Shown: piece by piece, positions 1 through 64,000 of the stretch
Layout: the number at the start of each line of letters is the position of its first letter
How positions within the stretch are numbered: position 1 is the stretch's first letter
Assembly: GCA_946965045.2 (NCBI GenBank)
Contig: OX337239.1
Location: 3,100,001 to 3,164,000, forward strand
DNA from: Epithemia pelagica
Taxonomy: Eukaryota; Protista; Bacillariophyta
DNA length: 64,000 nucleotides
Reading direction: 5' to 3'
Notes under the pieces: model-generated
The model's database searches: none
Told to the model about the DNA's origin: nothing
What the model saw: only the letters and a program-made list of their open reading frames with translations
Translations under genes and position numbers: made by a program

Positions 1-2035
1 AAACAAGATGCTCACGAACGATACAACAAAGACAACGCGTCATCGTCATGAGCGTTTAGAAGTGACAAACCGGCCCAATTCAACTGATACAGGCCAAAAG
101 AATAACTGGCATTGCCTAAAAGGAACAACGGCCAAGAACGGGCAGGAGACACCCATTTAGGAAAACAAGATCGATGGACGATTGAACTATCGCCCAACCA
201 TCGACTCAACGCATCAAAAGGAAAGACCTCAACGCCTTAGGCTGCAACACGCTAGATTAACCAAATAAACTCACAACTTAACTTCGTTTACACGGGTTGA
301 GCTCTTTCTCTTTTACCTACGGTAGGGAGAAAACAACAGATACCTTGGCCTTTCTGTCGCCCGAACAAGTCCAAATCGATCCGAGAGCCGATCTTTTACC
401 CTCGGCCATTGAAAGTGGTGCTTGTTTGGTCCGAACTATAGAGACGAATCGAGCAGAACAAGAAAACGGAGATCCTCAACGACCAGCTCACAACGCTTTG
501 GTCCGTCACAGCAAATCCTTCTTTGCTCCCTGTGGAATGCAACCCAATACGAGTAGGAATCGTGAATGTTGTTGTATATGTGGCGCAACGGAATCCGCAA
601 GACAGATATCCTTGCACATGGTGTATTCGTATGCAAAACGGTACAAGTGGCGTCCACGAACAACCACAAGGGAGTTCCAAAGGATGCAAGTACAAGAAAT
701 TGCAATCATGAGAAGACGTTGAATGCTGCCCTTGCCTTTTGTTCATTGTCGACTGAGCATGCGACACTTGCGCAAGACTGTGGTCCCTGACCGGGAAGTG
801 TATCGTGGATCGCTCATAGCAAAGACTCCACAGTCGTCGTGGTCGAAAGTCAACTGCGACGTTGACGGTCCAAGGAAATGACTGGCGCGGCTTCCTTCAC
901 ACCACAACGTGTATTTCACTGCAGAGAGATACGATTCCTTGGGCCGCCGTTCGTGCATCCAGGAACTGACTGGAGGTTCTCAGGCTGGTTTGATTGGGCG
1001 TCTTTCGAGAGGCAAGATGTCCTTTTCGTGCTGAAGTACCGTATTCCGTTACTGTTGCCACGATCGCTCCAAGCTACGGCAAAACTGATACCATTCCACC
1101 AGCATTCTCTGAGGAACACCGATGGTGAAACCATTTCCAATGTGCATTGATACGCAATGCCTCCATCCAATTCACAGTCGTCAACAGTCCGGGTCCCCGA
1201 AGTTGCATCCGATCCATGTCTTATTGACACGCGCGGCTTTGATCAAGGCTAGAGCGCTCCATTCAAAGAATAAAACTGAACCACGTCCCAGAGCACGAAT
1301 TCGGTCACTTGGACAACGAAGGAACATGATGATCATGCGCCTCCAATCTTTTGGCTGTGTGTCATGCATCCTATGTGCGATCAACACTCTGGCTCAAATG
1401 CTTCCACGCGTTACCCTCTAGCGGGGGTGGTTTCGAGATTGAAGTTTCTGTGAACCACCCCCATACCTTTTTCCTGGCTCCTGTCGCCCGGCATATCTCA
1501 TTCCTTCCACCGCGATAACAACACGACAATCAAACTTTGTCGTTGCTGGTGACCTCCTACGGCCACCCCATCATGATCCGACCATCACATGCTTCATATT
1601 GGTACCATGGCAGTGCATTGTGAGGGGCATAGTGCATGCGGGCCATTCTAGGAAATGACCAATACAGTGACGCGGTAATACGGCACAATAGGAGACTATG
1701 ATGGCGTGAAAATAAATGAGAGTTGCTGTTTTGCTATCCATACACTGTGTAGCTACTACTGTGATGTGTATTGTGTACCAATAGGTCTCCAAACAATGCA
1801 AGATAAGAGCCATATAGTCCCTTTGAGTTGCTTCGTTCGAAATGGCAAGACGTCGCGTCCGTTCCTGTGCCACGAGGCATGGCGCCTATGAGTCTGATGC
1901 ATAACAGCCTTAACCTTTAAACTTTGGTGATGCAGATGTATTCTACACTATTGGTTTGAGGTCTATGACGGGGAAGACAGGTTTGAAGAGTCCAAATAGG
2001 TGCACAACAACCTGTGCAACACCAAGGTCCGTGTT

Positions 2036-2275
2036 TGAATAAAAACTGACGGCCAGACGCAATATACAGCTTGCAACAATCAAACTATCAGAAATTATGA
2101 TGACTAAACTAGGGGTGCCCTTTGGGGGCAAATCGCTCACGTAGGGGCCAAATAGCGACCACGGTACCCACTAGCGAACACATAGCTAGGGGCCGGGCGA
2201 TGCCAGGCGGTGCGTAGCGAGGCATGGCGAGGCCCTTCGTAGGTTACAAAGGGGGCGCCCGTGATTATTTATTCA
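2036..2275 (-). repeat. 3' LTR of CoDi element 1 (240 bp)
   Basis: Direct repeat of 9204-9443; I found one substitution (tatacagc vs tatacggc). Confidence 0.97.
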
Positions 2276-2397
2276 GTCCCCGCGAACAAAATCGGGGTGG
2301 GCAACTTCGTTTAGTTCGTCATGTCAGCAGAGGCCGGTCCAGTACGTCGGACTATTCTTCAAAAGGGGGCGATCCCATTTTGGATCTAAAAGGGGTG

Positions 2398-5300
2398 CTA
2401 CCACATGATACGTTGGGCCAGGAATCGCAATCGAGGTCCAGGTAGCAGTTTGGTTAGGATATCGGCAAGATTCGTTTCACCTTCTTCCCATGCAATGCGC
2501 ACAAGTCCAGCAGCTTGCGCTTCACGAGTCCGATGATAAGCAACTGCGTTGTGCTTCTTCTTTAGGACTGATTCCGGCTGCGTCGAGTTCTTAAACACAG
2601 ATTCATTGTCGCAAAACACATTCGTCTCTCCATCCAACGGGATACCCATCATTCGCAACTTATAACGAAATGCTTCAATCATTTCAATGGCAGTCTTCAT
2701 CGCCACGAACTCACTGCCAAATGTAGACGTTTCAACAGTGTTTTGTCGTTTTGAATACCACATGATCGGTGCTCGTTGCAAGAACAGTAGGACTCCTGTT
2801 TGAGAGCGCCGTGTGACACGACATCCAGCATGATCAGCATCGACAAAGCAAGTCGTGGTGACAGCGTTTCCACGCGGTGCTGGTGCGTTTGGCGGAATCG
2901 GCTCGGCAGCATCAGGATAATACTCAGACCAATCCGGTCGGGTAAAACGTGACTCGTCGAAGTCAGGGGTTGTGTCGTCAAACACAATGGCGGATTTATC
3001 GTACTTCTTTAGATACGCGAAGATGTGCAACGTTTGCTCGAGATGTCCTTCTCGTGGATTCGCCATAAAACGGGACATATGGGAGACTGCGGTTGTAATG
3101 TCGATACGACCGAGTTCAACAATCCAACGGAGAATACCAATCAGTCCTTGGTAATAGTTCGCACGTCTTGCGTCGAGTTCAGGAGTCGCATCCAATTCCG
3201 GGCGATATCCATCGGCAATCGGCGTCGTCACTTTGGACTTCAGCTTTTCTCCGGATTTCTCCAGTTCCGTTTCGACTTCGGCAAGAGCACGCTTACAATA
3301 CTTGTCAGCGGACATGGCCCAACGATCACGGTTCGACGGATCTTGCGTGTCGGGTATGGTATAACGCCGTATTTCGGATCCCAAGTATTCGTCTGGTGGT
3401 TTGATACTGTCAGGCTTGATCGTATAGCGCCTCTGCAGGTCCTGCATCACGGTTTTGGGATCATGACTAACAATCAGCAGATCATCAATATAGACCAAAA
3501 CATACTCGTAATACTGGAACCCATCAGATGGTCGAGTGTTCGCTCGAAGCCATACATCCGGATCAGCTTGACACATCTTAAATCCCATATCGCGGAGCGT
3601 TGCGGCGATGTGATCACGCCACCTTGCGGCAGAACTTTTGAGACCATATAATGCGCGCACTATCAGTGCAGGTTGTCCAACCTTATCTGGTCCAAATTCG
3701 AGTCCCGCGGTGGTATAGGTCTTCTCTTTAGTCGGTGCGTTGAGATATGCGTTTTGCACGTCCCCGACGAGAACATCAAGACCATTTAGTGCAGCGATAG
3801 TAAAAGCAATGCGTACGCTATCGCGTGATACCACACTAGAATAGGTCGATTCTTTGGGTGGATCAGTTTTGTGGCCTCCGGCCACTAACCGTGCTTTTCG
3901 TCGCAGGTCTGATTTGATGTCAAAAACCATATGACAGGGAATATGCTTGTATCCAGAAGGCACTTCACCATCAGCTGGAAATTCGAAAGCAATGCCAACG
4001 TTCTTCATTTCTTTCTCAATAGCCTTACGCCAGAAGTCAGTCCCCGTTCGGCGGTCAATCGCCAGGGCTTCTTCCACAGAGTGGGGCAACTCAATGCCAT
4101 ACTTGTGCGTTCGCTTCCAATAACGTGACTTTACCTTTTTGATAATGCGGTCTCGTTTGCGAAGTGCACGTGGCACCCACCATGCGAAAGCAGGCTCTTT
4201 TGCGATGCCAGTGGATACTGCGTATTCGGCGGCTTCAATCATATTTCCATTCTTGACGTCCTTGAGCGGCAGCCAAACAGTCGATTGATCGGACAGTTCA
4301 CATTGCAATTCCCAGCCTTTCGTTGTGTGGTGTGATGTGCCGTCAAGGAACGATGCGTCTGTTCGCTTAACTGCGGTCTCATCACTGCGGTGCCCCACAA
4401 TGGCTTTCAATGTGTTGAACGCATTGCCCTCCGGGTCAACTTGCGAATACAGATTCTCTGCGATCATATTGGTTGCATACGACTCGACCGATCCATCCGG
4501 AAACTGTACATCGTAGTACCGGGTATCAAGGATTGGGTTGGTGTCGCGCTCACCAATAGGTCGCCCATGAGCATCTTTCGTGCGTCCAATGATTTTCGCT
4601 CGAGCGCTTTCACCTCCTCGCGGCAGCATGACTTCAGCGGTGAGATATTCGTCTAGTTCCTCCGGCGTGTACGCGTCGGATTCCAGGGCTTCGGCCTCTG
4701 GGAACAAGGGCTCTAGAAGTTCACCTTCGTCAAAGAGGTCTGGGGGTGAATCGCTCCCAGTTGTGCCATCAGATGGCGGCTCTTTCATTTGCGTTTGAAT
4801 AGCGGCATCATAGTCCAACAACTGCTGATGAATCGTCGGATTCTTCAGGTCGTCTTCCGGAATGGCCCACACATCTTTCCGTGTGACATGATTGCCCTCT
4901 TGCGTTAGGATTTCATAGGCCATATCATCGGTGCAATCATTGGCTAAACCCAACCATCGGCCAATCAGTCTTTTTTCGAAGGGAAACTGTGCCATGGGCA
5001 TGCGATAATACACCGGCTGATAGAATTGGAACATGGCTAATGGAGAGATGTCTGGCGTTGAGCCAATTACATGCTCGAACGGTGTACGTCCATCTAATTC
5101 AGGGATATCGGATGCCGTGAGTTGCCGTACGTGTGAGCACCATTTAAGAGCATAGCTCCATAAACGTCGTGGTGCGCCGGTCGTCCTCATTATTTTGACA
5201 ACTCCCTTCTTTAGTTCACGAATGCTCGCTTCGGCGGCGTTCTGCCATGGACTATAGGGAACCGTTTTCTCCATCTTTATGCGGTACTCGTTGCATATTT

Positions 5301-6627
5301 CACGGGACTTCCCTAGGAACAATTCTCGGGCACCATCAGATACCATTGTTTGGGGCATCCCTACATTGTGAATCAAAGACATCAATCCTTCAGGATGTTG
5401 CTTTTTCGACTTCCAGGGATAAACGTGGTCGAATCCTTTGCCGTCGGTAAAGATCGAGGCGCCCGTGTCCCCGTTCAGTGATACTTCCTTGGCAAACATC
5501 TCGTCCGAGAACCAACGGCCTTTCACATTAGGGAATTTGAGCCACGGTGCCTTCTTGCGGACCTTACGCTCAGATGGGATTAATACGTTTCGTACTCCAG
5601 CCTGCGTCGTCACTTTAAGCGTATTCTTCGCTTTGGGTAAACCAATGCCCCAACGTTGTGACAGTACGGCTGCATCAAGCACTCCCTTTCCAGCAGGATC
5701 GGCTGGGGAAGACTCGTTAGCAGTCTTGATCATGTACAGCCGACGTTCATGTTTGTCCTCCGGGACTACATCAGGCTCCTCTTTCTCTGGATGAACAGTG
5801 ACCGTCGCTATTAAGCGTTCGTACAGGTCGTCGCCTTGTGCGTCGGCGTCCAGATTGGGTGATGGATTAGCAAAAGCATGCTGGTACGTTCGCACTGCTT
5901 TGATGAGTCGTGGAATGGAGGATGCGGCAATCGAATTCGGATCGCCATTGCGAACGACAGTAGCGGCAGCTACACCCAGTTTCTCCTCCGCGTCCGCAAA
6001 GGCGGTAGAACGAGGTTGCCATGGGCTATCGGCAGTTAGCACAACTTGTGGCAAGTGTTCCAGCTCGTCAGAAGTGGGTTTGCGAGTGGCGAAACCACTT
6101 ATCACACCAGCCATGGTGAGCGGGATAGTGAGATCGGCATCCGGTACGTGGATACTATGCGTGCTGTGTGGGTCAAACTGTTTAGGTACGTCGTTGACAA
6201 CGATGCCATGGGCACGCATCTGGTTCGGACAGAGTAACGAACTGCCCATACGGTCCCCTAAAAACAATGCTTGGTGGATAACAAGCAAGTAAGACTGGTT
6301 TTCGCTGTCAGTCCAGACAGTGGCAACAGTCGCAATAGGGACATTGGTCAGCGGGTTATATTCCTCCGCGAACGGATGCACACTGATATAGCGGTGGGCT
6401 TCGGAGAGCATTACGAAGTCTCTTCCCACGGCACAGGTGTCCGCATGTGAGTCCAACTCACAGGTGAGCTCAATGGTCGCAACACCATATTCGTCGGTGT
6501 TCATAGCACATAGACGATGTGCGAAACGTTTAGAATAACTATAATGGGTGCCTACATGTGCATTCGATTGAACAATAAGATTCGTTTTATCAATGTTTAC
6601 TGCTTCGGCAGCGGATACACAGGGCAC
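2398..6627 (-). CDS. pol: Copia Pol polyprotein (aspartic protease, integrase, chromo-like segment, reverse transcriptase, RNase H)
   Basis: 1409-codon ORF with motifs ELDSHADTC (PR); FSDEMF / MVSDGA / AAEASI (IN DDE); DVQNAYL and YIDDLL (RT); FVDADHAG / SEFVAM / CDNESV / ADILTK (RH). The ORF-finder start is GTG two codons after the gag stop; the first ATG is about 41 codons downstream. Confidence 0.96.
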   Translation of the reverse strand: MPCVSAAEAVNIDKTNLIVQSNAHVGTHYSYSKRFAHRLCAMNTDEYGVATIELTCELDSHADTCAVGRDFVMLSEAHRYISVHPFAEEYNPLTNVPIATVATVWTDSENQSYLLVIHQALFLGDRMGSSLLCPNQMRAHGIVVNDVPKQFDPHSTHSIHVPDADLTIPLTMAGVISGFATRKPTSDELEHLPQVVLTADSPWQPRSTAFADAEEKLGVAAATVVRNGDPNSIAASSIPRLIKAVRTYQHAFANPSPNLDADAQGDDLYERLIATVTVHPEKEEPDVVPEDKHERRLYMIKTANESSPADPAGKGVLDAAVLSQRWGIGLPKAKNTLKVTTQAGVRNVLIPSERKVRKKAPWLKFPNVKGRWFSDEMFAKEVSLNGDTGASIFTDGKGFDHVYPWKSKKQHPEGLMSLIHNVGMPQTMVSDGARELFLGKSREICNEYRIKMEKTVPYSPWQNAAEASIRELKKGVVKIMRTTGAPRRLWSYALKWCSHVRQLTASDIPELDGRTPFEHVIGSTPDISPLAMFQFYQPVYYRMPMAQFPFEKRLIGRWLGLANDCTDDMAYEILTQEGNHVTRKDVWAIPEDDLKNPTIHQQLLDYDAAIQTQMKEPPSDGTTGSDSPPDLFDEGELLEPLFPEAEALESDAYTPEELDEYLTAEVMLPRGGESARAKIIGRTKDAHGRPIGERDTNPILDTRYYDVQFPDGSVESYATNMIAENLYSQVDPEGNAFNTLKAIVGHRSDETAVKRTDASFLDGTSHHTTKGWELQCELSDQSTVWLPLKDVKNGNMIEAAEYAVSTGIAKEPAFAWWVPRALRKRDRIIKKVKSRYWKRTHKYGIELPHSVEEALAIDRRTGTDFWRKAIEKEMKNVGIAFEFPADGEVPSGYKHIPCHMVFDIKSDLRRKARLVAGGHKTDPPKESTYSSVVSRDSVRIAFTIAALNGLDVLVGDVQNAYLNAPTKEKTYTTAGLEFGPDKVGQPALIVRALYGLKSSAARWRDHIAATLRDMGFKMCQADPDVWLRANTRPSDGFQYYEYVLVYIDDLLIVSHDPKTVMQDLQRRYTIKPDSIKPPDEYLGSEIRRYTIPDTQDPSNRDRWAMSADKYCKRALAEVETELEKSGEKLKSKVTTPIADGYRPELDATPELDARRANYYQGLIGILRWIVELGRIDITTAVSHMSRFMANPREGHLEQTLHIFAYLKKYDKSAIVFDDTTPDFDESRFTRPDWSEYYPDAAEPIPPNAPAPRGNAVTTTCFVDADHAGCRVTRRSQTGVLLFLQRAPIMWYSKRQNTVETSTFGSEFVAMKTAIEMIEAFRYKLRMMGIPLDGETNVFCDNESVFKNSTQPESVLKKKHNAVAYHRTREAQAAGLVRIAWEEGETNLADILTKLLPGPRLRFLAQRIMW

Positions 6628-6633
6628 ACTCCA

Positions 6634-8709
6634 TCAGGAGGAATTAGACTTGTCGGCAGACTTGTCAGAGACATTGGGGTCACGGACATCGAATTCAAGA
6701 TCGGCGGAATAACGACCGCATACATTACGCCTTCGCTCTGCGGCAGCCAATTGTCCATTGGCAAGCATAGTGTATTTCAAAGCTTCGTCGAACACTTCCG
6801 TGTGCTCGGCTAAGCGTCTGCACACATGGTACATTTGGCGCTCTTCTCGTTCATAGCCTGACATTTTAGACCAGCGCCAAGACCAAATTGGACTATTGTG
6901 TACAATAGTGTCGATCTCTTCGCGGAAGCTTCCTTTCAGCATACTTTGGTCATGCTTGGTAAGTGAGCGGACGTTACGAGGCCCTTCAGCAAACTTACCT
7001 TTGACCGGTAGCGGCAGCTTTACAAAGATGTCGCCGTGTTCCGGGACTGGTGGGATGGTCATATGACTCATATCAGGACGTCCGTCCTCTTCCCATTGCC
7101 ACATCGGTGGATAGGTCTCGTATTCCCCCATGGGGCGAGTACGTACGGATTTGACGGACGCAGATCCGGGTTCGTTCGGTTGTGCTTTAGCCTTATGCGC
7201 GAAACGTCCAAAGCTGTTGCCAGCTGAGGACTTTGTCGGCTGCGAATCATCTTCGGATGATTTTGCAGGTGAGGCGGAAGCGCGGAACTTAGAGTGCTTG
7301 TCTGGCGACGGTACGTTGTCAACAGAGGAGTCAAGCAAGTTCTCGTCCACTTCCATAATGACCGATACGTTGGTCTTAGCCTCAGGCTTAGCGTCGTCAT
7401 CAATGTCTACTGAGATTGCGTCCTCAGCAGTACTCCCATGCGACGTTTTCGATCTCTTCGACGATGCGTTGGAAGAGTCGTCTGTGGTGACGGATCCAAG
7501 CTTCCGCTTCTCTTTGCGCTCTTTGCGAAGAGCCTGGACTTGTTTGCGTTCGTCCTCCGTCAGGTCTGCCCATTCGTCGGCATCGTAGTGACCAGCATGA
7601 ACGCGGTCCTTCTTTTTCTTGCTCTTTTTCTGATTGCGCCCTTTGCCCTTTCCTTTGCTTGGGGTGGTACTAGCAGCGGCGATCTTGCGAGAGTCGTCCT
7701 GCGTTTCGGTTTTGGCGGCACTGTGCACAGTCAAGAAGTATTGCTGGCACGCTTCGAAGTTCTCCAACTTCTCCTGGTCACCGTTGACGACGGTCTTTGC
7801 TTGGACGAGCGTCGGATCGGTGATCCCATTCATGAAATCGGTCACTTTTTTCGTTTCCGCCACCGTTTCGCCAAGCTCTTCCAGGGTGTTGTGCGCATGT
7901 TGGTGACGGTGAATGTAGTCATGGAAGCGGTACTTCCCTCGTCCTGTAAACTTAGCATTTGCGATCTGCGCATAAGCTTGTTTCTTGCGCAGGATGCTCG
8001 CAGCCTGTCCAGTGGCTTGCCGCTTGACGGTTAGGTAGGCCTCACGGCCGTCCTTTGATTTTGCATGCGTTTTAGCAAACGTCCATGCCGGACCATCGTA
8101 GATAAGAGGGTAGTACAGCTCATACACTCTGCGTCGGTCGGCTTTGTACTGGTCCCCCTCATGACGAGTGGTCGCGACTAGGTCGTCGTCAATGCAGTCG
8201 TAATCGGCGGTTAGTGCGTCGTCCGGTACGTCGGACTCCTCACGCAATACGTAGGTGAGCGGCACTCCCGTCGTCGGATTACGGTGCTGACCCAAGTACG
8301 TGCGCCACATTCCGTTGTGACGTTCCCAATCGGCAAGGTTCGTTAGCCTTTTGGGTGGTACTGGGTCATCCTGACCATCAGTGGTGGTGGCATTCGCGAG
8401 TTCCGTTACGCGTCTCATCCACTTGGTGATTACGTCACCAGTATAAGCACCAGCATCAAGGTCCTGACCACGGACAGAACGGTATTCCAACCACATTCGG
8501 AAGCCAAGGAACTTCAGGTTGAATTGGTAGGGTAGGGTGACACCGTCGGGTAGGTTCTTGGCTAGTGTCTTCAGCATGGGCTTTACTTCGTTGATAGGAA
8601 ACTCCAGGAACTGATCCGTTGTCGTGAAGCCCTGTTGCGTTAGGTACCCAACGGTAGCATTGTCATAGCCACAGCGGCCCAGTGCAGTACGGAAGGCATT
8701 TGCGGCCAT
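6634..8709 (-). CDS. gag: CoDi-type Gag with a C-terminal extension
   Basis: 691-aa ORF upstream of pol inside the LTRs. It has CoDi-like gag segments (GVPLTYVLRE, YIHRHQHAHNTL, KVTDFMNGITDP, a basic tract, AGNSFGR) and no CCHC knuckle. Confidence 0.9.
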   Translation of the reverse strand: MAANAFRTALGRCGYDNATVGYLTQQGFTTTDQFLEFPINEVKPMLKTLAKNLPDGVTLPYQFNLKFLGFRMWLEYRSVRGQDLDAGAYTGDVITKWMRRVTELANATTTDGQDDPVPPKRLTNLADWERHNGMWRTYLGQHRNPTTGVPLTYVLREESDVPDDALTADYDCIDDDLVATTRHEGDQYKADRRRVYELYYPLIYDGPAWTFAKTHAKSKDGREAYLTVKRQATGQAASILRKKQAYAQIANAKFTGRGKYRFHDYIHRHQHAHNTLEELGETVAETKKVTDFMNGITDPTLVQAKTVVNGDQEKLENFEACQQYFLTVHSAAKTETQDDSRKIAAASTTPSKGKGKGRNQKKSKKKKDRVHAGHYDADEWADLTEDERKQVQALRKERKEKRKLGSVTTDDSSNASSKRSKTSHGSTAEDAISVDIDDDAKPEAKTNVSVIMEVDENLLDSSVDNVPSPDKHSKFRASASPAKSSEDDSQPTKSSAGNSFGRFAHKAKAQPNEPGSASVKSVRTRPMGEYETYPPMWQWEEDGRPDMSHMTIPPVPEHGDIFVKLPLPVKGKFAEGPRNVRSLTKHDQSMLKGSFREEIDTIVHNSPIWSWRWSKMSGYEREERQMYHVCRRLAEHTEVFDEALKYTMLANGQLAAAERRRNVCGRYSADLEFDVRDPNVSDKSADKSNSS

Positions 8710-9188
8710 GGTTCAAGGGTCGGATGAAGGGTAAAAGGGTAGTAGAGGGTTAAACGGATGGCAAGGGAAGGCTTGTTCTTGTGCAGAAATTTGCAATTGT
8801 GATGAGAGGAGCGAATTTCTGTGAGCCAACAATCTGCGAGTGAATCGGCGAGTAGTCGTCCGGCGATTCCGCGAGCGAGCGAGCTAGCGATCGGCGAATC
8901 CGCGAGTCGGCGAACCGGCGATTCCGCGAGCAAGCAGGCACGTGTCAAAAGCCAGCAGGCTTATATAGTTGAGTCGTACGGAGCGCGTGGATGGACGGTC
9001 CATGTGTACGAGCACGTGCACGTTACGTTGTGCAGTCGCAAGTCACAAATTAGCGAGTGGGTCCCACAGTGACAAAACAAGTCACAGAGATGACGCAAGC
9101 GGGCGAGTGACGAAGCCGCTTAGCGCGAACAACTCCCGAGCGTTGATCAGGCGCTTGCCTTCCGGCGAACAGTGGGGGAACAACAGAC

Positions 9189-9203
9189 TTGGGTCTGATA
9201 AAC
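9189..9203 (-). promoter_or_regulatory. Primer-binding site of element 1, complementary to a tRNA anticodon arm (loop CT-GAT-AA)
   Basis: The plus strand reads TGGGT-CTGATAA-AC directly against the LTR. The AC pairs back with GT as in an anticodon stem. Confidence 0.65.
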
Positions 9204-9443
9204 TGAATAAAAACTGACGGCCAGACGCAATATACGGCTTGCAACAATCAAACTATCAGAAATTATGATGACTAAACTAGGGGTGCCCTTTGGGGGCAAA
9301 TCGCTCACGTAGGGGCCAAATAGCGACCACGGTACCCACTAGCGAACACATAGCTAGGGGCCGGGCGATGCCAGGCGGTGCGTAGCGAGGCATGGCGAGG
9401 CCCTTCGTAGGTTACAAAGGGGGCGCCCGTGATTATTTATTCA
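9204..9443 (-). repeat. 5' LTR of CoDi element 1 (240 bp)
   Basis: Direct repeat of 2036-2275. Confidence 0.97.
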
Positions 9444-9728
9444 TGTTGTTATCGTGGTGGAGGAAATGAGATATGCCGGCCGACTGGAAACAGGTTATTT
9501 CTGGCAAATAGGTATGGGGGTGGCTCAGAGAAATTACACCCTCTAAGCCACCCCCGCTGGGGGGTATTCCACGCGTACGAGAGAAGCTATTACGCTCCAG
9601 CGAAAGTGATTTTTTTATTTAGGAAAAACAGTGTATGCTCACAACAGAACCCTGGATCTTCACCGCTGGGGGTGAGTCCGAACCCATCATCAATCACAGA
9701 GCATCCGCTGCAGTCATTGTTTGGAACC

Positions 9729-10916
9729 ATGACCACGACACTGAAAGAACAAGCATGGCAGTCGGACCTTGTCCTACCGGACGACACAGCAGAATGGGAT
9801 GAAAACGATTGGCCTGCTTTTCTGGGAGGAGCGCGAGAGTATCATGCTTCGGTCGTACTTGACCATCCCGAGACGGAAAACGATAGCAACAACAGGGGGC
9901 AGACGGTCGTCGTGTTGGGAGGATATCAAACAGGCCAAGGCGAGCTCAATTCCATTCTGTTATTGAATCTGGCAGACCAAAACAAGCAGTGGCGAGAAGG
10001 GCCACCCATGAACAAGAGACGTGCTGGACATGCCACTGTTGTGTGCAACGGTCGCGTCTACGTCATGGGCGGATTCAATCGAGTAACTTTGGATTGTATT
10101 GAACGAATCGATGCCAATGATTTGCTACAATCATCCTTAACAACAACCACCACGCATGAGAGTCATTGGACGACATTGACATGTCGATTATCGACGAGAA
10201 GAAATGGATGTTGTGCTGTTGCGGTGCATGATCGATACATTGTTGTAATGGGTGGCTGTTACAACCATCGCGATTTGTCGTCGGTGGATATTATTGATAC
10301 CAACAATCACATTGTCACTGCTGGACCAAGCATGACTGTTCCTCGATCATACTGTGCCAGTGCGGTGATTGGACACCGCATCTTTGTCGTTGGAGGTTGT
10401 TATGGGCATGCCTTTCTTGACTCGGTGGAGTATTTGGACTATGCAACACCCTGTGACAAGGATGCGACAAAAAAGGAGATAGGCTCGGCGTCCATTTCTT
10501 TCTCAGCCACCTGGACCACTCATTTGGAGTTGAGGCTTTCCAATGGACGAAGGTCTTGTGCAATGGTTGCCGTCGGATCCTGTCTGACTGTGGCGGGAGG
10601 ATGGGACAATTCAACTGTGGAAGTTTTGGATACGCACCGCATCCGCGTTTGGAATCTCGCTGGAGTTCAAGAACAACGTTGGGGCTGCAGTATGGTGACT
10701 GTTGCCAATCATGTTGCCGTGATTGGTGGATGGGACAATCCTACCTGTGCGACATTTCCACTACTGGATAAGCATACTTGGTGTTTTCGTTGTCTCTGTG
10801 AGCAGCCTCGGAGGGAATGGTATTATTGTCCAGAAAGATCGGGTAACGAAGATGTTAGTGAAATAGCCTGCACCATCTCGACATCCGCTCTTAAACGATT
10901 GAGGACCAATACATGA
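9729..10916 (+). CDS. Kelch-repeat protein, copy K1 (six blades)
   Basis: Starts MTTTLKEQAW at ATG 9729; the longer ORF-finder start runs through transposon/LTR DNA. Six GG-containing kelch motifs (VVVLGG, VYVMGG, IVVMGG, IFVVGG, LTVAGG, VAVIGG). Confidence 0.9.
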   Translation: MTTTLKEQAWQSDLVLPDDTAEWDENDWPAFLGGAREYHASVVLDHPETENDSNNRGQTVVVLGGYQTGQGELNSILLLNLADQNKQWREGPPMNKRRAGHATVVCNGRVYVMGGFNRVTLDCIERIDANDLLQSSLTTTTTHESHWTTLTCRLSTRRNGCCAVAVHDRYIVVMGGCYNHRDLSSVDIIDTNNHIVTAGPSMTVPRSYCASAVIGHRIFVVGGCYGHAFLDSVEYLDYATPCDKDATKKEIGSASISFSATWTTHLELRLSNGRRSCAMVAVGSCLTVAGGWDNSTVEVLDTHRIRVWNLAGVQEQRWGCSMVTVANHVAVIGGWDNPTCATFPLLDKHTWCFRCLCEQPRREWYYCPERSGNEDVSEIACTISTSALKRLRTNT

Positions 10917-12634
10917 TGGAGGATGGCACTTGAAATGTTCAACAGGTTGCACGGCCATGAGCTTGGCAACTATATCATGACCATTATACTATCGTACAAA
11001 ACAGGACATCGTGTCCATCCTAAGTTACGCTGTGAATCATTTAAGATTATGAAAAGCTCTAAATCACTTTAACCATGCACGAGTGGCTTGCTCTGTCGAA
11101 AAAGACATTACTCTAGTTTTACTTTAGACTGCTTTCAAAAAGCAACTCCTAGTTTGGTTTGAAGGCTCCACCTTCTATAGAAGATGACCGCACATGAATT
11201 TCCTTCTGACGCCATGGCGTTTGTGGCAGTCGGATCCATGCACCATGGTGAGCAATCGTGTAGTAGATAATGAGATGTCTGCAAACCTGCGGATATCTGG
11301 CAACCACACTTGGATGAATGGCCATGGTACCGTTTCCTCGTGCTGTTGAATACTCTCTGGTCTTGATCAGAATGAATCATCTTTGAATGGAAGATGACAG
11401 TCTTTCATGGTCTCGTTTCAACTCTAAGGCAAAGAAGAAGCGGCCTGAATTGTCTCTCTTCAAGTGATGGCATATAAAGAACAAGTGACGTTTCGACCAT
11501 GACCTGATAGTTGTGGGACAGTCGGTGGGGCCATGCATTGGTAGCAACGGCGGGATCCCACAGCCAACACAGTTTGTCTTCGTTTTGTTTCCGTTGCGAT
11601 GGTAGCAGTGCAAAGTATACTTCCCCTGTTGCAGGCAGGACAAGTTTATCGTGGGTCGTCGTCGATTCCTCGTTCTTGGTGTCAATGTCTCGTTGTGGAG
11701 CAACCAATCCGTCGACGCGGTACAAATATTGGTGGTGTGCTACAATTCCCAAGACTGTGCTTCGGGTGGACCTTGTTCCAACAAGGCAACTGTTTTGGAA
11801 GTCGTCATTTGATCCACCCATTGTGATGATGATGCATCGATCGACCTGTTGTGCAAGCGACGATTGTTCTTCTTGTTGTTTGGCTGCTATTGGCGGATCA
11901 GGAAGCGCGATTTTTCACTTCTTGTCATGATCCTTGTTGAAAGAGACGGACGATTGTTACAGTGGTGTTGTTCGGATGGGTCAAGGCGAATGTTGTTGTC
12001 ACTGTTGTCCACTTCTGATTGTTCTTTGTAGAAATCGAGCATGGGTGGTTGCTACTTCTGTACTTTTGTTTTGTTATTGGGCGTGGAAGTGGGGAAACCG
12101 ACAAGTTTTACACACCACTCCACCAAGGCAATATTTTTACAGCAGAATGAGCAAGCGACAAAAAAGCACAAGCGAGGCCCCAACAAAGCCTTGTCACAAG
12201 CAGGACAGGAATGTTGATTGATTGTTCATTGTCAAGGCTGGCCTCTCTTATGTATCGTGAAATCTTTATCTAGTTTCACTCTTTTTGGCTGGAGGTCGTT
12301 TTGACGTAACAAAACTCCTGTACGTTCTCGACGCAACAGGTGGATTCAAGCGACAACTACCCCGGTCCACCTTTTGTTCCTTGCACTGTTGTGGTTTTCC
12401 ATCGAGACGACAACGTCACCCACTGGCAAATATAGCACCGGTCCCTTGGTGAACAGAGGCATCACGTCTGCCACAATCATTGGACCACATACGCGAGCAT
12501 TATACTGACAACCGGCGGAGACAGCACGAGACGGTTTTGGCTCTCCCAAAAAAACGATGATTGATGGAGTCGGTATCAATCATGACATAAGGGACCAACC
12601 TTTCCGGTCCAACCACATCCACGTGACATTCTCG

Positions 12635-13205
12635 AAAGCGGTCCAAAGAAGACGAATGCAGGCATCTGCTGCTAATCCAACACGGGAAGCGAGTCTAAAT
12701 GGGATGAACGGCATGTTCCTTCTGGTCCATCATGTCGTCGGATTCTTGTTTTTGTGTAGTTGTACTTATGGCCTTGCTGCCTCCACTATATACCCGATGC
12801 ATTCGAATCACTGGATCAAGAGAAGACCACTCTCTCTGTTGTTGTTTGTTGTCGTTGTTGTGAGCAGTCTGTAGGACCAAGGGAAGAATGGTGTTCCATA
12901 AATGGCGTTGGACGAGAGATGACTCAGAACTAGGGATATCTACCCAGTGGATGTTGGATTGTCGATCTGTGGACCTCTTCATCACAGATTGGGATGTCGA
13001 TCTCTCTCCCTCGTCTCGTCGTATCTTACACAGCAAAAGATACTTTTCTTGGGGCTTGTCATGAAATATATGTGCGACTGATTGTCCTTCATCATCGTAC
13101 GCAGGACAGGCACAACTTTCCTGGTCTCTCCTCTCCACTGTCGCTGCGATTCTCAATTGCAAAGCTGTCATTGCTCGTCGACGTGGTTGTCAAGCGCCGT
13201 TGACC
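12635..13205 (+). repeat. Segmental duplicate of the K10 upstream region (about 56917-57537)
   Basis: Colinear shared text from aaagcg.tccaaagaagacgaatgcagg to aagcgccgttgaccATG. Confidence 0.85.
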
Positions 13206-14342
13206 ATGACAACGACACTGCAAAAGCAAGCATGGCAGTCGGGCCTTGTCCTGTTAGACGAGTCACCTGAATGGAATTTCGAGCACTGGCCTCCTCTTGT
13301 GGGTGGATGGCGTGGAGGTCATACCTCGGTCGTACTGAATCATACCGATAACAACCAAGAACAAACCGTCGTCGTGTTGGGTGGACATCGAACAGGTCAA
13401 GGCGAGCTAGATTCCATTCTTGTATTAAACTTGGCAGAATCAAACAAGCAGTGGCGCGAAGGGCCACGCATGAACCAGAAACGTGATGGACATGCCGCTG
13501 TTGTGTGCAATGGAGGCATTTACGTGATGGGAGGAGACAATGGAGCACCTTTGGATTGTATCGAACAAATTGATGCCAATTATTTGCTGCATTCACCTTT
13601 AACAACAAGCAACAAACATGAGAGGCATTGGACAACATTGACATGTCGGTTATCAACGCCACGATGGGGATGTGGTGCTGTCGCGGTTCACAACCGATAC
13701 ATCGTTGTATTGGGTGGACGCAGCAATCGTTATTTGCCGTCGGTGGATATTATTGATACAAACAACCACCTAGTCACTGCGGGACCATCCATGACTGTTC
13801 CACGAGCATGGTGTGCCAGTGCGGTCATTGGACACCGCATCTTTGTCGTTGGAGGTTGGAACGAGCATGGTCGTGTTGACAATGTGGAGTATTTGTACTA
13901 TGCAACACCCTGTGACAGTGATGTGACAAAAAAGGAGATAGGCTCGACATTCATCTCTTTCTCATCCACCTGGACCACTCATTCGGAGTTGAGGCTCTCC
14001 AATGCACGAAGTTCTTGTGCAGTGGTTGCCGTGGGATCTTGTTTGGTTGTGACGGGAGGATGGGGCAATTCAACCGTGGAAGTCTTGGATATTCACCGCA
14101 ACCGCGTATGGAATCTCCCACCATTTGGAAATCACCGTGTGGGCTGCAATATGGTGACTGTTACAAATCACGTGGCCGTGATTGGTGGATGGGAGAATCC
14201 CTCCTGTACAACATTACCACTCCTGGATAGGAATTCGTGGTGTTTTCGTCGACTTTGTGAGCAGCAGCCCAATGGATGGGAGCATTCTCTTGAAGGCACG
14301 GGTATCCGAGACGCTGATATCTCACGCTTCTTCAACTCGTAA
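13206..14342 (+). CDS. Kelch-repeat protein, copy K2
   Basis: Open paralog of K1 with the same six-blade pattern; ATG at 13206. Confidence 0.9.
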   Translation: MTTTLQKQAWQSGLVLLDESPEWNFEHWPPLVGGWRGGHTSVVLNHTDNNQEQTVVVLGGHRTGQGELDSILVLNLAESNKQWREGPRMNQKRDGHAAVVCNGGIYVMGGDNGAPLDCIEQIDANYLLHSPLTTSNKHERHWTTLTCRLSTPRWGCGAVAVHNRYIVVLGGRSNRYLPSVDIIDTNNHLVTAGPSMTVPRAWCASAVIGHRIFVVGGWNEHGRVDNVEYLYYATPCDSDVTKKEIGSTFISFSSTWTTHSELRLSNARSSCAVVAVGSCLVVTGGWGNSTVEVLDIHRNRVWNLPPFGNHRVGCNMVTVTNHVAVIGGWENPSCTTLPLLDRNSWCFRRLCEQQPNGWEHSLEGTGIRDADISRFFNS

Positions 14343-14767
14343 ATGAGCAAGGCCAAATTCATGCCAAAATGATAGAGGGAATGATGAAACCTAGCCGTTT
14401 ATTTCTCGAGTGGTGGACTTGTTTTCTACATTCGATTGCAATCCTACCACCTCGTATTAAGTGTTTACTCAAAAGTAGAAAAAACCTGTTGCAAGAAAGA
14501 AGGTGCTTGTTTGTTGTCAAGGAACGACCCAATTTGTGTACCTCTACAAGTGGTACTACGCTCCGGCCATTACCTGTTACCTGTCAGTTGTGGGACAGTG
14601 CCACCACCGTGACAGTGCAGTTGTGAGACCAGAATCGGGCACTTTGTGGTGGCATCATGGCTCTCTAGATTGGTAGCTATGGCAGGGAGGCAACCAACCG
14701 ATGAGAGGAGCAGGAACACAAGCACGCCAAGCCGAACCCTTGTTGGACCTGATGTTGTCCGCTTCGA

Positions 14768-15679
14768 ATGGTCCTTCCTCGAAAGATGACAATGGGTCGA
14801 GTTTGGATAGAAGTAAGGAGGGAGGACCGTATCATATCCAATTCCGACATGATGGCCAAGAACAGGTTGTCCCTTTCAGGAGAGTCTCCACGCTCCAATC
14901 GCAATGCCTTCTTCCACCTGCTGTTGCATGTGAATCGCAATACGTTGCTGCACTTGTCATGTGATGTCAAGCCGGAATGGCCCAATGAAGATGACGAGTC
15001 CAAGAGGAACCCACCAAATCAGATCGAGGGTCGTCCCAATTGTCGCAATGGACCAGAACGAAAACAAGGAATCGAGTCTCGACGTTGCGACGAGACAGAC
15101 AGGACACCTCCCCCCACCACTACTTTCTGTCGCAGCATTGCTCGTTCAATTGCTCATGCCTGGAAACATGCCGCTCCCCATCGCGATGTCTTGCCCCTCA
15201 ATGCCAGTTCCGTCGAAACCTTGTTGCACAATTACGACAACACTATCGAACAGCATCAGTGTTGGACCTCGACCACTACATCCTTTGTGCCGCGCACCGA
15301 ACTCAGCAGCAGCACCAACAACACAACCACGACAACGAATGCCGCAGGTCATGTCTTGGTCATTATGGAAGCCTTGCCACCCCCACCGTATAAATGGATG
15401 GTCGTGTTGGAACACGAGTCGCCCGAGGCGGTTGTGTGGTCGAATGGTTTTGCTCGTCGGTGTCGGAATGGCGAAATTCGTGTGTCTGCTTCTTGTTTAT
15501 CGTGGAATCGCCCGACCATCTGTGGCTCGCTTATCACACTGATCGGGTGGAAAGTGGGTCGCTTCGACCTTTGGTGCAATCACCACAACGCTGTCCCTGG
15601 TGTGCACCAGACACCAACACGCTATGTATCAACCACTCATGTGTGTGGCTTCTGTGGTCGCCCCAGCCAATCCTGTTAG
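14768..15679 (+). CDS. Hypothetical ORF overlapping a repeated spacer module
   Basis: 303-codon ORF with a non-ATG ORF-finder start. It includes the VLPLNASSVETLLH segment that recurs, disrupted, near 29.9, 39.2 and 55.75 kb. No recognisable domain. Confidence 0.25.
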   Translation: MVLPRKMTMGRVWIEVRREDRIISNSDMMAKNRLSLSGESPRSNRNAFFHLLLHVNRNTLLHLSCDVKPEWPNEDDESKRNPPNQIEGRPNCRNGPERKQGIESRRCDETDRTPPPTTTFCRSIARSIAHAWKHAAPHRDVLPLNASSVETLLHNYDNTIEQHQCWTSTTTSFVPRTELSSSTNNTTTTTNAAGHVLVIMEALPPPPYKWMVVLEHESPEAVVWSNGFARRCRNGEIRVSASCLSWNRPTICGSLITLIGWKVGRFDLWCNHHNAVPGVHQTPTRYVSTTHVCGFCGRPSQSC

Positions 15680-16438
15680 TATCAAAAGTATAGCTCATTG
15701 TAAACTAATACATTGTCACCCGTGTTGTGGATTTGATGGTTCTTGTTGTCGTCCTTGTTTGGACTTTGGACCATGGGTCGATGGTCGACTTGTATGCAAG
15801 CACAAAAGCAGCAGAGTGTCAGGAATGATTGATGCTTTTCCACTTTCCTCATCCTCCTCTTGAGAAGAACGGCTATTGTTTCCGTTGAAAATTGTAGTGG
15901 GTCGCTGGATTCCTCGATTCTCGTGTATTGTAGTCTCCAGGGAGCGACGGCTCCAGACAGCGGCCACCTCCATGGCCATTTGTTGTGTTTGTGGTGTCAC
16001 TGGTCAGAATGACTCCCCATCGAGAGCTTTCGTATCTTCTGGGATTTGAATTCTGTTTGCTTCAAGAGATTCGAACGTGCGGGCTCCAGATCGCGCGGGA
16101 TTTTGGACGAAGTGCTCCTTTGGTCTGCTAGCCGTGCTACCTTGTAGCTATGAGGTGTGATTTTCGGAGGGCAAAAGTAACGCTATAATCTATGGCACAT
16201 TTAGTATGACAAAACCTGTGGTTGTTGTCCATCTAAAAGTTTGTACCATCCAAGAGAGCTGGTTACATGGCATACTTTGTACGCACCTTGGAATGTGGTT
16301 GTTTGTATTCGGACTTGGTTTGTAACAAGCAAAAGCTATGCTGTTCCATCCATCAGGACGCGACATGCAGCTCTTGTTTTGGAACCTGGCTCCTCGTTGC
16401 CTTAGCGACAGCCATGATATTGAATGTATACCAAATGG

Positions 16439-19400
16439 TCAGTCGCTATTGGAAGGTTTGCGTCGTTTCCTTTGCCTTGGTGAAGGATCCTGGTCCGAGG
16501 TAATCTCATCTTCGTTGGACCGGCGCTCTCGTCTATTTGACAGGGCGAGAGCGTGTTTCTGATGAATTTTGAAACAAGTGACTGCCTTTTCTGCAACCAC
16601 CTTGACGTGACCAACCAACTGTTTGTATCTGGAATCTGTTCCGTTCAAGTCCATAGTAGCAACAAAAACAAGACATTCGCTTAGGTCGAGTTCAAGAAGT
16701 CACACATGAATTATTCCTGCCGAAATTTGCGCTGCAACACTTACCATACACATTTTCGCCAGTGATTTCACAAATTTGCATGGTTGGTAGTTGGGTTGGG
16801 AACAGACCACTGAAATCATCAAGCCACTTGTTGGCGCTTCTACTAATAGGTCTATCAATTGGGTTCTTTGGCGAAACTAGAAGTGACGCACTCGCTGTAG
16901 CGGGAGAAGACGGGAGGACCCAATGACATCCTGGAAAGGCATCCACAATCACTCGACTGACACCCGTCCAGGGGCAAACAGTCTCGTTCCGCGCCAAAGC
17001 ACACAATAGCTCAGCAATACACCATTTCTTTTGAACATAGTGTGTCGATGTCACACAAACCACAACTCGCGCTGTAAGAGCGTTCGTCAACATGGTAACA
17101 AGCGGATAAGATTGGTGTCCGGCATGCATTGTTTTTTCTGCCACAAAGATATTGAGTATGTTGCCACCACCAGCCGCGATTTGCAACTGATCCTCCAAAC
17201 TGGTCACATAGTCAAACTCGAGCTCTTTTCGAACTTCCCCGGCAAACGAAATGAAAACGTGGTATTTTGGTTTTTGGTTTGCAGAAGGAACCTTGTCGAG
17301 CATCATCTTTGCCAAATCGATTCCACATGACATAATATCTTGAACTGTCTTCAATCTTTGAGGATTCAACTGTTCCAGGTCCTCTTTTCCTGATGTCATC
17401 TGAAGTCGGAGCGTATTAATCCTTCCACGAGCGTCAGATACTTTTAGGAGGCGCTTGCCAAGCTTGACAAAGCTCATTGAAGACATTGAATCTAATTCGA
17501 CGATCAGCGTTGCACCATATTCAATGGCATGCCTGAGAATTGTATCCAAACACTGCAGTTTGTTACCGATTTGCGCAACAATTTCTCCCTGTCCGCTGCT
17601 GTTCATGGTAGCCGATGGCAATTGACAGTTGCTCTTGATGACTGTACTAGCTTCTTGATTGTTTGAGACCTCCGAGCGACCGGATGCCAACAACAACGGG
17701 CGGTTGGGCGACCTGTATTGAATTGATTCCCATGTTGGACTAGTATGTGTGATCCCTGCGACCGCCTGTGCTTCTAGGTGCGGTTGATTGCTATGGCTTA
17801 CATCATAGGTAAGCCAATTGACGTTCTTTTTTAATGCTTTCGAAACCTGTTTCATATCATGATCCGACATGTTCGTATTTCCAACATCAAACAAACGCCA
17901 CCCGGAATTTTGCTGCAATGCCGTGGACAGGGAAATCATGCCATCGTCTCCAACATCAGTATGTGCCAATCGCAAGTGTCGCCATGTCTTTGATGACGTC
18001 AGAGCTTGTAACAACGCACTGAGACCAAGATCGGACATGTTCGTGAACCCGAGATCAAGAGTATGCCACGATCGACGCGCGATACCCCAAACCAAGTCGA
18101 TCACTCCTTCACCAGTGACCATTGGCATGTTGGAAACGGAAAAACTTGACCACGTGGTGTTACGAGACAACGCTATTCCTAAATCATGTGCTCCCTGTTG
18201 GCTGATCTTGATATGAGACAGATTCATACAACGCCAATCACAATTGCTCTTCATCCCATTTACCAGCGCCTTTACACCAGGATCATCAAGATCCGAATTG
18301 GCCAGGTCCAAGATTTGCCAGTTTGTGTTCCTTTGCAACATCTCCGCAATGGCATTGGCTCCGTCCTCCCCAATGTCCAGATGACTCAACGACAAACGAA
18401 ACCAATGGACATTGCCTTTTGGTCTAGATCCAAGAGCGGCTGATGCTATAGAAGCATTGGTGCTGTCAATGTTCTCTGCCGTTGCACCATCACCTTGAAT
18501 TGACTGGATCAGTCCAAGGGCTGCTAGAAACGTCAACCGTGGCGTGTGGTGAAGTGAAATGGTTCGAGGAATGGTAAACGGTCGACCGACACGGAGTGCC
18601 TCGTTCGATGGCAGCATGCACAAATCCATGGATTGCCAGCATTGTCCCAAATACTCTGCCATTTCCAGGGCATCGGTTGCTTTTTCATGATTTGTGAGGA
18701 AGAAATTTGAAATTGTTTCTTCCGTCACTCCAATTTCGTCTGGATGGTTCTCTAGCAGAAAGGGCAGGTGCTGAATGGGGTTGTTGTTCGAGTATGGAAA
18801 CCAAAGCACCAATGAGTTCCAGTTTTTCTCCAACCGTTGGAGAATGGCTGGACCAACCTTGAGCCATGACCAAACTTCTTGACCTCGCACATGTAAAACA
18901 AACCGTTCCCAGCTTGGTGACGTTTTTAGTAGATTGGCCAACATTTCCACCCCTTGGTCGGGAGTGCCATAAGGGAGACTCAAAGCAAAATATTTCCAAG
19001 AGGTTTGTCGACGGAGAGCCTCGGCTAGTATGTCGACATGTGTTGCCTTTTCTAAATCCATATCAAACACTCGCCAGACTGAGTTGCCATGCAGTGTTCT
19101 GGTAACGGATCCCAGTCCTCCATCAAAATCAGAGGGAAATGTATAGCTAAACGTTTCCCAGCATTGATTGCAACGCAAGGCATGTGACAATGCTTCCATT
19201 TCACAGTCGCGGATCCTCGGAACCCGTGTACCAAATCGTACCTCAAGTTGGAAAGATTTCCATGTTTTGTTGACACTCAAGGCTTCAACCAAGGCTTTGA
19301 CTCCATTCACAGAAGAAAACTGTATGTCCCAGAGCTCGAAGTTGGTCCATTGGGTATTTTGTTGCAGTGCTTTTGCCAGTGCTTCAACTCCTTCATCTTC

Positions 19401-19973
19401 AAGGTTCGTACTAACAAGCTCCAACTCCTGCCAAACGTGATTGTTGCCCAAAGCACCAACCAGTGCTTTCCATCCACGCGATCCAAAATTGCAGTGCTGA
19501 ATAGACAACTTCTCCCAGGACGGATTTTGATCCATAGCATTCGCGAACCGAACCGCCATTTCGTCGTCCAGGGCTTTTACGAAATACAATCTCAGCTCAG
19601 GATCTCGGTTTGTTGTCGTTTTAACAAAAACACGGGCGAGCGCTTCAATGCCCACGTCACCGATATCCGAATGGCGGAGCGACAGCTTGGACCAATCCAC
19701 ATTAGCACGTCCTCTGCCCCTGACGTCTCTATCAAAATCGAGAATGGCTTGTGCAGTGCGGTCAGTGGCTTTGGTGTTGGTCAATCTTGGCAAAAACGGT
19801 TCTTTCCCAAAGTGCTCCACCATTCGTTGTTTCATCTTGGGGCTGATCCGGGTACGTCGCAATTGATATGGATCGCATTCGTTCATTTCAGGGTTGTTTA
19901 CGTCCATTGTCGTTTCTGGAAGAGGCATGGTGCGGTCCATTGGCTCGTTGAGGTCGAAAGTCGTTGTTGTCAT
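16439..19973 (-). CDS. LRR-TIR protein (RNI-like LRR blocks, helical linker, C-terminal TIR domain, basic tail); two exons
   Basis: 1093-codon ORF 19973-16692. Repeats such as LSHLDIGEDGANAIAEML-NTNWQILDLANSDLDDPGVKAL. TIR motifs YHVFISFAG, IFVAE, VVVCVTSTHYVQKKWCIAEL. Predicted intron 16744-16636 (GTAAGT...CTAA...CAG, phase 1 at both ends) joins ENVY to DSRYKQ...RQRKRRKPSNSD, stop at 16439. Confidence 0.85.
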
Positions 19974-21179
19974 CGTTTTAATAGATATATGATTCCTATA
20001 TCATGCACAGAGAGGCCAAAAAGATCTTGTGTTCGTGATGCCATTCCAGCACCTCGGCGGGGAACATGTGAATGCGTACAATCTTCTCTATTCTGATGAG
20101 TATGCGAAGCGCGAGGAATCCTTCATGGGTCGCAGCAAAAGTCGCAACCTCCTCGCAACCTCCTGTTGTGAGGGGGTTCGGATTCTCAGACAGACAATGT
20201 CAGTTCTGTGTCGTCATCTACAGCATCGGCATAGAGTGATCCTTACATGTGACACAACACGAGACAGAAAAGGAGATAGAGAGAAGACGAAAGACGAACC
20301 ATCGTTACTGTTCGACGGCCAGACGAAGTATGTGTGGTCGACGACAATGGACGAGATGGACCGACTGTCGGTGTGTTCCACGGCTGGAAGCTTTTCAACG
20401 AACTGCGTACCTATACAGCAATCGGTCCGGTGTCCTTACCGACATGCTCGTTCGTCTTTACTTTTGTCGGTGCTTTTCGTAGAAGACGCCGAACGAGGTT
20501 CACCGTTTGCCTGCACCGTACCAAGCCATGTCAGCAGCGAATGACCTTGGCCCTTTATATTGCTTGTGTTTTTCACCACGACACACTCTACGACTAGGAC
20601 GACGCATCCCGAAATTAAATGGCGACGAAACTGACCTGAGCCTGGAATACGAGCTCCATGCTTTTCATACCCCCACTGTTTTTTCTACAGTGATTCTAAC
20701 TTCGTAGGGACACCACTACGGTCATTTTGCACTGCGTAACACCACCATGACACACTCAAGCCGGTGTGCACCTCCAACGAAAGGTGCCAGCTCTCTTGCG
20801 ACCATCAAGGATGCCTAAGAATCAAGTGTACCGTGAGGGAATGGGCGGGCAGGGATGAGTTGGCTTTTTTTATGGACCGACGGCAAGGTTTTGAAGTCTT
20901 CCTTATTTGGCATCCGAAACAGAGGAAGTGACCTTGAGAAGAAGACGACGACAACCGATAGAATGCATCCAGCAAGTCACCGATCATACGTCCGCATGCA
21001 GCAATCAACTCCTCGTTACTTTATAGACCGAGCACAACATTGGAAAGCCTCGACCGTTGGTGGCTCAAACACAACAAAAGCTGATTTGTCCAGACAAAAC
21101 AAACGTGAACCGTGGGTGGAAGGACTGCTTCTACTGCGACAGACGATGGTGGTGCCGGTGGTGCGGCTGATTCCCACAG

Positions 21180-21790
21180 CACAATTTGAGTGGAAGAAGG
21201 AGGGGATGCCGTGAAGCTGATGGGCGGTGGTCGAAGAGCCTTGCGAGTCGACAACACTCGGCAACAACAACAACAACCCAAAACCCAAACACACAACAAT
21301 CAACTACTCACTCCTCGCTGCCACCGAACGAACAACAACAACACTCGGCAACAACACTCGACAACGACACTCGGCGGCAAGACTCGGCGACAAGATGGTG
21401 TGGTCGTCCTCCTTCTTCTACCTTGCGACGAAACAATCAACTCCTCGTCTTTTCGTTGCCCTCACCCAACAAATCGAAGCCTCGTCCACTGGTGGTAACA
21501 AGCGACGACAACGACAACCACAAGCGGCTCAACTACAAATGGCGAAACAATCGGCGACGATGTCACAGCTGATCGATCGAATGAACGAAAGAACGAAAGA
21601 ACGAATGAACGACAACAACAACACTCGGCGACAACAAAAATCCAAACACAACAATCAACTACTCACCGCCACTGATCGAACGAACGAACGAATGAACAAA
21701 CAACAACAAAAACAACACTCGGCAACAACAACAACCCCCACGCAACAATCAACTTTTCGCTGTCACCGAACCCTCTGCCCGAGACTGTGC
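21180..21790 (+). repeat. CAA/CGA-rich degenerate tandem repeat region
   Basis: Recurrent ACAACACTCGGC, CACAACAATCAACTACTCA and (CGAA)n units. A similar composition resumes at 27110-27350 on the other side of LTR element 2. Confidence 0.8.
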
Positions 21791-21795
21791 CCTTC

Positions 21796-22549
21796 TAGCA
21801 GAACTCTCATTGAGAATTCAGAAGGGTAATAGGTAGTTGGGTAAAAGGCTCGCTGAGCCGACAATCGAATCACCAACCGATACAACAATCCTCCACGGGT
21901 CAGAGAAGAGTTGCAAGTCGAAGTCCGCCGTGGGTGGGGGCAGTCGGTCCACTGATAAGAGGTAAGTCTTAAGATGAGTGTTAAAATGGTGATATTAATG
22001 ATTGTGAGACGATTACTAACTAAGGTGGTTGATGGTGCCGAAGTCCTGGCTCTTGTATACGGCCATGGATCTGGTGTGATAGGTCCTCACTGGTTGGAGT
22101 AGACCGGCATTGGTGTATATTGAATGTATAGGGTGATGGATAACATGTATGGGATGCAACAGCTCTTGCTTTGTCGTGGTATAAGTCTTGTGCTGGGCGC
22201 GTTGCTGTTTGCATTCTTGGATTAGTGGGAACAGAGATATGGTCTCGCGTGATCGTGATTCGTGCTTTGATTACATAGACCGTTAGGTCGAATCGTGGAT
22301 GCGCGTACTCGGATAGTCAAGGCGCGCATTCGATGGTTTTGGGCGCGCACGTGTTGGGCCATAGTTAATATCCGAGCGGTCGCCAATAACACGTGCAATG
22401 CGAGCATGCCATGGCCAAATTTATAGTTTCGCGAGCATGCCGACATTCCTTTCTCACTATTAGGAAAATGTCATCGGATGCCATAAAATACTAGCATCAT
22501 TCGATGAGTTGTAGGTTTCGCCACCTAGCTTTCGGTGAGAATCCTAACA
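21796..22549 (-). repeat. 3' LTR of element 2
   Basis: Direct repeat of 26356-27109. Confidence 0.92.
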
Positions 22550-25500
22550 CTCCCCACAATTTGTCGAATGAGGATTGTTATTTTCCTTGTCATGCTTCTG
22601 AACGTTTCCTCCCCAGAAGAATATGATCTTGAACATGGTCCATACTTTCGAGAATTTCCAATGCTTGTTGAGAATGTCTCCTGGATGTTCTCATAGTCAT
22701 CATTCTTGAGTTGGTAGGTCTTGTCGATGCCCTTTGAGCTATGCTCCCCAGGTGCCTTCTTCATCCAAACATTGGGATCTGCTTTAGTTGGTGACAAATC
22801 CATATCAATTGGGGTGTCAAAGAAACAGTCACGCCGACATGCTCCTGAAGATTTTAATCCCTTGGAGGCCTTGTGCATAATCAAGATGTGACCTGATTCC
22901 TTGAGTTCTTGTCTTGCAACTATCAAGATCTTCTCTCCAGATAAAGCTTCCAGGTCGTGTGCATTTCCAACTTTTGCTCCCCATATATCCACATCATTGA
23001 GAATCCCAAGACAGGTGGTTGTATGGAAGTTGTGAATGGAAGTAGCACACAGAATGATTGCCTCAGCCGGTTCTTTGGTAAAAGGTTCGTCTGTGATGAG
23101 AAGTGCTTTGCGACTATCATCATGATTTACAAGATGGACTCGAATCTTGTTCTTGTGATACTCTTCTGAAGATGCATTTATCATTTTCCCTCTGCTGAGC
23201 TGGGTTTGACGATAATCCTTGAATGTCTTGAGAGATTGAGTCCGAGAAACCTGAGAGGGCTCAACTTCAGTAGTGTCGTGCCACTTTTCTTTACCATGTT
23301 GCTTGTCTAACAAAACAACTACTTCTTCATATTTCTGTGGAACTTCTTGATAACCAAACTTGTACTTGATGGAATGACAGACATGCTTGATTCGTGACTG
23401 CTGTTTGGCAGCTTGAACAAGGTATTTACTGGTCTTGACAAAACGCTTGAGATGTTTCCATCCAAGTTCACTCAATAGATCATGTTTCTTGGTGTATGCA
23501 TCGTTTACCATTAGTGACGGAGGCTCATAGATCATCTCCCCAGTCTCCCAATCAACAAGTATATGACAGGGACTTCTTTTGTAGTCAAGATTGTTGCAAA
23601 TACTTGACGGTTCTTGATCTCCGACGACATCTCTGAATTGGAAAACGTTATCTTCAGTTGCCTTTGCTTGGTTATCCTGTTTGATGTATTCCATATGTTG
23701 ACGGTATGAAATTATCTTGTCAATGTCGGAAATGGATTTGTAGAAAGTGTACTTGATATAGTCTTCTTGCTTCAGAGCATCTTGTTCTAAATCAACGATG
23801 CATCTGATAAGACATGGTCGTCGTTGCTCCCCATTATATGGTTGTCGTTGCTCCCCATTTTCCTCAGGATCATAAACAAGGAAAGTTTGGCCAATAGTGT
23901 CATCATATTTGATCGTAGGGATTTGCGTGGATGGATCTTCACCTTTGCAACAAATGAAAACAATGTCAGCTTGTTTGCCGTTGGGTTTATTTGGAAGCGA
24001 CTCCTCCCCTGAAGAGGTATCCACACAAAGGTTGCTGCTGGGTGGCCTGGATGCATCATGAAGAATGGCAGAGTAACAAAGGGTTTGAGTGTCCAGAGAC
24101 AAAGTATCACCAATAGGAGGGGCAAAAACAAGCCACCAGTAGCCAAGTGTCGTGACAAAAGAGGGAGGGTAGGGACGGTGGGAGAGGGCATATGATTCGG
24201 TAGAGTAGGGGGCCTTGTCCCAGATAAGGAAGAAAAGTGGGTGGGTAATGCCGGGTGGGCGACCATTGAGGATCTCAAGAGGGATATGGCCCGAAACGGT
24301 CACGACGTATGTTGTCCTCTTAACGGTCTGATAACGGTTCTCAGCCATGTTCTGATCTTGGAGGTATGGTTTGGAACAGTACTCTCCAAGTATGGGTGTG
24401 AAGAAGGAAGGTGTATCAGGTCCATGATCATAAGGTAAATCCAAGAGAAGGTTGAGGTTACAGGCAACACGATTGGTAGACTTCCCAAAAGCATCATTCG
24501 GATTGCCATCATTTTCAACAGTCCTCGAAGAAGGTGCCGTATCTTGCATGGGATCAAGATGCCAATGATTAAAGCCAGTCACTTGATTGTTGCCGGAGAA
24601 AGTAGACATGCGAGAAAGCAGACGTCGAGATGTCTGAACTTTCTGTTTACAGTTGTTGTTCTCGAGACAATCATTGAGGGTGGATGTTGCCTTGGTATTG
24701 GACATCAAATGAGTAAGATCAGATAGATTATCTTGATGGTTTTGGGAATCATGTTGAATCATGTCGTCAATCCGTGTACTACCAGGGTCAGGATCAGGTT
24801 CCGGATCAATGTCAAGAGTATGTGTCTGTTCCTTCCATGCAGTTGTTGTTGATGCATTCTGGGTAGACTTCTTGTTGTACGCAATGATTACTTGACGACT
24901 CTTGTTAGTGAATTTCTTCCACAGATCTCTTGGAAGACTGATCTTTGGAAGCGAAGATGAATCCTTGGTCTTCATATTAGTTCTCTTAATCCTGTGGTGC
25001 ATTTCTTTGGGTGATCGATTATTGATATCAAAATCTTGGTCATGTCGAAAGCCACGTTGCTTGGTATGCTTACATCGGTTCGACTTTGGTGATCGAGTTG
25101 CTCGGTCATGATCATATGCGGCATCAAGGAGAAGACGGAAATATGATTGATAACAAAGTGTCTTTGCACCAGGCAAGATGTTGACTTGTCGTAAAACAGG
25201 TACCTTTTCAACGGCTTTCATCAGGAAGGTCATCCTAGTGGAGTGGCCAGGAATGTGATCAAACATTGATCCCAGATTGTCGAGAAGATGGAATTGGTGT
25301 TGAAAGTGGAGAAGAAACTGATAGGTTGTGCCGTGCCATGAATCATCGAGACGAAGATTGGAGATGTAGTTGTTAAGACGTAGCACCTCTCTTTTTGCTA
25401 AACGAAATGACGAAATGCAACCTTGGTTCAGACGGAGCTTGGTGAAGTCTGCATTGATTCTCCAATGATCATAATTGGCCTTGGTGAGGTTCAACCAGGT

Positions 25501-25851
25501 AGAGCGAGGTAAATCAGACTGCTGCAGGGTTGAGGTTTGTTCTCGTGACCAATGTGCTAGGATCTTCAGTTGATGCCTTGTAAATGTCTTCAGATCCATC
25601 GTCTTGTTCCCATACTTGTATTGTCCAAGGTCCTTGATATTCTTTTCTGGATTGACTGCAAGATAGTCGATGACATTCAGAATGTGTTCGAAACCACTAT
25701 GTTTTATCCATTGATGAAGGGCTTGAGCTCGTTCTTCATCACATTCAAATAGATGCTGGGTGATATGATTGAACACTTGTGTATCTGATATGTCAGGCGG
25801 TACTGAGTCGTCAGAAGGAAGAGAAGGTGTCTTGGGGTATGTTGGATCCAT
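22525..25851 (-). CDS. Decayed but open gag-pol-derived ORF (1108 aa)
   Basis: Gag-like (LDDSWHGTTYQFLLHF), partial IN (QNMAENRYQTVKR), chromo-like (VDWETGEMIYEP) and partial RT (KGLKSSGA, KADPNVWMK) segments. No protease motif, no YxDD, no RNase H. The stop lies inside the 3' LTR. Confidence 0.75.
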   Translation of the reverse strand: MDPTYPKTPSLPSDDSVPPDISDTQVFNHITQHLFECDEERAQALHQWIKHSGFEHILNVIDYLAVNPEKNIKDLGQYKYGNKTMDLKTFTRHQLKILAHWSREQTSTLQQSDLPRSTWLNLTKANYDHWRINADFTKLRLNQGCISSFRLAKREVLRLNNYISNLRLDDSWHGTTYQFLLHFQHQFHLLDNLGSMFDHIPGHSTRMTFLMKAVEKVPVLRQVNILPGAKTLCYQSYFRLLLDAAYDHDRATRSPKSNRCKHTKQRGFRHDQDFDINNRSPKEMHHRIKRTNMKTKDSSSLPKISLPRDLWKKFTNKSRQVIIAYNKKSTQNASTTTAWKEQTHTLDIDPEPDPDPGSTRIDDMIQHDSQNHQDNLSDLTHLMSNTKATSTLNDCLENNNCKQKVQTSRRLLSRMSTFSGNNQVTGFNHWHLDPMQDTAPSSRTVENDGNPNDAFGKSTNRVACNLNLLLDLPYDHGPDTPSFFTPILGEYCSKPYLQDQNMAENRYQTVKRTTYVVTVSGHIPLEILNGRPPGITHPLFFLIWDKAPYSTESYALSHRPYPPSFVTTLGYWWLVFAPPIGDTLSLDTQTLCYSAILHDASRPPSSNLCVDTSSGEESLPNKPNGKQADIVFICCKGEDPSTQIPTIKYDDTIGQTFLVYDPEENGEQRQPYNGEQRRPCLIRCIVDLEQDALKQEDYIKYTFYKSISDIDKIISYRQHMEYIKQDNQAKATEDNVFQFRDVVGDQEPSSICNNLDYKRSPCHILVDWETGEMIYEPPSLMVNDAYTKKHDLLSELGWKHLKRFVKTSKYLVQAAKQQSRIKHVCHSIKYKFGYQEVPQKYEEVVVLLDKQHGKEKWHDTTEVEPSQVSRTQSLKTFKDYRQTQLSRGKMINASSEEYHKNKIRVHLVNHDDSRKALLITDEPFTKEPAEAIILCATSIHNFHTTTCLGILNDVDIWGAKVGNAHDLEALSGEKILIVARQELKESGHILIMHKASKGLKSSGACRRDCFFDTPIDMDLSPTKADPNVWMKKAPGEHSSKGIDKTYQLKNDDYENIQETFSTSIGNSRKYGPCSRSYSSGEETFRSMTRKITILIRQIVGSVRILTES

Positions 25852-26335
25852 GGTAGTATATGGTTGGTTCGTTGTTTATTTAATGTGTGGTGTGATCTGA
25901 ACCCGGATGTACCACGTGTGTGCCACGTATGTCAGTACCCGGATGTGTGTTGTGCTGGGAACCCGGGTGTGCGGAACTCGGTTTTGTCTCTGGTTTGTTG
26001 TGGAAACTACTTAAAGATACTTATCCTTGGTCACTTCCTGACTCGTTGCGGTGATCGAGTTGAACCAGGGAGTCAGGAATAATGGTAGCTTCCTCGTCTT
26101 GCTCGTAGTCCTCAGCAAAGTACTGGTCAGGTGAGTATTGGGAAGGTAGTTGCACGAAGTCCTGGTCCAGCTTGAGGTCCTGGAATAGGAGAGGGTTGAT
26201 GACCCTAGCCTTAGCCAGGCTGGCCCTGTTGTTGGGTTGGGTAGCTTTGTCCTCTAACTCTTGTTTGTTGGTGTAGCTCAATCTGTACTCAATGTAGATG
26301 GGCAAGTATGATCTCCAATGCGACTGCAGGGCAAT

Positions 26336-26355
26336 GAGCGATGAGACTGTTAATC
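26336..26355 (-). promoter_or_regulatory. Primer-binding site of element 2, complementary to a tRNA-Asn(GUU) 5' half
   Basis: The plus strand reads GAGCG-A-TGAGA-CTGTTAA-TC against the LTR: loop CT-GTT-AA with TC pairing back to GA. Confidence 0.7.
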
Positions 26356-27109
26356 TAGCAGAACTCTCATTGAGAATTCAGAAGGGTAATAGGTAGTTGG
26401 GTAAAAGGCTCGCTGAGCCGACAATCGAATCACCAACCGATACAACAATCCTCCACGGGTCAGAGAAGAGTTGCAAGTCGAAGTCCGCCGTGGGTGGGGG
26501 CAGTCGGTCCACTGATAAGAGGTAAGTCTTAAGATGAGTGTTAAAATGGTGATATTAATGATTGTGAGACGATTACTAACTAAGGTGGTTGATGGTGCCG
26601 AAGTCCTGGCTCTTGTATACGGCCATGGATCTGGTGTGATAGGTCCTCACTGGTTGGAGTAGACCGGCATTGGTGTATATTGAATGTATAGGGTGATGGA
26701 TAACATGTATGGGATGCAACAGCTCTTGCTTTGTCGTGGTATAAGTCTTGTGCTGGGCGCGTTGCTGTTTGCATTCTTGGATTAGTGGGAAAAGAGATAT
26801 GGTCTCGCGTGATCGTGATTCGTGCTTTGATTACATAGACCGTTAGGTCGAATCGTGGATGCGCGTACTCGGATAGTCAAGGCGCGCATTCGATGGTTTT
26901 GGGCGCGCACGTGTTGGGCCATAGTTAATATCCGAGCGGTCGCCAATAACACGTGCAATGCGAGCATGCCATGGCCAAATTTATAGTTTCGCGAGCATGC
27001 CGACATTCCTTTCTCACTATTAGGAAAATGTCATCGGATGCCATAAAATACTAGCATCATTCGATGAGTTGTAGGTTTCGCCACCTAGCTTTCGGTGAGA
27101 ATCCTAACA
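26356..27109 (-). repeat. 5' LTR of element 2
   Basis: Direct repeat of 21796-22549. Confidence 0.92.
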
Positions 27110-27889
27110 CCTTCAACAACAGCAAGCGGTGACAACGACAAGCGACGACAACGGCATGCGACAAGACAGCAAGCGGCAACAACGACAAGCGGCGACAACG
27201 ACAAGCGACGACAGCGACATCCGACGACAATGACATACTCAACAATCAACTGCTCGTTTCGGCCAAACGGCAAAACATTCGGCGACCACGGCACGGCAAC
27301 AGCACCATACTCAACACCGAAACGATTGCCTATTGTACGACCTACGACACAGAGAAGCATGTACTAAGCTAGATAGATGTTCTGTACTAGTAGCTGTTTA
27401 TATGCATACTCGTAGAGGAGGCGGGTTGATTATTGTGCTAGCGCCGCCTCACCATGGTGATGGTGTGGGGTGCAGTTGGTGAGAAGAATCTCGCAACAAA
27501 ATGTGCAAGAGCATGAGGGCAATTCATTTTACTTTAGGAAAATGTATGGTGTAGTGAATCTCGTAGGGCCGGAAGTTCAACCGAGTATCGGAAACGTGAA
27601 GCACGGGCCACTACGGTTACCCATATCGATTGATGGAGCTCGTAGCAGGATGGAACAAATTCGCCATTAGAGGTCCGCAGAAACAAGGACAGCAGACAGA
27701 CTAAACCTTAACTCTACTGTGTGAAGTCTACCGCCCGTCTCACCTGCCACGCGTCTAAGTAATCCTTCCATTGGAAGGGCCGGCGTCGAAATGACAGTTG
27801 GTGGTTGGCGTCACGATTCAAATTTGAAATTTGGGATGCTAGTTTATTCCGGTATCCAATAAAACTTCTACGGTACTCCGAACAAGAGT

Positions 27890-28096
27890 GCGTGATCTTC
27901 TTCATTGCGTGGCTACGGTCACGATTTGTCTTGTGACGAAAGCGACTCATCTTCGGTCCATCCTTTTCGTCAAGTCAGTCGTGCTTCCAGTCCGCACCCG
28001 TCAGCATCAGCATCGCAACGAAAGAGCAAACCTACGTGCCTCTTACAAGACAGTGTCTCGATCCCCATAAATTTGCTGCAGTCATTTTGTGAAACC
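27890..28096 (+). promoter_or_regulatory. Conserved upstream module of kelch genes (one example)
   Basis: About 200-bp block (acggtcacgatttgt...gtcaagtcagtcgtgcttccagtccgcaccc...CATAAAT) also found before K7, K9 and K11. CATAAAT lies 29-37 bp before the ATG in K3, K4, K6, K7, K8, K9 and K11. Confidence 0.6.
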
Positions 28097-29282
28097 ATGG
28101 CCACGACGATGAAAGAAAAAGCATGGCAGTCGGGCCTTGTCCTGTTAGACGAGACACCTGAATGGAATTTCGAGGACTGGCCTCCTCTTGCGGGTGGATG
28201 GCGTTGCTATCATGCTTCGGTCGTTCTCGATCATCCCGATAACAAGACGGAACAAACCGTCGTCGTGTTGGGCGGATATCGAACAGGTTATGGCGAGGTC
28301 AATTCCATTCTTGTATTAAATTTGGCAGACCCAGACAAGCAGTGGCGAGGGGCCACCAATGAACAAGAGTCGTCGAGGACATGCCGCTGTTTTGTGCAAT
28401 GGCGGCGTCTACGTGATGGGAGGTCGCAATACAGCAACTTTGGATTGTATCGAACGCATTGATGCGAACGATATACTACAACCATTTTTAACAGCAAGCA
28501 CCACACATACGAGTAATTGGACGACATTGACATGTCGATTATCAACGCGACGGTTTGGATGTTGTGCTGTCGCGGTTCACAACCGATACATCGTTGTAAT
28601 GGGCGGCTACAACGATCATGATTTGTCGTCAGTGGATATTATAGATACAAACAACCACACTGTCACTGCGGGACCAAGCATGAATATTCCTCGATCATAT
28701 TGTGCTAGTGTGGTCATTGGTAACCGCATCTTCTCCGTTGGAGGCTACACAGGACGCTCGGTGGAGTATTTGGAATTTTCAAAGCCTGGTGACAATGAAG
28801 AGACAAAAAAGGAAACTGGCTCGACGTTCATTTCTTTCTCGTCGACCTGGACCGCTCATTCTAATATGGTGCTTTCCAATGCACGAAGTTCTTGTGCAGT
28901 GGTTACCGTGGGATCCTGTTTGGTAGTGGCCGGAGGACTAGGCGATTCAACCGTGGACGTCTTGGATACGCACCGCAACCGTGTGTGGAATCTCCCACCA
29001 TTCGGAAATCGCCGCGATCACTTCAGTATGGCGATTGTTGCCAATCATGTTGCCGTGATAAGTGGTTTTGGCAGTTCTGCCTGTGCGACATTACCACTAC
29101 TGGACAAGCATACGTGGTGTTTTCGACGACTCTTTGAGCATCAGATCGACAGATGTTGTCTATTTCGGGAAGGAAGGAATATCCAACTTGCTGATAATTC
29201 ACCCTTCTCCGCCTCGACATCAGCTCATAAACGAGCAAGGCCCGATACACGCCGTGGTGATGAAGGAAAGGATGAAACTTGA
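28097..29282 (+). pseudogene. Kelch-repeat copy K3, frameshifted
   Basis: Starts MATTMKEKAW at 28097. A 2-bp loss near 28349 (gcgag-gggccacc vs gcgagAAgggccacc in paralogs) shifts into the 28359-29282 frame. It could be a sequencing error. Confidence 0.85.
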
Positions 29283-31900
29283 AATTTGCAACGTATTGCA
29301 TGTATGTCCTAACAATAGCGGAACTGTAGCATTATCATTTTACTCTCAAACAGTTGGTGTACTGTATTCTTCATGGCATTGCGACCTCTAGAGATATCAC
29401 ATACACCTTTGTACTAGTAGAAAACGAAGGTTACACCATCCGGCATGACACCGCAAACAGGAGTGGAGCCAGGCCTCGGGTAGATGTCCATGGTACCATG
29501 CCTCTCTGAAGTTAACTAGGTCGACTTATCATGCTGTGGAAAATTATGGTTGCGTGCCTGCAACACTTGGCGCAGCGACTCGTTTGGACGGTCGACCATG
29601 CGTTCAATTGTGGAGTCCGGGCTTTCTATGGCTAACGCCTACGTGAGAGGACAGTACCCCGTCTCTCGATGCTTGTGGTTTCGGGTGACAGAACCCTTTG
29701 GAATTTTTGCCACCGAAGTGTTCGATATTTCCTCCACTACAGCAACTAGTCTTTGTGAAGTCTTTATGATTCAGCAATTTGCTTGCGTCGATCCAGCAAT
29801 CAGTCTCTCTGTAGTGGCTCGTTGACAGCCCATGGGTATCGGTCCATGGGGATCAACAAGAACAATCGTAGTGTGCAAAGTTATGTCTTGCCCCTCAATG
29901 CCAGTTCCGTCGAAACCTTGTTGCACGATTACAACACTGTCGAACAGCAGCGTTGGACATTGACCAGTACAAGCTTTGTGCCTCGTACAACACCACAAAA
30001 CCACGACCACGACTGCCGCCGATCATGTCTTGGCTGTAGTCTACTAGAACTGCTTGTTCTTCTTCTTCTTTGTTGGATTCTGGTTGGTGTTGCTGCCTTG
30101 TCGTTCCACACCGACAACCAGCTTGAATCTTCGTATGTATTAGACTTGAAAGGGCGATGCGACTCTTTCCCATGATCAATTCTTCACTGGTGTGTGGAGC
30201 CGGCAAACACGATAGGCATCCAAACGTTCAGCGTCGTCTTTGAAGACGATCAATGGTTGAAAGAGATACCGACAAAGAACCAAGGTCACGCCCGTCCAGC
30301 GAGCAAGGGTAGCTTGAGAGGTCACTATTGAATTACCGCTCCGACCTCGTTGAAAGAAAATTCATACCTTTACCCGCTTTTGTACACAACGTCTTGTTGT
30401 GGTGTTCAACCTCCAACCACAGGTTCGAGTCGAATCTTCATCCGTGATGCGCATATGCTGGAACCACACAAGAAGAAGAAGGAACGTGTGGGTCGCGTTC
30501 GAATGGACAGCAGTATGGGCGACAACCAGGAAGGTACTGCCTGCCACTCAACCTGTTTCAAGGAGAAGTTGTGACAATGTATACATTGTCGAACGTGTGT
30601 ATTACATGCTTGTTGTGTTTGGAGTTCCGGACCAAGACTTTCTGCGCAAAGGAGTATATTCGACGGGCAAGATGGGGCATCCCTCTAGTATTTTGGTGGC
30701 TGTCCCTGGACGGCCTCGAACCAACAATCGTTCCACATGTGGCTCAAGAATAGCCCCAGCGTCGTCGTTCGTCGTCCAATCCCATCCACACCAGGAAACC
30801 ATTGCTGTGCGTCCTCCACTCGCACTACCAACGGTTGAAACTCTTCTCAAGACGCATTTGCTTGCGGTCCTCCCAGAGATGTAGTCTCCCACGGTTGCAG
30901 CCAATCGGGATGGATGCGGTGCGCAAGAGTCGTTGACACTCTCGTGTCCCACCAATAAGAGCAGTAGTCTCCCAAGGCTGTCCTTTCACAGACCAAGCTC
31001 GTTCGGACAGTGGTTGGCGCATACCAATCACAAATCCTCGGGCACCGAAAATATCCCAAAGACATTAGCTTTCCGCACGTATAGGAGGAGCCTGTTTCAA
31101 GAAATGATACCAAATGGTCTTGTTGAAGTCATGAATTGTATCACTCTCCGTTTGTCGAATTCCAATTCCTGATTGTGTGGATTGGAGGATCCCATGATTT
31201 TGGGAGGAGGCGTAATGATGGATTCCACCATTAGGGATGACAGATACTCGTCACGTGACACTGTGTCATGAGACACCAAGCTTCCATGGCTTGTATGGGT
31301 AAGCCGACTACCAAAGGAGGACGAGTAGTGGTAGTTGTTGATAAGGAGGATGTTTTTGTTGTTGCCGAAAAGGAAATAGAGGTGGTTGCCCTTTTGTCGT
31401 GCGTCAATCAGGATCTCAGCCGTTTTGCTGCTCATAGACGACCGGAAACAAGACGAGCAAACGGAGAAGGATAACCACGCGAACGTTTCATGACACGGAA
31501 TGGATTCGAATCCCTTGCAGAGACCACGTTGTGTTGGTAGTGTTGTTGCTCCTGCCGTCCTTCATTCTCTCTTTCGAAGAGAACAGCACCACTCCCATAG
31601 CTCGAATTCGGTACACTTGGTCAACGAAGAAAATATGATGATCATGCGCCGTCTTGTCCATCTTTCTTGTTTTGCTGGATCTATGAATTCGAATCTGCTG
31701 TTTTGTTCTGTCATGCATTATATGTGCGACCCACTCTTGCCCAAGATTGCGTACCTACGACAGACACTCTGGCTCAAATGCTTCCACGCGTAGTTCAGAA
31801 AATTTTGAGTTGATGTTCCATCAGTCCGCATCCATCACAGCATCAAAACTGATGCCTTTCGATCCTCCTCATAAATTCGCTGCTGTCATTGTGTGGAACC

Positions 31901-33040
31901 ATGACCACGGCACTGAAAGAACAAGCATGGCAGTCGGGCCTTGTCCTTTCAGACGGGACAGCAGAATGGAATGAGAACAACTGGCCTCCTCTTGAGGGTG
32001 GATGGCGAGAGCGTCATGCTTCGATCGTACTGACTCATACCGACAACAACAAGGAACAAACCGTCGTCGTGTTGGGCGGATTTCAACAAGGCCAAGGCGT
32101 GCTTGATTCCGTTCTTGTATTAAACTTGGCAGAATCAAACAAGCAGTGGCGGGAAGGTCCACCCATGCACCAGAAACGTTCTGGACATGCCGCTGTTGTG
32201 TGCAATGGAGGCATTTACGTGATTGGAGGATTCTCTGAAGGTTCATGTTTGAATTGTATGGAACGAATTGATGCCAATGATGTGCTGGAATCATCTTTTA
32301 CATCAAGCACCACACATGCGAGTAATTGGACGAGATTAAGCTGTCGATTATCAAAGGGACGACATGGATGTTGTGCTGTTGCGGTGCACAACCGATACAT
32401 CGTTGTAATGGGTGGCTACAGCGATCATGATTTGTCGCCAGTGGATATTATAAATACAAACAACCACACTGTCACTGAGGGACCAAGCATGACTGTTCCA
32501 CGAAAATGGTGTGCCAGTGCGGTGATTGGCCACCGCATCTTTGTCGTTGGAGGTTGGAACGGTAATGAATATCTTGACTCGGTGGAGTATTTGGACTATG
32601 CAACACCCTTTGACAATGATGAGACAGAAAAGGAGATAGGCTCGACGTTCATGTCTTTCTCGTCCACTTGGATCACTCAGTCGGAGTTGAGGCTTTCCAA
32701 TGCACGAAGTTGTTATGCAATGGTTGCCGTGGGATCTTGTCTAGTGGTGACTGGAGGATACGAATCATCCGTGGAGGTCTTGGATACGCATCACAACTGC
32801 ATGTGGAATCTCCCACCATTCGTGAATCACCGCAATGGCTGCAGTATGGTGACTGTTGCCAATCAAGTTGCCGTGATTGGTGGACTCCGCAATCCTTCCT
32901 GTGCAACATTACCACTTCTGGATAGAAATTCGTGGTGTTTTCGTCGACTCTGTGAGCAGCAACCGAACGGATGGCATCATTCTCTTGAAGGTGTGGGTAT
33001 TCGAGATGATGATATCTCACCCTTCTTCACCTCGGCATGA
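31901..33040 (+). CDS. Kelch-repeat protein, copy K4
   Basis: Open six-blade paralog; ATG at 31901. Confidence 0.9.
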   Translation: MTTALKEQAWQSGLVLSDGTAEWNENNWPPLEGGWRERHASIVLTHTDNNKEQTVVVLGGFQQGQGVLDSVLVLNLAESNKQWREGPPMHQKRSGHAAVVCNGGIYVIGGFSEGSCLNCMERIDANDVLESSFTSSTTHASNWTRLSCRLSKGRHGCCAVAVHNRYIVVMGGYSDHDLSPVDIINTNNHTVTEGPSMTVPRKWCASAVIGHRIFVVGGWNGNEYLDSVEYLDYATPFDNDETEKEIGSTFMSFSSTWITQSELRLSNARSCYAMVAVGSCLVVTGGYESSVEVLDTHHNCMWNLPPFVNHRNGCSMVTVANQVAVIGGLRNPSCATLPLLDRNSWCFRRLCEQQPNGWHHSLEGVGIRDDDISPFFTSA

Positions 33041-33468
33041 GCTCGTAAACGAGCAAGGCCCAATACATGCCAAAATGATAGAGGGAATGATGAAGCCTAG
33101 CCGTTTATTTCTCGAGTGGTTGACTTGTTTTCTACATTCGATTGCAATCTTAGAACCTAGTAGGTAGTTACTCAAAAGTAGAAAGAACATGTTGCAAGAA
33201 AGAGGGTGCTTGTTTGTTGTCAAAGATGTGGAAAGAACGACCAATTTTTTGTCTCTTAAAGTGGTAGTGCCAGGGCTTTGTGGTGGCATCTTGACACTTT
33301 GTAGGACACAGAGACATGGTCCATGGATCGGTTGCCGTCAAGGGACGCCGGAAGCCGACAGTGGTGCACTCCAGAAAGGACGAGTTTCGCATCGATTTCG
33401 TAGCCAAGGGCAATACGGTTGGTCGCCATTTTGTGTCCACTACTATTGAGTAGTGAAGAGTACTCTTA

Positions 33469-34491
33469 GTGTTCGTGACTGGACAAGGCCAATGTGTCAC
33501 CAATTCCGTGCTTGTATTGAATTTAGCAGAATCAAACAAGCAGTGGCGCGAAGGGCCATCCATGAACAAGAGACGTTATGGACATGCCGCTGTTGTGTGC
33601 AATGACGGCGTCTACGTGATGGGAGGAAACAATGGAGTGAATCTGGATTGTATGGAACGAATTGATTCCAATGATTTGCTGCAATCATCTTCGACATCAA
33701 GCAGCACACGTGCGAGCCATTGGACAAGATTAAACTGTCGGTTATCAACGGGACGATCACGATGTGGTGCTGTTGCGATTCAGAACCGATACATCGTTGT
33801 AATAGGTGGCTGGAACATGGGTTATTTTTCGTCGATGGATATTATTGATACCACGCACCACACCGTCACTGTGGGACCATCCATGACTGTTCCACGACAT
33901 TTTTGTGCCAGTGCGGTCATTGGTCACCGCATCTTTGTCGTTGGAGGCCAAAAGGATGATGACTTTCTTGACTCGGTGGAGTATTTGGAATTTTCAAAGC
34001 CTGAGACTGGCTCTACATTCTTTTCTTTCTCATCCCCTTGGACCACTCATTCTGAGTTGGTGCTTTCCGATGCACGAAGTTCTTGTGCAGTGGTTTCCGT
34101 GGGATCTTGTCTGGTGGTGGTGGGAGGAAGGACGAATTTAACCGTGCAAGTCTTGGATACACACCGCAACCTCGGATGGAATCTCGCTCCATTTCGTAAT
34201 TTCCGCAGGGGCTGCAGTCTGGTGACTGTTGCCAATCAAGTTGCCGTGATTGGTGGTGGATACAATCCTACCTGTGCAACATTACCACTACTGGACAAGA
34301 ATTCGTGGTGTTTTCGACAACTCTGTGAGCACCAATTGAACGGATGGTATCGTTCTCTTGAAGGTGCGGATATCCGAGATGAGGATATCTCACCCTTCTT
34401 CACATCGAAGTCAGCTGGTAAACACGCAAGGCCCAATACGCTCCATGGTGACAAAGAGAAGGATCAAGCCTCTAGCCGTTTATTTCTCTAG
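33469..34491 (+). pseudogene. Kelch-repeat copy K5, 5'-truncated
   Basis: Lacks the conserved MTTTLKEQAW...LGG N-terminus and the promoter module. Spacer sequence gttcgtgac is fused to internal kelch sequence. The first ATG (33562) lies inside blade 2. Confidence 0.8.
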
Positions 34492-35896
34492 TGGTTGACT
34501 TGTTTTCTACGTTCTATTGCAATCCTAGGACCTAGTATTATAAGTGTAGACTCAAAAGAAGTCGAAACAGTATGTTGCAAGATAGAACGTGCTTGTTTTT
34601 TGTCTAAGGCGTGGAAGAAGCGACCAAATTCTTGTGTCTCGACAAAAGTGGTAATGCCACCAGCATAGATGAGCGACGGTAAGACAAGAATCTGGGGCTT
34701 TGTGGTGGCATCATGGCACTTTGCAGGACGCAGAGTCATCGTCCATGGATCGGGAGCTATATGGCAGGGACACAAATCCAGCAGTGGTGCATTCCAGAAA
34801 GGGAGAGTTTCGCATCGATCTCGTTGTCAAGGGCGGTTTGTCCTCGCCATTTTGTGTTCATTACGATTGAATAGTGCAGAGTAGTTTCCTGTTCGTGACA
34901 GGGCAAATCCATACATGTTTCTTGACATGGCGGGTGCTATGACTGTCAAGAGTCTTCCATTTTCCATTCTGTCGTTTCTTGGCTTGGGATGCTGTTGCTA
35001 CGACGCAATTTTGCTGTTGACCACGACCATTGGCGGATCATATGTTACCATCCCAACAATACTTGAACAGCGCCGAGGGAGACTCTCTGCAGTAATCGGT
35101 TGCGGTATTGGCGAGATTCTTGTCTGGTTTGAGTAAAGAAGCATGTGTAGTCCTTGTTGCATCATCGCCCTCGTCTGTATATGAACCTGGATAATGTTCT
35201 TACTGTTCTGCTTCTGCTTCGGTGCTGGTGTTAACAACAACTCTTTGGTGAAAAAAGGATGGAATCAGTGCTTGCCCTACTACAAAGCGGAAGAATCCGC
35301 ATCGGCTATTGGCCTTGCATGATTTCTTGTTTCGTTCGTTGGCTTGTGATTTGGTTTTTATAACACTCTGGTTCATGTGGTGGTGGCTGGAGTTTGTGCC
35401 TGTGATGTGGTGTCATGGTCGCTATCGACTCGTGTTCTTGATGACATGGGTGGTGCTTGGTTCCTCCTTCTTGGAGCCACAAGTCACTCGATACGGTACA
35501 AGAAGTTGCAGTGCTATACTATGATGGTGGTTTCTGTTTGTGGTGCTGGTGGGCCGTGTTCAAAAATAACCAACTGGTCGTGGAAGTCGTCATTTGGTCC
35601 ATCAGTTTTCGTTACAACGATCAAAACCATTCATTCCTTAGCAGTGGAAATCACGAGAGGGAGGACAAAACGGGATGCCTCTGTTGTGCATGCGACAATT
35701 GTTGTAATTACACTATGACGATACTTTTTTCTAAGTAGACTCGTGCTATTATTCTAGTAGTCGCCACTGGTCTCTAAGTAAAAATCGTCCAGTGTCATTA
35801 TTCTAGTAATTTTTAGTCTTGATCACGTGTAATGGCACTGGAAGAATATGGTCAAGGCTAGATCTACTATCTAGGCACGCTTACACGTCTAAATTC

Positions 35897-36307
35897 TCAA
35901 AGAGGATAGACTGGACCAGAAGCGCTCTGCGAAGGACGAATGTAGGGGTTTCGCACCGGCGGCTGAGGACCGTGTCCACTGGGTTGTGGGATGGCATCTC
36001 CAGTCTTGGGAGCATTCGTAGCCAAGACCCCAGTGAGAGCAGAAGCACGATTCACCTCACTTGTACGATTCACACGGATGTAAGCTGCTTGAGATGTAAG
36101 GGACTTATGGCGTGCAGTGCGGGCAATTTCAGACGGATTCATCCCCGGAGTGTTGGCAAGCGTAGTCAATGCATAGTGTCGTAGCTGTCCGCGTAGGGTA
36201 TTAGGTAGTCCACATCGCGCCAACATGCCATGGTGAGTGTTTCCCTGCTGTTTGATTGTTTTGGCAGAAGAATGAGGGTGCAAATGTGGTCCGGAGGCAA
36301 ATTCCAA
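35897..36307 (-). pseudogene. C-terminal fragment of a tyrosine recombinase (Crypton-like)
   Basis: GQLRHYALTTLANTPG-MNPSEIARTARHKSLTSQAAY matches the spacing of the HxxR...H/W...Y catalytic box II of tyrosine recombinases. The N-terminal domain and box I Arg are not seen. Confidence 0.6.
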
Positions 36308-36561
36308 GCTGGCGTGAGCGCAAGCCCTACTATAGAAAATAATGTTAGACTATACACCATAGTGTGGAAATTTGAATTGTGTCACGCGTCACGCATAGAA
36401 TTTGATGCCAAGGAAAACTTGATGCCAAGGAATACTAGAGGAACATTAGAGGATTTCTACTGGGGATAGCAAATAGCGACTACTAGAATAATAGCACTCG
36501 GTCTACTTTGGAATAAAGTATCGACACTGTATAATTACATTTTTAACTGAGGCTAGGCTAC

Positions 36562-36664
36562 GCTTAGGGCACTCGTGCCGTTACAGCTGTTGGCGCACTC
36601 GTGCGGCAGCTGAAGCTGCACGCACTCGTGCGCCAACAGCTGTAACGGCACTCGTGCCCTAAGC
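36562..36664. repeat. 103-bp near-perfect palindrome with four direct GCACTCGTGC units
   Basis: GCTTAGGGCAC...GTGCCCTAAGC. The arms pair except at the TC cores and the apex. Confidence 0.9.
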
Positions 36665-37526
36665 AACCTACCCTCGTTATATATTGTTGTTTGGGTCCTG
36701 CTGAATTTGCTCTTCGTGTCGTGCTGCTCAACGAACGAGCAGGGCGGCTGTTCCCATTGTTGTTGTTTGGGTGAAACTGTGGTTGTTGTTCTTGTTGTTG
36801 TCGGCATTATCGTAGTACAATCGAGTGACTGTGTTGCCATTGCTCCTTTCCCACACAAGCCAGGAGTTTCGACATCTGTTGGTCGTGCTCCTTGTGTGGC
36901 TTGGTTCATGGTCTCTTGTGGTCAATGAATCCGACAAAAGGACGAAACGGGTGGATTCCAATGTCTGATGATGAGAGAAGCAGTACGACGAAAAACACGA
37001 CAAGCCAAAAACCTTGTGGACCCTGTAGTCCGCTTCTCTTATGGTTGTTTTTGGAAATGGAGCATGGTTGGTTGCTGCTTCTCGACATTCCTCGTCCGTC
37101 GTCTTGTGAAGAACGAATGAACCCTCCTTGACAATCAAGGGGAAGGAAGCAGTCTCTGGACTGACACAACTGGGTCGACAGTGGTTGAATTAAACTTCTA
37201 TGTTTTGTTTTGGTTGTCGATTCTATTAGAATCTCTTTGGCCAACATACGCTTCGTATCCAACAGAAGCACTGGCTCCAAAGCTTCCACGTCCACGTGTA
37301 GTACTCAAACTCCTACCTCCGATCGGGCATGAATGTCAGGGTGTCGCGTGTGTGTCGTGCTTTCTGTGTTTTAATCACTGAGTCACTAATCCTCTTGATT
37401 CCCCCGCTGGGGGCTAGTATAGTAAGGTTACTCTTCTTCAGTCCACACCCATCAGAGCAGCCCACTGCAATCTACACATCAGTCAGTGTCATAAATGCGC
37501 TGCGGTCAACAGAAGGAAGAGTGAAC

Positions 37527-38736
37527 ATGACTCTGAAAGAACAAGCATGGCAGTCGGGCCTTTTCCTTTCAGACGAGACAGCAGAATGGAATGAAAACGA
37601 TTGGCCGCCGCTGGAGGGTGGATGGCGCCGGCATCATGCTACGGTCGTAATTGATCATCCCGAAAAGGAACTCCACAACGACAACAAGGGACAAACGGTC
37701 GTCGTGCTGGGAGGAGTCAACGAAGAATATGATACTACCAACTCCGTTCTTGTTATGACTTTGGAGGGCGAGAACAAGCAGTGGCGAGAAGGGCCACCCA
37801 TGAACAAGGCACGTGATGAACATACCGCTGTTGTTTGCAACGGAGGCGTCTACGTGATGGGAGGATACAATCAAGGTTCGTTGAATTGTATCGAAAGAAT
37901 TGACGTTAAGGATTTGCTGCGATCATCTTTGATATCCAGCACCACACAGGAGAGCCCTTGGACGACATTGACATGCCGATTATCAACGACAAGAAATGGA
38001 TGTTGTGCTGTTGCGGTTCACAACCGATACATCATTGTGTTGGGTGGCTATTGCAACCATCGCTATTTGTCGTCAGTGGATATTATATACCAACAATCAC
38101 ATTGTCACTGCTGGACCATCCATGACTGTTCCACGACAATGGTGTGCCAGTGCGGTCATTGGTCACCGCATGTTTGTAGTTGGAGGCCAAAACAATGTTG
38201 ACTATCTTGACTCGGTGGAGTATTTGGAATTTTCAAAGCCTGGTGACAATGAAGAGACAAAGAAGCAGACTGGCTTGACATTGAGTACTTTCTCGTCCAC
38301 CTGGATCACTAATTCTGATTTGGTGCTTTCCAATGCACGAAGTTCTTGTGCAATGGTTGCCGTGGGATCTTGTCTGGTTGTTGCAGGAGGATGGTTCAAT
38401 TCAACCGTGGAAGTCTTGGATACGAAGCGCAACCACGTGTGGAATCTTCCACCATTCGGAAATCACCGTGTTGGCTGCAATATGGTGACTGTTTCCAATC
38501 AAGTTGCCGTGATTGGTGGATATCGCAATCCTACCTGTGCGACATTCCCATTAATGGACAAGAATGCATGGTGTTTTCGTCGACTCTGTGAGCAGCAATC
38601 GAACGGATGGTATCATTCTCTTGAAGGTATGGGTATCCGAGATGCTTATATCTCACCCTTCTCCACATCGACATTAGCTTGTAAACGCGCAAGGTCCAAT
38701 ACTCACCTCGGTGATAAAGGAGAGGATGAAACTTGA
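37527..38736 (+). pseudogene. Kelch-repeat copy K6, frameshifted
   Basis: ATG at 37527 (MTLKEQAW). A 2-bp loss near 38086 (gatattat-ataccaac vs gatattatTGataccaac) shifts into the 37996-38736 frame. Confidence 0.85.
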
Positions 38737-41288
38737 AATCTGCTCCGTATTGCATGTATGTCAGTTCTCAAACCGTAGATGTATTGTTTTATTCATGACA
38801 TTGCGAACTATTATTGAGATATCATGTACTCCATTGTAAAGTTACACCATAGTGGAGCCAGTCCTTGGGTAGATGTCCATGGGACCATGCCTCTCTGCTG
38901 TTGAAAAGGTCGAGTTATCATGCTGTGGAGGATTATGGTTGCGCGCCGTCAACGCTTGGCGCAGTGACTCGTTTGGACGGTCGACCATGCGTTAAGCTGT
39001 GGGGTCCGGTCCTTCTATGGCCCATGCCCCTTTGGAATTTGTGACACCGACGTGTGTTCGATATTTTCTCCAATACAGCAACTTTACTTTATCATGAGGT
39101 CGGCAAATTGATTGCGTCGATCCAGCAATCAGTCTCTCCGTAGTGGCTCGTTGACAGTCCATGGGTATCAGTCCATGGGGATCCACAAGAACAATCGCAG
39201 TGTGCAAGGTTATGTCTTGCCCCTCAATGCCAGTTCCGCCGAAACCTTGTTGCACGATTGCAACACTGTCGAACAGCACTGTTGGACATGGACCACTACA
39301 ACGTTTGTGCCTCGTACAGCACCACCAAAACCACGACCCGCGCCGATCATGCCTTGGCTGTAGTCTACTAGAACTTGTTTTGTTGTCGTTGTTCTTCTTC
39401 GTTGGATTCTGGTTGGTGTTGCTGCCTTGTCGTTCCACATCAACACCCAGCTTGAATCTTCGTATGCAGGCTTGAAGGGGCGATGCCACCCTTTCCCATG
39501 ATCAATTCTTCACTACTCCAATCGGACGCGTCGGGAGGGAGTTGAATAGCGTTCCATACTTCAATCCATAGTACTGCGCTCCTCGTCACCGGCGCAACTA
39601 CCTCCAATGGGGCGACTTTGTGATCGATTCAGCAGGTCCTCATGGTGTCATGTCGAGAAAGGGTCCACATAATTGGCGACCAGACTGCCATGCGGTGCCA
39701 CAATATAAAGAGATTTGCGTGGTCTTGTTGTTGATCCTCGTTCCACGAAAGACATGTGGATGAGGAAGCATACCATCGCCCTAGTGCTCTTCTTTTTGTT
39801 GTTCTGTTTTTTGTTGCACTAGACCTCCTGTTGCGAATCGAAAGCCAAGGTACGATTTCTAGCTTGTTGCGATGAAAGTTGTCATTGAGTATGTTCATCG
39901 TTCATCTGGTTAGAGTCTTCTTTAGAGTCTTTCTCCACGGGAGACATGAGAGCAAGTCACAGCAGAAAGGCTGCCAGAAGGCGTGAAAAGGTCAATCTCC
40001 GAAGCCAAAGACGGCGACGACGGCGGTGCTGATGGTATCTTTTATCTTTTTGTCGTTCGTTTCAATGGATATTCCCCCAAACTGATGTGGAGTCCCCCTC
40101 CCCCAAAATCTTGGTCGCGGAATGAGGACAAAGGAATGGCTCGCAGAGGCGCGCCGACCAAGACCAGCCCTGTCACACTATTCTGTCCTGTGCTCACAGG
40201 CGCGCCGACCGAGACGAGCAGTTCCACTCTTTCCTCTATTCGAAAAAGGAGCGGACAAAACTGACAATTGCTCTCGTCGCCAAGACGACCACTCTACAAT
40301 AGAACCTACTGCCACACTCCATGGGAAACCATGGAATCGTTCGTTACGAGCAATTTATGAGACTCTGCCAGTGACGAGGCATGTACTTCTCTTCTTCCTT
40401 TTCTTGGTGAAAGACTACGAAGATTGTCGCAAGGAAAAAGACCAACCATATGAAGGCGCTTTGAATGAAATGGAACAAGGGAGAACAACAACGACCATTC
40501 CACAAAAGTGGTAGCACCGAGGATGCAGAAGCGTTGACGATGCGTCATTCCTCATCCACAAAACTCCCTCTGCAAGCTTGTCTGCCTCCAGGGTGCTGCC
40601 CAAGACCCCACATTGATGCTGGTGTACAATCGTTGTTGGTGAGACTCTCTCGATCAACCAAGTGACCCCTCCAGTTTGTCATCTTCCCAAAAACTCCTAA
40701 CGCTACATGAGCAACAAGAAAAGAACCCGAGCGACCCGCCATGGGCCAATGCAAACATGGTGATAGCGAGTACTCTTCTGATTTACCGCATTCATCCTCA
40801 AAAAGATCAGCAATGATTGGTACATGGAATCTCGTGTTTCGTGTAAACAACATCACCATCCCATGGGTCCCTCTGTAAGAAGAGTAGTTGTGGTTATTGA
40901 AAGCAGAGGCTCGACAAGTAGGATTGCAAAGAGATCCTCTAGTCATGAGCGCCCACGAAGAACGAAAAACCTATGGATATGAGAAAGAACTGGATAGGAG
41001 CCATACATATCAGTGGTCGTCTGTCTCGCCATGAGGTTTATTTCGGTATCCAAAAACTTTTATGGAACTCGAAACAAGAATGCGTGATCATCTTCATTGC
41101 GTGGCTACGGTCACGATTTGTCTCGTGACGAAAGCTCCTACCCCTCTTTGGTCCATCCATTTCGTCAAGTCAGTCGTGCTTCCAGTCCGCACCCATCAGA
41201 ATCACAGGAGCAGAGCAAACCCTCTAACCACTAACACAATACAGTGTCTCGGTCCTCATAAATTTGCTGCTATTAATATTTTGGAGCA

Positions 41289-42431
41289 ATGAGCACGACA
41301 CTGAAAGAACAAGCATGGCAGTCGGGCCTTTTCTTATCGAAAGAGACAGCACAATGGAATGAAAATGATTGGCCTCCTCTCGAGGGTGGATGGCGTGACG
41401 AACATGCGACAGTCGTACTAGATCATCCCGATACGGACAACGACAACAACAACAAGAGACAAACCGTCGTCGTGTTGGGTGGATATCAAGCAGATCAGGG
41501 CAGTCTCGATTCCATTCTTGTATTGAACGTGACAGCACCGGACAAGCACTGGCGAGAAGGGCCATCAATGAACAAGAGTCATCGAGGACATGCCGCTGTT
41601 GGGTGCAACGGAGGCGTCTATGTGATAGGAGGATACAATGGAAGATTATATTTAGATTGTATCGAAAGAATTGACGTAAAGGATTTGCTGCGATCATCTT
41701 CGACATCCAGCACCACACAGGAGAGCCCTTGGACGACATTGGCATGTCGATTATCAACGGGACGGTTTGGATGTTGTGCTGCTGTGGTTCACAACCGATA
41801 TATCGTTGTAATGGGTGGCTCTTACAACCATCGCTATTTGTCGTCGGTGGATATTATCGATACCAGCAATGACGCTGTCATTGCGGGACCATCCATGACT
41901 GCTCCACGACAATGGTGTGCCAGTGCCGTTATTGGCCACCGCATCTTTGTCGTTGGAGGCCGTAACGAGAACGGCCAACTTGACTCGGTGGAGTATTTGG
42001 ACTTTGCAGAGGAGACACAAAACGACACTTTGTCAACAGTCATTTCCTTCTCATCCAGTTGGATCACCCATTCTGATTTGGTGCTTCCGAACCCTCGAGC
42101 TTATTGTGCAATGGTTGCCGTGGGATCTTGTCTTATTGTGGCCGGAGGAAGCCGTCAAACCGTGGAAGTGTTGGATACGCACCGCAACCGCGTTTGGAAT
42201 CTCCCATCACTCGGAAATGACCGCTTTGACTGCACTATGGTGGCTGTTGCCAATCAAGTTGCCGTGATTGGTGGTGGATTCAATCCTACCTGTGCAACAT
42301 TACCGCTACTGGACAAGAATTCGTGGTGTTTTCGACAACTCTGTGAGCAGCAGCCCAACGGATGGTATCATTCTCTTGAAGGTGCTGATATCCGAGATGA
42401 AGATATCTCACCCTTCTTCACATCGACATGA
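41289..42431 (+). CDS. Kelch-repeat protein, copy K7
   Basis: 380-aa open six-blade paralog. Confidence 0.9.
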   Translation: MSTTLKEQAWQSGLFLSKETAQWNENDWPPLEGGWRDEHATVVLDHPDTDNDNNNKRQTVVVLGGYQADQGSLDSILVLNVTAPDKHWREGPSMNKSHRGHAAVGCNGGVYVIGGYNGRLYLDCIERIDVKDLLRSSSTSSTTQESPWTTLACRLSTGRFGCCAAVVHNRYIVVMGGSYNHRYLSSVDIIDTSNDAVIAGPSMTAPRQWCASAVIGHRIFVVGGRNENGQLDSVEYLDFAEETQNDTLSTVISFSSSWITHSDLVLPNPRAYCAMVAVGSCLIVAGGSRQTVEVLDTHRNRVWNLPSLGNDRFDCTMVAVANQVAVIGGGFNPTCATLPLLDKNSWCFRQLCEQQPNGWYHSLEGADIRDEDISPFFTST

Positions 42432-44748
42432 GCTCGTCAACGCGCAAGGTTCAATACTCACCGTGGTGACAAAGGGACAGATGAAGCCTCGACGTTTTGT
42501 TCTCAAGTCATTAACTTGTTTCTACGTTCCTTTGCAATCCTAGGACCTAGTAATTGGTTACTCAAAAGTAGAAAGAACATGTTGCAAGATAGAAGGTGCT
42601 TGTTTGTTGTCGATGGCGTGGAAGGAACGACCAAATTTTTGTGTCGCTACAAGTGGTAATGCCACCAGCATGGTTGTGCGACCGAGAGACAAGAATCTAG
42701 GGCTTTGTGGTGGCATCATGGGACACAGAGTCATCGTCCATGGATTGGTAGCTATATGGCAGGGAGAAAGGGAAAGTTTCGCATCGATGTCGTAGTCAAG
42801 GGCAATCCGCTTTGTCCTCGCCATTTGGTGTTCCTGACGATTGAATAGTGCAGAGTAGTTTTCTTGTTCGTGACAGGGCAAATCCATACATGTTTCTTGA
42901 CATGGCGGGTGCTGTGACTGTCAAGGGTGCTCCATCCTGTCGTTTCTTGGCTTGGGATGATCGTGTGACGACACAATTCTGCTGTGGACCACGACCATTG
43001 GCGGATCATATTTGACCATCCAAACAATACCTGAAGAACGCCAAGGGAGACTCTCCGCGTTGGTTGATTGCGGTATTGGCAGAATTCTTGTCTGGGTTGA
43101 GTTGCGGACCCTGTTGCATCGGTGTGTTCCTCCTCTGTATATGAACCTGGATAATGTTCTTGCTGTTCTGCTGCTGCTTCGGTGCTGGTGTTAACAACAA
43201 CTCTTTGGTGAAAAAAGGATGGAACCAGTGTTTGCCCTACTACAAAAGTGGAAGACTCCGCATCGACTATTGGCCTTGCATGATTTCTCGTTTTGTTCGT
43301 TGGGTTGTGATTTGTTTTTTATAACACTCTGGTTCATGTTATTGTGGCTGGAGTTTGTGCCTTCGCTCGTGTTCTTGATGAGATGGGTGGTGCTTGGTTC
43401 CTCTTTCTTTGAACCACAAGTCACTCGACACGGTAAACAAAGTAGTTGCAGTGCTACTGTGTTGGTGGTTTCTGTTTGTGGTGCTGGTGGGCCGTGTTCA
43501 AAAATAACCAACTGGTTGTGGAAGTCGTCATTTGGTCCATCAGTTTTCGTTGCAACGATCAAAACCCTTCATTCCTTAGCAGTGGAAATCACGAGAGGGA
43601 GGGCAAAGCGGGATGCCTCTGTTGTGCATGCGACAATTGTTGCTGTTTGGGTCCTGTTGAGTTTTCTCTTCTTGTCGTGCTGCTCCACGAACGAGCAGGA
43701 CGGCTGTTCCCATTGTTGTTGTTTGGGTGTAGCTGTGGTTGTTGTTCTTGTTGTTGTCGGCATTATCGTAGTACAATCGAATGACTGTGTTGCCATTGCT
43801 CCTTTCCCGCCACGAACCACGAGTTTCGACATCTGTTGGTCGTGCTCCTTGTATGGCTTGGTTCATGGTCTCTTGTGGTCAATGAATCCGACAAAAGGAC
43901 GAAACGGGTGGATTCCAATGTCTGATGATGAGAGAAGCAGTACGACGAAAAAACACGACAAGCGAAAACCTTGTGGACCTGATGTTGTCCGCTTCTCTGA
44001 TGGTTCTTTTTGGAAATCGAGCATGGTTGGTTGGTTGCTGCTTCTCTACATTCCTCGTCCGTCGTCTTGTGAAGAACGAATCATTATTGATCGAGCAAAG
44101 ATGGAATGGAACCGTCCTTGACAATCAAGGGGAAGGAAGGAGTCTCTGGACTGACGCAACTGGGTCGACAGTGGTTGAATTAAACTTGCTGCTGGTGCGA
44201 TCGTCGTTTTGTGGCAGTGGAACGAGAAATTCATGGCCTTATCGGCACAGGTGCCAAATCCACCAATCGCGGTGCTTCGAGGATAGTTTTGTGCCGTATA
44301 TCGAGACTGAAACCAGTCCATCCGCATTCTCTGATGTGAATTGAGACGCCAGGCACGAGACAATGCAATTCACATTCGTCAACAGTCCGGATGTACCCAT
44401 AGTTGGAATCCAATCCATGATGTTTTGTTTGTATTTGGGCAAAAGATGTGTGTGTGGTGTTATGTACGTACCCGACAAAAGCACTGGCTCGAAAGCTTCC
44501 ACGTGTAGTACTCAGACGCCTACCTCCGATCGCACATGAATGTAAGGGTAGGTCGCGTGTGTGTCGTGCTTTCTGTTTTCTAACCACTGAGTCACTAATC
44601 CTCATGATTCCCCCGCTGGGGCTTAGAGTATAGTACTCTTCTTTTTCCAGTCCACACCCATCCGAGCAGCCCACTGCAATCAACACAGTCAGTGTGTGCT
44701 CCTTTGATCCTCATAAATGCGCTGCGGTCAACAAAAGGAAGACTGAGC

Positions 44749-45837
44749 ATGACTCTGAAAGAACAAGCATGGCAGTCGGGCCTTTTCCTTTCAGACGAGA
44801 CAGCAGAATGGAATGAAAACGACTGGCCTCCTCTTCAGGGTGGATGGCGTTATCTTCATGCTACGGTCGTACTCGATCATCTCGACAAGGAACTCCACAA
44901 CGACAACAACAACGGACAAACTGTTGTCGTGTTGGGAGGACATCAACAAGGTCAAGGTGATGTCAATCCCGTGCTGTTATTGAATCTGGCAGACCCAGAC
45001 AAGCAATGGCGAGAAGGAACGCCCTTGAACAAGAAACGTTCTGGACATGCCGCTGCTGTGTGCAACGGAGCCGTCTACGTGATGGGAGGATACGATGAAG
45101 GTCCATTGGATTCTATTGAGCGAATCGATGCCAATGATTTGCTGCAATCACCTTTAACAACCAGCAACAAACATGAGACGCATTGGACGACATTGACATG
45201 TCGCTTATCAACGACAAGAAATGGATGTTGTGCTGTTGCGGTGCACAACCGATACATTGTTGTAATGGGTGGATGGGATGGAAGGCAAAGGTTGTCGTCG
45301 GTGGATATTATTGATACCAGGAACCACACTGTCACTCCGGGGCCAAGCATGGCTGTTCCTCGATCTTTTTGTGCCAGTGCGGTCATTGGCCACCGCATCT
45401 TTGTCGTTGGAGGCCAAAACACTGATGACTATCTTGACTCGGTGGAGTATTTGGACTTTGCAACACCCTCTGACAATCGCGAGACAAAAAATGAAACTGG
45501 ATCTACATTCATTTCCTTCTCATCCACCTGGATCACTCATTCTGATTTGGCGCTTTCCAATGCACGAGGTTCTTGTGCAATGGTTGCCGTGGGATCCTGT
45601 CTGGTTGTGGCGGGAGGATGGCACAATTCAAACGTGGAAGTCTTGGATACGCACCACAGCCGCGTGTGGAATCTCCCACCATTCGGAATTAACCGTGACG
45701 ACCTTAGTATAGTGTCTGTTGCCAACCAGGTAGCCGCGATTGGTGGATGGGAGAATCATTCCTGTGCAACATTGCCACTCATGGATAGGAATTCGTGGTG
45801 TTTTCGTCGACTCTGTGAGCAGCAGCTCAACGGATAG
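44749..45837 (+). CDS. Kelch-repeat protein, copy K8 (tail truncated)
   Basis: ATG at 44749 and six blades intact. A TAG replaces the Trp codon of the conserved NG-W tail motif. Confidence 0.85.
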   Translation: MTLKEQAWQSGLFLSDETAEWNENDWPPLQGGWRYLHATVVLDHLDKELHNDNNNGQTVVVLGGHQQGQGDVNPVLLLNLADPDKQWREGTPLNKKRSGHAAAVCNGAVYVMGGYDEGPLDSIERIDANDLLQSPLTTSNKHETHWTTLTCRLSTTRNGCCAVAVHNRYIVVMGGWDGRQRLSSVDIIDTRNHTVTPGPSMAVPRSFCASAVIGHRIFVVGGQNTDDYLDSVEYLDFATPSDNRETKNETGSTFISFSSTWITHSDLALSNARGSCAMVAVGSCLVVAGGWHNSNVEVLDTHHSRVWNLPPFGINRDDLSIVSVANQVAAIGGWENHSCATLPLMDRNSWCFRRLCEQQLNG

Positions 45838-45979
45838 TATCATTTTCGGGATGGAATGGATATCGGACATGCTCATATTTCACCCTTCTGTTTTCGTCGA
45901 CTCTGTGAGCAGCAGCTCAACGGATTGTATCATTTTCGGGATGGAATGCACCCTTCTCCTTCTCGACATCGGCTCGTAA

Positions 45980-47520
45980 ACTAGCAAGGCCCGATACACG
46001 TTATGGTGATGAAGGCAGGGATGAAACTTGAAGTGGGCATCACGTTGCATTATTATCCTACAATGGTGAAACTATCAAATAATCATTTGATCTCAAACAG
46101 TTTTCTTATTATCTGATACCTGTGGAATTATCATGTGAGTCCTTATAGTAGAAATGGCATGTACGGGAAAACTTCACTGTTCCAAAACGACAAAACAATG
46201 TCATGGATTCTGCAGAGTTTTGCTCTGTGTTGAGTACTATTCTTGTCGTATTGTTGAGTACTTTGGCAGTCCCTGCGGTGTTTCTCCGTGGCAAGTAATA
46301 CTCCCTTGCACCACTCGTTTCCATCCTCGGAATGCATAGTTTCCCTTTCATAACAGGGAGTGACTGTGGAGACAGACAGAGGCGCGCTATCGGAGCTTCC
46401 TGATCTAACCAAGCATCAATGACGGTGAGCGTTTGCTGTGGCTACGGTTGATTGTTTTCTTGCCTTGAGAAAGTGGTGGCCGGAACCGAGGTCGATGGTT
46501 CGGACGTCAATGGCAAAAAGGGTTTTGGGTAAGTAAACGTCTGGGAGACCATGTTGTGTGGGACTGTCTGAACAACAAGTATGTCCCCGAGCGAGTGGAA
46601 TTCAACACCATGACCAAGAAACGGACATGTGCACCATGGCCAAATCGGACGTCAGGTCAGCGAGACGTTTCACCTTGAGCATGACAAACTCAAAAAGGAT
46701 AGGTGATGATTGTCAGTTAGAACCCAAAAACGCGCGGTGGAACCAGACCAACTAGACTACCCAATGTGAGATATTGTCCATCTTGCTTCTGTGCGGGTAA
46801 ACAGAGCGGTGTAGCATCCCAATTCCCGAGTGGCGCAAAGTCTTCAATGGCATTCAATCCTGCCGTCTTTTTCAATCAATGCGCGGCGACTATATAGCAT
46901 ACTCTCCAGGGTTTGGAAGTCGCTGCTGTCGAATCCTTTCCATAATCGCAGAGCGTGTGGAGCCGGCAAACACGATATGCATCCAAACGCGCAAGCGTCG
47001 TCTTGGAAGATGATCAATGGTTGAAAAAGATACCGACACAGAAGAACCAAGGTCACGCCCGTCCAACGAGCAAGGGTAGCTTGAGAGGTCATTATTGCAT
47101 TACCGCTCCGACCTCATTGAAAGAAAATTCATGCCTTTGCCCGCTTTTGTACAAAGATCGAAGACTTACATTCGGACGAATACTGGTGGGAGGTGGACAG
47201 TGCGGAGTGGCACACGAGATCAAAACACTTGAATTGACCGGTCTGCAAGCCTGAATGACCGATGCGAAAGGCGTGGAATTGTTCTGCAAGGGAATTGTCG
47301 GCGGTGGAAATCGGACAATGCTTCATCACCACCATCATGCTACTTTCCCTGTTTCTTGGTTCGAACGAGAGACTGCGACAACCCCACCGTCAATTCGAAA
47401 CAACAACCACAAGACAATGAGCATCAATATGTTCCATTTCATTCCAGTGTTGTTGTTTGGTTTCTTTCTCTCTGGTTCGTGTGGTGAGCCCAACGAGACG
47501 ACACTGCGTCACATCCTCCC
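45980..47520 (+). repeat. Downstream block duplicated at about 62650-64000 (part also at about 30190-30400)
   Basis: Shared text from gcaaggcccgatacacg through aagaaccaaggtcacgcccgtcc to cccaacgagacgacactgcgtcacatcc. Confidence 0.85.
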
Positions 47521-48497
47521 CAACATTTATTAGTGCCCTTACAATTGCCTGTTTCAATGACTGGTGCGGAGTGGGGGAAGATGACTGAGTTGTCACAAGA
47601 TCACTTGTCCGTGACTGGTTGGGAAAGGTCGTCGATTCGGAAGAAGAGAAACGAGTAATTTGGGGGGGGGGAGGACTACACTTAGCTAAGGCAGAGATAT
47701 GATTGGTCGAAAACCTCCAAAACCTATGTCGTTCCTACTATATTACTTAGACAAACCTTTGAAAACCTCCAAGGTTTTGAAATATTTGACTATACATTAG
47801 ACTAGAGTGACGAAGTAAGACAAGGTTTCCTACCATTCAAATTAACGGAGTATCAGACTTAGGAATGGAGGGAATATAGAGGCAATTCATCATGCCGATC
47901 CATCGGCACCCAAAATGGATCGACAATGAGGGTGCCGATAGAGGGCCAAAATACTTCCTATCACTACGGCAAACAAAAAACAACAATCAAACAAATTTTG
48001 CAATGGTCATAAACAGGGGATTATTACATGCATGGAAAAAAGCTAGCGCTTAAAAAAAAAAAGCAGGTGAAGGCCTTAATGGCAGCAGCAATAGCGCGGC
48101 CAAGAGGTTGAGCAACCCATACGTTGGATGGACACCGCAGCCACTACCACAAGCGATCCGCAACAGCACAGAACGGAACAAAACACGTGTTCCCACCGGC
48201 TTTCCTTTAGTTTCGGACTTATTTGGAGAGAGAGGAGAGAGGAAAATGGGAGTCCAAAGCCAAAAGCGAGTTACAAACAGTAGAGCAATCCGCAGGAGAC
48301 CAGAGCATCAGTACAAGTCATCAACAGCTCACAGTTGAAAGAAGGCTGACGATGAGGACCGCCCCTTTGACCCAGCTTGAGACTGCCCTGTCTGCAAGAG
48401 AGAGGCAGCAGGCAAGTCCCAACCACATCGAAAACATCACGATCTTTGCCCTCGTAGTAGAAGCAATCGCAAAAACCAAAAAGTATGCACAAAGTAC

Positions 48498-51400
48498 ATG
48501 AAGAAACTGACGGACGTGTTTGCATCGAACCAACAACGCCAGTCTCCCCTCAAACAGAAGGAGGCCGTCCAGCAGCAAGCGATGTACACTTTCTTTGTCC
48601 CTTCTCCTGATAGGAAAAGGAAGGCAAGTGACAACGACTTGAAACCGAAAGCAAAGAAGCTGAAACCACCCCCACAGGAGCAGATGAATCTTCAACCACC
48701 ACCTCCACCACAAAATGGCGGCAGTACAAATGACCCAATTGTTTTGGATGATGCAGATATGGTTCCTGTTCAGGGTGCTCCAGAAATGGATGAATCCGAA
48801 ATGAACAGGAACCTCTCTGTGAATCAGATGGAAGTAAATGAGACCGAATCTCCTCCCACTGGTCCTCCCCTTGTTGCCTCGAATGTCGCGGCTGGAGTAA
48901 CAGATACAACGCTTCCACCAATGGCAATGCCAACAGGTTCCCTTCTTACCATCGTTGAAGGGAGCTTGAGTGGAGATGACAGTAAAAAAAAGAAAGGAAT
49001 TCCTGAACCCATCAGTATAGTTGCGGAGTTCATTTCAAAGATGTCGAAAGAGGATTTGGACTTGTGGTTTCCGCCCCATAGTGTCAAGTTTGTAATCCCC
49101 AATGACAAGAGCTACGGTAGACCACTCAACCCCCTCTACCATTCAGTCGAGGGTACGTCCCTTTATCATGTTCACTGGGAAGCCCATTTCCCCAATATCA
49201 AGATCCTTTGTCCGGATCCAACCTGCGACGGAGGGATGCTGAAACAAGATCGGACAAATTATTCCAAGAATAAGACTTTGATGCCCTTGTTTAATATGAG
49301 CGGACCGCCATCGTGGTGCATAGTGATGTCGTATGTTTGTCAGACATGTGGGAAGCGGTACAATGGCAATGATGGTCGTGTGCTTCTCACGTTACCCGAG
49401 TACGTGCGTAATGCATACCCCGTGGAGCCGAAGTATGCTGGAGCGGGCAACTGCCATCTCGACCTCGACTGCTGTCATGTTGTGCAAGAGAATATGGTAA
49501 CGTACGGAAACGGCGAACAGCTTGCGCGATTGATTGCGAGCCGAGGAAGTAAGGACTACCTCCGTCGGTTCGCTGAGTATGTCTCTTTCATGAGCCATTA
49601 CAATGCTCACAGCGACAACCCAGTCACCCCTGCAGAGTATCCCAGCTTTGAAGAGTTCATGCCAACCATGCCCCCAGCTGGTGATACGATTCGAGATCTG
49701 TTTGATGAAGCTTGCGCTTTGAACCTTACACCTTATGGGGTAAGCGATCATGATCGGTGTGTTCGCGAGATGCAATCAGTTGGAACCAACGCTTTCTTTG
49801 CCCAAGACCATGCAATGGAGATGGTCAAGAACTACACCAAGAAGCTTGGAGCGGCGGCCGCTTGGGATACAGCAACCGAAACCGGTGAAATTGCTTCGGT
49901 TGTATTGACAGGAGGCACTGGGGTGGCTGATATTGCGCATGCCGCCGAGCAATTGGCCCGTCGACCACATTTCAATCCGGTTGCCATGTACAGTGACACG
50001 TACCCCGCTAAGGATGCCTTCTGGAAGATCTTGTTCGGTGCGGTACTCACTGGGCGACTCGGTTTGTACCATTTTCAACAAAGGATCATCAAAACGCTTC
50101 GTCAGGGCCACATCGATTATCATAGAGCTTTGCGAGAACTCTGCCATTGCATCTATGAGTGGGAGCCCGAAACGTACCAGGCATTGGTACAGACTCTTCG
50201 TGCAGGAAATATGGGTCGAGACAAGAAACCATTGTCTGATCAAGATATCCTTGACATCGAAATGTCCAAGGATTTCCGTAAGAAGTATGGAAAGTTCCTC
50301 ATGAAGAATATCAGGCCCCCTGATGTCATTCGACAGAAGCTTGAAGAATGGTTCTGTAATTACAAGGTTGACTCTTCCGATCCCATCGAACGACCTGGTC
50401 GCGGACGCCCCGATCCCATTACAGGAAAGAAGCTTTTCACCGTCGATACCAAGACCGCCGTGGAAGAGCAGAAGAAGAATGCGGCACATATTCAGGACAT
50501 TGTGCCTGTTCAGGATATGTATCGCGTTATCCCACCCACGAAGACGACTCGTCATGGTTTGGCCGAGTACAGTTCGTTGCGATGTTAATCGAAACTCGAG
50601 GGGTTCCATGATCGCCTTGCTCACTTCGGTAATGTTGGAATGCGTTCTTCCTTGTGCGACAATGTCAACTTGTTAGGTACAACAATGTACAACACGAGAA
50701 TCCGTCATCGGCTTCGTATGGCTGCAACACCAGTCGATGAACGGCCGAATGTTCCAGCATATTGGGCCAATAATCCCACATTTTACAACCATTCCGAGCT
50801 CGGTTACATCAACGATCTCGCGAAGGAGTCCGGATATCCAACAATTCCTTTCGAGTATGCTCGTGAGTTGCCTGAAGACAACGGCGAGCGGTTCTTTTCA
50901 GAGTATTGGATTCAGGAGCGAGCAAGGCAGGCTGCTTTCCAATCGTCTCCCTTAAATGATCGTTGTTACTGTGATCAGTGTGGAAATAATCCGGTTCCTC
51001 TTGTTCATGACAAGAAGAAATCGCCATTGCTCCCAAACAAGAATGGTCCATCTTCGAAGGAAGCGGACAGTGTTTGGTCCTCCCCTCTTATCGCGACACC
51101 AGTCAAATCGAAGAACGAAGAGACGCCCTCATCTGTGGATGTCGTTACAAAGGCTGTGTTTGATTCCTCCAAGAAGGCATCACCATCCAGTTCCTCCAAA
51201 AAGGCATCGTCCACATCCAGTTGCAATGATTCGTCTCCAACTTTGGTTGACCTGTCTCCTGTTCCTCTATCGCCGCAAAAACTGTCTCCTGTGAAAGCTT
51301 CCCCTGATATTCCAGGTTGGAGTAACCAGCTTTACTGCGTGCCCGCCCAGATGGAGGGTAGTCATCCGCCGTTCCTTGTTCCTCGAGGTGGTAACCCGAT

Positions 51401-51593
51401 GTTTGGCGGACCAGTGCCTCAGTATCCACAAGCACAAGGATGGGGATGGGGAAATATTGCAGAAACGGCCCGTCCAAAGGCTCAGCATCAGGTATGCTGT
51501 CAGCCATTTCTTCAGTGGGCCTGTCGTCCCAACCGAAATGGCCGTCCACCTCATGACAAGAGTTGTCCGAAGTCGAGCAAAGCCAAAAAGTAG
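48498..51593 (+). pseudogene. Transposase-like gene interrupted by one in-frame TAA (50586-50588)
   Basis: Cys-rich N-part (CPDPTC, YVCQTC), then QDHAMEMVKNY, MYSDTYP, GRLGLYHFQQRI (the DxxH position) and, past the stop, SKLEGFH. The 48498 and 50640 ORFs share one frame. The layout resembles Mutator-like/DUF6729-associated transposases (recognised from memory, not searched). Confidence 0.6.
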
Positions 51594-51823
51594 GAAACTG
51601 GATTACGGCCGTCTCCGCGTTGTGTTTCATGCGGTGACTGTTTGCCATTTGCGATAGTAATACGAACGATAAAAGACAGAGTAGTGTTTGCCAACATGTT
51701 CTATCATGGTTACAGTCAAGTTTCAAACTTGCCCATTAGAAGAATAGCAGAATGGAGAGACTCGCTCATATCCATCGCTTAGGGAGCCGTGGGAAATGGC
51801 TGTCCACGTGCATATGGTGCTTC

Positions 51824-53140
51824 TCAGTGGTGACTCCCATAAGAAGAGCGGCGGTTGGAAGGAGCTGGTGTGGCTCCCCATCCACTACCACGAGGGGGAG
51901 CAGCGGAACCACGATGGGCCGTGTTGCTGTGAACCTGAGTCGTACCGGCTCGGGAGCCCGTTTCAATGTGAGTGGGAATAGTGGGTTCCCCACCTTCTTT
52001 GAGATCGGCCATCTTTTCCGTAGCCATGCTCGTCACCCAAGCTCCGTTGATAACCACGGCGTAATGCTTTACACCTTCAGCCACAACCAACGGTGGTTTG
52101 ATAAACGGTTTCGATGGTTGCGTTGGCTTCGCCGGCTCACATTCTTGCTGTGGGACAGGGGTGAGTGAAGCCGGTTCCTCAGCGTTTTTGTCTTCCGAGG
52201 AAAGCGCCTCATCCTCCATAATGGAATTCTTCTTGGGAGATTCATCCTTTTCGGCTTCCTCTTCAGAGGACTAGGACTCGTCGCCCCATACGCCTTCCTC
52301 GAGGAAGCCGTATTGGACGAGACGCTCTTCCGTCACTTCCCGGCTGATCGTTTCCTGTGCATCGTAGATCCAGTTTTGGACCACGGCAAAACCATGGAAC
52401 TTGTTCGGAAGAAACTTCTTTGGGTCATCCTTGCGGTGACCAGGAGGAAGAAGTACCACAATCGGCAAGACGGGGCTTTTGTGTAGAATGTTAATGGGCT
52501 CCGTCAAGCACACCCATTGATAAAAGGGTTGTAGTGTGTGCTGGATCACGTTGTTCACGTTCTGTAGGAGGTTCAAACGATCCGCAATCTTCTTTGCTCC
52601 ATGGTCGCGTAGGTTTTGGAGCTCCGGAATCATGGAGCCTCCGCCACGGTCCGCTTTGTAAAACCACAAGCAATTGTCCATTGCCAAAGCAAGCCCGAAG
52701 GCCGCTGAGCAAGTGCGTTTCACCATAGAGGGGAAGGAAATCGTTCGGGGAATATGGCGGTCAAGGATTTTGGCAAAAACCATGTTCTTGTCGGTTGATT
52801 CGCCATCGCCTCCCTGGGAATCATCGTCGTCGATCAGCGTCTCGGCAAGCTTCTGAGCTGGTTTCTTTTCTTCCTCTTTTGAGGAAAATGCCCCCGCCTT
52901 CAGTGCTTTGGATGCTTCTTCCTTCGACACTTTCCTGACGACGCCATCAAGGGAGCGGATTTCTACGAGTCTCACGGAGGAGCCTCCAGTGTCATCCGAA
53001 GCGTCGGACTCGCGTTTCTCAACACGGGTTTTCTTCTTTTTGGGAATCGCGTCGAGGGGCTCATCCTTTTGCCTGCCATCTTCCTTAGAAACGGCGGCAG
53101 CGGGAGGCCTTTTCGGAGCGGCTTTGCGTTCACGTGCCAT
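51824..53140 (-). pseudogene. Cargo ORF of unknown function, possibly papain-like fold; split by one in-frame TAG (52271-52273)
   Basis: ATG at 53140 (MARERKAAP). The 52271-53212 and 51824-52219 ORFs are in the same frame. Basic/acidic N-terminus, then TCSAAFGLALA ... FHGFAVVQNWIYD. Confidence 0.5.
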
Positions 53141-53950
53141 GGTCAAGTGAACACCAGTAGGATCCAATGGGAAACACCGGTGGGTATGGGAATGGTGGGA
53201 AGTTACTCGCAACGTTGGGTGCAGTGACTCAATTTGTGAACGAACTATGTGTGAGTGATTGCTTCCACTATTTTGTTGTGTGACAGTTCTGGTACTGGTT
53301 CACGTATCTAGGTACATACGTGATACTGGTAGGCTTTTCACGTTGAAATTAGCGATTTTCATGTAAACCTATTAGACCGGTTTGTGTCACGATTTTTATG
53401 GATGGGTTTGATTGGTTAATTTTCTATTCCTATCGTTTTTCTATCATTTTGTTGAGTGGTTCGTAATTTTTACTATAGTCTTAATTGTACTGATTCTATT
53501 CCTTGTGCGACGTGCTGTGGGTGGCTTTGGGTCGGGAGTGATTGGGAGTGAATCTTTCCCCCTTTCCCCCTCGCCTCTTCTTCTTTCTTTTCCCTTCCTC
53601 CCCCCCTCTTTCCCCCCTCCCTCTGCGCCTTTCCCCCCCCCCTAGCCCGGGGGGGAATTACAGTGAGTGCTCAGAACTGAACCCTGGATCTTCACCGCTG
53701 GGGATAAGTCCGAACCCATCCGCAATCACATGTTCCAAAAACGCCCACGATACTCCCAAGAAGGATGCGTGGTCTTCTTCATCGCGTTGATACGGTCACG
53801 ATTTGTCTCGTAACCCATCCATTTCGTCAAGATAGTCGTCGTGCTTCCAGTCCACACCCATCAACATCACAACGAAAGGAGCAGAGCAAACCTACGTGCG
53901 TCAAGACAGTGTCTCGATCCCCATAAATTCTGCAGTCATTGTTTAGAACC

Positions 53951-55168
53951 ATGACCACGACACTGAAAGAACAAGCATGGCAGTCGGGCCTTGTCCTGTT
54001 AGACGAGACACATGAATGGAATTTGGAGGACTGGCCTTCTCTTGAGGGAGAAGGGCGTTATCGTCATGCTTCGGTCGTACTGAATCATACTGATAACAAC
54101 CAAGAACAAACCGTCGTCGTGTTGGGTGGATATCGAACAGGTCAAGGCGAGCTAGATTCCATTCTTGTATTAAACTTGGCAGAATCAAACAAGCAGTGGC
54201 GCGAAGGGCCACGCATGAACCAGAAACGTGACGGACATGCCGCTGTTGTGTGCAATGGAGGCATTTACGTGATGGGAGGAGACAATGGAGGTTCAGATTT
54301 GAATTGCATGGAACGAATCGACGCCAATGATTTGCTTCGATCATCTTTGACAACCACCACCACGCATGAGAGCAGTTGGACGGCATTGACATGTCGCTTA
54401 TCAACGCATCGATTTGGATGTTGTGCTGTTGCGGTTCACAACCGATACATCGTTGTAATGGGTGGCCATAACAACGATGGTTATTTGTACGGCCATTACA
54501 ACGATGGTTATTTGTCGTCGGTGGATATTATAGATACAAACAACCACACTGTCACTGCGGGACAATCCATGACTGTTCCACGACAATTTTGTGCCAGTGC
54601 GGTCATTGGCCACCGCATTTTTGTCGTTGGGGGGCAAAACGATGATGGCCATCTTGACTCTGTGGAGTATTTGGACTTTGCAGAGGAGAGAAAAGATGAC
54701 ACTTTGTCTACAGTCATTCCCTTTTCGTCTAGTTGGATCACTCATTCGGAGTTGAGGCTTTCCGAACTTCGAGGTTCCTGTGCAATGGTTGCTGTGGGAT
54801 CGTGTCTGGTGGTGGCGGGTGGACAAGGCCATTCAACCGTGGAAGTCTTGGATACGCGCCGCAACCGCGTTTGGAATCTCCCACCATTCGGAAATCGCCG
54901 CGATGACTTCTGTATGGCGACTGTTGCCAATCAAGTTGCCGTGATAAGTGGTTTTGGCAGTCCTACCTGTGCGACATTACCACTACTTGACAAGCATACG
55001 TGGTGTTTTCAACGACTCTGTGAGCAGCAGCCCAACAGATGGTGTCTTTTTGGGGAAGGAATGAATATCCAACATGCTGATATTTCACCCTTCTCGACCT
55101 CGACATCAGCTCATAAACGCGCAAGGCCCAATACACGCCGTGGTGATGAAGGGAAGGATGGAACTTGA
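53951..55168 (+). CDS. Kelch-repeat protein, copy K9
   Basis: ATG at 53951; open; carries a 9-aa loop duplication (HNNDGYLYGHYNDGYL). Confidence 0.9.
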   Translation: MTTTLKEQAWQSGLVLLDETHEWNLEDWPSLEGEGRYRHASVVLNHTDNNQEQTVVVLGGYRTGQGELDSILVLNLAESNKQWREGPRMNQKRDGHAAVVCNGGIYVMGGDNGGSDLNCMERIDANDLLRSSLTTTTTHESSWTALTCRLSTHRFGCCAVAVHNRYIVVMGGHNNDGYLYGHYNDGYLSSVDIIDTNNHTVTAGQSMTVPRQFCASAVIGHRIFVVGGQNDDGHLDSVEYLDFAEERKDDTLSTVIPFSSSWITHSELRLSELRGSCAMVAVGSCLVVAGGQGHSTVEVLDTRRNRVWNLPPFGNRRDDFCMATVANQVAVISGFGSPTCATLPLLDKHTWCFQRLCEQQPNRWCLFGEGMNIQHADISPFSTSTSAHKRARPNTRRGDEGKDGT

Positions 55169-57040
55169 AATTTGCAACGTATTGCATGTATGTCCTAACA
55201 ATAGCGGAACTTTAGCATTATCATTTTACTCTCAAACAGTAGTTGGATTGTTTTCTTTATGACATTGCGGCCTATAGAGATATAATGTACACTGTTGTAC
55301 TAGTAGAAAACGAAAGTTACACTATCCTGCATTACACCGCAAACAGGAGTGGAGCCAGGCCTTGGATATAGATGCCCATGGTACCATGCCTCTCTGCTGG
55401 TGAATGAGTCGAGTTCTCTTGCTGTGGAAGATTATGGTTGCGTGCCTGAAACACTTTGGCGCAGTGACTCGTTTTGGACGGTCGTCTTCGTTCCGACCAT
55501 GCGTTCTTTCTATGGCCCATGCCTGCGTGAGAGGACAGTACCCCGTCTCTCGGTGCTTGTGGTTTCGGGTGACAGGACATTTGCGATTCCTTTGGAATTT
55601 GTGACACCGTCGTGTATTCGATATTTTCTCCAATTCGGCAATTTGCTTGCGTCGATCCTGCAATCAGTCTCTCCGTAGTGGCTCGTTGACAGTCCATGGG
55701 TATCGGTCCATGGGGATCCACAAGAAAAATCACAGTGCGCAAAGTTATGTCTTGCCCTTCAATACCAGTTCCGCCGAAACCATGTTGCACGATTGCGACA
55801 CTGTCGAACAGCAGTGTTGGACGTCGACCACTATACAACATTTGTGCCTCGTACAGCGCCAACAAAACCACGACCCGCGCCGATCATGTCTTGGCTGTCG
55901 TCTAACAGCAGTGTTGGACCTCGATCACTACCACAGTTGAGTCTCGTACCGAATCAGCAGTACCAACAACAAAACCACGACCACGAATGCCTCCGATCAT
56001 GTCTTGGCTGTAGTCTACTAGAACTTCTTGTTGTTCTTCTGCTTCGTTGGATTCTGGTTGGTTTTGCTGCCTTGTCGTTCCACACCAACAACCAGCTTGA
56101 ATCTTTGTATGTAGACTTGAAAGGGCGATGCGACCCTTTCCCACAATCAATTCTTCACTAGGGAGTCGAATTGCGTTCCTTACTTCGATCCGTAGTACTG
56201 GAGGAAGATTCTCGTTCCCGTCCTAGTGTTCTCCTTTTGTTGTTGTTTGTTACACTAGACCTCCTGTTGCGAATCGAAAACCAAGGGGCGATTTCTAGCT
56301 TGTTGCGATGAAAGTTGTCATTGAGAATGGTGTTCTTCTTTTGTCCAGTGTGACAGCGACAAATGCGGCTTGGTTGTTGTACTTTTGTTATGGGATTCCA
56401 TAGTGGTTTCTTTCCTGGCTTGCGCTGTTGCGGCGACACTTGATGCTGCGTTTCATCCACTGGACATTTGGTGATTGGCTGCAACGACCAAGACTTGGTA
56501 GTCGACGATACTGGACTGGAGGAGCACTTCCCACATACAAGTCCAACGCCAAGAGAGACACGTCTTCACACCGTCGTCAGATCGGTCCATGGAGATCCAC
56601 AATAACAGTTTGCAGAGTACAAAGTATAGCCACTTTCCCATGGCACTATCACGGAGGAAGGAAAAAAAGACCATGGCAGTGCTGCGGCATCCCCACCCAC
56701 CACCTCGTGTCCAAGTATGGCTTGCTGGATTGTCCATACGAGCAAGCAAACGGCAAACATCTGGATTCTAAATGACAGCACTTGTGGTGCATACATGAGT
56801 ATAACACTTTGGTCCTCCACTGTTTAAGTCCAGTGGAGGAGGACAATCTTTGTTACAAAAAGCACAATAGTGGCCGTATGGTGCTGATTGCTGATTTTGT
56901 CGTTTCAATGGATCTTAAAGCGATCCAAAGAAGACGAATGCAGGCGTCTGCTGTGAGCTAATGCAACACGGGAAGCGAGTCAGAATGGGATGAATGACAT
57001 GTTCCTTCTGGTCCATCATGTCGTCAGATTCTTGTGTTTG

Positions 57041-57066
57041 GTACTTGTACTTGTACTTGTACTTGT
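57041..57066 (+). repeat. (GTACTT)n microsatellite
   Basis: About four tandem hexamers; the K2 paralogous region has a single related unit. Confidence 0.8.
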
Positions 57067-57537
57067 GGCCTTGCTTCCTTCACTATATACCTGATGAGTG
57101 ATGCCCACTCACATCATTGGATCAAGAGAGGACCACTGTCTCACTCTGTTTTGTTGTTATTGATGTGAACAGTCCGTAGGCCCAAGGCAAGAATGGTGTT
57201 CCATAAATGGTGTTGGTCGAGATGACTCAGAAACTAGGGATATCTACCCAGTGGATGTTGGATTGTCGATCTGTTGGACCTCTTCGTCATAGGAGGACCT
57301 CTTCATCACAGATTGGGATGTCGATCTCTCTCCCTCTCGTCTCGTCGTATCTTAGAGCAAAAGATACTTTTCTTGGGGTCATGAAATCTATGTGCGATTG
57401 ATTGCCCTTCTTCATCGTACGCAGGACAGGCACAACTTTCCTGTCTCCACACATCACTCTCTCTCCTCTCCTCGCTGCGAAAGCTCAATTGCAAAGCTGT
57501 CATTTCTCGTCGACGTTGTTGTAAAGCGCCGTTGACC

Positions 57538-58692
57538 ATGACAACGACACTGAAAGAAGAAGCATGGCAGTCGGGCCTTGTCCTGTTAGACGATGAGACA
57601 GCTGAATGGAATTACCAGGACTGGCCTCCTCTTGAAGGTGAATGGCGTTCTCGTCATGCTTCGGTCGTGCTGAATCGTACCGATAACAACCAAGAACAAA
57701 CGGTCGTCGTGTTGGGCGGATATCAACCGGGGCTAGGCGAGCTAGATTCCATTCATGTATTAAACTTGGCAGAATCAAACAAGCAGTGGCGAGAAGGGCC
57801 GTCCATGGACAAGAAACGTGGGCATCATGCCGCTGTTGTGTGCAATGGCGGCGTCTACGTGATGGGAGGATACTCTGAAGGTTCATGTTTGAATTGTATC
57901 GAACGAATTGATGCCAATTATTTGCTGCAATCATCTTTGACAACCAGCATCACACACGAGATGAACTGGACGACATTGACATGTCGGTTATCAACGCCAC
58001 GATGGGGATGTGGTGCTGTCGCGGTTCACAACCGATACATCGTTGTAATGGGTGGCTACAACGGTCGTTATTTGTCGTCGGTGGATATTATTGATACCAG
58101 GAACCACACTGTCTCTGTGGGACCATCCATGAATGTTCCTCGATTTTGTTGTGCCAGTGCGGTCATTGGACACCGCATCTTTGTCGTTGGAGGTTGGAAC
58201 GAGCATGGTCGTGTTGACAAGGTGGAGTATTTGTACTATGCAACACCCTGTGACAGCGATGTGACAAAAAAGGAGATAGGCTTGACATTCATTTCTTTCT
58301 CACCCACCTGGACCACTCATTTGGAGTTGAGGCTTTCCAATGCACGAAGATCTTGTGCAGTGGTTGCCGTGGGATCTTGTCTGGTTGTTGCAGGGGGATG
58401 GGGCAATTCAACCGTGGAAGTCTTGGATACGAACCGCAACCGCATGTGGAATCTTCCGCTATTGGAAAATCCCCGAAATGGCTGCAATATGGTGACTGTT
58501 GCCAATCAAGTTGCCGTGGTTGGTGGATGGTTCAATCCTTCATGTGCAACATTACCACTAATGGATAGGAATTCGTGGTGTTTTCGTCGACTCTGTGAGC
58601 AGCCTCGGAACGAATGGTACGAGTTTCGGGATGGAATGGGTATCCGAAATAACCAAGGACCACGTGAAGCCCAACACATGTCATTACGATAG
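57538..58692 (+). CDS. Kelch-repeat protein, copy K10
   Basis: ATG at 57538; open six-blade paralog. Confidence 0.9.
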   Translation: MTTTLKEEAWQSGLVLLDDETAEWNYQDWPPLEGEWRSRHASVVLNRTDNNQEQTVVVLGGYQPGLGELDSIHVLNLAESNKQWREGPSMDKKRGHHAAVVCNGGVYVMGGYSEGSCLNCIERIDANYLLQSSLTTSITHEMNWTTLTCRLSTPRWGCGAVAVHNRYIVVMGGYNGRYLSSVDIIDTRNHTVSVGPSMNVPRFCCASAVIGHRIFVVGGWNEHGRVDKVEYLYYATPCDSDVTKKEIGLTFISFSPTWTTHLELRLSNARRSCAVVAVGSCLVVAGGWGNSTVEVLDTNRNRMWNLPLLENPRNGCNMVTVANQVAVVGGWFNPSCATLPLMDRNSWCFRRLCEQPRNEWYEFRDGMGIRNNQGPREAQHMSLR

Positions 58693-61512
58693 AGGACAGG
58701 ATGAGACACAGAAGTTTTGTCCTTTAACGGTCGTCTTGTTTTCTACATTCAATTGGAATCCTAGTAACTAATGGTAACTCATAAGTAGACAGAACATGTT
58801 GCCAGAGATAGAAGGTAGTCTGATGCGATTGCAGCATTGTAGATTGCACTTACTGGTGTCTTTGTTTGCTTGTTCTTGTCCACAACGTAGGGTTCCATTG
58901 TGCCTTGTTTCTTTCGTTTGTGTTTCTGCTATGAAACTTTTGCTGCGAACCGCGACCTTTCGTAGACCTGCTGGTTAATCCTATCGCCTATCCATGCCGT
59001 GTTCTGGCTGCGCCGCCGTGCCACTTGTCTTGGGTGGTGGGACACTTGTCTTGGTTTTTGTGCCGAATCAGCAATCGACCTTGGAGTATCGTTTTGATGA
59101 GCATCGAGCAGTCACAGTACGCAAAGCAACAACAGTACCATCACTGTTGGACGAATACTCTCACGGCCATTGTACATGCGAACGAATTATGCAGCAGTAG
59201 AGTAGAGTCCACAAGGAAGAAAATGTGAATCACGTCATGGCCGTTTTGGAATCATTGTCGCTGACACCACATGATATGAATCCTACAAAGACGATTCGAC
59301 AGAGGACGATCCACGGACAACTATCCACACAACGTTGAAGAAAGAGAGATTCGTGGTTTCAGAATAAGAGATTGAATCGAGACTTGGTCCACGCGTTCAT
59401 TGGCCGTCATCAACATCCGCTGTTGCAGTTGAAGCTAGTACGGAATGTCGATAGGCCGGTACACACCAACCCGCCATTCCGACTACAACAACGGTTCCAT
59501 GGTTTCGCGAAGTAACCGATGCAGAACGGAGTATATGGCTCTTCCTTGTCTATGACTGATGAGACACCATTGTCGGCCATTTCCTTGTTGTTGCAAAAAT
59601 CGAGCGGGCTCTCCTGTTTGTTGTGAATGCCGTAATGCCTGGTAAATCGAGTGAGCCACCGCACCATGTGCCGTTCACAGGAGCGTTATGGGTGTTGACA
59701 AAGTCTTTTGACCGTGTCGATTCAAATGACAAAATTCAAAATTGCCACAATGACCCTTGTGCATCAAATCCTTGACAAGGCCCGAATAGTGCGATTCACT
59801 CAACCGGTTCGCAATGTTGAGTTGCCCACATACACTGATGCGCCGCGAGTAAAATCCCACATCGACCAACGAAGCAATCGCAGTGGCACGGCTCCAGAAT
59901 TCAGAACGGCAACGGAACGGAGCAACCACCATCCACCACAGTGTCCCATCGGAATGACTTCCCATCAAGAGTTGTCGCATCTTTTTGCGCATATTTGCTG
60001 TCAGTAGAGTGGAGCGATTCGAACTTGAGGGTCCATACAAAACCTCTCGCGAATGACTTGCGCTCCTTGATCTGTGACTTGAGTGTTGATCAATCTTGGC
60101 AACCGCAATTCAATTGCCACGGATTGGACGAGGCCAATTGATGGTTGTTGTTATCTATCATCGTTTCCGGAAGAGACATGTGGGTCAAACTGTTCGATGA
60201 GAGGTCAAGTCGTCCTCGTCATCGCCGTCATCGTCGTCGATGTATAATGGAGCGCTGTCCCCAAAACGTGGGTGGGGATCCGGGTCGCATATGTGGGTCT
60301 GCTTTTGGTCTTGAAACTACTCATTCACTAATCCTCATGACCCAGCCCCCTGGGTCGACGTCGACGTCCTGCACCCACAATTTTGATGACAGTAGGAAAT
60401 ATTTCAAACGCTAGGATTGTTCCGTGGCGTCGACGACAATGAACGATGTCGACTGTGTGGGCAATCCACCAAAATCAGAACATGTGCACTGCGCAACTTT
60501 TCACAGCATTCGTATTACCGCCACACATCATGGATGCCATGACTTTGGACGCTTGTCCGTCTCAACCCGCCGATGCCGTGTAGTACTGTCCAATCATTCA
60601 AACAACAACTTCCTTCCCAGAGGATTCGCAAGCCTACCCATGTCTCCATCCACGGCCTGTGGGCAGTTTCGTTTCATCTCGTCGACTCGGTATGCGTAAG
60701 GAACCAACAACCAGACAGACTGGAGCCTTCATTGCATGGTTGTATATTCAACAACAACAACAACAACACATCACCTTCATCACTGTTACGGTCATTCTCC
60801 GTTGACGCTTCAAGGCCTGCTGCAACTGGATTGTCCTTTTTTGTCATCCTTCTTCTTGTTCGGTGCTACTAGAAGGACTCTTCTAGTCTCCCACTTTTGG
60901 TCCGCAAAGCCACATGGTGGCCAACTCTTCTTGATGGCACCCAGCAACAAATTGCTGTTCTATTACTAGAGGGGATTGGAAACAAACCTTGGTTGCAGGC
61001 AATAGGCATCCAGCCATTGGTGTTGTGCAAAGCGAGAAGATGGCGGAGGAGCACGCACATGCCCTATTGTTGTAATAAGCTAGTTCCCAAGGGCGTTTGG
61101 CAGGGCTCGGACAAGAGCGACGTATTGCTGGGGTTCTTTGCGAGAGGTACCACGAAACACCGTGTACTACTAGGACGACGCGTCCCGAAACTTACATGGC
61201 GACGAAACTGACCTGTGCCAGTACCACCACGACAACGACAGGTACCCGTTATGCTGGACTCTGACCATTGACCAGCAGCACTAGCAGGATGGAACAACAC
61301 GAGCAGTGACAACCACAACAGGTTGGTCGAAGCAACGGTCACGATTTGTATCGTGACAAAAGCTCCTACCTCTCTTTGGTCCATCCATTTCGTCAAGTCA
61401 GTCGTGGTTCCAGTCCGCACCCATCAAAATCACATGAGCAAAGCAAAACCACTAACCACTTACAAGACAGGGTCTCGATCCCCATAAATTCTGCAGTCAA
61501 ACCTTTGGAACC

Positions 61513-62607
61513 ATGAGCATGGCACTGAAAGAACAAGCATGGCAGTCGGGCCTTGTCCTTTTGGACGAGACAGCAAAATGGAATGAAGACGACTGGCCTC
61601 CTTTCGAGGGCGGAAGGCGAGAGGATCACGCGACGGTTGTACTTGATCATCCCGTTATGACTGACAATAACAACGACAAGGCACAAACAGTCGTGGTGAT
61701 GGGAGGATGCAAGAAAGGCTGGAATACTACCAATTCCGTTCTTGTACTGAATTTAGCAGCGCCGGAGAAGCACTGGCGAGAAGGGCCATCAATGAGCAAG
61801 GCACGTGATGGACATGCTGCTGTGGTGTGCAATGGAGGCGTCTACGTAATGGGAGGATACTCTGAAAGTTCATGTTTAAATTGTATCGAACGAATTGACA
61901 TGAAGGATTTGCTGCAATCATCGTTGACACCCAGCACTATGCATGAGAGTCATTGGACGACATTGACATGTCGCTTATCAATGGGACGAAAAGGATGTTG
62001 TGCTGTTGCGGTTCACAATCGATACATAGTTGTAATGGGTGGCTATTCCAACCATCGCCATTTGTCGTCAGTGGATATTATTGATACAAGGAACCACACT
62101 GTCACTGCGGGACCAAGCATGACTGTTCCACGACGATGGTGTGCCAGTGCGGTTATTGGTCACCGCATCTTTGTCGTTGGAGGCCAAAACAGTGACGATG
62201 AACTTGATTCCGTGGAATATTTGGACTTTGCAGAGGAGAGGCAAAACGACACTTTGTCTACAGTCATTTCCTTCTCATCCAGTTGGATCACCCATTCTGA
62301 TTTGGTGCTTCCGAACCCTCGAGCTTATTGTGCAATGGTTGCCGTGGGATCTTGTCTTATTGTGGCCGGAGGAAGCCGTCAAACCGTGGGAGTGTTGGAT
62401 ACGCACCGCAACCGCGTTTGGAATCTCCCATCACTCGGAAATGACCGCTTTGACTGCACTATGGTGGCTGTTGCCAATGAAGTTGCCGTGATTGGTGGTG
62501 GATTCAATCCTACCTGTGCGACATTACCACTACTGGACAAGAATGCGTGGTGTTTTCGTTGTCTCTGTGAACAGCAGCCCAACGGACGGTATCAGCTTCT
62601 GGATTGA
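61513..62607 (+). CDS. Kelch-repeat protein, copy K11
   Basis: 364-aa open six-blade paralog. Confidence 0.9.
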   Translation: MSMALKEQAWQSGLVLLDETAKWNEDDWPPFEGGRREDHATVVLDHPVMTDNNNDKAQTVVVMGGCKKGWNTTNSVLVLNLAAPEKHWREGPSMSKARDGHAAVVCNGGVYVMGGYSESSCLNCIERIDMKDLLQSSLTPSTMHESHWTTLTCRLSMGRKGCCAVAVHNRYIVVMGGYSNHRHLSSVDIIDTRNHTVTAGPSMTVPRRWCASAVIGHRIFVVGGQNSDDELDSVEYLDFAEERQNDTLSTVISFSSSWITHSDLVLPNPRAYCAMVAVGSCLIVAGGSRQTVGVLDTHRNRVWNLPSLGNDRFDCTMVAVANEVAVIGGGFNPTCATLPLLDKNAWCFRCLCEQQPNGRYQLLD

Positions 62608-64000
62608 ATGGATATTCGACATGTTCATATTTCACCCTTCTCCACCTCTCATAAACGAGCAAGGCCCGATACACGTCATGGTGATGAAGGCAACGATGAA
62701 ACTTGAAGTGGGCATCATGTTGCGTTAATGTCCTAACATTGGTAAAACTATCAAATAATCCTTTTGATTTCAAAAAGTTTTCTTAGTGTCTGCTACCTGT
62801 GGAATTATCATGTGAGTCCTTATAGTAGAAATGAAATCATAAATCATGTGCAGAAATGAAATCATAAATCATGTCAATGGCGTGTCCGGGAGAACGAGAC
62901 TGTTCCGACACGACAAAACACTGTCATGGATTATGCAGAGTTTTGCTCTGTGTTGAGTGCTAGTGTCATATTCTTGAGTCCTTTGGCAGTCCCTGAAGTT
63001 TTTCTCCGTGACAAGTCAAACTCCCTCGCACCATCCGTTTCCATCCTCGGAATGCATAATCTCCTTGTCCACATGACACGTAGACACTCTCGTGACTGGA
63101 GGCAGACCGAGACGCGCTATGCTCGGAGCTACCTTGATCTAACCAAACATCAATGACAGTAAGCGTTTGCTGTGGCTATACGGTTGATTGTTTTCTTGCA
63201 TTGAGGAGAAAGTGGTGGTCGGAACAGGGGTCGATGGTTTGGACGTCAATGGCAAAAAGGGTTTTGGGTAAGTAAAAGTCTGGGTAACCTTATGGTGTGG
63301 GACTGCCTGAACAACCAGTATGTTCCCGAGCGAGTGGAATTCAACACCAACCAAGAATCGGACATGTGTAGCATGGTCAAAAGGTATGGTGAGAATTCTC
63401 AGTCAGTACCCCAAACCGCGCGGTGGAACCTGACCACTTCGACTACGCAATGTGTGATATTGTCCATCTTGCTTCTGGGGCGACGTAGCATGTAGCATCC
63501 CAATTCCCGAGTGTCGCAAGGTCTTCAATGGCATTCAATCGAGCCACAATGCGCGGCGACTATATAGCAAACTCTCCAGGGTTTGAAAGTCGCTGTTGGC
63601 ATCAAGTTGTAGATGGGACTGATCGAATCCTTTCGATATTCGCACATGAGCGTGTGGAAGCGGCGAGCACCATATGCATCCAAACATGCAGCGTCGTCTT
63701 GGAAGACACGATCAATGGTTGAAAGAGATACCGACAAAGAAGAACCAAGGTCACGCCCGTCCAACGAGCAAGGGTAGCTTGAGAGGTCACCACTGAATTA
63801 CCGCTCCGACCACGACAACCCCACAGTGAATTGCAAACAACAGCAACAAGACAATGATGAAGATAATGACGATGATACCAGACAGTGGTGTTTGGCTGCA
63901 TCGTTTGGTTCCATTTCATTCCAGACTCCAGACAGTGTGTTGTTTGATTTCTGGTTGTTGGTTCGTGGTTAGCCCAACGAGACGACACTGCGTCACATCC

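Follow-up and report, generated by a model that had tools for sequence, protein, structure and literature searches.

The genes described here form a genuine cluster, specific to the lineage, that encodes diversifying binding proteins and looks like an immune locus. Within the window, by which we mean the complete 64 kb stretch of Epithemia pelagica DNA that was analysed, an array of kelch genes on one strand surrounds a single LRR-TIR gene on the other (Table 1). The best explanation that we can offer, and one that we put forward tentatively, is that these genes belong to two cytosolic families with diversifying binding surfaces, which most likely serve intracellular non-self recognition. Coupling of the kelch proteins to the TIR protein is no more than a possibility.

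Table 1. Features of the window (positions in nucleotides from the first letter of the window).
Feature	Position	Strand	Description	Evidence
Copia LTR retrotransposon	2036-9443	-	100% identical terminal repeats	RVT_2 domain
K1	9729-10916	+	Intact kelch-only gene, six-blade propeller	tblastn, Pfam
K2	13206-14342	+	Intact kelch gene, tail-to-tail with the LRR-TIR gene	tblastn, Pfam
LRR-TIR gene	16692-19973	-	1093 residues	Pfam LRR_6 (E = 4e-16), TIR (22.2 bits)
LTR-bounded retroelement	21794-26653	-	100% identical 300-nt ends; 1108-residue ORF at 22525-25851	
K3	28097-29282	+	Kelch pseudogene, 2-nt deletion near 28347	tblastn
K4	31901-33040	+	Intact kelch gene	tblastn, Pfam
K5	33484-34491	+	5'-truncated kelch copy without codons 1-67	tblastn, Pfam
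K6	37521-38736	+	Kelch pseudogene, 2-nt deletion near 38088	tblastn, Pfam
K7	41289-42431	+	Intact kelch gene	tblastn, Pfam
K8	44743-45837	+	Intact kelch gene	tblastn, Pfam
DUF6729/MULE-like transposase ORF	48498-50588	+		Pfam
K9	53951-55168	+	Intact kelch gene	tblastn, Pfam
K10	57538-58692	+	Intact kelch gene	tblastn, Pfam
K11	61513-62607	+	Intact kelch gene	tblastn, Pfam, AF2 model

Organization and turnover of the array

A tblastn search of the 64 kb window with K11, which is also the numbering reference for the family, recovers 11 kelch loci and no more, each of them on the + strand, and in every kelch ORF Pfam matches kelch families alone (E values of 1e-15 to 1e-39). The 11 same-strand, kelch-only paralogues of a preliminary description of this DNA are thereby confirmed, as is its single LRR-TIR gene in the opposite orientation. 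Eight of the 11 copies are intact, while K3 and K6 are frameshifted and K5 is truncated, so that the pseudogenes reported earlier are indeed present. Introns were ruled out as the cause of the split reading frames of K3 and K6: the HSPs abut or overlap, and in each gene a deletion of 2 nt relative to the paralogues, with nothing intervening, identifies a frameshift. K3 is head-to-head with the LRR-TIR gene, and the stop codon of K4 is separated from the start of K5 by 443 nt.

The transposon load that had been noted for the array also holds, as at least three insertions interrupt it. The Copia element ends about 290 nt upstream of K1 and forms the left boundary of the array in the window. The second retroelement sits between the LRR-TIR gene and K3 and is absent from a collinear locus elsewhere in the genome (L001); protein-language-model features (score 0.84) suggest that its ORF may be Blackbeard/Copia-like, which we treat as a lead only. 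The DUF6729/MULE-like ORF lies in the enlarged 8.1 kb gap between K8 and K9. The two LTR elements, whose ends are identical, are very young insertions.

The kelch coding sequences can be aligned in all 55 pairs of copies, the flanks in just 12-15 of the 55. Mosaic dS values among the paralogues indicate gene conversion, and the K11 region has a 98% identical copy on a different contig (L011). The best interpretation of the window is that it forms one part of a lineage-specific compartment with fast gene turnover, home to two families.

Fold and class of the kelch proteins

The kelch family comprises at least 520 database clusters at E <= 1e-3. The best 120 matches are 65-99% identical and are spread over many large contigs of a single assembly, the same one that contains the remoter members (38-57% identical); dispersed single-copy members are found among ordinary genes. 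The AF2 model of K11 (pLDDT 81.9) is a six-blade propeller of 24 strands that is closed by the N-terminal strand. Foldseek matches it to KLHL12 and Keap1 with E values of 1e-16 to 1e-17, and TM-scores normalized to the target are 0.74-0.83 for KLHL12, Keap1, KLHL20 and NS1-BP. Together with the Kelch_1 matches, which span the E-value range given above, the six-blade model places the proteins in the Kelch beta-propeller superfamily. The family is best explained as hundreds of stand-alone, cytosolic six-blade propellers.

No BTB, BACK or F-box domain is matched by Pfam in any of the 11 copies, which bears out the earlier observation on these two domain types (BTB and F-box). The kelch ORFs start about 35 residues ahead of blade 1, and a stop codon is found just upstream of K2. 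The proteins thus lack the N-terminal BTB/BACK region of the BTB-BACK-Kelch (KLHL) Cul3 adaptors, and neither the 11 copies nor the longer family members have the F-box of the F-box-Kelch SCF receptors. KLHDC2/3/10-type CRL2 receptors carry a BC-box and a Cul2-box C-terminal to the propeller. In the conserved C-terminal helix of the kelch proteins (residues 343-351) a Cys, a Phe and a Leu are invariant; inspection of this helix reveals no canonical BC-box and Pfam matches no SOCS-box. Neither a signalling nor an E3-docking domain is recognized in kelch members, the longer ones being made up of kelch domains only. The N- and C-terminal segments are conserved, as is the scaffold.

These folds raise the question of whether the kelch proteins are substrate receptors or adaptors in proteolysis or in some other process unrelated to immunity, for example mating, allorecognition or the control of endogenous regulators, with the LRR-TIR genes as unrelated passengers that were copied along with them. 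The nearest folds and Pfam families (KLHL12, Keap1, KLHL20 and KLHDC2-type) point this way, as do the dispersed single-copy members and a collinear segmental duplication that carries both genes (see below). We nevertheless consider such a role unlikely, given that BTB, F-box and SOCS/BC-box are not recognized and that it leaves unexplained why all examined LRR-TIR genes, even very old ones, stay in or beside kelch arrays.

Variability of the propeller top face

Hypervariable kelch sites were defined on 99 held-out paralogues. Of these 43 sites, 35 fall in the B-C or D-A loops, which make up the top face, and none in a strand. The variable positions directly follow each GG doublet in the B-C loops and flank, on both sides, the conserved Arg of each D-A loop. 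In Keap1/KLHL structures the pocket that binds the peptide is built from these two kinds of loop. The variable ligand-face loops of the preliminary description are thus recovered quantitatively.

All dN/dS values in this work, for kelch and LRR-TIR genes alike, were obtained by NG86 counting, a method that ignores recombination; for structural classes fixed beforehand they are 0.89 for the top loops, 0.27 for the strands and 0.38 for the bottom loops of the propeller. At the hypervariable sites the ratio is 1.5 (CI 1.0-2.2) in a set of 14 copies and 1.30 (CI 0.90-1.79) in a set of 23, the lower confidence limit across the two sets being 0.90-1.02. The remaining sites give 0.35 and the scaffold 0.27-0.36; dS averages about 0.39. 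Since the hypervariable sites are not cleanly separable from a ratio of 1, relaxed constraint stays compatible with the data. Positive selection on the ligand-face loops is therefore suggestive but borderline: the ratio is above 1 (1.30-1.50), but the confidence interval reaches down to 0.90.

A further possibility is that the tandem copies multiplied neutrally or selfishly through unequal crossing-over, in a region rich in transposons, with loop variability reflecting relaxed constraint and many copies in decay. This would agree with the borderline ratio, with three of the 11 copies already being broken, with the very recent transposon insertions and with a star-like kelch tree. It seems improbable to us: the scaffold is clearly under purifying selection, coding sequences were kept while their flanks decayed, and the bottom loops are constrained while the top loops are not, a one-sided pattern that would not be expected from a general loss of constraint.

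The LRR-TIR protein

The protein consists of about 20 RNI-type LRRs of 28 residues (residues 94-775), a helical linker, a TIR domain (residues ~901-1020) and a conserved C-terminal tail. Its family numbers about a dozen proteins in the genome. The match to the Pfam TIR model (PF01582) lies just above the gathering cut-off of 21.3 bits. In a PDB profile search TIR domains account for 13 of the 14 matches, including all of the best 13 (best E = 1.2e-3); feature-search neighbours are TIR/ThsB proteins and PADLOC TIR-type models match too. From these sequence comparisons the TIR assignment appears weak but consistent. An AF2 model of residues 780-1093, built from a ten-sequence alignment, has a pLDDT of 36.

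The domain keeps a putative catalytic-type glutamate, Glu988, in a W-C-I-A-E-L motif. HMMER aligns this residue with the catalytic Glu86 (E86) of Roq1, and its position corresponds to Glu642 (E642) of SARM1. It is invariant in ten of ten homologues, including that of Epithemia clementina, and the TIR domain may be of the enzymatic, NADase type. Across the paralogues the TIR domain shows dN/dS values of 0.15-0.39.

The two ends of the LRR domain behave differently. On the predicted concave face dN/dS is 1.95 in the N-terminal block (CI 1.09-4.28; four paralogues, 35 sites) and 0.18 in the C-terminal block, which suggests diversification at the N-terminal end. The preliminary description had cast the LRR-TIR protein as an executor. 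The catalytic-type Glu fits that part, but with an LRR surface of its own that seems to diversify the protein is not a plain executor.

Pfam finds no NB-ARC or NACHT domain in the 1093-residue protein, nor do the precomputed domains of its paralogues contain one; the central NTPase of NLR/STAND receptors is thus absent. No transmembrane segment or signal peptide is present, and the N-terminus lacks hydrophobic character; the maximum Kyte-Doolittle hydropathy over 19 residues (1.52) belongs to a stretch inside the TIR core. As a soluble protein with RNI-type LRRs, it falls outside the Toll-like receptors.

Linkage of the two families

Each of the eight LRR-TIR paralogues examined in the genome, among them one with a saturated dS of about 2, has kelch genes of this family at a distance of no more than 10 kb. 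At six of the eight loci the LRR-TIR gene and its kelch neighbour are divergently oriented. There are about 25-50 kelch genes for each LRR-TIR gene. The window and locus L001 are collinear, which shows co-duplication of both genes; L001 was ruled out as an allelic haplotig of the window, being just 78-88% identical, whereas the copy of the K11 region on L011 reaches 98%. After co-duplication, the two genes can be neighbours by descent without selection for their proximity, and duplication of array segments carrying both genes explains the linkage best.

In Epithemia clementina no kelch gene is found within 10 kb of the LRR-TIR homologue, and the homologue of the kelch genes stands alone, surrounded by ordinary genes and outside any array (loci L003 and L012). 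The conservation of linkage that the preliminary description had looked to therefore holds at every locus examined within the genome but fails at the two loci of the one other species examined.

In that description the kelch proteins might be sensors or adaptors and the LRR-TIR protein an executor. Taken as a direct two-component arrangement, the linked LRR-TIR protein would be the dedicated executor of the kelch sensors, whose conserved termini would dock onto the conserved C-terminal LRR face. Such a direct two-component system is consistent with the linkage at all eight loci, old paralogues included, with the conservation of both kelch termini and of the C-terminal concave face (0.18), and with the divergent orientation at six loci, although the last is a trivial outcome when one gene is inverted in a one-directional array. 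Several further observations make it doubtful. A dedicated lineage of partner kelch genes beside the LRR-TIR genes was ruled out, as the neighbours form no clade, and the large excess of kelch over LRR-TIR genes also speaks against the system. No fusion of kelch to a signalling domain was found, a search with the TIR region returning LRR-TIR paralogues alone; long multi-kelch representatives were rejected as fusions because they are unrelated proteins, for example subtilase-kelch fusions. Moreover, the families are unlinked in Epithemia clementina, and an LRR-TIR protein with a variable surface of its own needs no separate sensor. Of the earlier proposal of a variable sensor or adaptor repertoire, the pattern of a diversified binder stands, while selection is borderline and a partner clade is absent.

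Among the unlabelled sequencing runs of a single study, one that may be RNA, X4, covers K2 but contains hardly any of the LRR-TIR gene; the others look like DNA, and read depths, which were summed over contigs, are not expression values.

Discussion

In the reading that we favour, intracellular non-self recognition, the kelch proteins would be a variable binder repertoire of sensors, adaptors or baits. Their targets would be non-self proteins of viruses, parasites or bacteria, recognized inside the cell, and the LRR-TIR proteins would act as receptors whose TIR domains, by oligomerization and NAD+ chemistry, signal or kill. An immune function of the cluster is what we infer, and a physical interaction between kelch and LRR-TIR proteins may be part of it. 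A more specific and distinctly less probable version is a two-part intracellular immunity of this diatom lineage that dispenses with NB-ARC, where hundreds of free-standing, hypervariable kelch propellers capture pathogen proteins and a small set of LRR-TIR NADases responds. The conserved C-terminal LRR face would then read out ligand-loaded kelch proteins, with the variable N-terminal face contributing direct recognition, after which the TIR domain would trigger NAD+-dependent signalling or cell death.

Kelch domains of the KLHL/Keap1 and KLHDC2 types share the six-blade propeller with the array copies, in which variation is placed in the B-C and D-A loops. The array differs in its hundreds of tandem copies, which are devoid of BTB-BACK, F-box and any recognizable BC/Cul box. 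With plant TIR-NLR clusters the locus has in common tandem arrays, pseudogenes, gene-conversion mosaics, richness in transposons and apparently diversifying binding surfaces, solvent-exposed LRR positions among them, as well as the TIR Glu aligned with that of Roq1. In contrast to the plant proteins, the LRR-TIR protein has no NB-ARC/NACHT, carries its TIR domain at the C-terminal instead of the N-terminal end and has LRRs of the RNI type, and the commonest variable module is encoded apart from it, by the kelch genes.

The fungal HET-E/NWD STAND proteins (Podospora het) serve non-self recognition with WD40 propellers that are hypervariable on the top face and belong to rapidly exchanging paralogues. 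A beta-propeller with a hypervariable top face is the shared element; here it is a free-standing kelch domain, whereas the WD40 propeller is fused to NACHT and an effector domain.

Full-text searches of a library of papers turned up no account of kelch arrays or LRR-TIR clusters in diatoms. Elsewhere among microalgae, TIR genes of Gephyrocapsa (Emiliania) huxleyi are induced in virus-resistant cells and their products share the conserved catalytic Glu, but these are TIR-only proteins without LRRs, and no kelch arrays are reported with them (PMC12489294). In Brassicaceae and Poaceae, Kelch_1 is listed as one of the integrated domains of NLRs (PMC4759884). A role of kelch as bait or sensor module thus has a precedent, although the relation seen here is genomic adjacency and not fusion.

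The locus supplies concrete candidates, namely a binder family with about 40 hypervariable surface positions and a TIR protein with the putative catalytic Glu988, in a field where, to our knowledge, almost nothing is known of how diatoms recognize viruses, parasites and bacteria at the receptor level. If the immune reading is true, kelch would join LRR, WD40, TPR and ankyrin repeats as a variable scaffold for non-self recognition, and a major group of marine primary producers would possess a TIR-based receptor architecture that works without a STAND NTPase.

Organization of the kelch array

A tblastn search with K11, the rightmost kelch copy of the window, identifies exactly 11 kelch loci (K1–K11 from left to right). 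This is in agreement with the repeat finder, which returns eleven-member direct-repeat families with a spacing of ∼3.5–3.9 kb. Every kelch ORF matches only kelch-type families in Pfam, and no BTB, BACK or F-box domain is present on any of them. Eight of the 11 copies are intact, with ORFs of 362–405 codons. K3 and K6 each contain one 2-nt deletion relative to their paralogues; introns were rejected since the two frame pieces abut or overlap, and these are therefore frameshifts. K5 is without its first 67 codons and starts 443 nt past the stop codon of K4. The coding sequences are alignable in all 55 pairs of copies (mean 78.6%) and the 500-nt flanks in only 12–15 of the 55, over ∼170–200 nt.

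Mobile elements interrupt the array. The full-length Copia-type retrotransposon stops ∼290 nt short of the K1 start codon, on its upstream side, and inserted very recently, as its terminal repeats match each other at 100% identity for 240 nt or more. The second LTR-bounded element contains a 1108-amino-acid ORF without any Pfam match. By protein-language-model features (score 0.84) this ORF falls near polyproteins of the Blackbeard/Copia type, which serves only as a lead, and the element is possibly a divergent retroelement or a non-autonomous one. The DUF6729-type ORF sits in the 8.1 kb gap between K8 and K9, which is the sole enlarged gap of the array. The anatomy of the window (kelch loci, LRR-TIR ORF and transposable elements) therefore confirms the preliminary description in every element: eleven same-strand, kelch-only paralogues, pseudogenes among them (the frameshifted K3 and K6, besides the truncated K5), transposon insertion (the two LTR-bounded elements and the DUF6729/MULE-like ORF) and an LRR-TIR gene in the opposite orientation.

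Several shorter repeats are also observed. One of ∼470 nt is dispersed over non-syntenic positions in the window and in two other LRR-TIR loci (88–90% identical between loci), and in the window it overlaps an ORF without a Pfam match. Degenerate CAA/CGA-rich 16-nt tandem repeats flank the second LTR element between the LRR-TIR gene and K3, while a 188-nt direct repeat (96% identical) is found in two separate inter-kelch spacers.

Coordinates of features in the window and at related loci
Feature	Locus	Positions	Strand	Remarks
Kelch array, K1–K11	Window	9729–62607	+	
LRR-TIR gene	Window	16692–19973	−	
Copia-type LTR retrotransposon, full-length	Window	2036–9443	−	RVT_2; ORFs of 1409 and 691 aa
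Second LTR-bounded element	Window	21794–26653		300-nt ends 100% identical
DUF6729-type ORF	Window	48498–50588		696 aa; feature and structure neighbours MULE/Mutator/KDZ-like transposases
Dispersed repeat	Window	15198–15672		
Dispersed repeat	L002	14281–14731		
Dispersed repeat	L007	5333–5799		
ORF overlapping dispersed repeat	Window	14768–15679		303 aa
16-nt tandem repeats	Window	21260–21769, 27114–27241		
188-nt direct repeat	Window	35517–35704, 43455–43642		
K11 region	Window	61141–64000		
Copy of K11 region	L011	9628–12486		
LRR-TIR paralogue	L001	10001–13456		
LRR-TIR, split frame	L004	8665–12127		
LRR-TIR, split frame	L005	8916–12310		
LRR-TIR, split frame	L006	8964–12367		

Fold and variability of the kelch propellers

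Modelled by AF2 with 115 paralogues as input (pLDDT 81.9, pTM 0.84), K11 is predicted to fold as a six-blade propeller with N-terminal strand closure and a conserved C-terminal helix, and Foldseek groups it with the kelch domains of KLHL12, Keap1, KLHL20 and NS1-BP. The protein has neither a transmembrane segment nor a signal-peptide-like N-terminus. Column entropy over the 115 paralogues reveals twelve sharp variable patches. Six of these are the residues directly after each GG doublet, in the B–C loops, and six are the two residues flanking the conserved Arg right before strand A, in the D–A loops. In the structures of KLHL proteins and Keap1, the B–C and D–A loops form the peptide pocket.

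To guard against circularity, hypervariable sites (at least 2 bits) were defined on 99 held-out paralogues sharing under 90% identity with each copy available as DNA sequence. The B–C and D–A loops contain 35 of the 43 sites, the bottom loops six and the strands none, which bears out the variable ligand-face loops claimed previously. The kelch scaffold is conserved, and the strong variability is polarised towards the ligand face.

For structural classes set beforehand, the pooled dN/dS (NG86) is 0.89 in the top loops, 0.27 in the strands and 0.38 in the bottom loops; mean dS between copies is ∼0.39, and the comparisons are therefore unsaturated. At the hypervariable sites dN/dS is 1.50 for 14 copies (NG86; bootstrap CI 1.02–2.22) and 1.30 for 23 copies (CI 0.90–1.79, with 6.8% of bootstrap values not exceeding 1), compared with 0.35 outside this set. 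Crude NG86 counting thus suggests diversifying selection on the ligand face without demonstrating it; the interval for the larger set extends below 1. Neutral amplification with relaxed kelch loops is the explanation of the locus that we consider least probable.

The family comprises at least 520 database clusters at E ≤ 1e-3, the best 120 of which share 65–99% identity with K11 and are spread over many contigs (40 kb–1.7 Mb). All loci fetched from ENA belong to the single assembly ERZ21939226. The distant members (38–57% identity) also come from this assembly, two of them as singletons amid ordinary genes, and the only named relative found outside it is an Epithemia clementina protein with 39% identity. 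Many of the clusters formed at 90% identity consist of a pair located on two contigs. The assembly probably holds both haplotypes, and the haploid kelch count is therefore lower.

A copy of the K11 region, 96.5–98% identical, lies on another contig (L011), where the upstream sequence differs from the window in containing a Copia element and another kelch fragment. This copy is either the second haplotype, with extensive structural variation, or the product of a very recent duplication. Among sequencing data, three unlabelled runs holding window DNA are genomic-like, with continuous cover and records of 10–509 kb. The fourth unlabelled run (X4) covers K2 and the repeat at 14.8–15.6 kb and holds only 12% of the LRR-TIR gene words; the depths are sums over contigs and hence no measure of expression. 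Two biofilm metagenomes contain 7–10% of the sampled words of this gene, which suggests a biofilm habitat for the organism or a close relative.

The LRR-TIR protein

The LRR-TIR gene is a single uninterrupted ORF of 1093 codons. The protein has ∼20 RNI-type repeats of 28 residues each (aa 94 to ∼775), followed by a helical linker, a TIR-like segment (∼aa 901–1020) and a conserved Cys/His-rich tail; an NB-ARC/NACHT domain, transmembrane helix and signal peptide are absent. The TIR assignment, made from sequence, is weak but consistent in direction. The Pfam score for PF01582 is 22.2 bits, barely over the cut-off of 21.3, and AF2 gave no usable model of the region. With a ten-homologue profile, the best 13 of the 14 PDB matches are TIR domains (AT1G72930, Roq1, RPS4, L6, RUN1, RPV1, AbTIR, PdTIR and BtpA; best E 1.2e-3), the feature-space neighbours are TIR/ThsB clusters, and several TIR-type models are among those matched in PADLOC. 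Glu988 in the motif W-C-I-A-E-L is aligned by HMMER to Glu86 of Roq1, and all ten homologues, that of Epithemia among them, share this putative catalytic-type glutamate without exception.

The dN/dS of the TIR is 0.15–0.39. Surface sites of the LRRs were fixed beforehand as those residues of the LxxLxLxx strand that face the solvent. Their dN/dS is 1.95 in the N-terminal block (aa 94–340; CI 1.09–4.28; four paralogues and 35 sites only), where the remaining positions have 0.74, and 0.18 in the C-terminal block. The LRR-TIR proteins therefore appear to diversify on one LRR surface. Given this region-wise selection, the protein itself resembles a receptor and not just the executor that was proposed.

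Along the gene, dS between the window copy and its closest paralogue, that of L001, varies between 0.56 and 0.00, with values of 0.56, 0.13, 0.37 and 0.13 followed by ∼0.01 over the last ∼330 codons, which are nearly identical. Such a mosaic points to gene conversion or recombination involving loci on separate contigs. At L004, L005 and L006 the reading frame breaks into two ORFs around codons 320–330; these may be frameshifted pseudogenes or intron-bearing genes, and thus not every family member need be functional.

Linkage of the kelch and LRR-TIR families

Ten of the 11 LRR-TIR family proteins in the database come from the assembly of this genome, on contigs that also carry kelch members. 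Kelch genes of this family lie within 10 kb of the LRR-TIR gene at all eight loci examined (the window, L001, L002 and L004–L008). These include L008, whose LRR-TIR gene is distant from the window copy (dS ∼2, dN/dS 0.26), and both L004 and L008 are located at array edges adjoining ordinary genes. The LRR-TIR gene is inverted relative to the array, and thus head-to-head with one kelch gene, at six of these eight loci, a retroelement being inserted between the two in the window and in L002. Within this genome, the kelch family is constantly associated physically with the small LRR-TIR family.

Selection for this linkage is nevertheless disfavoured on three grounds. The window and L001 are collinear over the LRR-TIR gene (88% identical) and flanking kelch genes (78–82%), which were therefore copied together. 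The kelch copies adjoining LRR-TIR genes are scattered over a 35-copy nucleotide tree and form no partner lineage. The conserved linkage expected in relatives fails at the two loci examined in Epithemia clementina, where no kelch gene lies within 10 kb of the LRR-TIR homologue (32% identity) and the kelch homologue is a singleton amid ordinary genes.

Coupling of a kelch sensor to an LRR-TIR executor, as first proposed, has the linkage at 8/8 loci as its sole support; with no partner kelch lineage, and no kelch–signalling fusion among the family members and relatives searched, we regard it as unlikely. We find it just as doubtful that the kelch proteins are a non-immune adaptor family with the LRR-TIR gene as a passenger. 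Our preferred reading, tentatively held at somewhat below even chances, is that the cluster serves non-self recognition, because such a set of features typifies immune receptor clusters and because TIR proteins have been tied to resistance against viruses in a different microalga (PMC12489294).

In a full-text literature search, neither kelch arrays nor LRR-TIR clusters turned up as described in diatoms; some plant NLRs contain kelch as an integrated domain (PMC4759884). Diversifying receptor-gene clusters are already known, and we rate the kelch/LRR-TIR locus as a variant of these. It is unusual in that the variable module is a free-standing kelch propeller and the TIR receptor is without a STAND NTPase. 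The kelch genes form a lineage-specific multigene family that encodes cytosolic propellers, whose scaffold is conserved and whose canonical binding face is hypervariable, and that undergoes birth-and-death turnover amid very recent transposon activity.

Follow-up and report, generated by a model that had tools for sequence, protein, structure and literature searches.

The window analyzed here, a 64,000-nt stretch of Epithemia pelagica contig OX337239.1, carries an array of Kelch genes. Using K7 as a tblastn query, we find exactly 11 Kelch copies between 9729 and 62649, all on the + strand. Six of them are complete, the tail is short in two, 2-nt deletions shift the frame of another two, and the last is truncated at its 5' end. 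The original prediction handled K1–K11 as a single set. The count of 11 copies is correct, but K3 and K6 are frameshifted and K5 lacks its first ~73 residues. The copies, and one neighboring gene, are as follows:

K1, 9729..10916, + strand: intact stand-alone Kelch gene, 395 aa (tblastn, translation, alignment)
K2, 13206..14342, + strand: intact, 378 aa (tblastn, alignment; Pfam Kelch_1 E = 4.7e-29)
LRR-TIR gene, 16692..19973, − strand: 1093 aa, inside the Kelch array (Pfam LRR_6 and TIR)
K3, 28097..29282, + strand: broken by a 2-nt deletion in an Arg codon at 28346; pieces 28097–28345 and 28347–29282 (three-frame reading; two tblastn pieces in different frames)
K4, 31901..33040, + strand: intact, 379 aa (tblastn, alignment)
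K5, 33502..34491, + strand: 5'-truncated, starting at about residue 74 without most of blade 1; begins 460 nt downstream of K4
K6, 37521..38736, + strand: a 2-nt deletion at 38088 splits it into pieces 37521–38087 and 38089–38736
K7, 41289..42431, + strand: intact, 380 aa; copy used for the AF2 model
K8, 44749..45837, + strand: propeller intact, first Met at 44749; a TAG shortens the tail and is directly followed by a duplicated tail segment
K9, 53951..55168, + strand: intact, 405 aa (alignment); a 27-nt tandem duplication gives a longer blade-3 B-C loop (54467–54514)
K10, 57538..58692, + strand: intact, 384 aa (tblastn, alignment)
K11, 61513..62607, + strand: complete propeller, with a TGA that ends the tail early

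The LRR-TIR gene is a neighbor that stands outside the Kelch family. Pfam finds no NACHT or NB-ARC domain in it, and its relatives are found at the same chromosome ends as the Kelch arrays. Transposons are interspersed in the array. Carriage of the Kelch units by a mobile element looks unlikely, because in most copies the homology between units consists of the coding sequence plus ~35–450 nt of flank.

Size and location of the Kelch family

A conserved blade-3 motif has 533 matches in the 60.5-Mb genome, compared with one for a reversed-pattern control, and a sequence search returns at least 110 full-length matches and 938 first-look candidates. The family has roughly 500 members, most of them arrayed near chromosome ends; it makes up about 1% of the genome. 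Arrays lie on C13 (3.08–3.29 of 3.31 Mb), C9 (3.07–3.58 of 3.60 Mb), C17 (2.95–3.17 of 3.19 Mb), C18 (2.80–2.84 of 2.88 Mb) and C6 (0.02–0.39 Mb), all inside the final 0.02–0.5 Mb of the chromosome, which is a subtelomeric-type concentration, and some motif matches fall outside these arrays. The copy at C6:328281–329414 has a coding sequence identical to that of K4. At least 11 full-length silicon transporter genes mark the same genome as that of a diatom.

The best 120 word-search matches are ENA proteins, as are 10 sampled relatives at 37–57% identity, and the one contig traced from the matches (ENA analysis ERZ21939226) has the same Kelch and LRR architecture. On these sequences the family appears to be a lineage-specific multigene family. 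Our full-text literature search found no description of such a Kelch family.

Domain content and predicted fold

The Kelch genes are intronless and encode Kelch-only products of ~380 aa. Pfam Kelch_1 scores E = 1e-29 to 1e-34 (100–115 bits; cut-off 20.1), Kelch_6, Kelch_2 and the KLHDC2/KLHL20 Kelch domain also exceed their Pfam cut-offs, and no domain types other than Kelch are found by Pfam in these genes. BTB and BACK are likewise not found by Pfam in the Kelch genes, the propeller filling residues 14–342 of 380; no F-box family reaches E ≤ 0.01 in Pfam, and residues 1–13 form a short helix before the first propeller strand. A NACHT or NB-ARC domain fused to the Kelch propeller was not found by Pfam, and the Kelch proteins have no signal peptide, membrane segment or hydrophobic segment.

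A first AF2 model of K7, built on a paralogue-only alignment, reached a pLDDT of 70.9 with both termini poor. Enlarging the alignment with relatives at 34–57% identity gave the final model (pLDDT 88, pTM 0.87), with 24 strands in six four-stranded blades, a propeller at 14–342 whose ring is closed by the N-terminal strand 14–16, and helices at 5–11 and 343–353. Residues 21–28, provisionally taken as a strand, belong in this final model to a loop at 17–39, which places selected site 25 in a D-A-type loop. The GG doublet closing strand B (both positions) and the D-A loop Arg each have an entropy of 0–0.7 bits in all six blades. With VIA-align, the model superposes on NS1-BP, KLHL12 and KEAP1 with Z 34.5–35.5 and an rmsd of 1.4–2.1 Å over 255–268 residues (Z 34.6 and 1.5 Å for the KEAP1 Kelch domain). 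Family members are thus predicted to be six-bladed Kelch beta-propellers.

Variable positions and selection

The original prediction described near-invariant blade cores with variable adjoining loops, and our alignments agree: strand cores have an entropy of 0.1–0.7 bits, and the variation sits in the adjoining loops. The blade-2 strings that it listed after the GG are all present: FNRVTLD (K1), DNGAPLD (K2), RNTATLD (K3), FSEGSCLN (K4), NNGVNLD (K5), YNQGSLN (K6), YNGRLYLD (K7) and YDEGPLD (K8). From K1 to K11, the variable pair in PR-xx-C reads SY, AW, SY, KW, HF, QW, QW, SF, QF, FC and RW, and the variable residue in R-x-GC reads N, W, F, H, (S), N, F, N, F, W and K. The variation is broader than was first described, recurring in all six blades of a 94-member family alignment. 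There, the residue after the D-A loop Arg (Arg+1) has a mean entropy of 3.0 bits versus 0.3 for the Arg itself and 0.5 for Arg+3, and GG+1 to +6 have 1.5–2.3 bits versus 0.1–0.7 in strand B. Among the 30 columns that vary most, B-C and D-A loops account for 25 and strands for none (Fisher p = 2e-8), a pattern that is not due to chance.

The sites called as positively selected are similarly clustered. With faces assigned from strand topology and superposition ranges, 22 of 24 such sites fall in B-C or D-A loops and none in strands; the other two (130 and 193) are in C-D loops, on the other face. The main positions in K7 are:

K7 codons 37–38, 41397..41402, + strand: Arg36+1/+2 in the D-A loop into blade 1; positively selected (M8 P = 1.00; tree-free excess p = 5e-5 and 2e-4)
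K7 codons 116–124, 41634..41660, + strand: blade-2 B-C loop after GG 114–115, the first example given in the original prediction; 119–121 selected
K7 codon 160, 41766..41768, + strand: Arg159+1 (R-x-GC); 15 residue types in the family, site ω about 7.5, tree-free p = 3e-6
K7 codons 208–209, 41910..41915, + strand: Arg207+1/+2 (PR-xx-C); both selected
K7 codon 313, 42225..42227, + strand: Arg312+1; 17 residue types
K7 codons 330–334, 42276..42290, + strand: blade-6 B-C loop; 330–331 selected, site ω 4 and 7.5

Recombination among the copies is strong (PHI 0.44 vs 0.556 ± 0.0065, p = 0.001), and therefore the tree model is violated in site models. K2 and K9 share a near-identical tract at alignment codons 44–115 (3 differences in 198 nt vs 171 in 849 outside), and the 3' third of K11 is near-identical to K7 (6 in 315 nt vs 145 in 750 elsewhere). 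We fitted site models with three segment trees to 93 paralogues; 61 gene-sized stretches were retrieved for the comparison. M7/M8 gave 2ΔlnL of 335, 195 and 255 for the three segments, using home-made codon-model code with branch lengths fixed up to a scale and an optimizer noise of up to ~17 units of 2ΔlnL. M1a/M2a, M7/M8 and M8a/M8 are all significant in the three segments (2ΔlnL 158–375), with 6–9% of codons in a positively selected class at ω of about 2.5–3.5. Null simulations with four conflicting trees gave 2ΔlnL of at most 19. The 11 window copies alone give an M7/M8 2ΔlnL of 98 on a single tree and 29–40 per segment. A FUBAR-like grid with per-site synonymous rates added ~10 weak calls with β ≤ 1 and α ~0.3, which we treat as artefacts owing to their low α and heavy prior smoothing; it lost several strong sites (37, 160, 209, 225, 227 and 330) at which multi-base changes raise the inferred α.

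Could the loops simply be free to vary? Under relaxed constraint alone, loop ω would be ~1 and any excess would come from recombination, multi-nucleotide changes, alignment error in the loops or the picking of variable sites. Taken as a whole a-priori class, the B-C and D-A loops have ω 0.90 [0.73–1.10], and the GG+1 to +6 class has 1.12 [0.95–1.30]; both intervals span 1, as this account expects, and for this reason we restrict the claim of selection to specific positions. Recombination is strong, many selected codons differ at 2–3 bases, and indels in some B-C loop columns mean that alignment error could inflate change there. The ratio at variable sites is 1.17 in the closest out-of-window pairs (p-distance ≤ 0.06, n = 13) and 1.28 [1.00–1.67] when measured against synonymous sites in the variable codons themselves. 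However, local dS (±2 codons) as the measure gives 1.60 [1.37–1.88], and positions defined by motif and not selected for variability have a tree-free ω (independent pairs) of 2.25 [1.92–2.61] at Arg+1 and 1.67 [1.31–2.05] at GG+1, with 2.24 at Arg+1 in the four blades that the original prediction did not cite. When sites chosen from the window copies are scored in 24 pairs without any such copy, they give 1.66 [1.22–2.12], and the remaining sites 0.44. M8a/M8 yields 2ΔlnL of 158–307 compared with at most 11 in a recombining null, the Arg+1 columns are gap-free and flanked by invariant residues, and Tyr, Phe, Trp, His, Arg, Asp and Glu are overrepresented at the selected sites, a bias to aromatic and charged side chains. 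We regard relaxed constraint alone as improbable.

A second account invokes a mutational mechanism in place of selection: short templated conversion, or a raised local mutation rate, acting at loop codons whether useful or not. Differences are clustered in most close pairs (variance/mean 2.4–4.8), whole-codon (3-nt) replacements occur at selected codons even in pairs 1.5–3% apart, dS is somewhat higher in variable codons (0.149 vs about 0.11), and the 27-nt loop duplication in K9 is of a kind with this. Among differing selected codons, 59% differ at 2–3 bases, versus 20% of other codons. Recombination imports whole-codon replacements and contributes much of the difference between copies. Yet the near-identical tracts inside divergent pairs are 100–315 nt long and span whole blades rather than loop-sized cassettes, and conversion merely moves existing variants, so alone it cannot lift the family-wide N/S ratio above neutral. 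The excess is also absent from the flanking ±2 codons, and the Arg and Arg+3 codons, 3–9 nt from Arg+1, have ω of 0.31 and 0.16. A purely mutational origin seems to us quite improbable.

That the family is non-functional, a dead or selfish gene multiplied by subtelomeric segmental duplication and left to neutral decay, is very improbable: the three broken copies of 11, the varying tail stops, the interspersed transposons and the confinement of matches to one organism's assemblies would suit it, but a stop codon interrupts only 3 of 91 paralogues ahead of residue 350, purifying selection acts on the scaffold (dN/dS 0.33 in strands and 0.19 in strand B; 154 sites with P(β<α) > 0.9), and ~70 columns are invariant among 31 copies differing by 0.2–0.55 in dS.

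Comparison with known systems and possible roles

We consider it probable that the family is a germline-encoded repertoire of Kelch binding modules. Its scaffold is conserved. In each blade, diversifying selection acts on some two D-A loop residues (Arg+1 and in some cases Arg+2) and on the post-GG B-C hairpin; recombination or gene conversion between paralogues spreads new combinations, and small tandem duplications alter loop length. The products would most likely be cytosolic or nuclear binding modules, each with its own pocket, and changing ligands would keep the repertoire diverse. The original prediction of diversifying selection on ligand specificity is upheld as far as selection at specific pocket-type positions goes. 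Of the two outcomes that it named as contradicting it, loop dN/dS at or below 1 is not what these positions show, and the variable sites do cluster on one face. The data show the family and its fold, the non-synonymous excess at specific positions, its concentration in one set of loops and the recombination; from these we infer that ligands bind to the variable face and that their diversity is what drives selection.

In KEAP1, the NRF2 pocket is built from D-A and B-C loops, and the listed pocket residues are, in each blade, two that follow one another, together with residues after the GG (PMC12314335). The variable loops had been proposed to correspond to this pocket. The K7 model superposes on KEAP1, and 22 of the 24 selected sites lie in the D-A and B-C loops of K7; the model supports a selected loop set that lies on one propeller face and matches the KEAP1 pocket loops. 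In terms of the motif, the positions varying in the diatom family (Arg+1/+2 and GG+1 to +6) coincide with those lining the NRF2 pocket, in a residue register derived partly from spacing and from where the superposition ends. Codon 313 would lie opposite KEAP1 Ser602, provided that no gap interrupts the last ten superposed residues (model residue 322 opposite KEAP1 611). The six-bladed propeller, the GG doublet and a D-A loop Arg in each blade are shared with KEAP1 and the KLHL proteins (KLHL12, KLHL3, KLHL20, NS1-BP). Unlike these, the diatom proteins have neither BTB nor BACK, and hence no evident link to CUL3, and identity is just 19–26%. Where those proteins have a single gene for each set of substrates, the diatom family runs to hundreds of paralogues, and selection on its pocket-position residues is diversifying, not purifying.

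An evolutionary parallel is offered by the HNWD genes of Podospora anserina (het-d/het-e), WD-repeat non-self recognition genes in which positive diversifying selection acts on a few positions per repeat on the protein-interaction face, and in which repeats move both inside a paralogue and from one paralogue to another (PMC1805685, PMC2873952). Diversified positions on the interaction face of a beta-propeller and exchange between paralogues are common to both. However, HNWD propellers are of the WD40 type and fused to NACHT and effector domains, whereas the diatom propeller is Kelch and stands alone; and HNWD has ~10 members that exchange individual repeats, while the diatom family is ~50 times larger and shares 100–315-nt tracts between genes.

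Plant F-box-Kelch proteins form large tandem, lineage-specific families with a Kelch recognition module. The diatom Kelch genes differ in having no F-box, so that a role as ubiquitin-ligase adaptors is unsupported by domain content. Among stramenopiles, the brown-algal LRR-ROCO and NB-ARC-TPR genes form a fast-diversifying repeat repertoire of proposed pathogen receptors, with LRR or TPR repeats, exon shuffling and fused signaling domains (PMC3341825). In contrast, the diatom genes are intronless and Kelch-only, and they diversify through point changes and recombination between genes.

Viruses, bacteria, oomycetes and chytrids all attack diatoms, which rank among the major primary producers; we know of no variable recognition repertoire characterized in them so far. 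The LRR-TIR genes found in the same clusters hint at a possible role in conflict or immunity. Selection at pocket positions, shuffling and LRR-TIR neighbors together make the Kelch family a concrete, testable candidate recognition repertoire. A more specific reading, speculative and rather unlikely, is that the propellers are the variable sensor arm of intracellular diatom immunity and signal via the array-linked LRR-TIR proteins. Each pocket variant would then have its own target, a molecule from a virus, bacterium or parasite or the change that such a molecule causes in a host protein or other target, and the system would be the counterpart of NLR or TIR immunity, made of two genes and based on the Kelch fold. 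The family would be a second, independent diversifying beta-propeller recognition face, after the fungal WD40 het genes. If its members are instead substrate adaptors or the product of genetic conflict, the family still illustrates how one Kelch pocket can take hundreds of differently tuned forms while the scaffold stays fixed, a point of interest for the design of Kelch binders.

Four public read runs (kind unrecorded) contain the stretch, in the form of short contigs in which paralogues are collapsed. For run X4, depth over genes is 100–2000 times that of intergenic sequence and four intergenic bins are empty, a pattern that would fit RNA but proves nothing.

The eleven Kelch copies and their relatives in the genome

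Using one copy as a tblastn query, we find 11 homologous Kelch-family stretches in the window (K1 to K11, numbered by position), all in the same orientation. The array and the elements upstream of it or within it are as follows.

9729-62649, forward strand: the eleven Kelch copies
2398-8709, reverse strand: copia-type retrotransposon with a 691-aa gag-like ORF and a 1409-aa pol ORF (RVT_2 match), just upstream of K1
16692-19973, reverse strand: LRR-TIR gene (1093 aa, Pfam LRR_6 and TIR), inside the Kelch array
22525-25851, reverse strand: long ORF (1108 aa) with no Pfam match, interrupting the array
48498-50588, forward strand: long ORF (696 aa) with a weak DUF6729 match, interrupting the array

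The two long ORFs are probably mobile-element remnants. The Pfam search gave no NB-ARC or NACHT match in the LRR-TIR gene, which has a 99% identical copy on another contig (C6:342357-345635); nearly all of about 40 further matches, many of them fragments, map to the chromosome ends that also carry Kelch arrays. The Kelch genes themselves are intronless, homology between the units extends for the most part no further than the coding sequence and short stretches on either side, and their condition varies.

K1, K2, K4, K7, K9, K10: six intact genes, 378-405 aa
K8, K11: whole propeller kept, premature stops in the C-terminal tail
K3: 2-nt deletion at 28346
K6: 2-nt deletion at 38088
K5: begins at about residue 74

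At the 3' end of K8 the segment encoding CFRRLCEQQLNG occurs twice (45799-45834 and 45889-45924, 90 nt apart) with a TAG immediately after the first occurrence; the tail is cut short by this small tandem duplication. A basic tail lies within the open frame in K3, K5, K6 and K9, and its coding sequence is still readable beyond an in-frame TGA in K4 (33038-33100), K7 (42429-42500) and K11 (62605-62700), where it reads A/H-[RK]-x-R-A-R-[PF]-[ND]-T... and looks like a nuclear localisation signal. These TGA codons could be recent nonsense mutations or sites of stop-codon read-through. The closest relative of K7, a paralogue with 98% identity on another contig (C9:3406081-3407220), has a frame interrupted only by a TGA, which replaces the hypervariable codon for Trp209 (Arg207+2).

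The search covered the 60.5 Mb genome on 23 contigs and returned at least 110 full-length family matches among 938 first-look candidates; scanning with a degenerate nucleotide pattern of the blade-3 motif gave 533 matches, and the reversed control pattern gave one. Arrays lie close to the ends of contigs C13, C9, C17, C18, C6 and others. The coding sequence of K4 (31901-33040) is identical to that of a paralogue in inverted orientation on C6 (C6:328281-329414), and K11 has a near-twin on the same contig with 4 differences (C6:55090-56226). The alternatives here are redundancy in the assembly and a very recent exchange of sequence between two chromosome ends. Among database relatives, those with identities down to 37% are ENA proteins, and one ENA contig that we traced has a Kelch-plus-LRR layout, as here; beyond this tier, at about 30% identity, come giant multi-Kelch proteins. 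Full-length silicon transporter genes number at least 11 in this genome, spread over C11, C16, C1, C13 and C18 (Pfam Silic_transp, scoring up to 756 bits), with several arranged as tandem pairs on C11; their presence supports its assignment to a diatom.

Fold and location of the variable positions

A first AF2 model of K7, with the paralogues alone as alignment, was weak at its ends; a second, with more distant relatives added, reached a pLDDT of 88 and a pTM of 0.87. The modelled protein has six four-stranded blades, with the ring closed by an N-terminal strand (residues 14-16) and with B-C loops forming short hairpins. Structural superposition with the NS1-BP, KLHL12 and KEAP1 Kelch domains gives Z of 34.6-35.5 and rmsd of 1.4-2.1 Å over 255-268 residues, and a Foldseek search with the first model had the same fold outcome. 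Pfam matches in the Kelch genes are to Kelch-type families only, and on this domain content membership of either the BTB-Kelch or the F-box-Kelch class fails. The Kelch protein sequence shows neither a hydrophobic segment nor an N-terminus resembling a signal peptide.

We assigned loops to faces from the order of strands in the model: where four antiparallel strands form a meander, B-C and D-A loops share one face, opposite the A-B and C-D loops. The variation pattern is real, and all the loop strings quoted in the original prediction are present in the protein alignment. We aligned 94 family members, made up of copies from the window together with 91 fetched paralogues. The residue following the conserved D-A loop arginine (Arg+1) has a mean column entropy of 3.0 bits, against 0.3 at the arginine itself and 0.5 at Arg+3; the six residues following each GG doublet (GG+1 to GG+6) have 1.5-2.3 bits, against 0.1-0.7 in strand B. 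The variable-loop pattern is present in all six blades.

The KEAP1 pocket for NRF2 motifs is formed by D-A and B-C loops (PMC12314335). Its residues include consecutive pairs that recur at one-blade intervals (363; 414/415; 461/462; 508/509; 555/556; 602/603) and positions just after the GG doublets (334; 380/382; 431-436; 478/483; 525/530; 572/577) (PMC12314335). The superposition ends with model residue 322 opposite KEAP1 611, which would place K7 residues 313/314 opposite KEAP1 Ser602/Gly603 if the end stretch is gapless; the remaining register between the two proteins would follow from the repeat spacing.

Diversifying selection and recombination

Pairwise dS between window copies is 0.2-0.55 and therefore not saturated, and gene-wide dN/dS is 0.4-0.77. 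The copies have recombined (PHI test, observed 0.44 versus 0.556 ± 0.0065, p = 0.001): K7 and K11 share a near-identical tract (6 differences in 315 nt versus 145 in 750 elsewhere), as do K2 and K9 (3 in 198 nt versus 171 in 849), and differences are clustered in most close pairs family-wide. Among differing codons, 59% of those under selection carry two or three base changes, against 20% of the others. Together, the near-identical tracts and the clustered, multi-base codon differences indicate that pre-existing loop variants have moved between copies. Loop length has been varied as well as sequence, since a 27-nt tandem duplication in K9 (54467-54514; NNDGYL-YGH-YNDGYL) makes its blade-3 B-C loop nine residues longer.

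Because of recombination, the 348 codons of 93 non-redundant paralogues were divided into three segments, and a separate tree was used for each, before M0, M1a/M2a and M7/M8a/M8 were fitted with purpose-written codon-likelihood code. For the three segments 2ΔlnL is 335, 195 and 255 (M7/M8) and 307, 158 and 242 (M8a/M8), with ω of 2.5-3.5 for a class of 6-9% of codons. Four null sets (ω ≤1, simulated on four conflicting trees and analyzed on one inferred tree) gave 2-19 and -17 to 11, respectively, a spread that also reflects the numerical noise of the optimiser. The window's 11 copies alone give M7/M8 values of 98 with one tree and 29-40 per segment, a clear signal, though much less overwhelming than that of the 93 paralogues.

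The predicted clustering on one face is borne out: of 24 sites with P > 0.95, 11 are in B-C loops, 11 in D-A loops, two in C-D loops (130 and 193) and none in strands (Fisher p = 4e-9 versus all other sites and 0.0014 versus other-face loops). Window-only analyses place 17/18 and 20/20 selected sites in the B-C and D-A loops, and a grid method with a site-varying synonymous rate places 19 of its 22 strong sites there. Tyr, Phe, Trp, His, Arg, Asp and Glu are overrepresented at the selected sites.

Tree-free ratios were obtained from 31 independent nearest-neighbour pairs.

Tree-free dN/dS by class of site
Arg+1, six blades: 2.25 (1.92-2.61)
Arg+1, the four blades not cited in the original prediction: 2.24 (1.74-2.83)
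GG+1: 1.67 (1.31-2.05)
B-C and D-A loops, whole class: 0.90 (0.73-1.10)
Other-face loops: 0.47
Strands: 0.33
Conserved Arg: 0.31
Strand B: 0.19
Arg+3: 0.16

The motif-defined positions exceed 1 and the whole-loop class does not; the diversifying selection originally proposed for the loops thus stands at specific pocket positions and not for the loops as a whole. The 25 variable sites defined in the window, 24 of them in B-C or D-A loops, have a dN/dS of 1.66 (1.22-2.12) in the 24 pairs without a window copy, against 0.44 for all remaining sites in those pairs. For the same 25 sites the ratio is 1.60 (1.37-1.88) with local dS (±2 codons) as the yardstick and 1.28 (1.00-1.67) with their own synonymous sites, and in the 13 out-of-window pairs at a p-distance ≤0.06 it is 1.17. 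Diversification at specific pocket positions holds, and recombination adds to it as a further source of diversity.

Known systems and expression

From this pattern we infer a recognition or binding function for the Kelch propellers. In structure the nearest known counterpart is the Kelch domain of KEAP1/KLHL proteins; in mechanism it is the WD40 het-d/het-e repertoire of fungi (PMC1805685).

Four public sequencing runs of unrecorded kind, available as short contigs only, contain the stretch. In three of them the ratio of gene to intergenic depth over 41000-45900 is 10-50. In the fourth, K7 and K8 are covered 100-2000 times as deeply as the sequence between them, and four intergenic bins in the same interval are empty, a pattern that would fit an RNA library and is not proof of one.

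Follow-up and report, generated by a model that had tools for sequence, protein, structure and literature searches.

Gene structure and features

The window, a stretch of 64,000 nucleotides from the diatom Epithemia pelagica, holds on its minus strand an intact two-exon gene that belongs to a small diatom gene family and encodes LRRs followed by a TIR domain. Its features are listed here by position in the window, within which no rRNA or tRNA match was found.

16692..19973, minus strand: single uninterrupted open frame of 1093 codons (ORF call)
16745..19973, minus strand: exon 1, part of open frame 16692-19973: codons 1-1076 and one base of codon 1077
19719..19973, minus strand: N-terminal ~85 aa, poorly conserved, predicted disordered, not hydrophobic
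18774..19718, minus strand: LRR block 1, aa 86-400, ~11 RI-type repeats of 28-29 aa
18429..18773, minus strand: spacer between the LRR blocks, aa 401-515 (115 aa)
17664..18428, minus strand: LRR block 2, aa 516-770, nine regular 28-aa RI-type repeats
17289..17663, minus strand: disordered linker (aa 771-795) and three long helices (aa 796-893)
16745..17288, minus strand: TIR domain, strands A to E, aa about 896-1076
17010..17012, minus strand: Glu988 codon (gag) of WxxxE, in KKWCIAELL
16636..16744, minus strand: predicted intron, phase 1, 109 nt, GTAAGT...ACAG
16439..16635, minus strand: predicted exon 2, last two bases of split codon 1077, 64 full codons and the stop
16457..16477, minus strand: basic motif RQRKRRK, fitting the monopartite NLS pattern K-K/R-x-K/R

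Predicted intron. The 1093-aa product of the open frame is identical to called protein P0001 in ENA assembly ERZ21939226. Conservation across the family ends at ...ENVYG with K following, which is the GGTAAG donor, and read-through beyond this donor yields 17 non-conserved residues. The predicted intron runs from GT at 16744-16743 to AG at 16637-16636, and the splice would join ...ENVY to DSRYKQLVGHVKVV...PRQRKRRKPSNSD and a stop at 16441-16439, for a predicted product of ~1141 aa under the two-exon model. Introns of the paralogs at this site are 94-109 nt long and not multiples of 3, and the intron position is shared by two annotated gene models of Epithemia clementina. The public runs with this DNA are genomic contigs, which carry no information on splicing or expression, and none has a joint across 16636-16744. 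The intron, which an earlier note on this DNA had proposed, is thus a prediction with good comparative support.

Exon 2 and basic tail. Exon 2 opens with DSRYKQLVGHVKVVAEKA..., which is probably the last TIR helix; an acidic stretch and then the basic tail follow. The earlier note had likened RQRKRRK in the spliced tail to a monopartite NLS, and the motif does fit that pattern. A protein that acts in the nucleus, with this run as a working NLS and the TIR as a nuclear enzyme, is nevertheless quite unlikely. Exon 2 stays open across paralogs, with every indel in frame, and RQRKRRK-type motifs with small changes occur in four of the six paralog tails of this genome. Against nuclear action, the other two paralogs and the named Epithemia homologs were found to lack such a tail, dN/dS of exon 2 is 0.4-0.97, and little weight can be put on a few basic residues within a disordered tail. 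Since the basic tail is limited to paralogs of this genome, nuclear targeting stays a guess.

A soluble protein with no NTPase domain detected

The earlier note described a soluble LRR-TIR protein with neither NTPase nor membrane segment, and the domain searches bear this out. NACHT and NB-ARC had zero matches to the protein in Pfam, NCBIfam and PADLOC, no Walker A pattern was found in it, and no TM helix was seen, the Kyte-Doolittle maximum over 19 residues being 1.52, inside the TIR core. We assign no signal peptide, as the N-terminus is hydrophilic. Neither an ARM nor a SAM domain was matched by Pfam. The PADLOC search left its ThsB model unmatched and gave weak matches to PDC-S66 (1.7e-05) and to RT-TIR_XII and RTas1465 (E 0.006-0.008).

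Should the gene model be incomplete, a STAND NTPase or membrane anchor might be encoded by further exons, which would make this an ordinary NLR or a TLR-like receptor. The poorly conserved N-terminal 85 aa and the longer N-terminus of the paralog P0002 would fit such a model, which we hold to be extremely improbable: the 2.5 kb upstream contain no minus-strand ORF of at least 100 aa, and annotated Epithemia models of 997-1195 aa carry LRR_6 and TIR and no other domain. The next ORF, 22525-25851, was considered as the missing NTPase exon and rejected, having no match in Pfam or the PDB.

LRR blocks and spacer

The domain order is confirmed as first read from the sequence: LRR block, spacer, LRR block, helices and TIR, with the basic tail on predicted exon 2. 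LRR_6 matches the protein at E=4e-16, and PDB matches of the LRR part are to ribonuclease inhibitor and to the LRR chains of NLRP5/14/3 (E 1e-15 to 1e-8). The register is W-anchored with a period of 28-29 aa, giving ~20 RI-type repeats in total (~11 + 9). This LRR class is typical for intracellular proteins.

Block 1 is the fastest-evolving part of the protein, with dN/dS of 0.75-1.24 between full-length paralog pairs; in block 2, about four repeats are deleted in paralogs P0004, P0005, P0006 and P0008. No N-terminal segment of the family is better conserved than the spacer, which has many near-invariant residues, also in the named Epithemia homologs. The spacer is modelled at low confidence and may consist of degenerate LRRs or form an island domain. 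Since the AlphaFold model of the whole protein has a pLDDT of 55, it was used for secondary structure only and not for domain packing. Atlas feature searches with the TIR module and with the spacer returned scores of 0.85-0.89, which we treat as leads only.

Helical segment and TIR domain

Helical segment. The three helices, modelled by AlphaFold2 with pLDDT mostly >90, are a constant companion of this TIR subfamily, including its LRR-less members of 230-330 aa. The combined helical and TIR module occurs alone, behind LRRs, or behind ankyrin repeats (P0033).

TIR sequence. As a single sequence the TIR is marginal in Pfam, where PF01582 (TIR) scores 22.2 bits against a cut-off of 21.3 and PF13676 (TIR_2) 22.1 bits, under its cut-off of 28. 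A family profile was needed because the single-sequence search of the PDB reached only E=0.028 (RPS4). The profile matched Roq1 (E=3.6e-10), then RPV1, PdTIR, RUN1, L6 and AbTIR, and later TLR1 and SARM1. The match to canonical TIRs spans strand A to helix C only, and the second half is family-specific.

TIR structure. The AlphaFold2 model of aa 770-1093 of the open frame (pLDDT 75, pTM 0.75) gives the TIR a flavodoxin-like five-stranded alpha/beta fold at aa 901-1078 that contains a variable disordered loop (aa 1018-1044). With this model as query, the best 50 VIA structure matches are all TIR domains; AbTir stands at Z 10.7 (rmsd 2.5 A, 123 aligned), and SPARTA, SARM1, RUN1 and RPP1 are also among the 50. 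Foldseek on the TIR model gave only E-values >0.04, poor because of the extra helices and loops. Together, family profile and model make a solid case that the C-terminal domain is a true TIR fold, as the earlier note had proposed from the letters of the sequence.

Catalytic residue or scaffold. The catalytic-type Glu placed by that note at 17010-17012 is encoded there (E988) and aligns with Roq1 E86. Across 33 aligned sequences, 22-99% identical to the window protein, the only invariant columns are W984, E988 and C991. From W984 and E988 we predict NADase activity; the same Glu is kept in TIRs long held to be pure adaptors, so E988 is no proof of catalysis. In the adaptor alternative the TIR would be a non-enzymatic scaffold that, like MyD88/MAL, recruits other TIR proteins of the same genome by homotypic contact, with ligand or partner binding left to the LRRs. 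The fold agrees with this as well as with an enzyme, since MAL, MyD88 and TLR TIRs match at Z 9-10, and the divergence of its C-terminal half also fits. That W984 and E988 are strictly invariant while almost all else varies, and that the TIRs closest in sequence are plant and bacterial enzymes, argue for an enzyme, and we consider the scaffold unlikely.

Family, selection and genomic setting

An exhaustive sequence search gave 29 hits. Outside this genome, members of the family turned up in Epithemia and among a few metagenome fragments, and nowhere else in the searches; a literature search found no paper describing it. Two hits, P0040 (an SRCR/Ig protein of a ray) and P0050 (a Listeria-Bacteroides repeat protein), were discarded because their repeats matched spuriously, and P0048, a doubtful member with Pfam LRR_1 only and no TIR, was not aligned.

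Purifying selection acts on the TIR, with dN/dS of 0.27-0.54 at dS up to 0.79. Paralogs are mosaics containing near-identical stretches; P0002 differs from the window gene by a dS of 0.01 over the helical and TIR part, with an identical intron. The family is turning over, as its many split or truncated paralogs in this genome show. The window gene itself sits in an array rich in Kelch genes and retroelements. Kelch neighbours were rejected as a conserved functional partner, as neither of the two Epithemia loci examined has a Kelch gene nearby.

This setting, together with the mosaic paralogs, the decayed copies and the purely genomic origin of the public runs containing this DNA (contigs from a single study), could also be read as an intact but idle gene: a recent duplicate carried along with the Kelch array, held open through gene conversion, not yet decayed and now functionless. 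Such a gene would hardly be expected to keep a fully open frame of 1093 codons, a TIR on which comparison with distant paralogs shows purifying selection (dN/dS 0.27 at dS 0.79), and an architecture and intron retained in Epithemia homologs, and we regard idleness as very unlikely.

Comparison with known systems

SARM1 and TIR-1. The closest working analogy is SARM1, with sensor repeats, an oligomeriser and a TIR, and the resemblance is one of layout only. Like SARM1 and C. elegans TIR-1, the diatom protein is soluble and has an N-terminal repeat solenoid, a helical middle and a C-terminal WxxxE TIR, with no NTPase; the TIR fold is also alike (VIA Z 9.6-10). SARM1 differs in having ARM repeats and tandem SAM domains where we find RI-type LRRs and detect no SAM, and its TIR matches weakly by sequence (E about 0.01 with the family profile).

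Plant and animal receptors. The nearest TIRs by sequence are those of plant TNL and TIR-only proteins (Roq1, RPS4, RUN1, L6), whose YDVFLSFRGE resembles YDVFISFAGE here. In the diatom protein, however, the order is reversed, with the LRRs ahead of the TIR; NB-ARC is missing, the LRRs are RI-type and not plant-specific, and the TIR sequence match stops at helix C. Animal NLRs and ribonuclease inhibitor share the 28-29-aa LRR_6 repeat class, but the diatom protein has no NACHT and places its effector domain C-terminal to the LRRs. Toll-like receptors likewise have LRRs N-terminal to the TIR, but with a signal peptide, a TM helix and LRRNT/LRRCT caps, all missing here, and with LRRs of another class. 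Of two descriptions in the earlier note, a TLR without an anchor fits poorly, given LRRs of the intracellular RI/NLR type and a TIR nearest to plant TNL and bacterial TIRs, while an NLR without its NTPase is the more apt label, taken as a description only.

Microbial systems. The diatom gene differs from Thoeris ThsB in being eukaryotic and carrying a predicted intron. Microalgal TIR proteins with the conserved Glu and a proposed antiviral role are reported from the haptophyte Gephyrocapsa huxleyi, in which TIR genes respond to virus infection; these proteins are reported to have no LRR or NBS domains (PMC12489294), and they are not among our 29 hits. For several unicellular eukaryotes, conserved-Glu TIRs have been reported to work as NADases in vitro (bioRxiv 10.64898/2026.04.20.719644).

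Proposed mechanism and significance

By analogy with SARM1, we lean, by a little more than an even chance, towards the diatom LRR-TIR protein being an NTPase-free innate-immune or stress switch. Both RI-type LRR blocks, together with the conserved spacer, would form a ligand-sensing or autoinhibitory solenoid, and the three-helix segment would hold or oligomerise the C-terminal TIR. Once brought together, the TIRs would cleave NAD+ via the WxxxE glutamate E988, with NAD+ depletion or an ADP-ribose-derived signal as the outcome. The cytosolic location, ligand sensing, oligomerisation, NADase chemistry and immune role in this scheme we only infer.

A broader reading, which we put forward tentatively as a possibility some way short of even, is that the family represents a diatom-lineage class of innate immune receptors that combines RI-type LRR sensing with a TIR NADase and has no STAND NTPase or membrane anchor. 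A private three-helix module would replace the oligomerisation engine, and the class would diversify as LRRs are gained and lost and as gene conversion acts within Kelch arrays.

NAD-derived immune signalling is established in bacteria, plants and animals. Diatoms are major primary producers, and to our knowledge almost nothing is known of how they recognise viruses, bacteria or parasites. In the papers searched, no TIR-based system was described in diatoms, and a 2025 paper states that before its haptophyte data no microalgal TIR antiviral system had been described (PMC12489294). The value of the present family is tempered by its small size and by the decay of many of its copies. As an intact full-length gene that joins a sensor-like part to an enzyme-like TIR, the window gene offers a concrete protein for testing NAD-derived immune signalling without an NTPase switch in diatoms. 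If the NTPase-free receptor class is real, it would be an independent solution, in a major phytoplankton group, to the problem that NLRs and TLRs solve.

Gene and domain order

At window positions 16692-19973 on the minus strand the LRR-TIR gene has a single open frame of 1093 codons, and the identical protein (P0001) is called in ENA assembly ERZ21939226; this copy of the family is full-length and intact. Pfam finds LRR_6 in the protein at E=4e-16, and its TIR is marginal there (PF01582, 22.2 bits with the cut-off at 21.3; PF13676, 22.1 bits with the cut-off at 28). The earlier note, made from the sequence alone, had described a soluble protein with no NB-ARC/NACHT domain, P-loop, transmembrane segment or signal peptide. 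This description held: Pfam, NCBIfam and PADLOC gave no NACHT or NB-ARC match, a pattern search found no Walker A motif, the N-terminus is hydrophilic, and hydrophobicity over 19 residues peaks within the TIR core at a Kyte-Doolittle value of 1.52.

TIR domain

Profile. By itself the protein sequence reaches RPS4 at E=0.028 only, so relatives were gathered for a profile, using a word search with aa 780-1093 and an exhaustive phmmer search with aa 885-1080 against 1.84 billion representatives, among which only 29 proteins matched at E<=0.001. Two phmmer matches (P0040 and P0050) were discarded as spurious repeat matches, and P0048 was kept out of the family set as doubtful. The only invariant columns in family alignment A3 (33 sequences) are W984, E988 and C991. 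The A3 profile matches plant TNL TIRs first (Roq1 at 3.6e-10, then RPV1, RUN1, L6 and RPS4), next bacterial TIRs (PdTIR, AbTIR, TcpB), then TLR1 and, more weakly, SARM1. The gag at 17012-17010 (minus strand), previously picked out as the Glu codon of WCxxEL, indeed encodes E988 in KKWCIAELL, which the profile aligns with Roq1 E86. The profile match ends at helix C, the rest of the domain being family-specific in sequence.

Fold. In an AlphaFold2 model of aa 770-1093 using A3 (pLDDT 75, pTM 0.75), aa 796-893 form three long helices, after which comes an alpha/beta domain of five strands. The model's Foldseek list is almost all TIR domains, with weak E-values. In VIA, 50 of 50 rows are TIRs, covering model residues 132-315; the best is AbTir (Z 10.7, with 123 residues aligned at an rmsd of 2.5 A), and SPARTA, SARM1, RUN1, RPP1, MAL and MyD88 score Z 9-10.4. 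An ESM-Atlas shape search gave TIR clusters only. Since profile, VIA and ESM-Atlas shape matches all point to TIRs, we regard the proposed TIR fold of the C-terminal domain as established, and place the protein in the TIR superfamily. Pairwise Nei-Gojobori dN/dS among paralogs is 0.27-0.54 here, and by these estimates the TIR evolves under purifying selection.

LRR blocks and spacer

The first LRR block (aa 86-400) has about 11 repeats and the second (aa 516-770) nine regular ones, in the same tryptophan-anchored register of 28-29 residues, with which the strand/helix alternation of a whole-protein model coincides (pLDDT 55, used for secondary structure only). In the PDB their sequence matches ribonuclease inhibitor (RI) and the NLRP5, NLRP14 and NLRP3 LRRs; judged by this, the repeats are RI-type and belong to the intracellular LRR class. 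Block 1 has pairwise Nei-Gojobori dN/dS of 0.75-1.24 among paralogs, which, at the level of pairwise estimates, hints at relaxed or diversifying change. The spacer between the blocks (18429-18773, minus strand, aa 401-515) is the best-conserved N-terminal segment (dN/dS 0.3-0.44), with many near-invariant residues common to the Epithemia clementina homologs; it is modelled poorly, and could consist of degenerate LRRs or form an island that binds a ligand. Four paralogs (P0004, P0005, P0006, P0008) lack about 100 residues, or some four LRRs, of block 2 (window aa ~655-755) and also 8 residues of a TIR loop (aa 1031-1038) in family alignment A1; this LRR loss is repeat-number variation inside the family.

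Family and paralog history

Beyond the window copy, ERZ21939226 holds P0002-P0009, P0025, P0027 and P0028, several of which are truncated or split ORFs; upstream of each of P0003 and P0007 lies a separate LRR ORF. E. clementina LRR-TIR proteins (997-1195 aa) have the same architecture and 41-47% identity in the C-terminal part. The more distant members come from metagenomes and comprise short helical+TIR proteins (230-330 aa) plus one ankyrin-TIR; they share 25-34% identity with the window protein in A3 and 30-50% over phmmer-matched stretches. Because the same helical+TIR part stands behind LRRs, behind ankyrin or alone, the unit conserved across these sequences is the three-helix segment plus TIR, with exchangeable N-terminal repeats.

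Compared with P0002 (locus L001), the window copy has, over 16636-17700, dS of 0.01 across the helical+TIR part and a 100% identical intron, and pairwise Nei-Gojobori dS of 0.13-0.5 elsewhere, including the LRRs. Immediately downstream, exon 2 is only 85% identical to that of P0002 and resembles the L004 copy. Such near-identity amid diverged flanks is indicative of gene conversion.

The searchable literature yielded no account of an LRR-TIR family in diatoms, an absence that does not prove novelty; TIR, LRR and Kelch go unmentioned in the Epithemia genome paper. TIR proteins of G. huxleyi are said to be without LRR or NBS domains (PMC12489294).

Intron, exon 2 and basic tail

Conservation over nine paralogs stops precisely at ...ENVYG/K, the read-through of GGTAAG. 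The predicted splicing from GT (16744) to AG (16636), applied at six paralog loci, gives introns of 109, 109, 94, 108, 109 and 103 nt, so the intron is not kept in frame. The spliced frame is open for 61-64 codons at four of the six loci, among which exon-2 indels are all 3 or 6 nt. Exon-2 dN/dS is 0.4 in comparisons involving the window copy and 0.9 in two without it (L001-L005, L004-L005). The E. clementina NCBI gene models P0024 and P0031, annotated by BRAKER2 on protein and RNA-seq evidence according to PMC12377750, contain one intron each (117 and 87 nt), in the corresponding position and with a GTAAGT donor. Their second exons start L-x-x-H-(I/R)-K-V-(V/I), compared with QLVGHVKVVA in the window, and P0024 has ALAFSNR for ALALSNR. 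These introns lend independent support to the predicted one, placed at 16636-16744 in the earlier note. The three runs found to contain this stretch of DNA consist of genomic contigs. As the TIR model from exon 1 ends past strand E and exon 2 opens with a helix-like stretch, exon 2 probably supplies helix E.

The basic run RQRKRRK (16457-16477, minus strand) is kept in slightly varying form by four of six paralogs and, as a pattern match, fits an NLS. The suggested NLS-like tail stands for these copies and does not extend to the E. clementina proteins, which lack the run in a tail comparison.

Many short metagenomic helical+TIR calls in A3 (P0032, P0033, P0041, P0046, P0049) end soon after ...G-K. 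Apparently they run on through the same GGTAAG donor, in which case the wider family may share the intron position.

Genomic surroundings

The gene lies inside an array of Kelch-propeller genes with retroelement ORFs.

Main ORFs around the LRR-TIR gene
2398-6627, minus: Copia-type reverse transcriptase ORF, 1409 aa (RVT_2, 5e-19)
6634-8709, minus: 691-aa ORF directly after it, no Pfam match
9429-10916, plus: stand-alone Kelch propeller ORF (Kelch_1)
13200-14342, plus: stand-alone Kelch propeller ORF (Kelch_1)
22525-25851, minus: large open frame, 1108 aa, the next large ORF upstream of the LRR-TIR gene
28359-29282, plus: stand-alone Kelch propeller ORF (Kelch_1)
31889-33040, plus: stand-alone Kelch propeller ORF (Kelch_1)
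33469-34491, plus: stand-alone Kelch propeller ORF (Kelch_1)
41289-42431, plus: stand-alone Kelch propeller ORF (Kelch_1)
48498-50588, plus: 696-aa ORF, DUF6729 sub-threshold (21.6 bits, cut-off 27)

The first two ORFs are probably one retroelement. The six Kelch ORFs encode 300-500 aa (Kelch_1 E 1e-23 to 1e-36). Kelch genes also adjoin other paralogs in the same assembly and are missing at two E. clementina loci examined, so the association looks like co-duplication inside this genome and not like a conserved functional partnership.

An NTPase exon hidden upstream would turn the gene into an NLR-like one. It is unlikely, since there is no minus-strand ORF of at least 100 aa for 2.5 kb upstream, and the 22525-25851 frame, rejected as a source of such an exon, matches nothing in Pfam (E<=5) or among PDB sequences. 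The sole lead for that frame is a weak Atlas feature similarity (0.84) to Copia-like 'Blackbeard' clusters.

Comparison with known systems

Combining a solenoid of repeats with a helical module and, at the C-terminus, a WxxxE TIR, and lacking NTPase and membrane span, the layout is closer to SARM1 (ARM-SAM-TIR) than to a TLR or NLR. The protein falls outside the NLRs, having no NTPase, outside the SARM1 family, having no ARM or SAM, and outside Thoeris, ThsB not being matched. The earlier likeness to a TLR without a membrane anchor fails, the LRR class being wrong in addition to the missing signal peptide and transmembrane segment.

A 2026 preprint (10.64898/2026.04.20.719644) reports NADase activity for conserved-Glu TIRs of amoebozoan, choanoflagellate, cryptophyte and oomycete origin, which raises the prior for catalysis here; it also reports that several animal TLR TIRs yield cADPR, so the Glu alone cannot tell an enzyme from a receptor TIR. 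The best-supported scheme has three parts: the LRRs would sense a ligand or keep the enzyme off, the helical module would position or oligomerise the TIRs, and the assembled TIRs would cleave NAD+.
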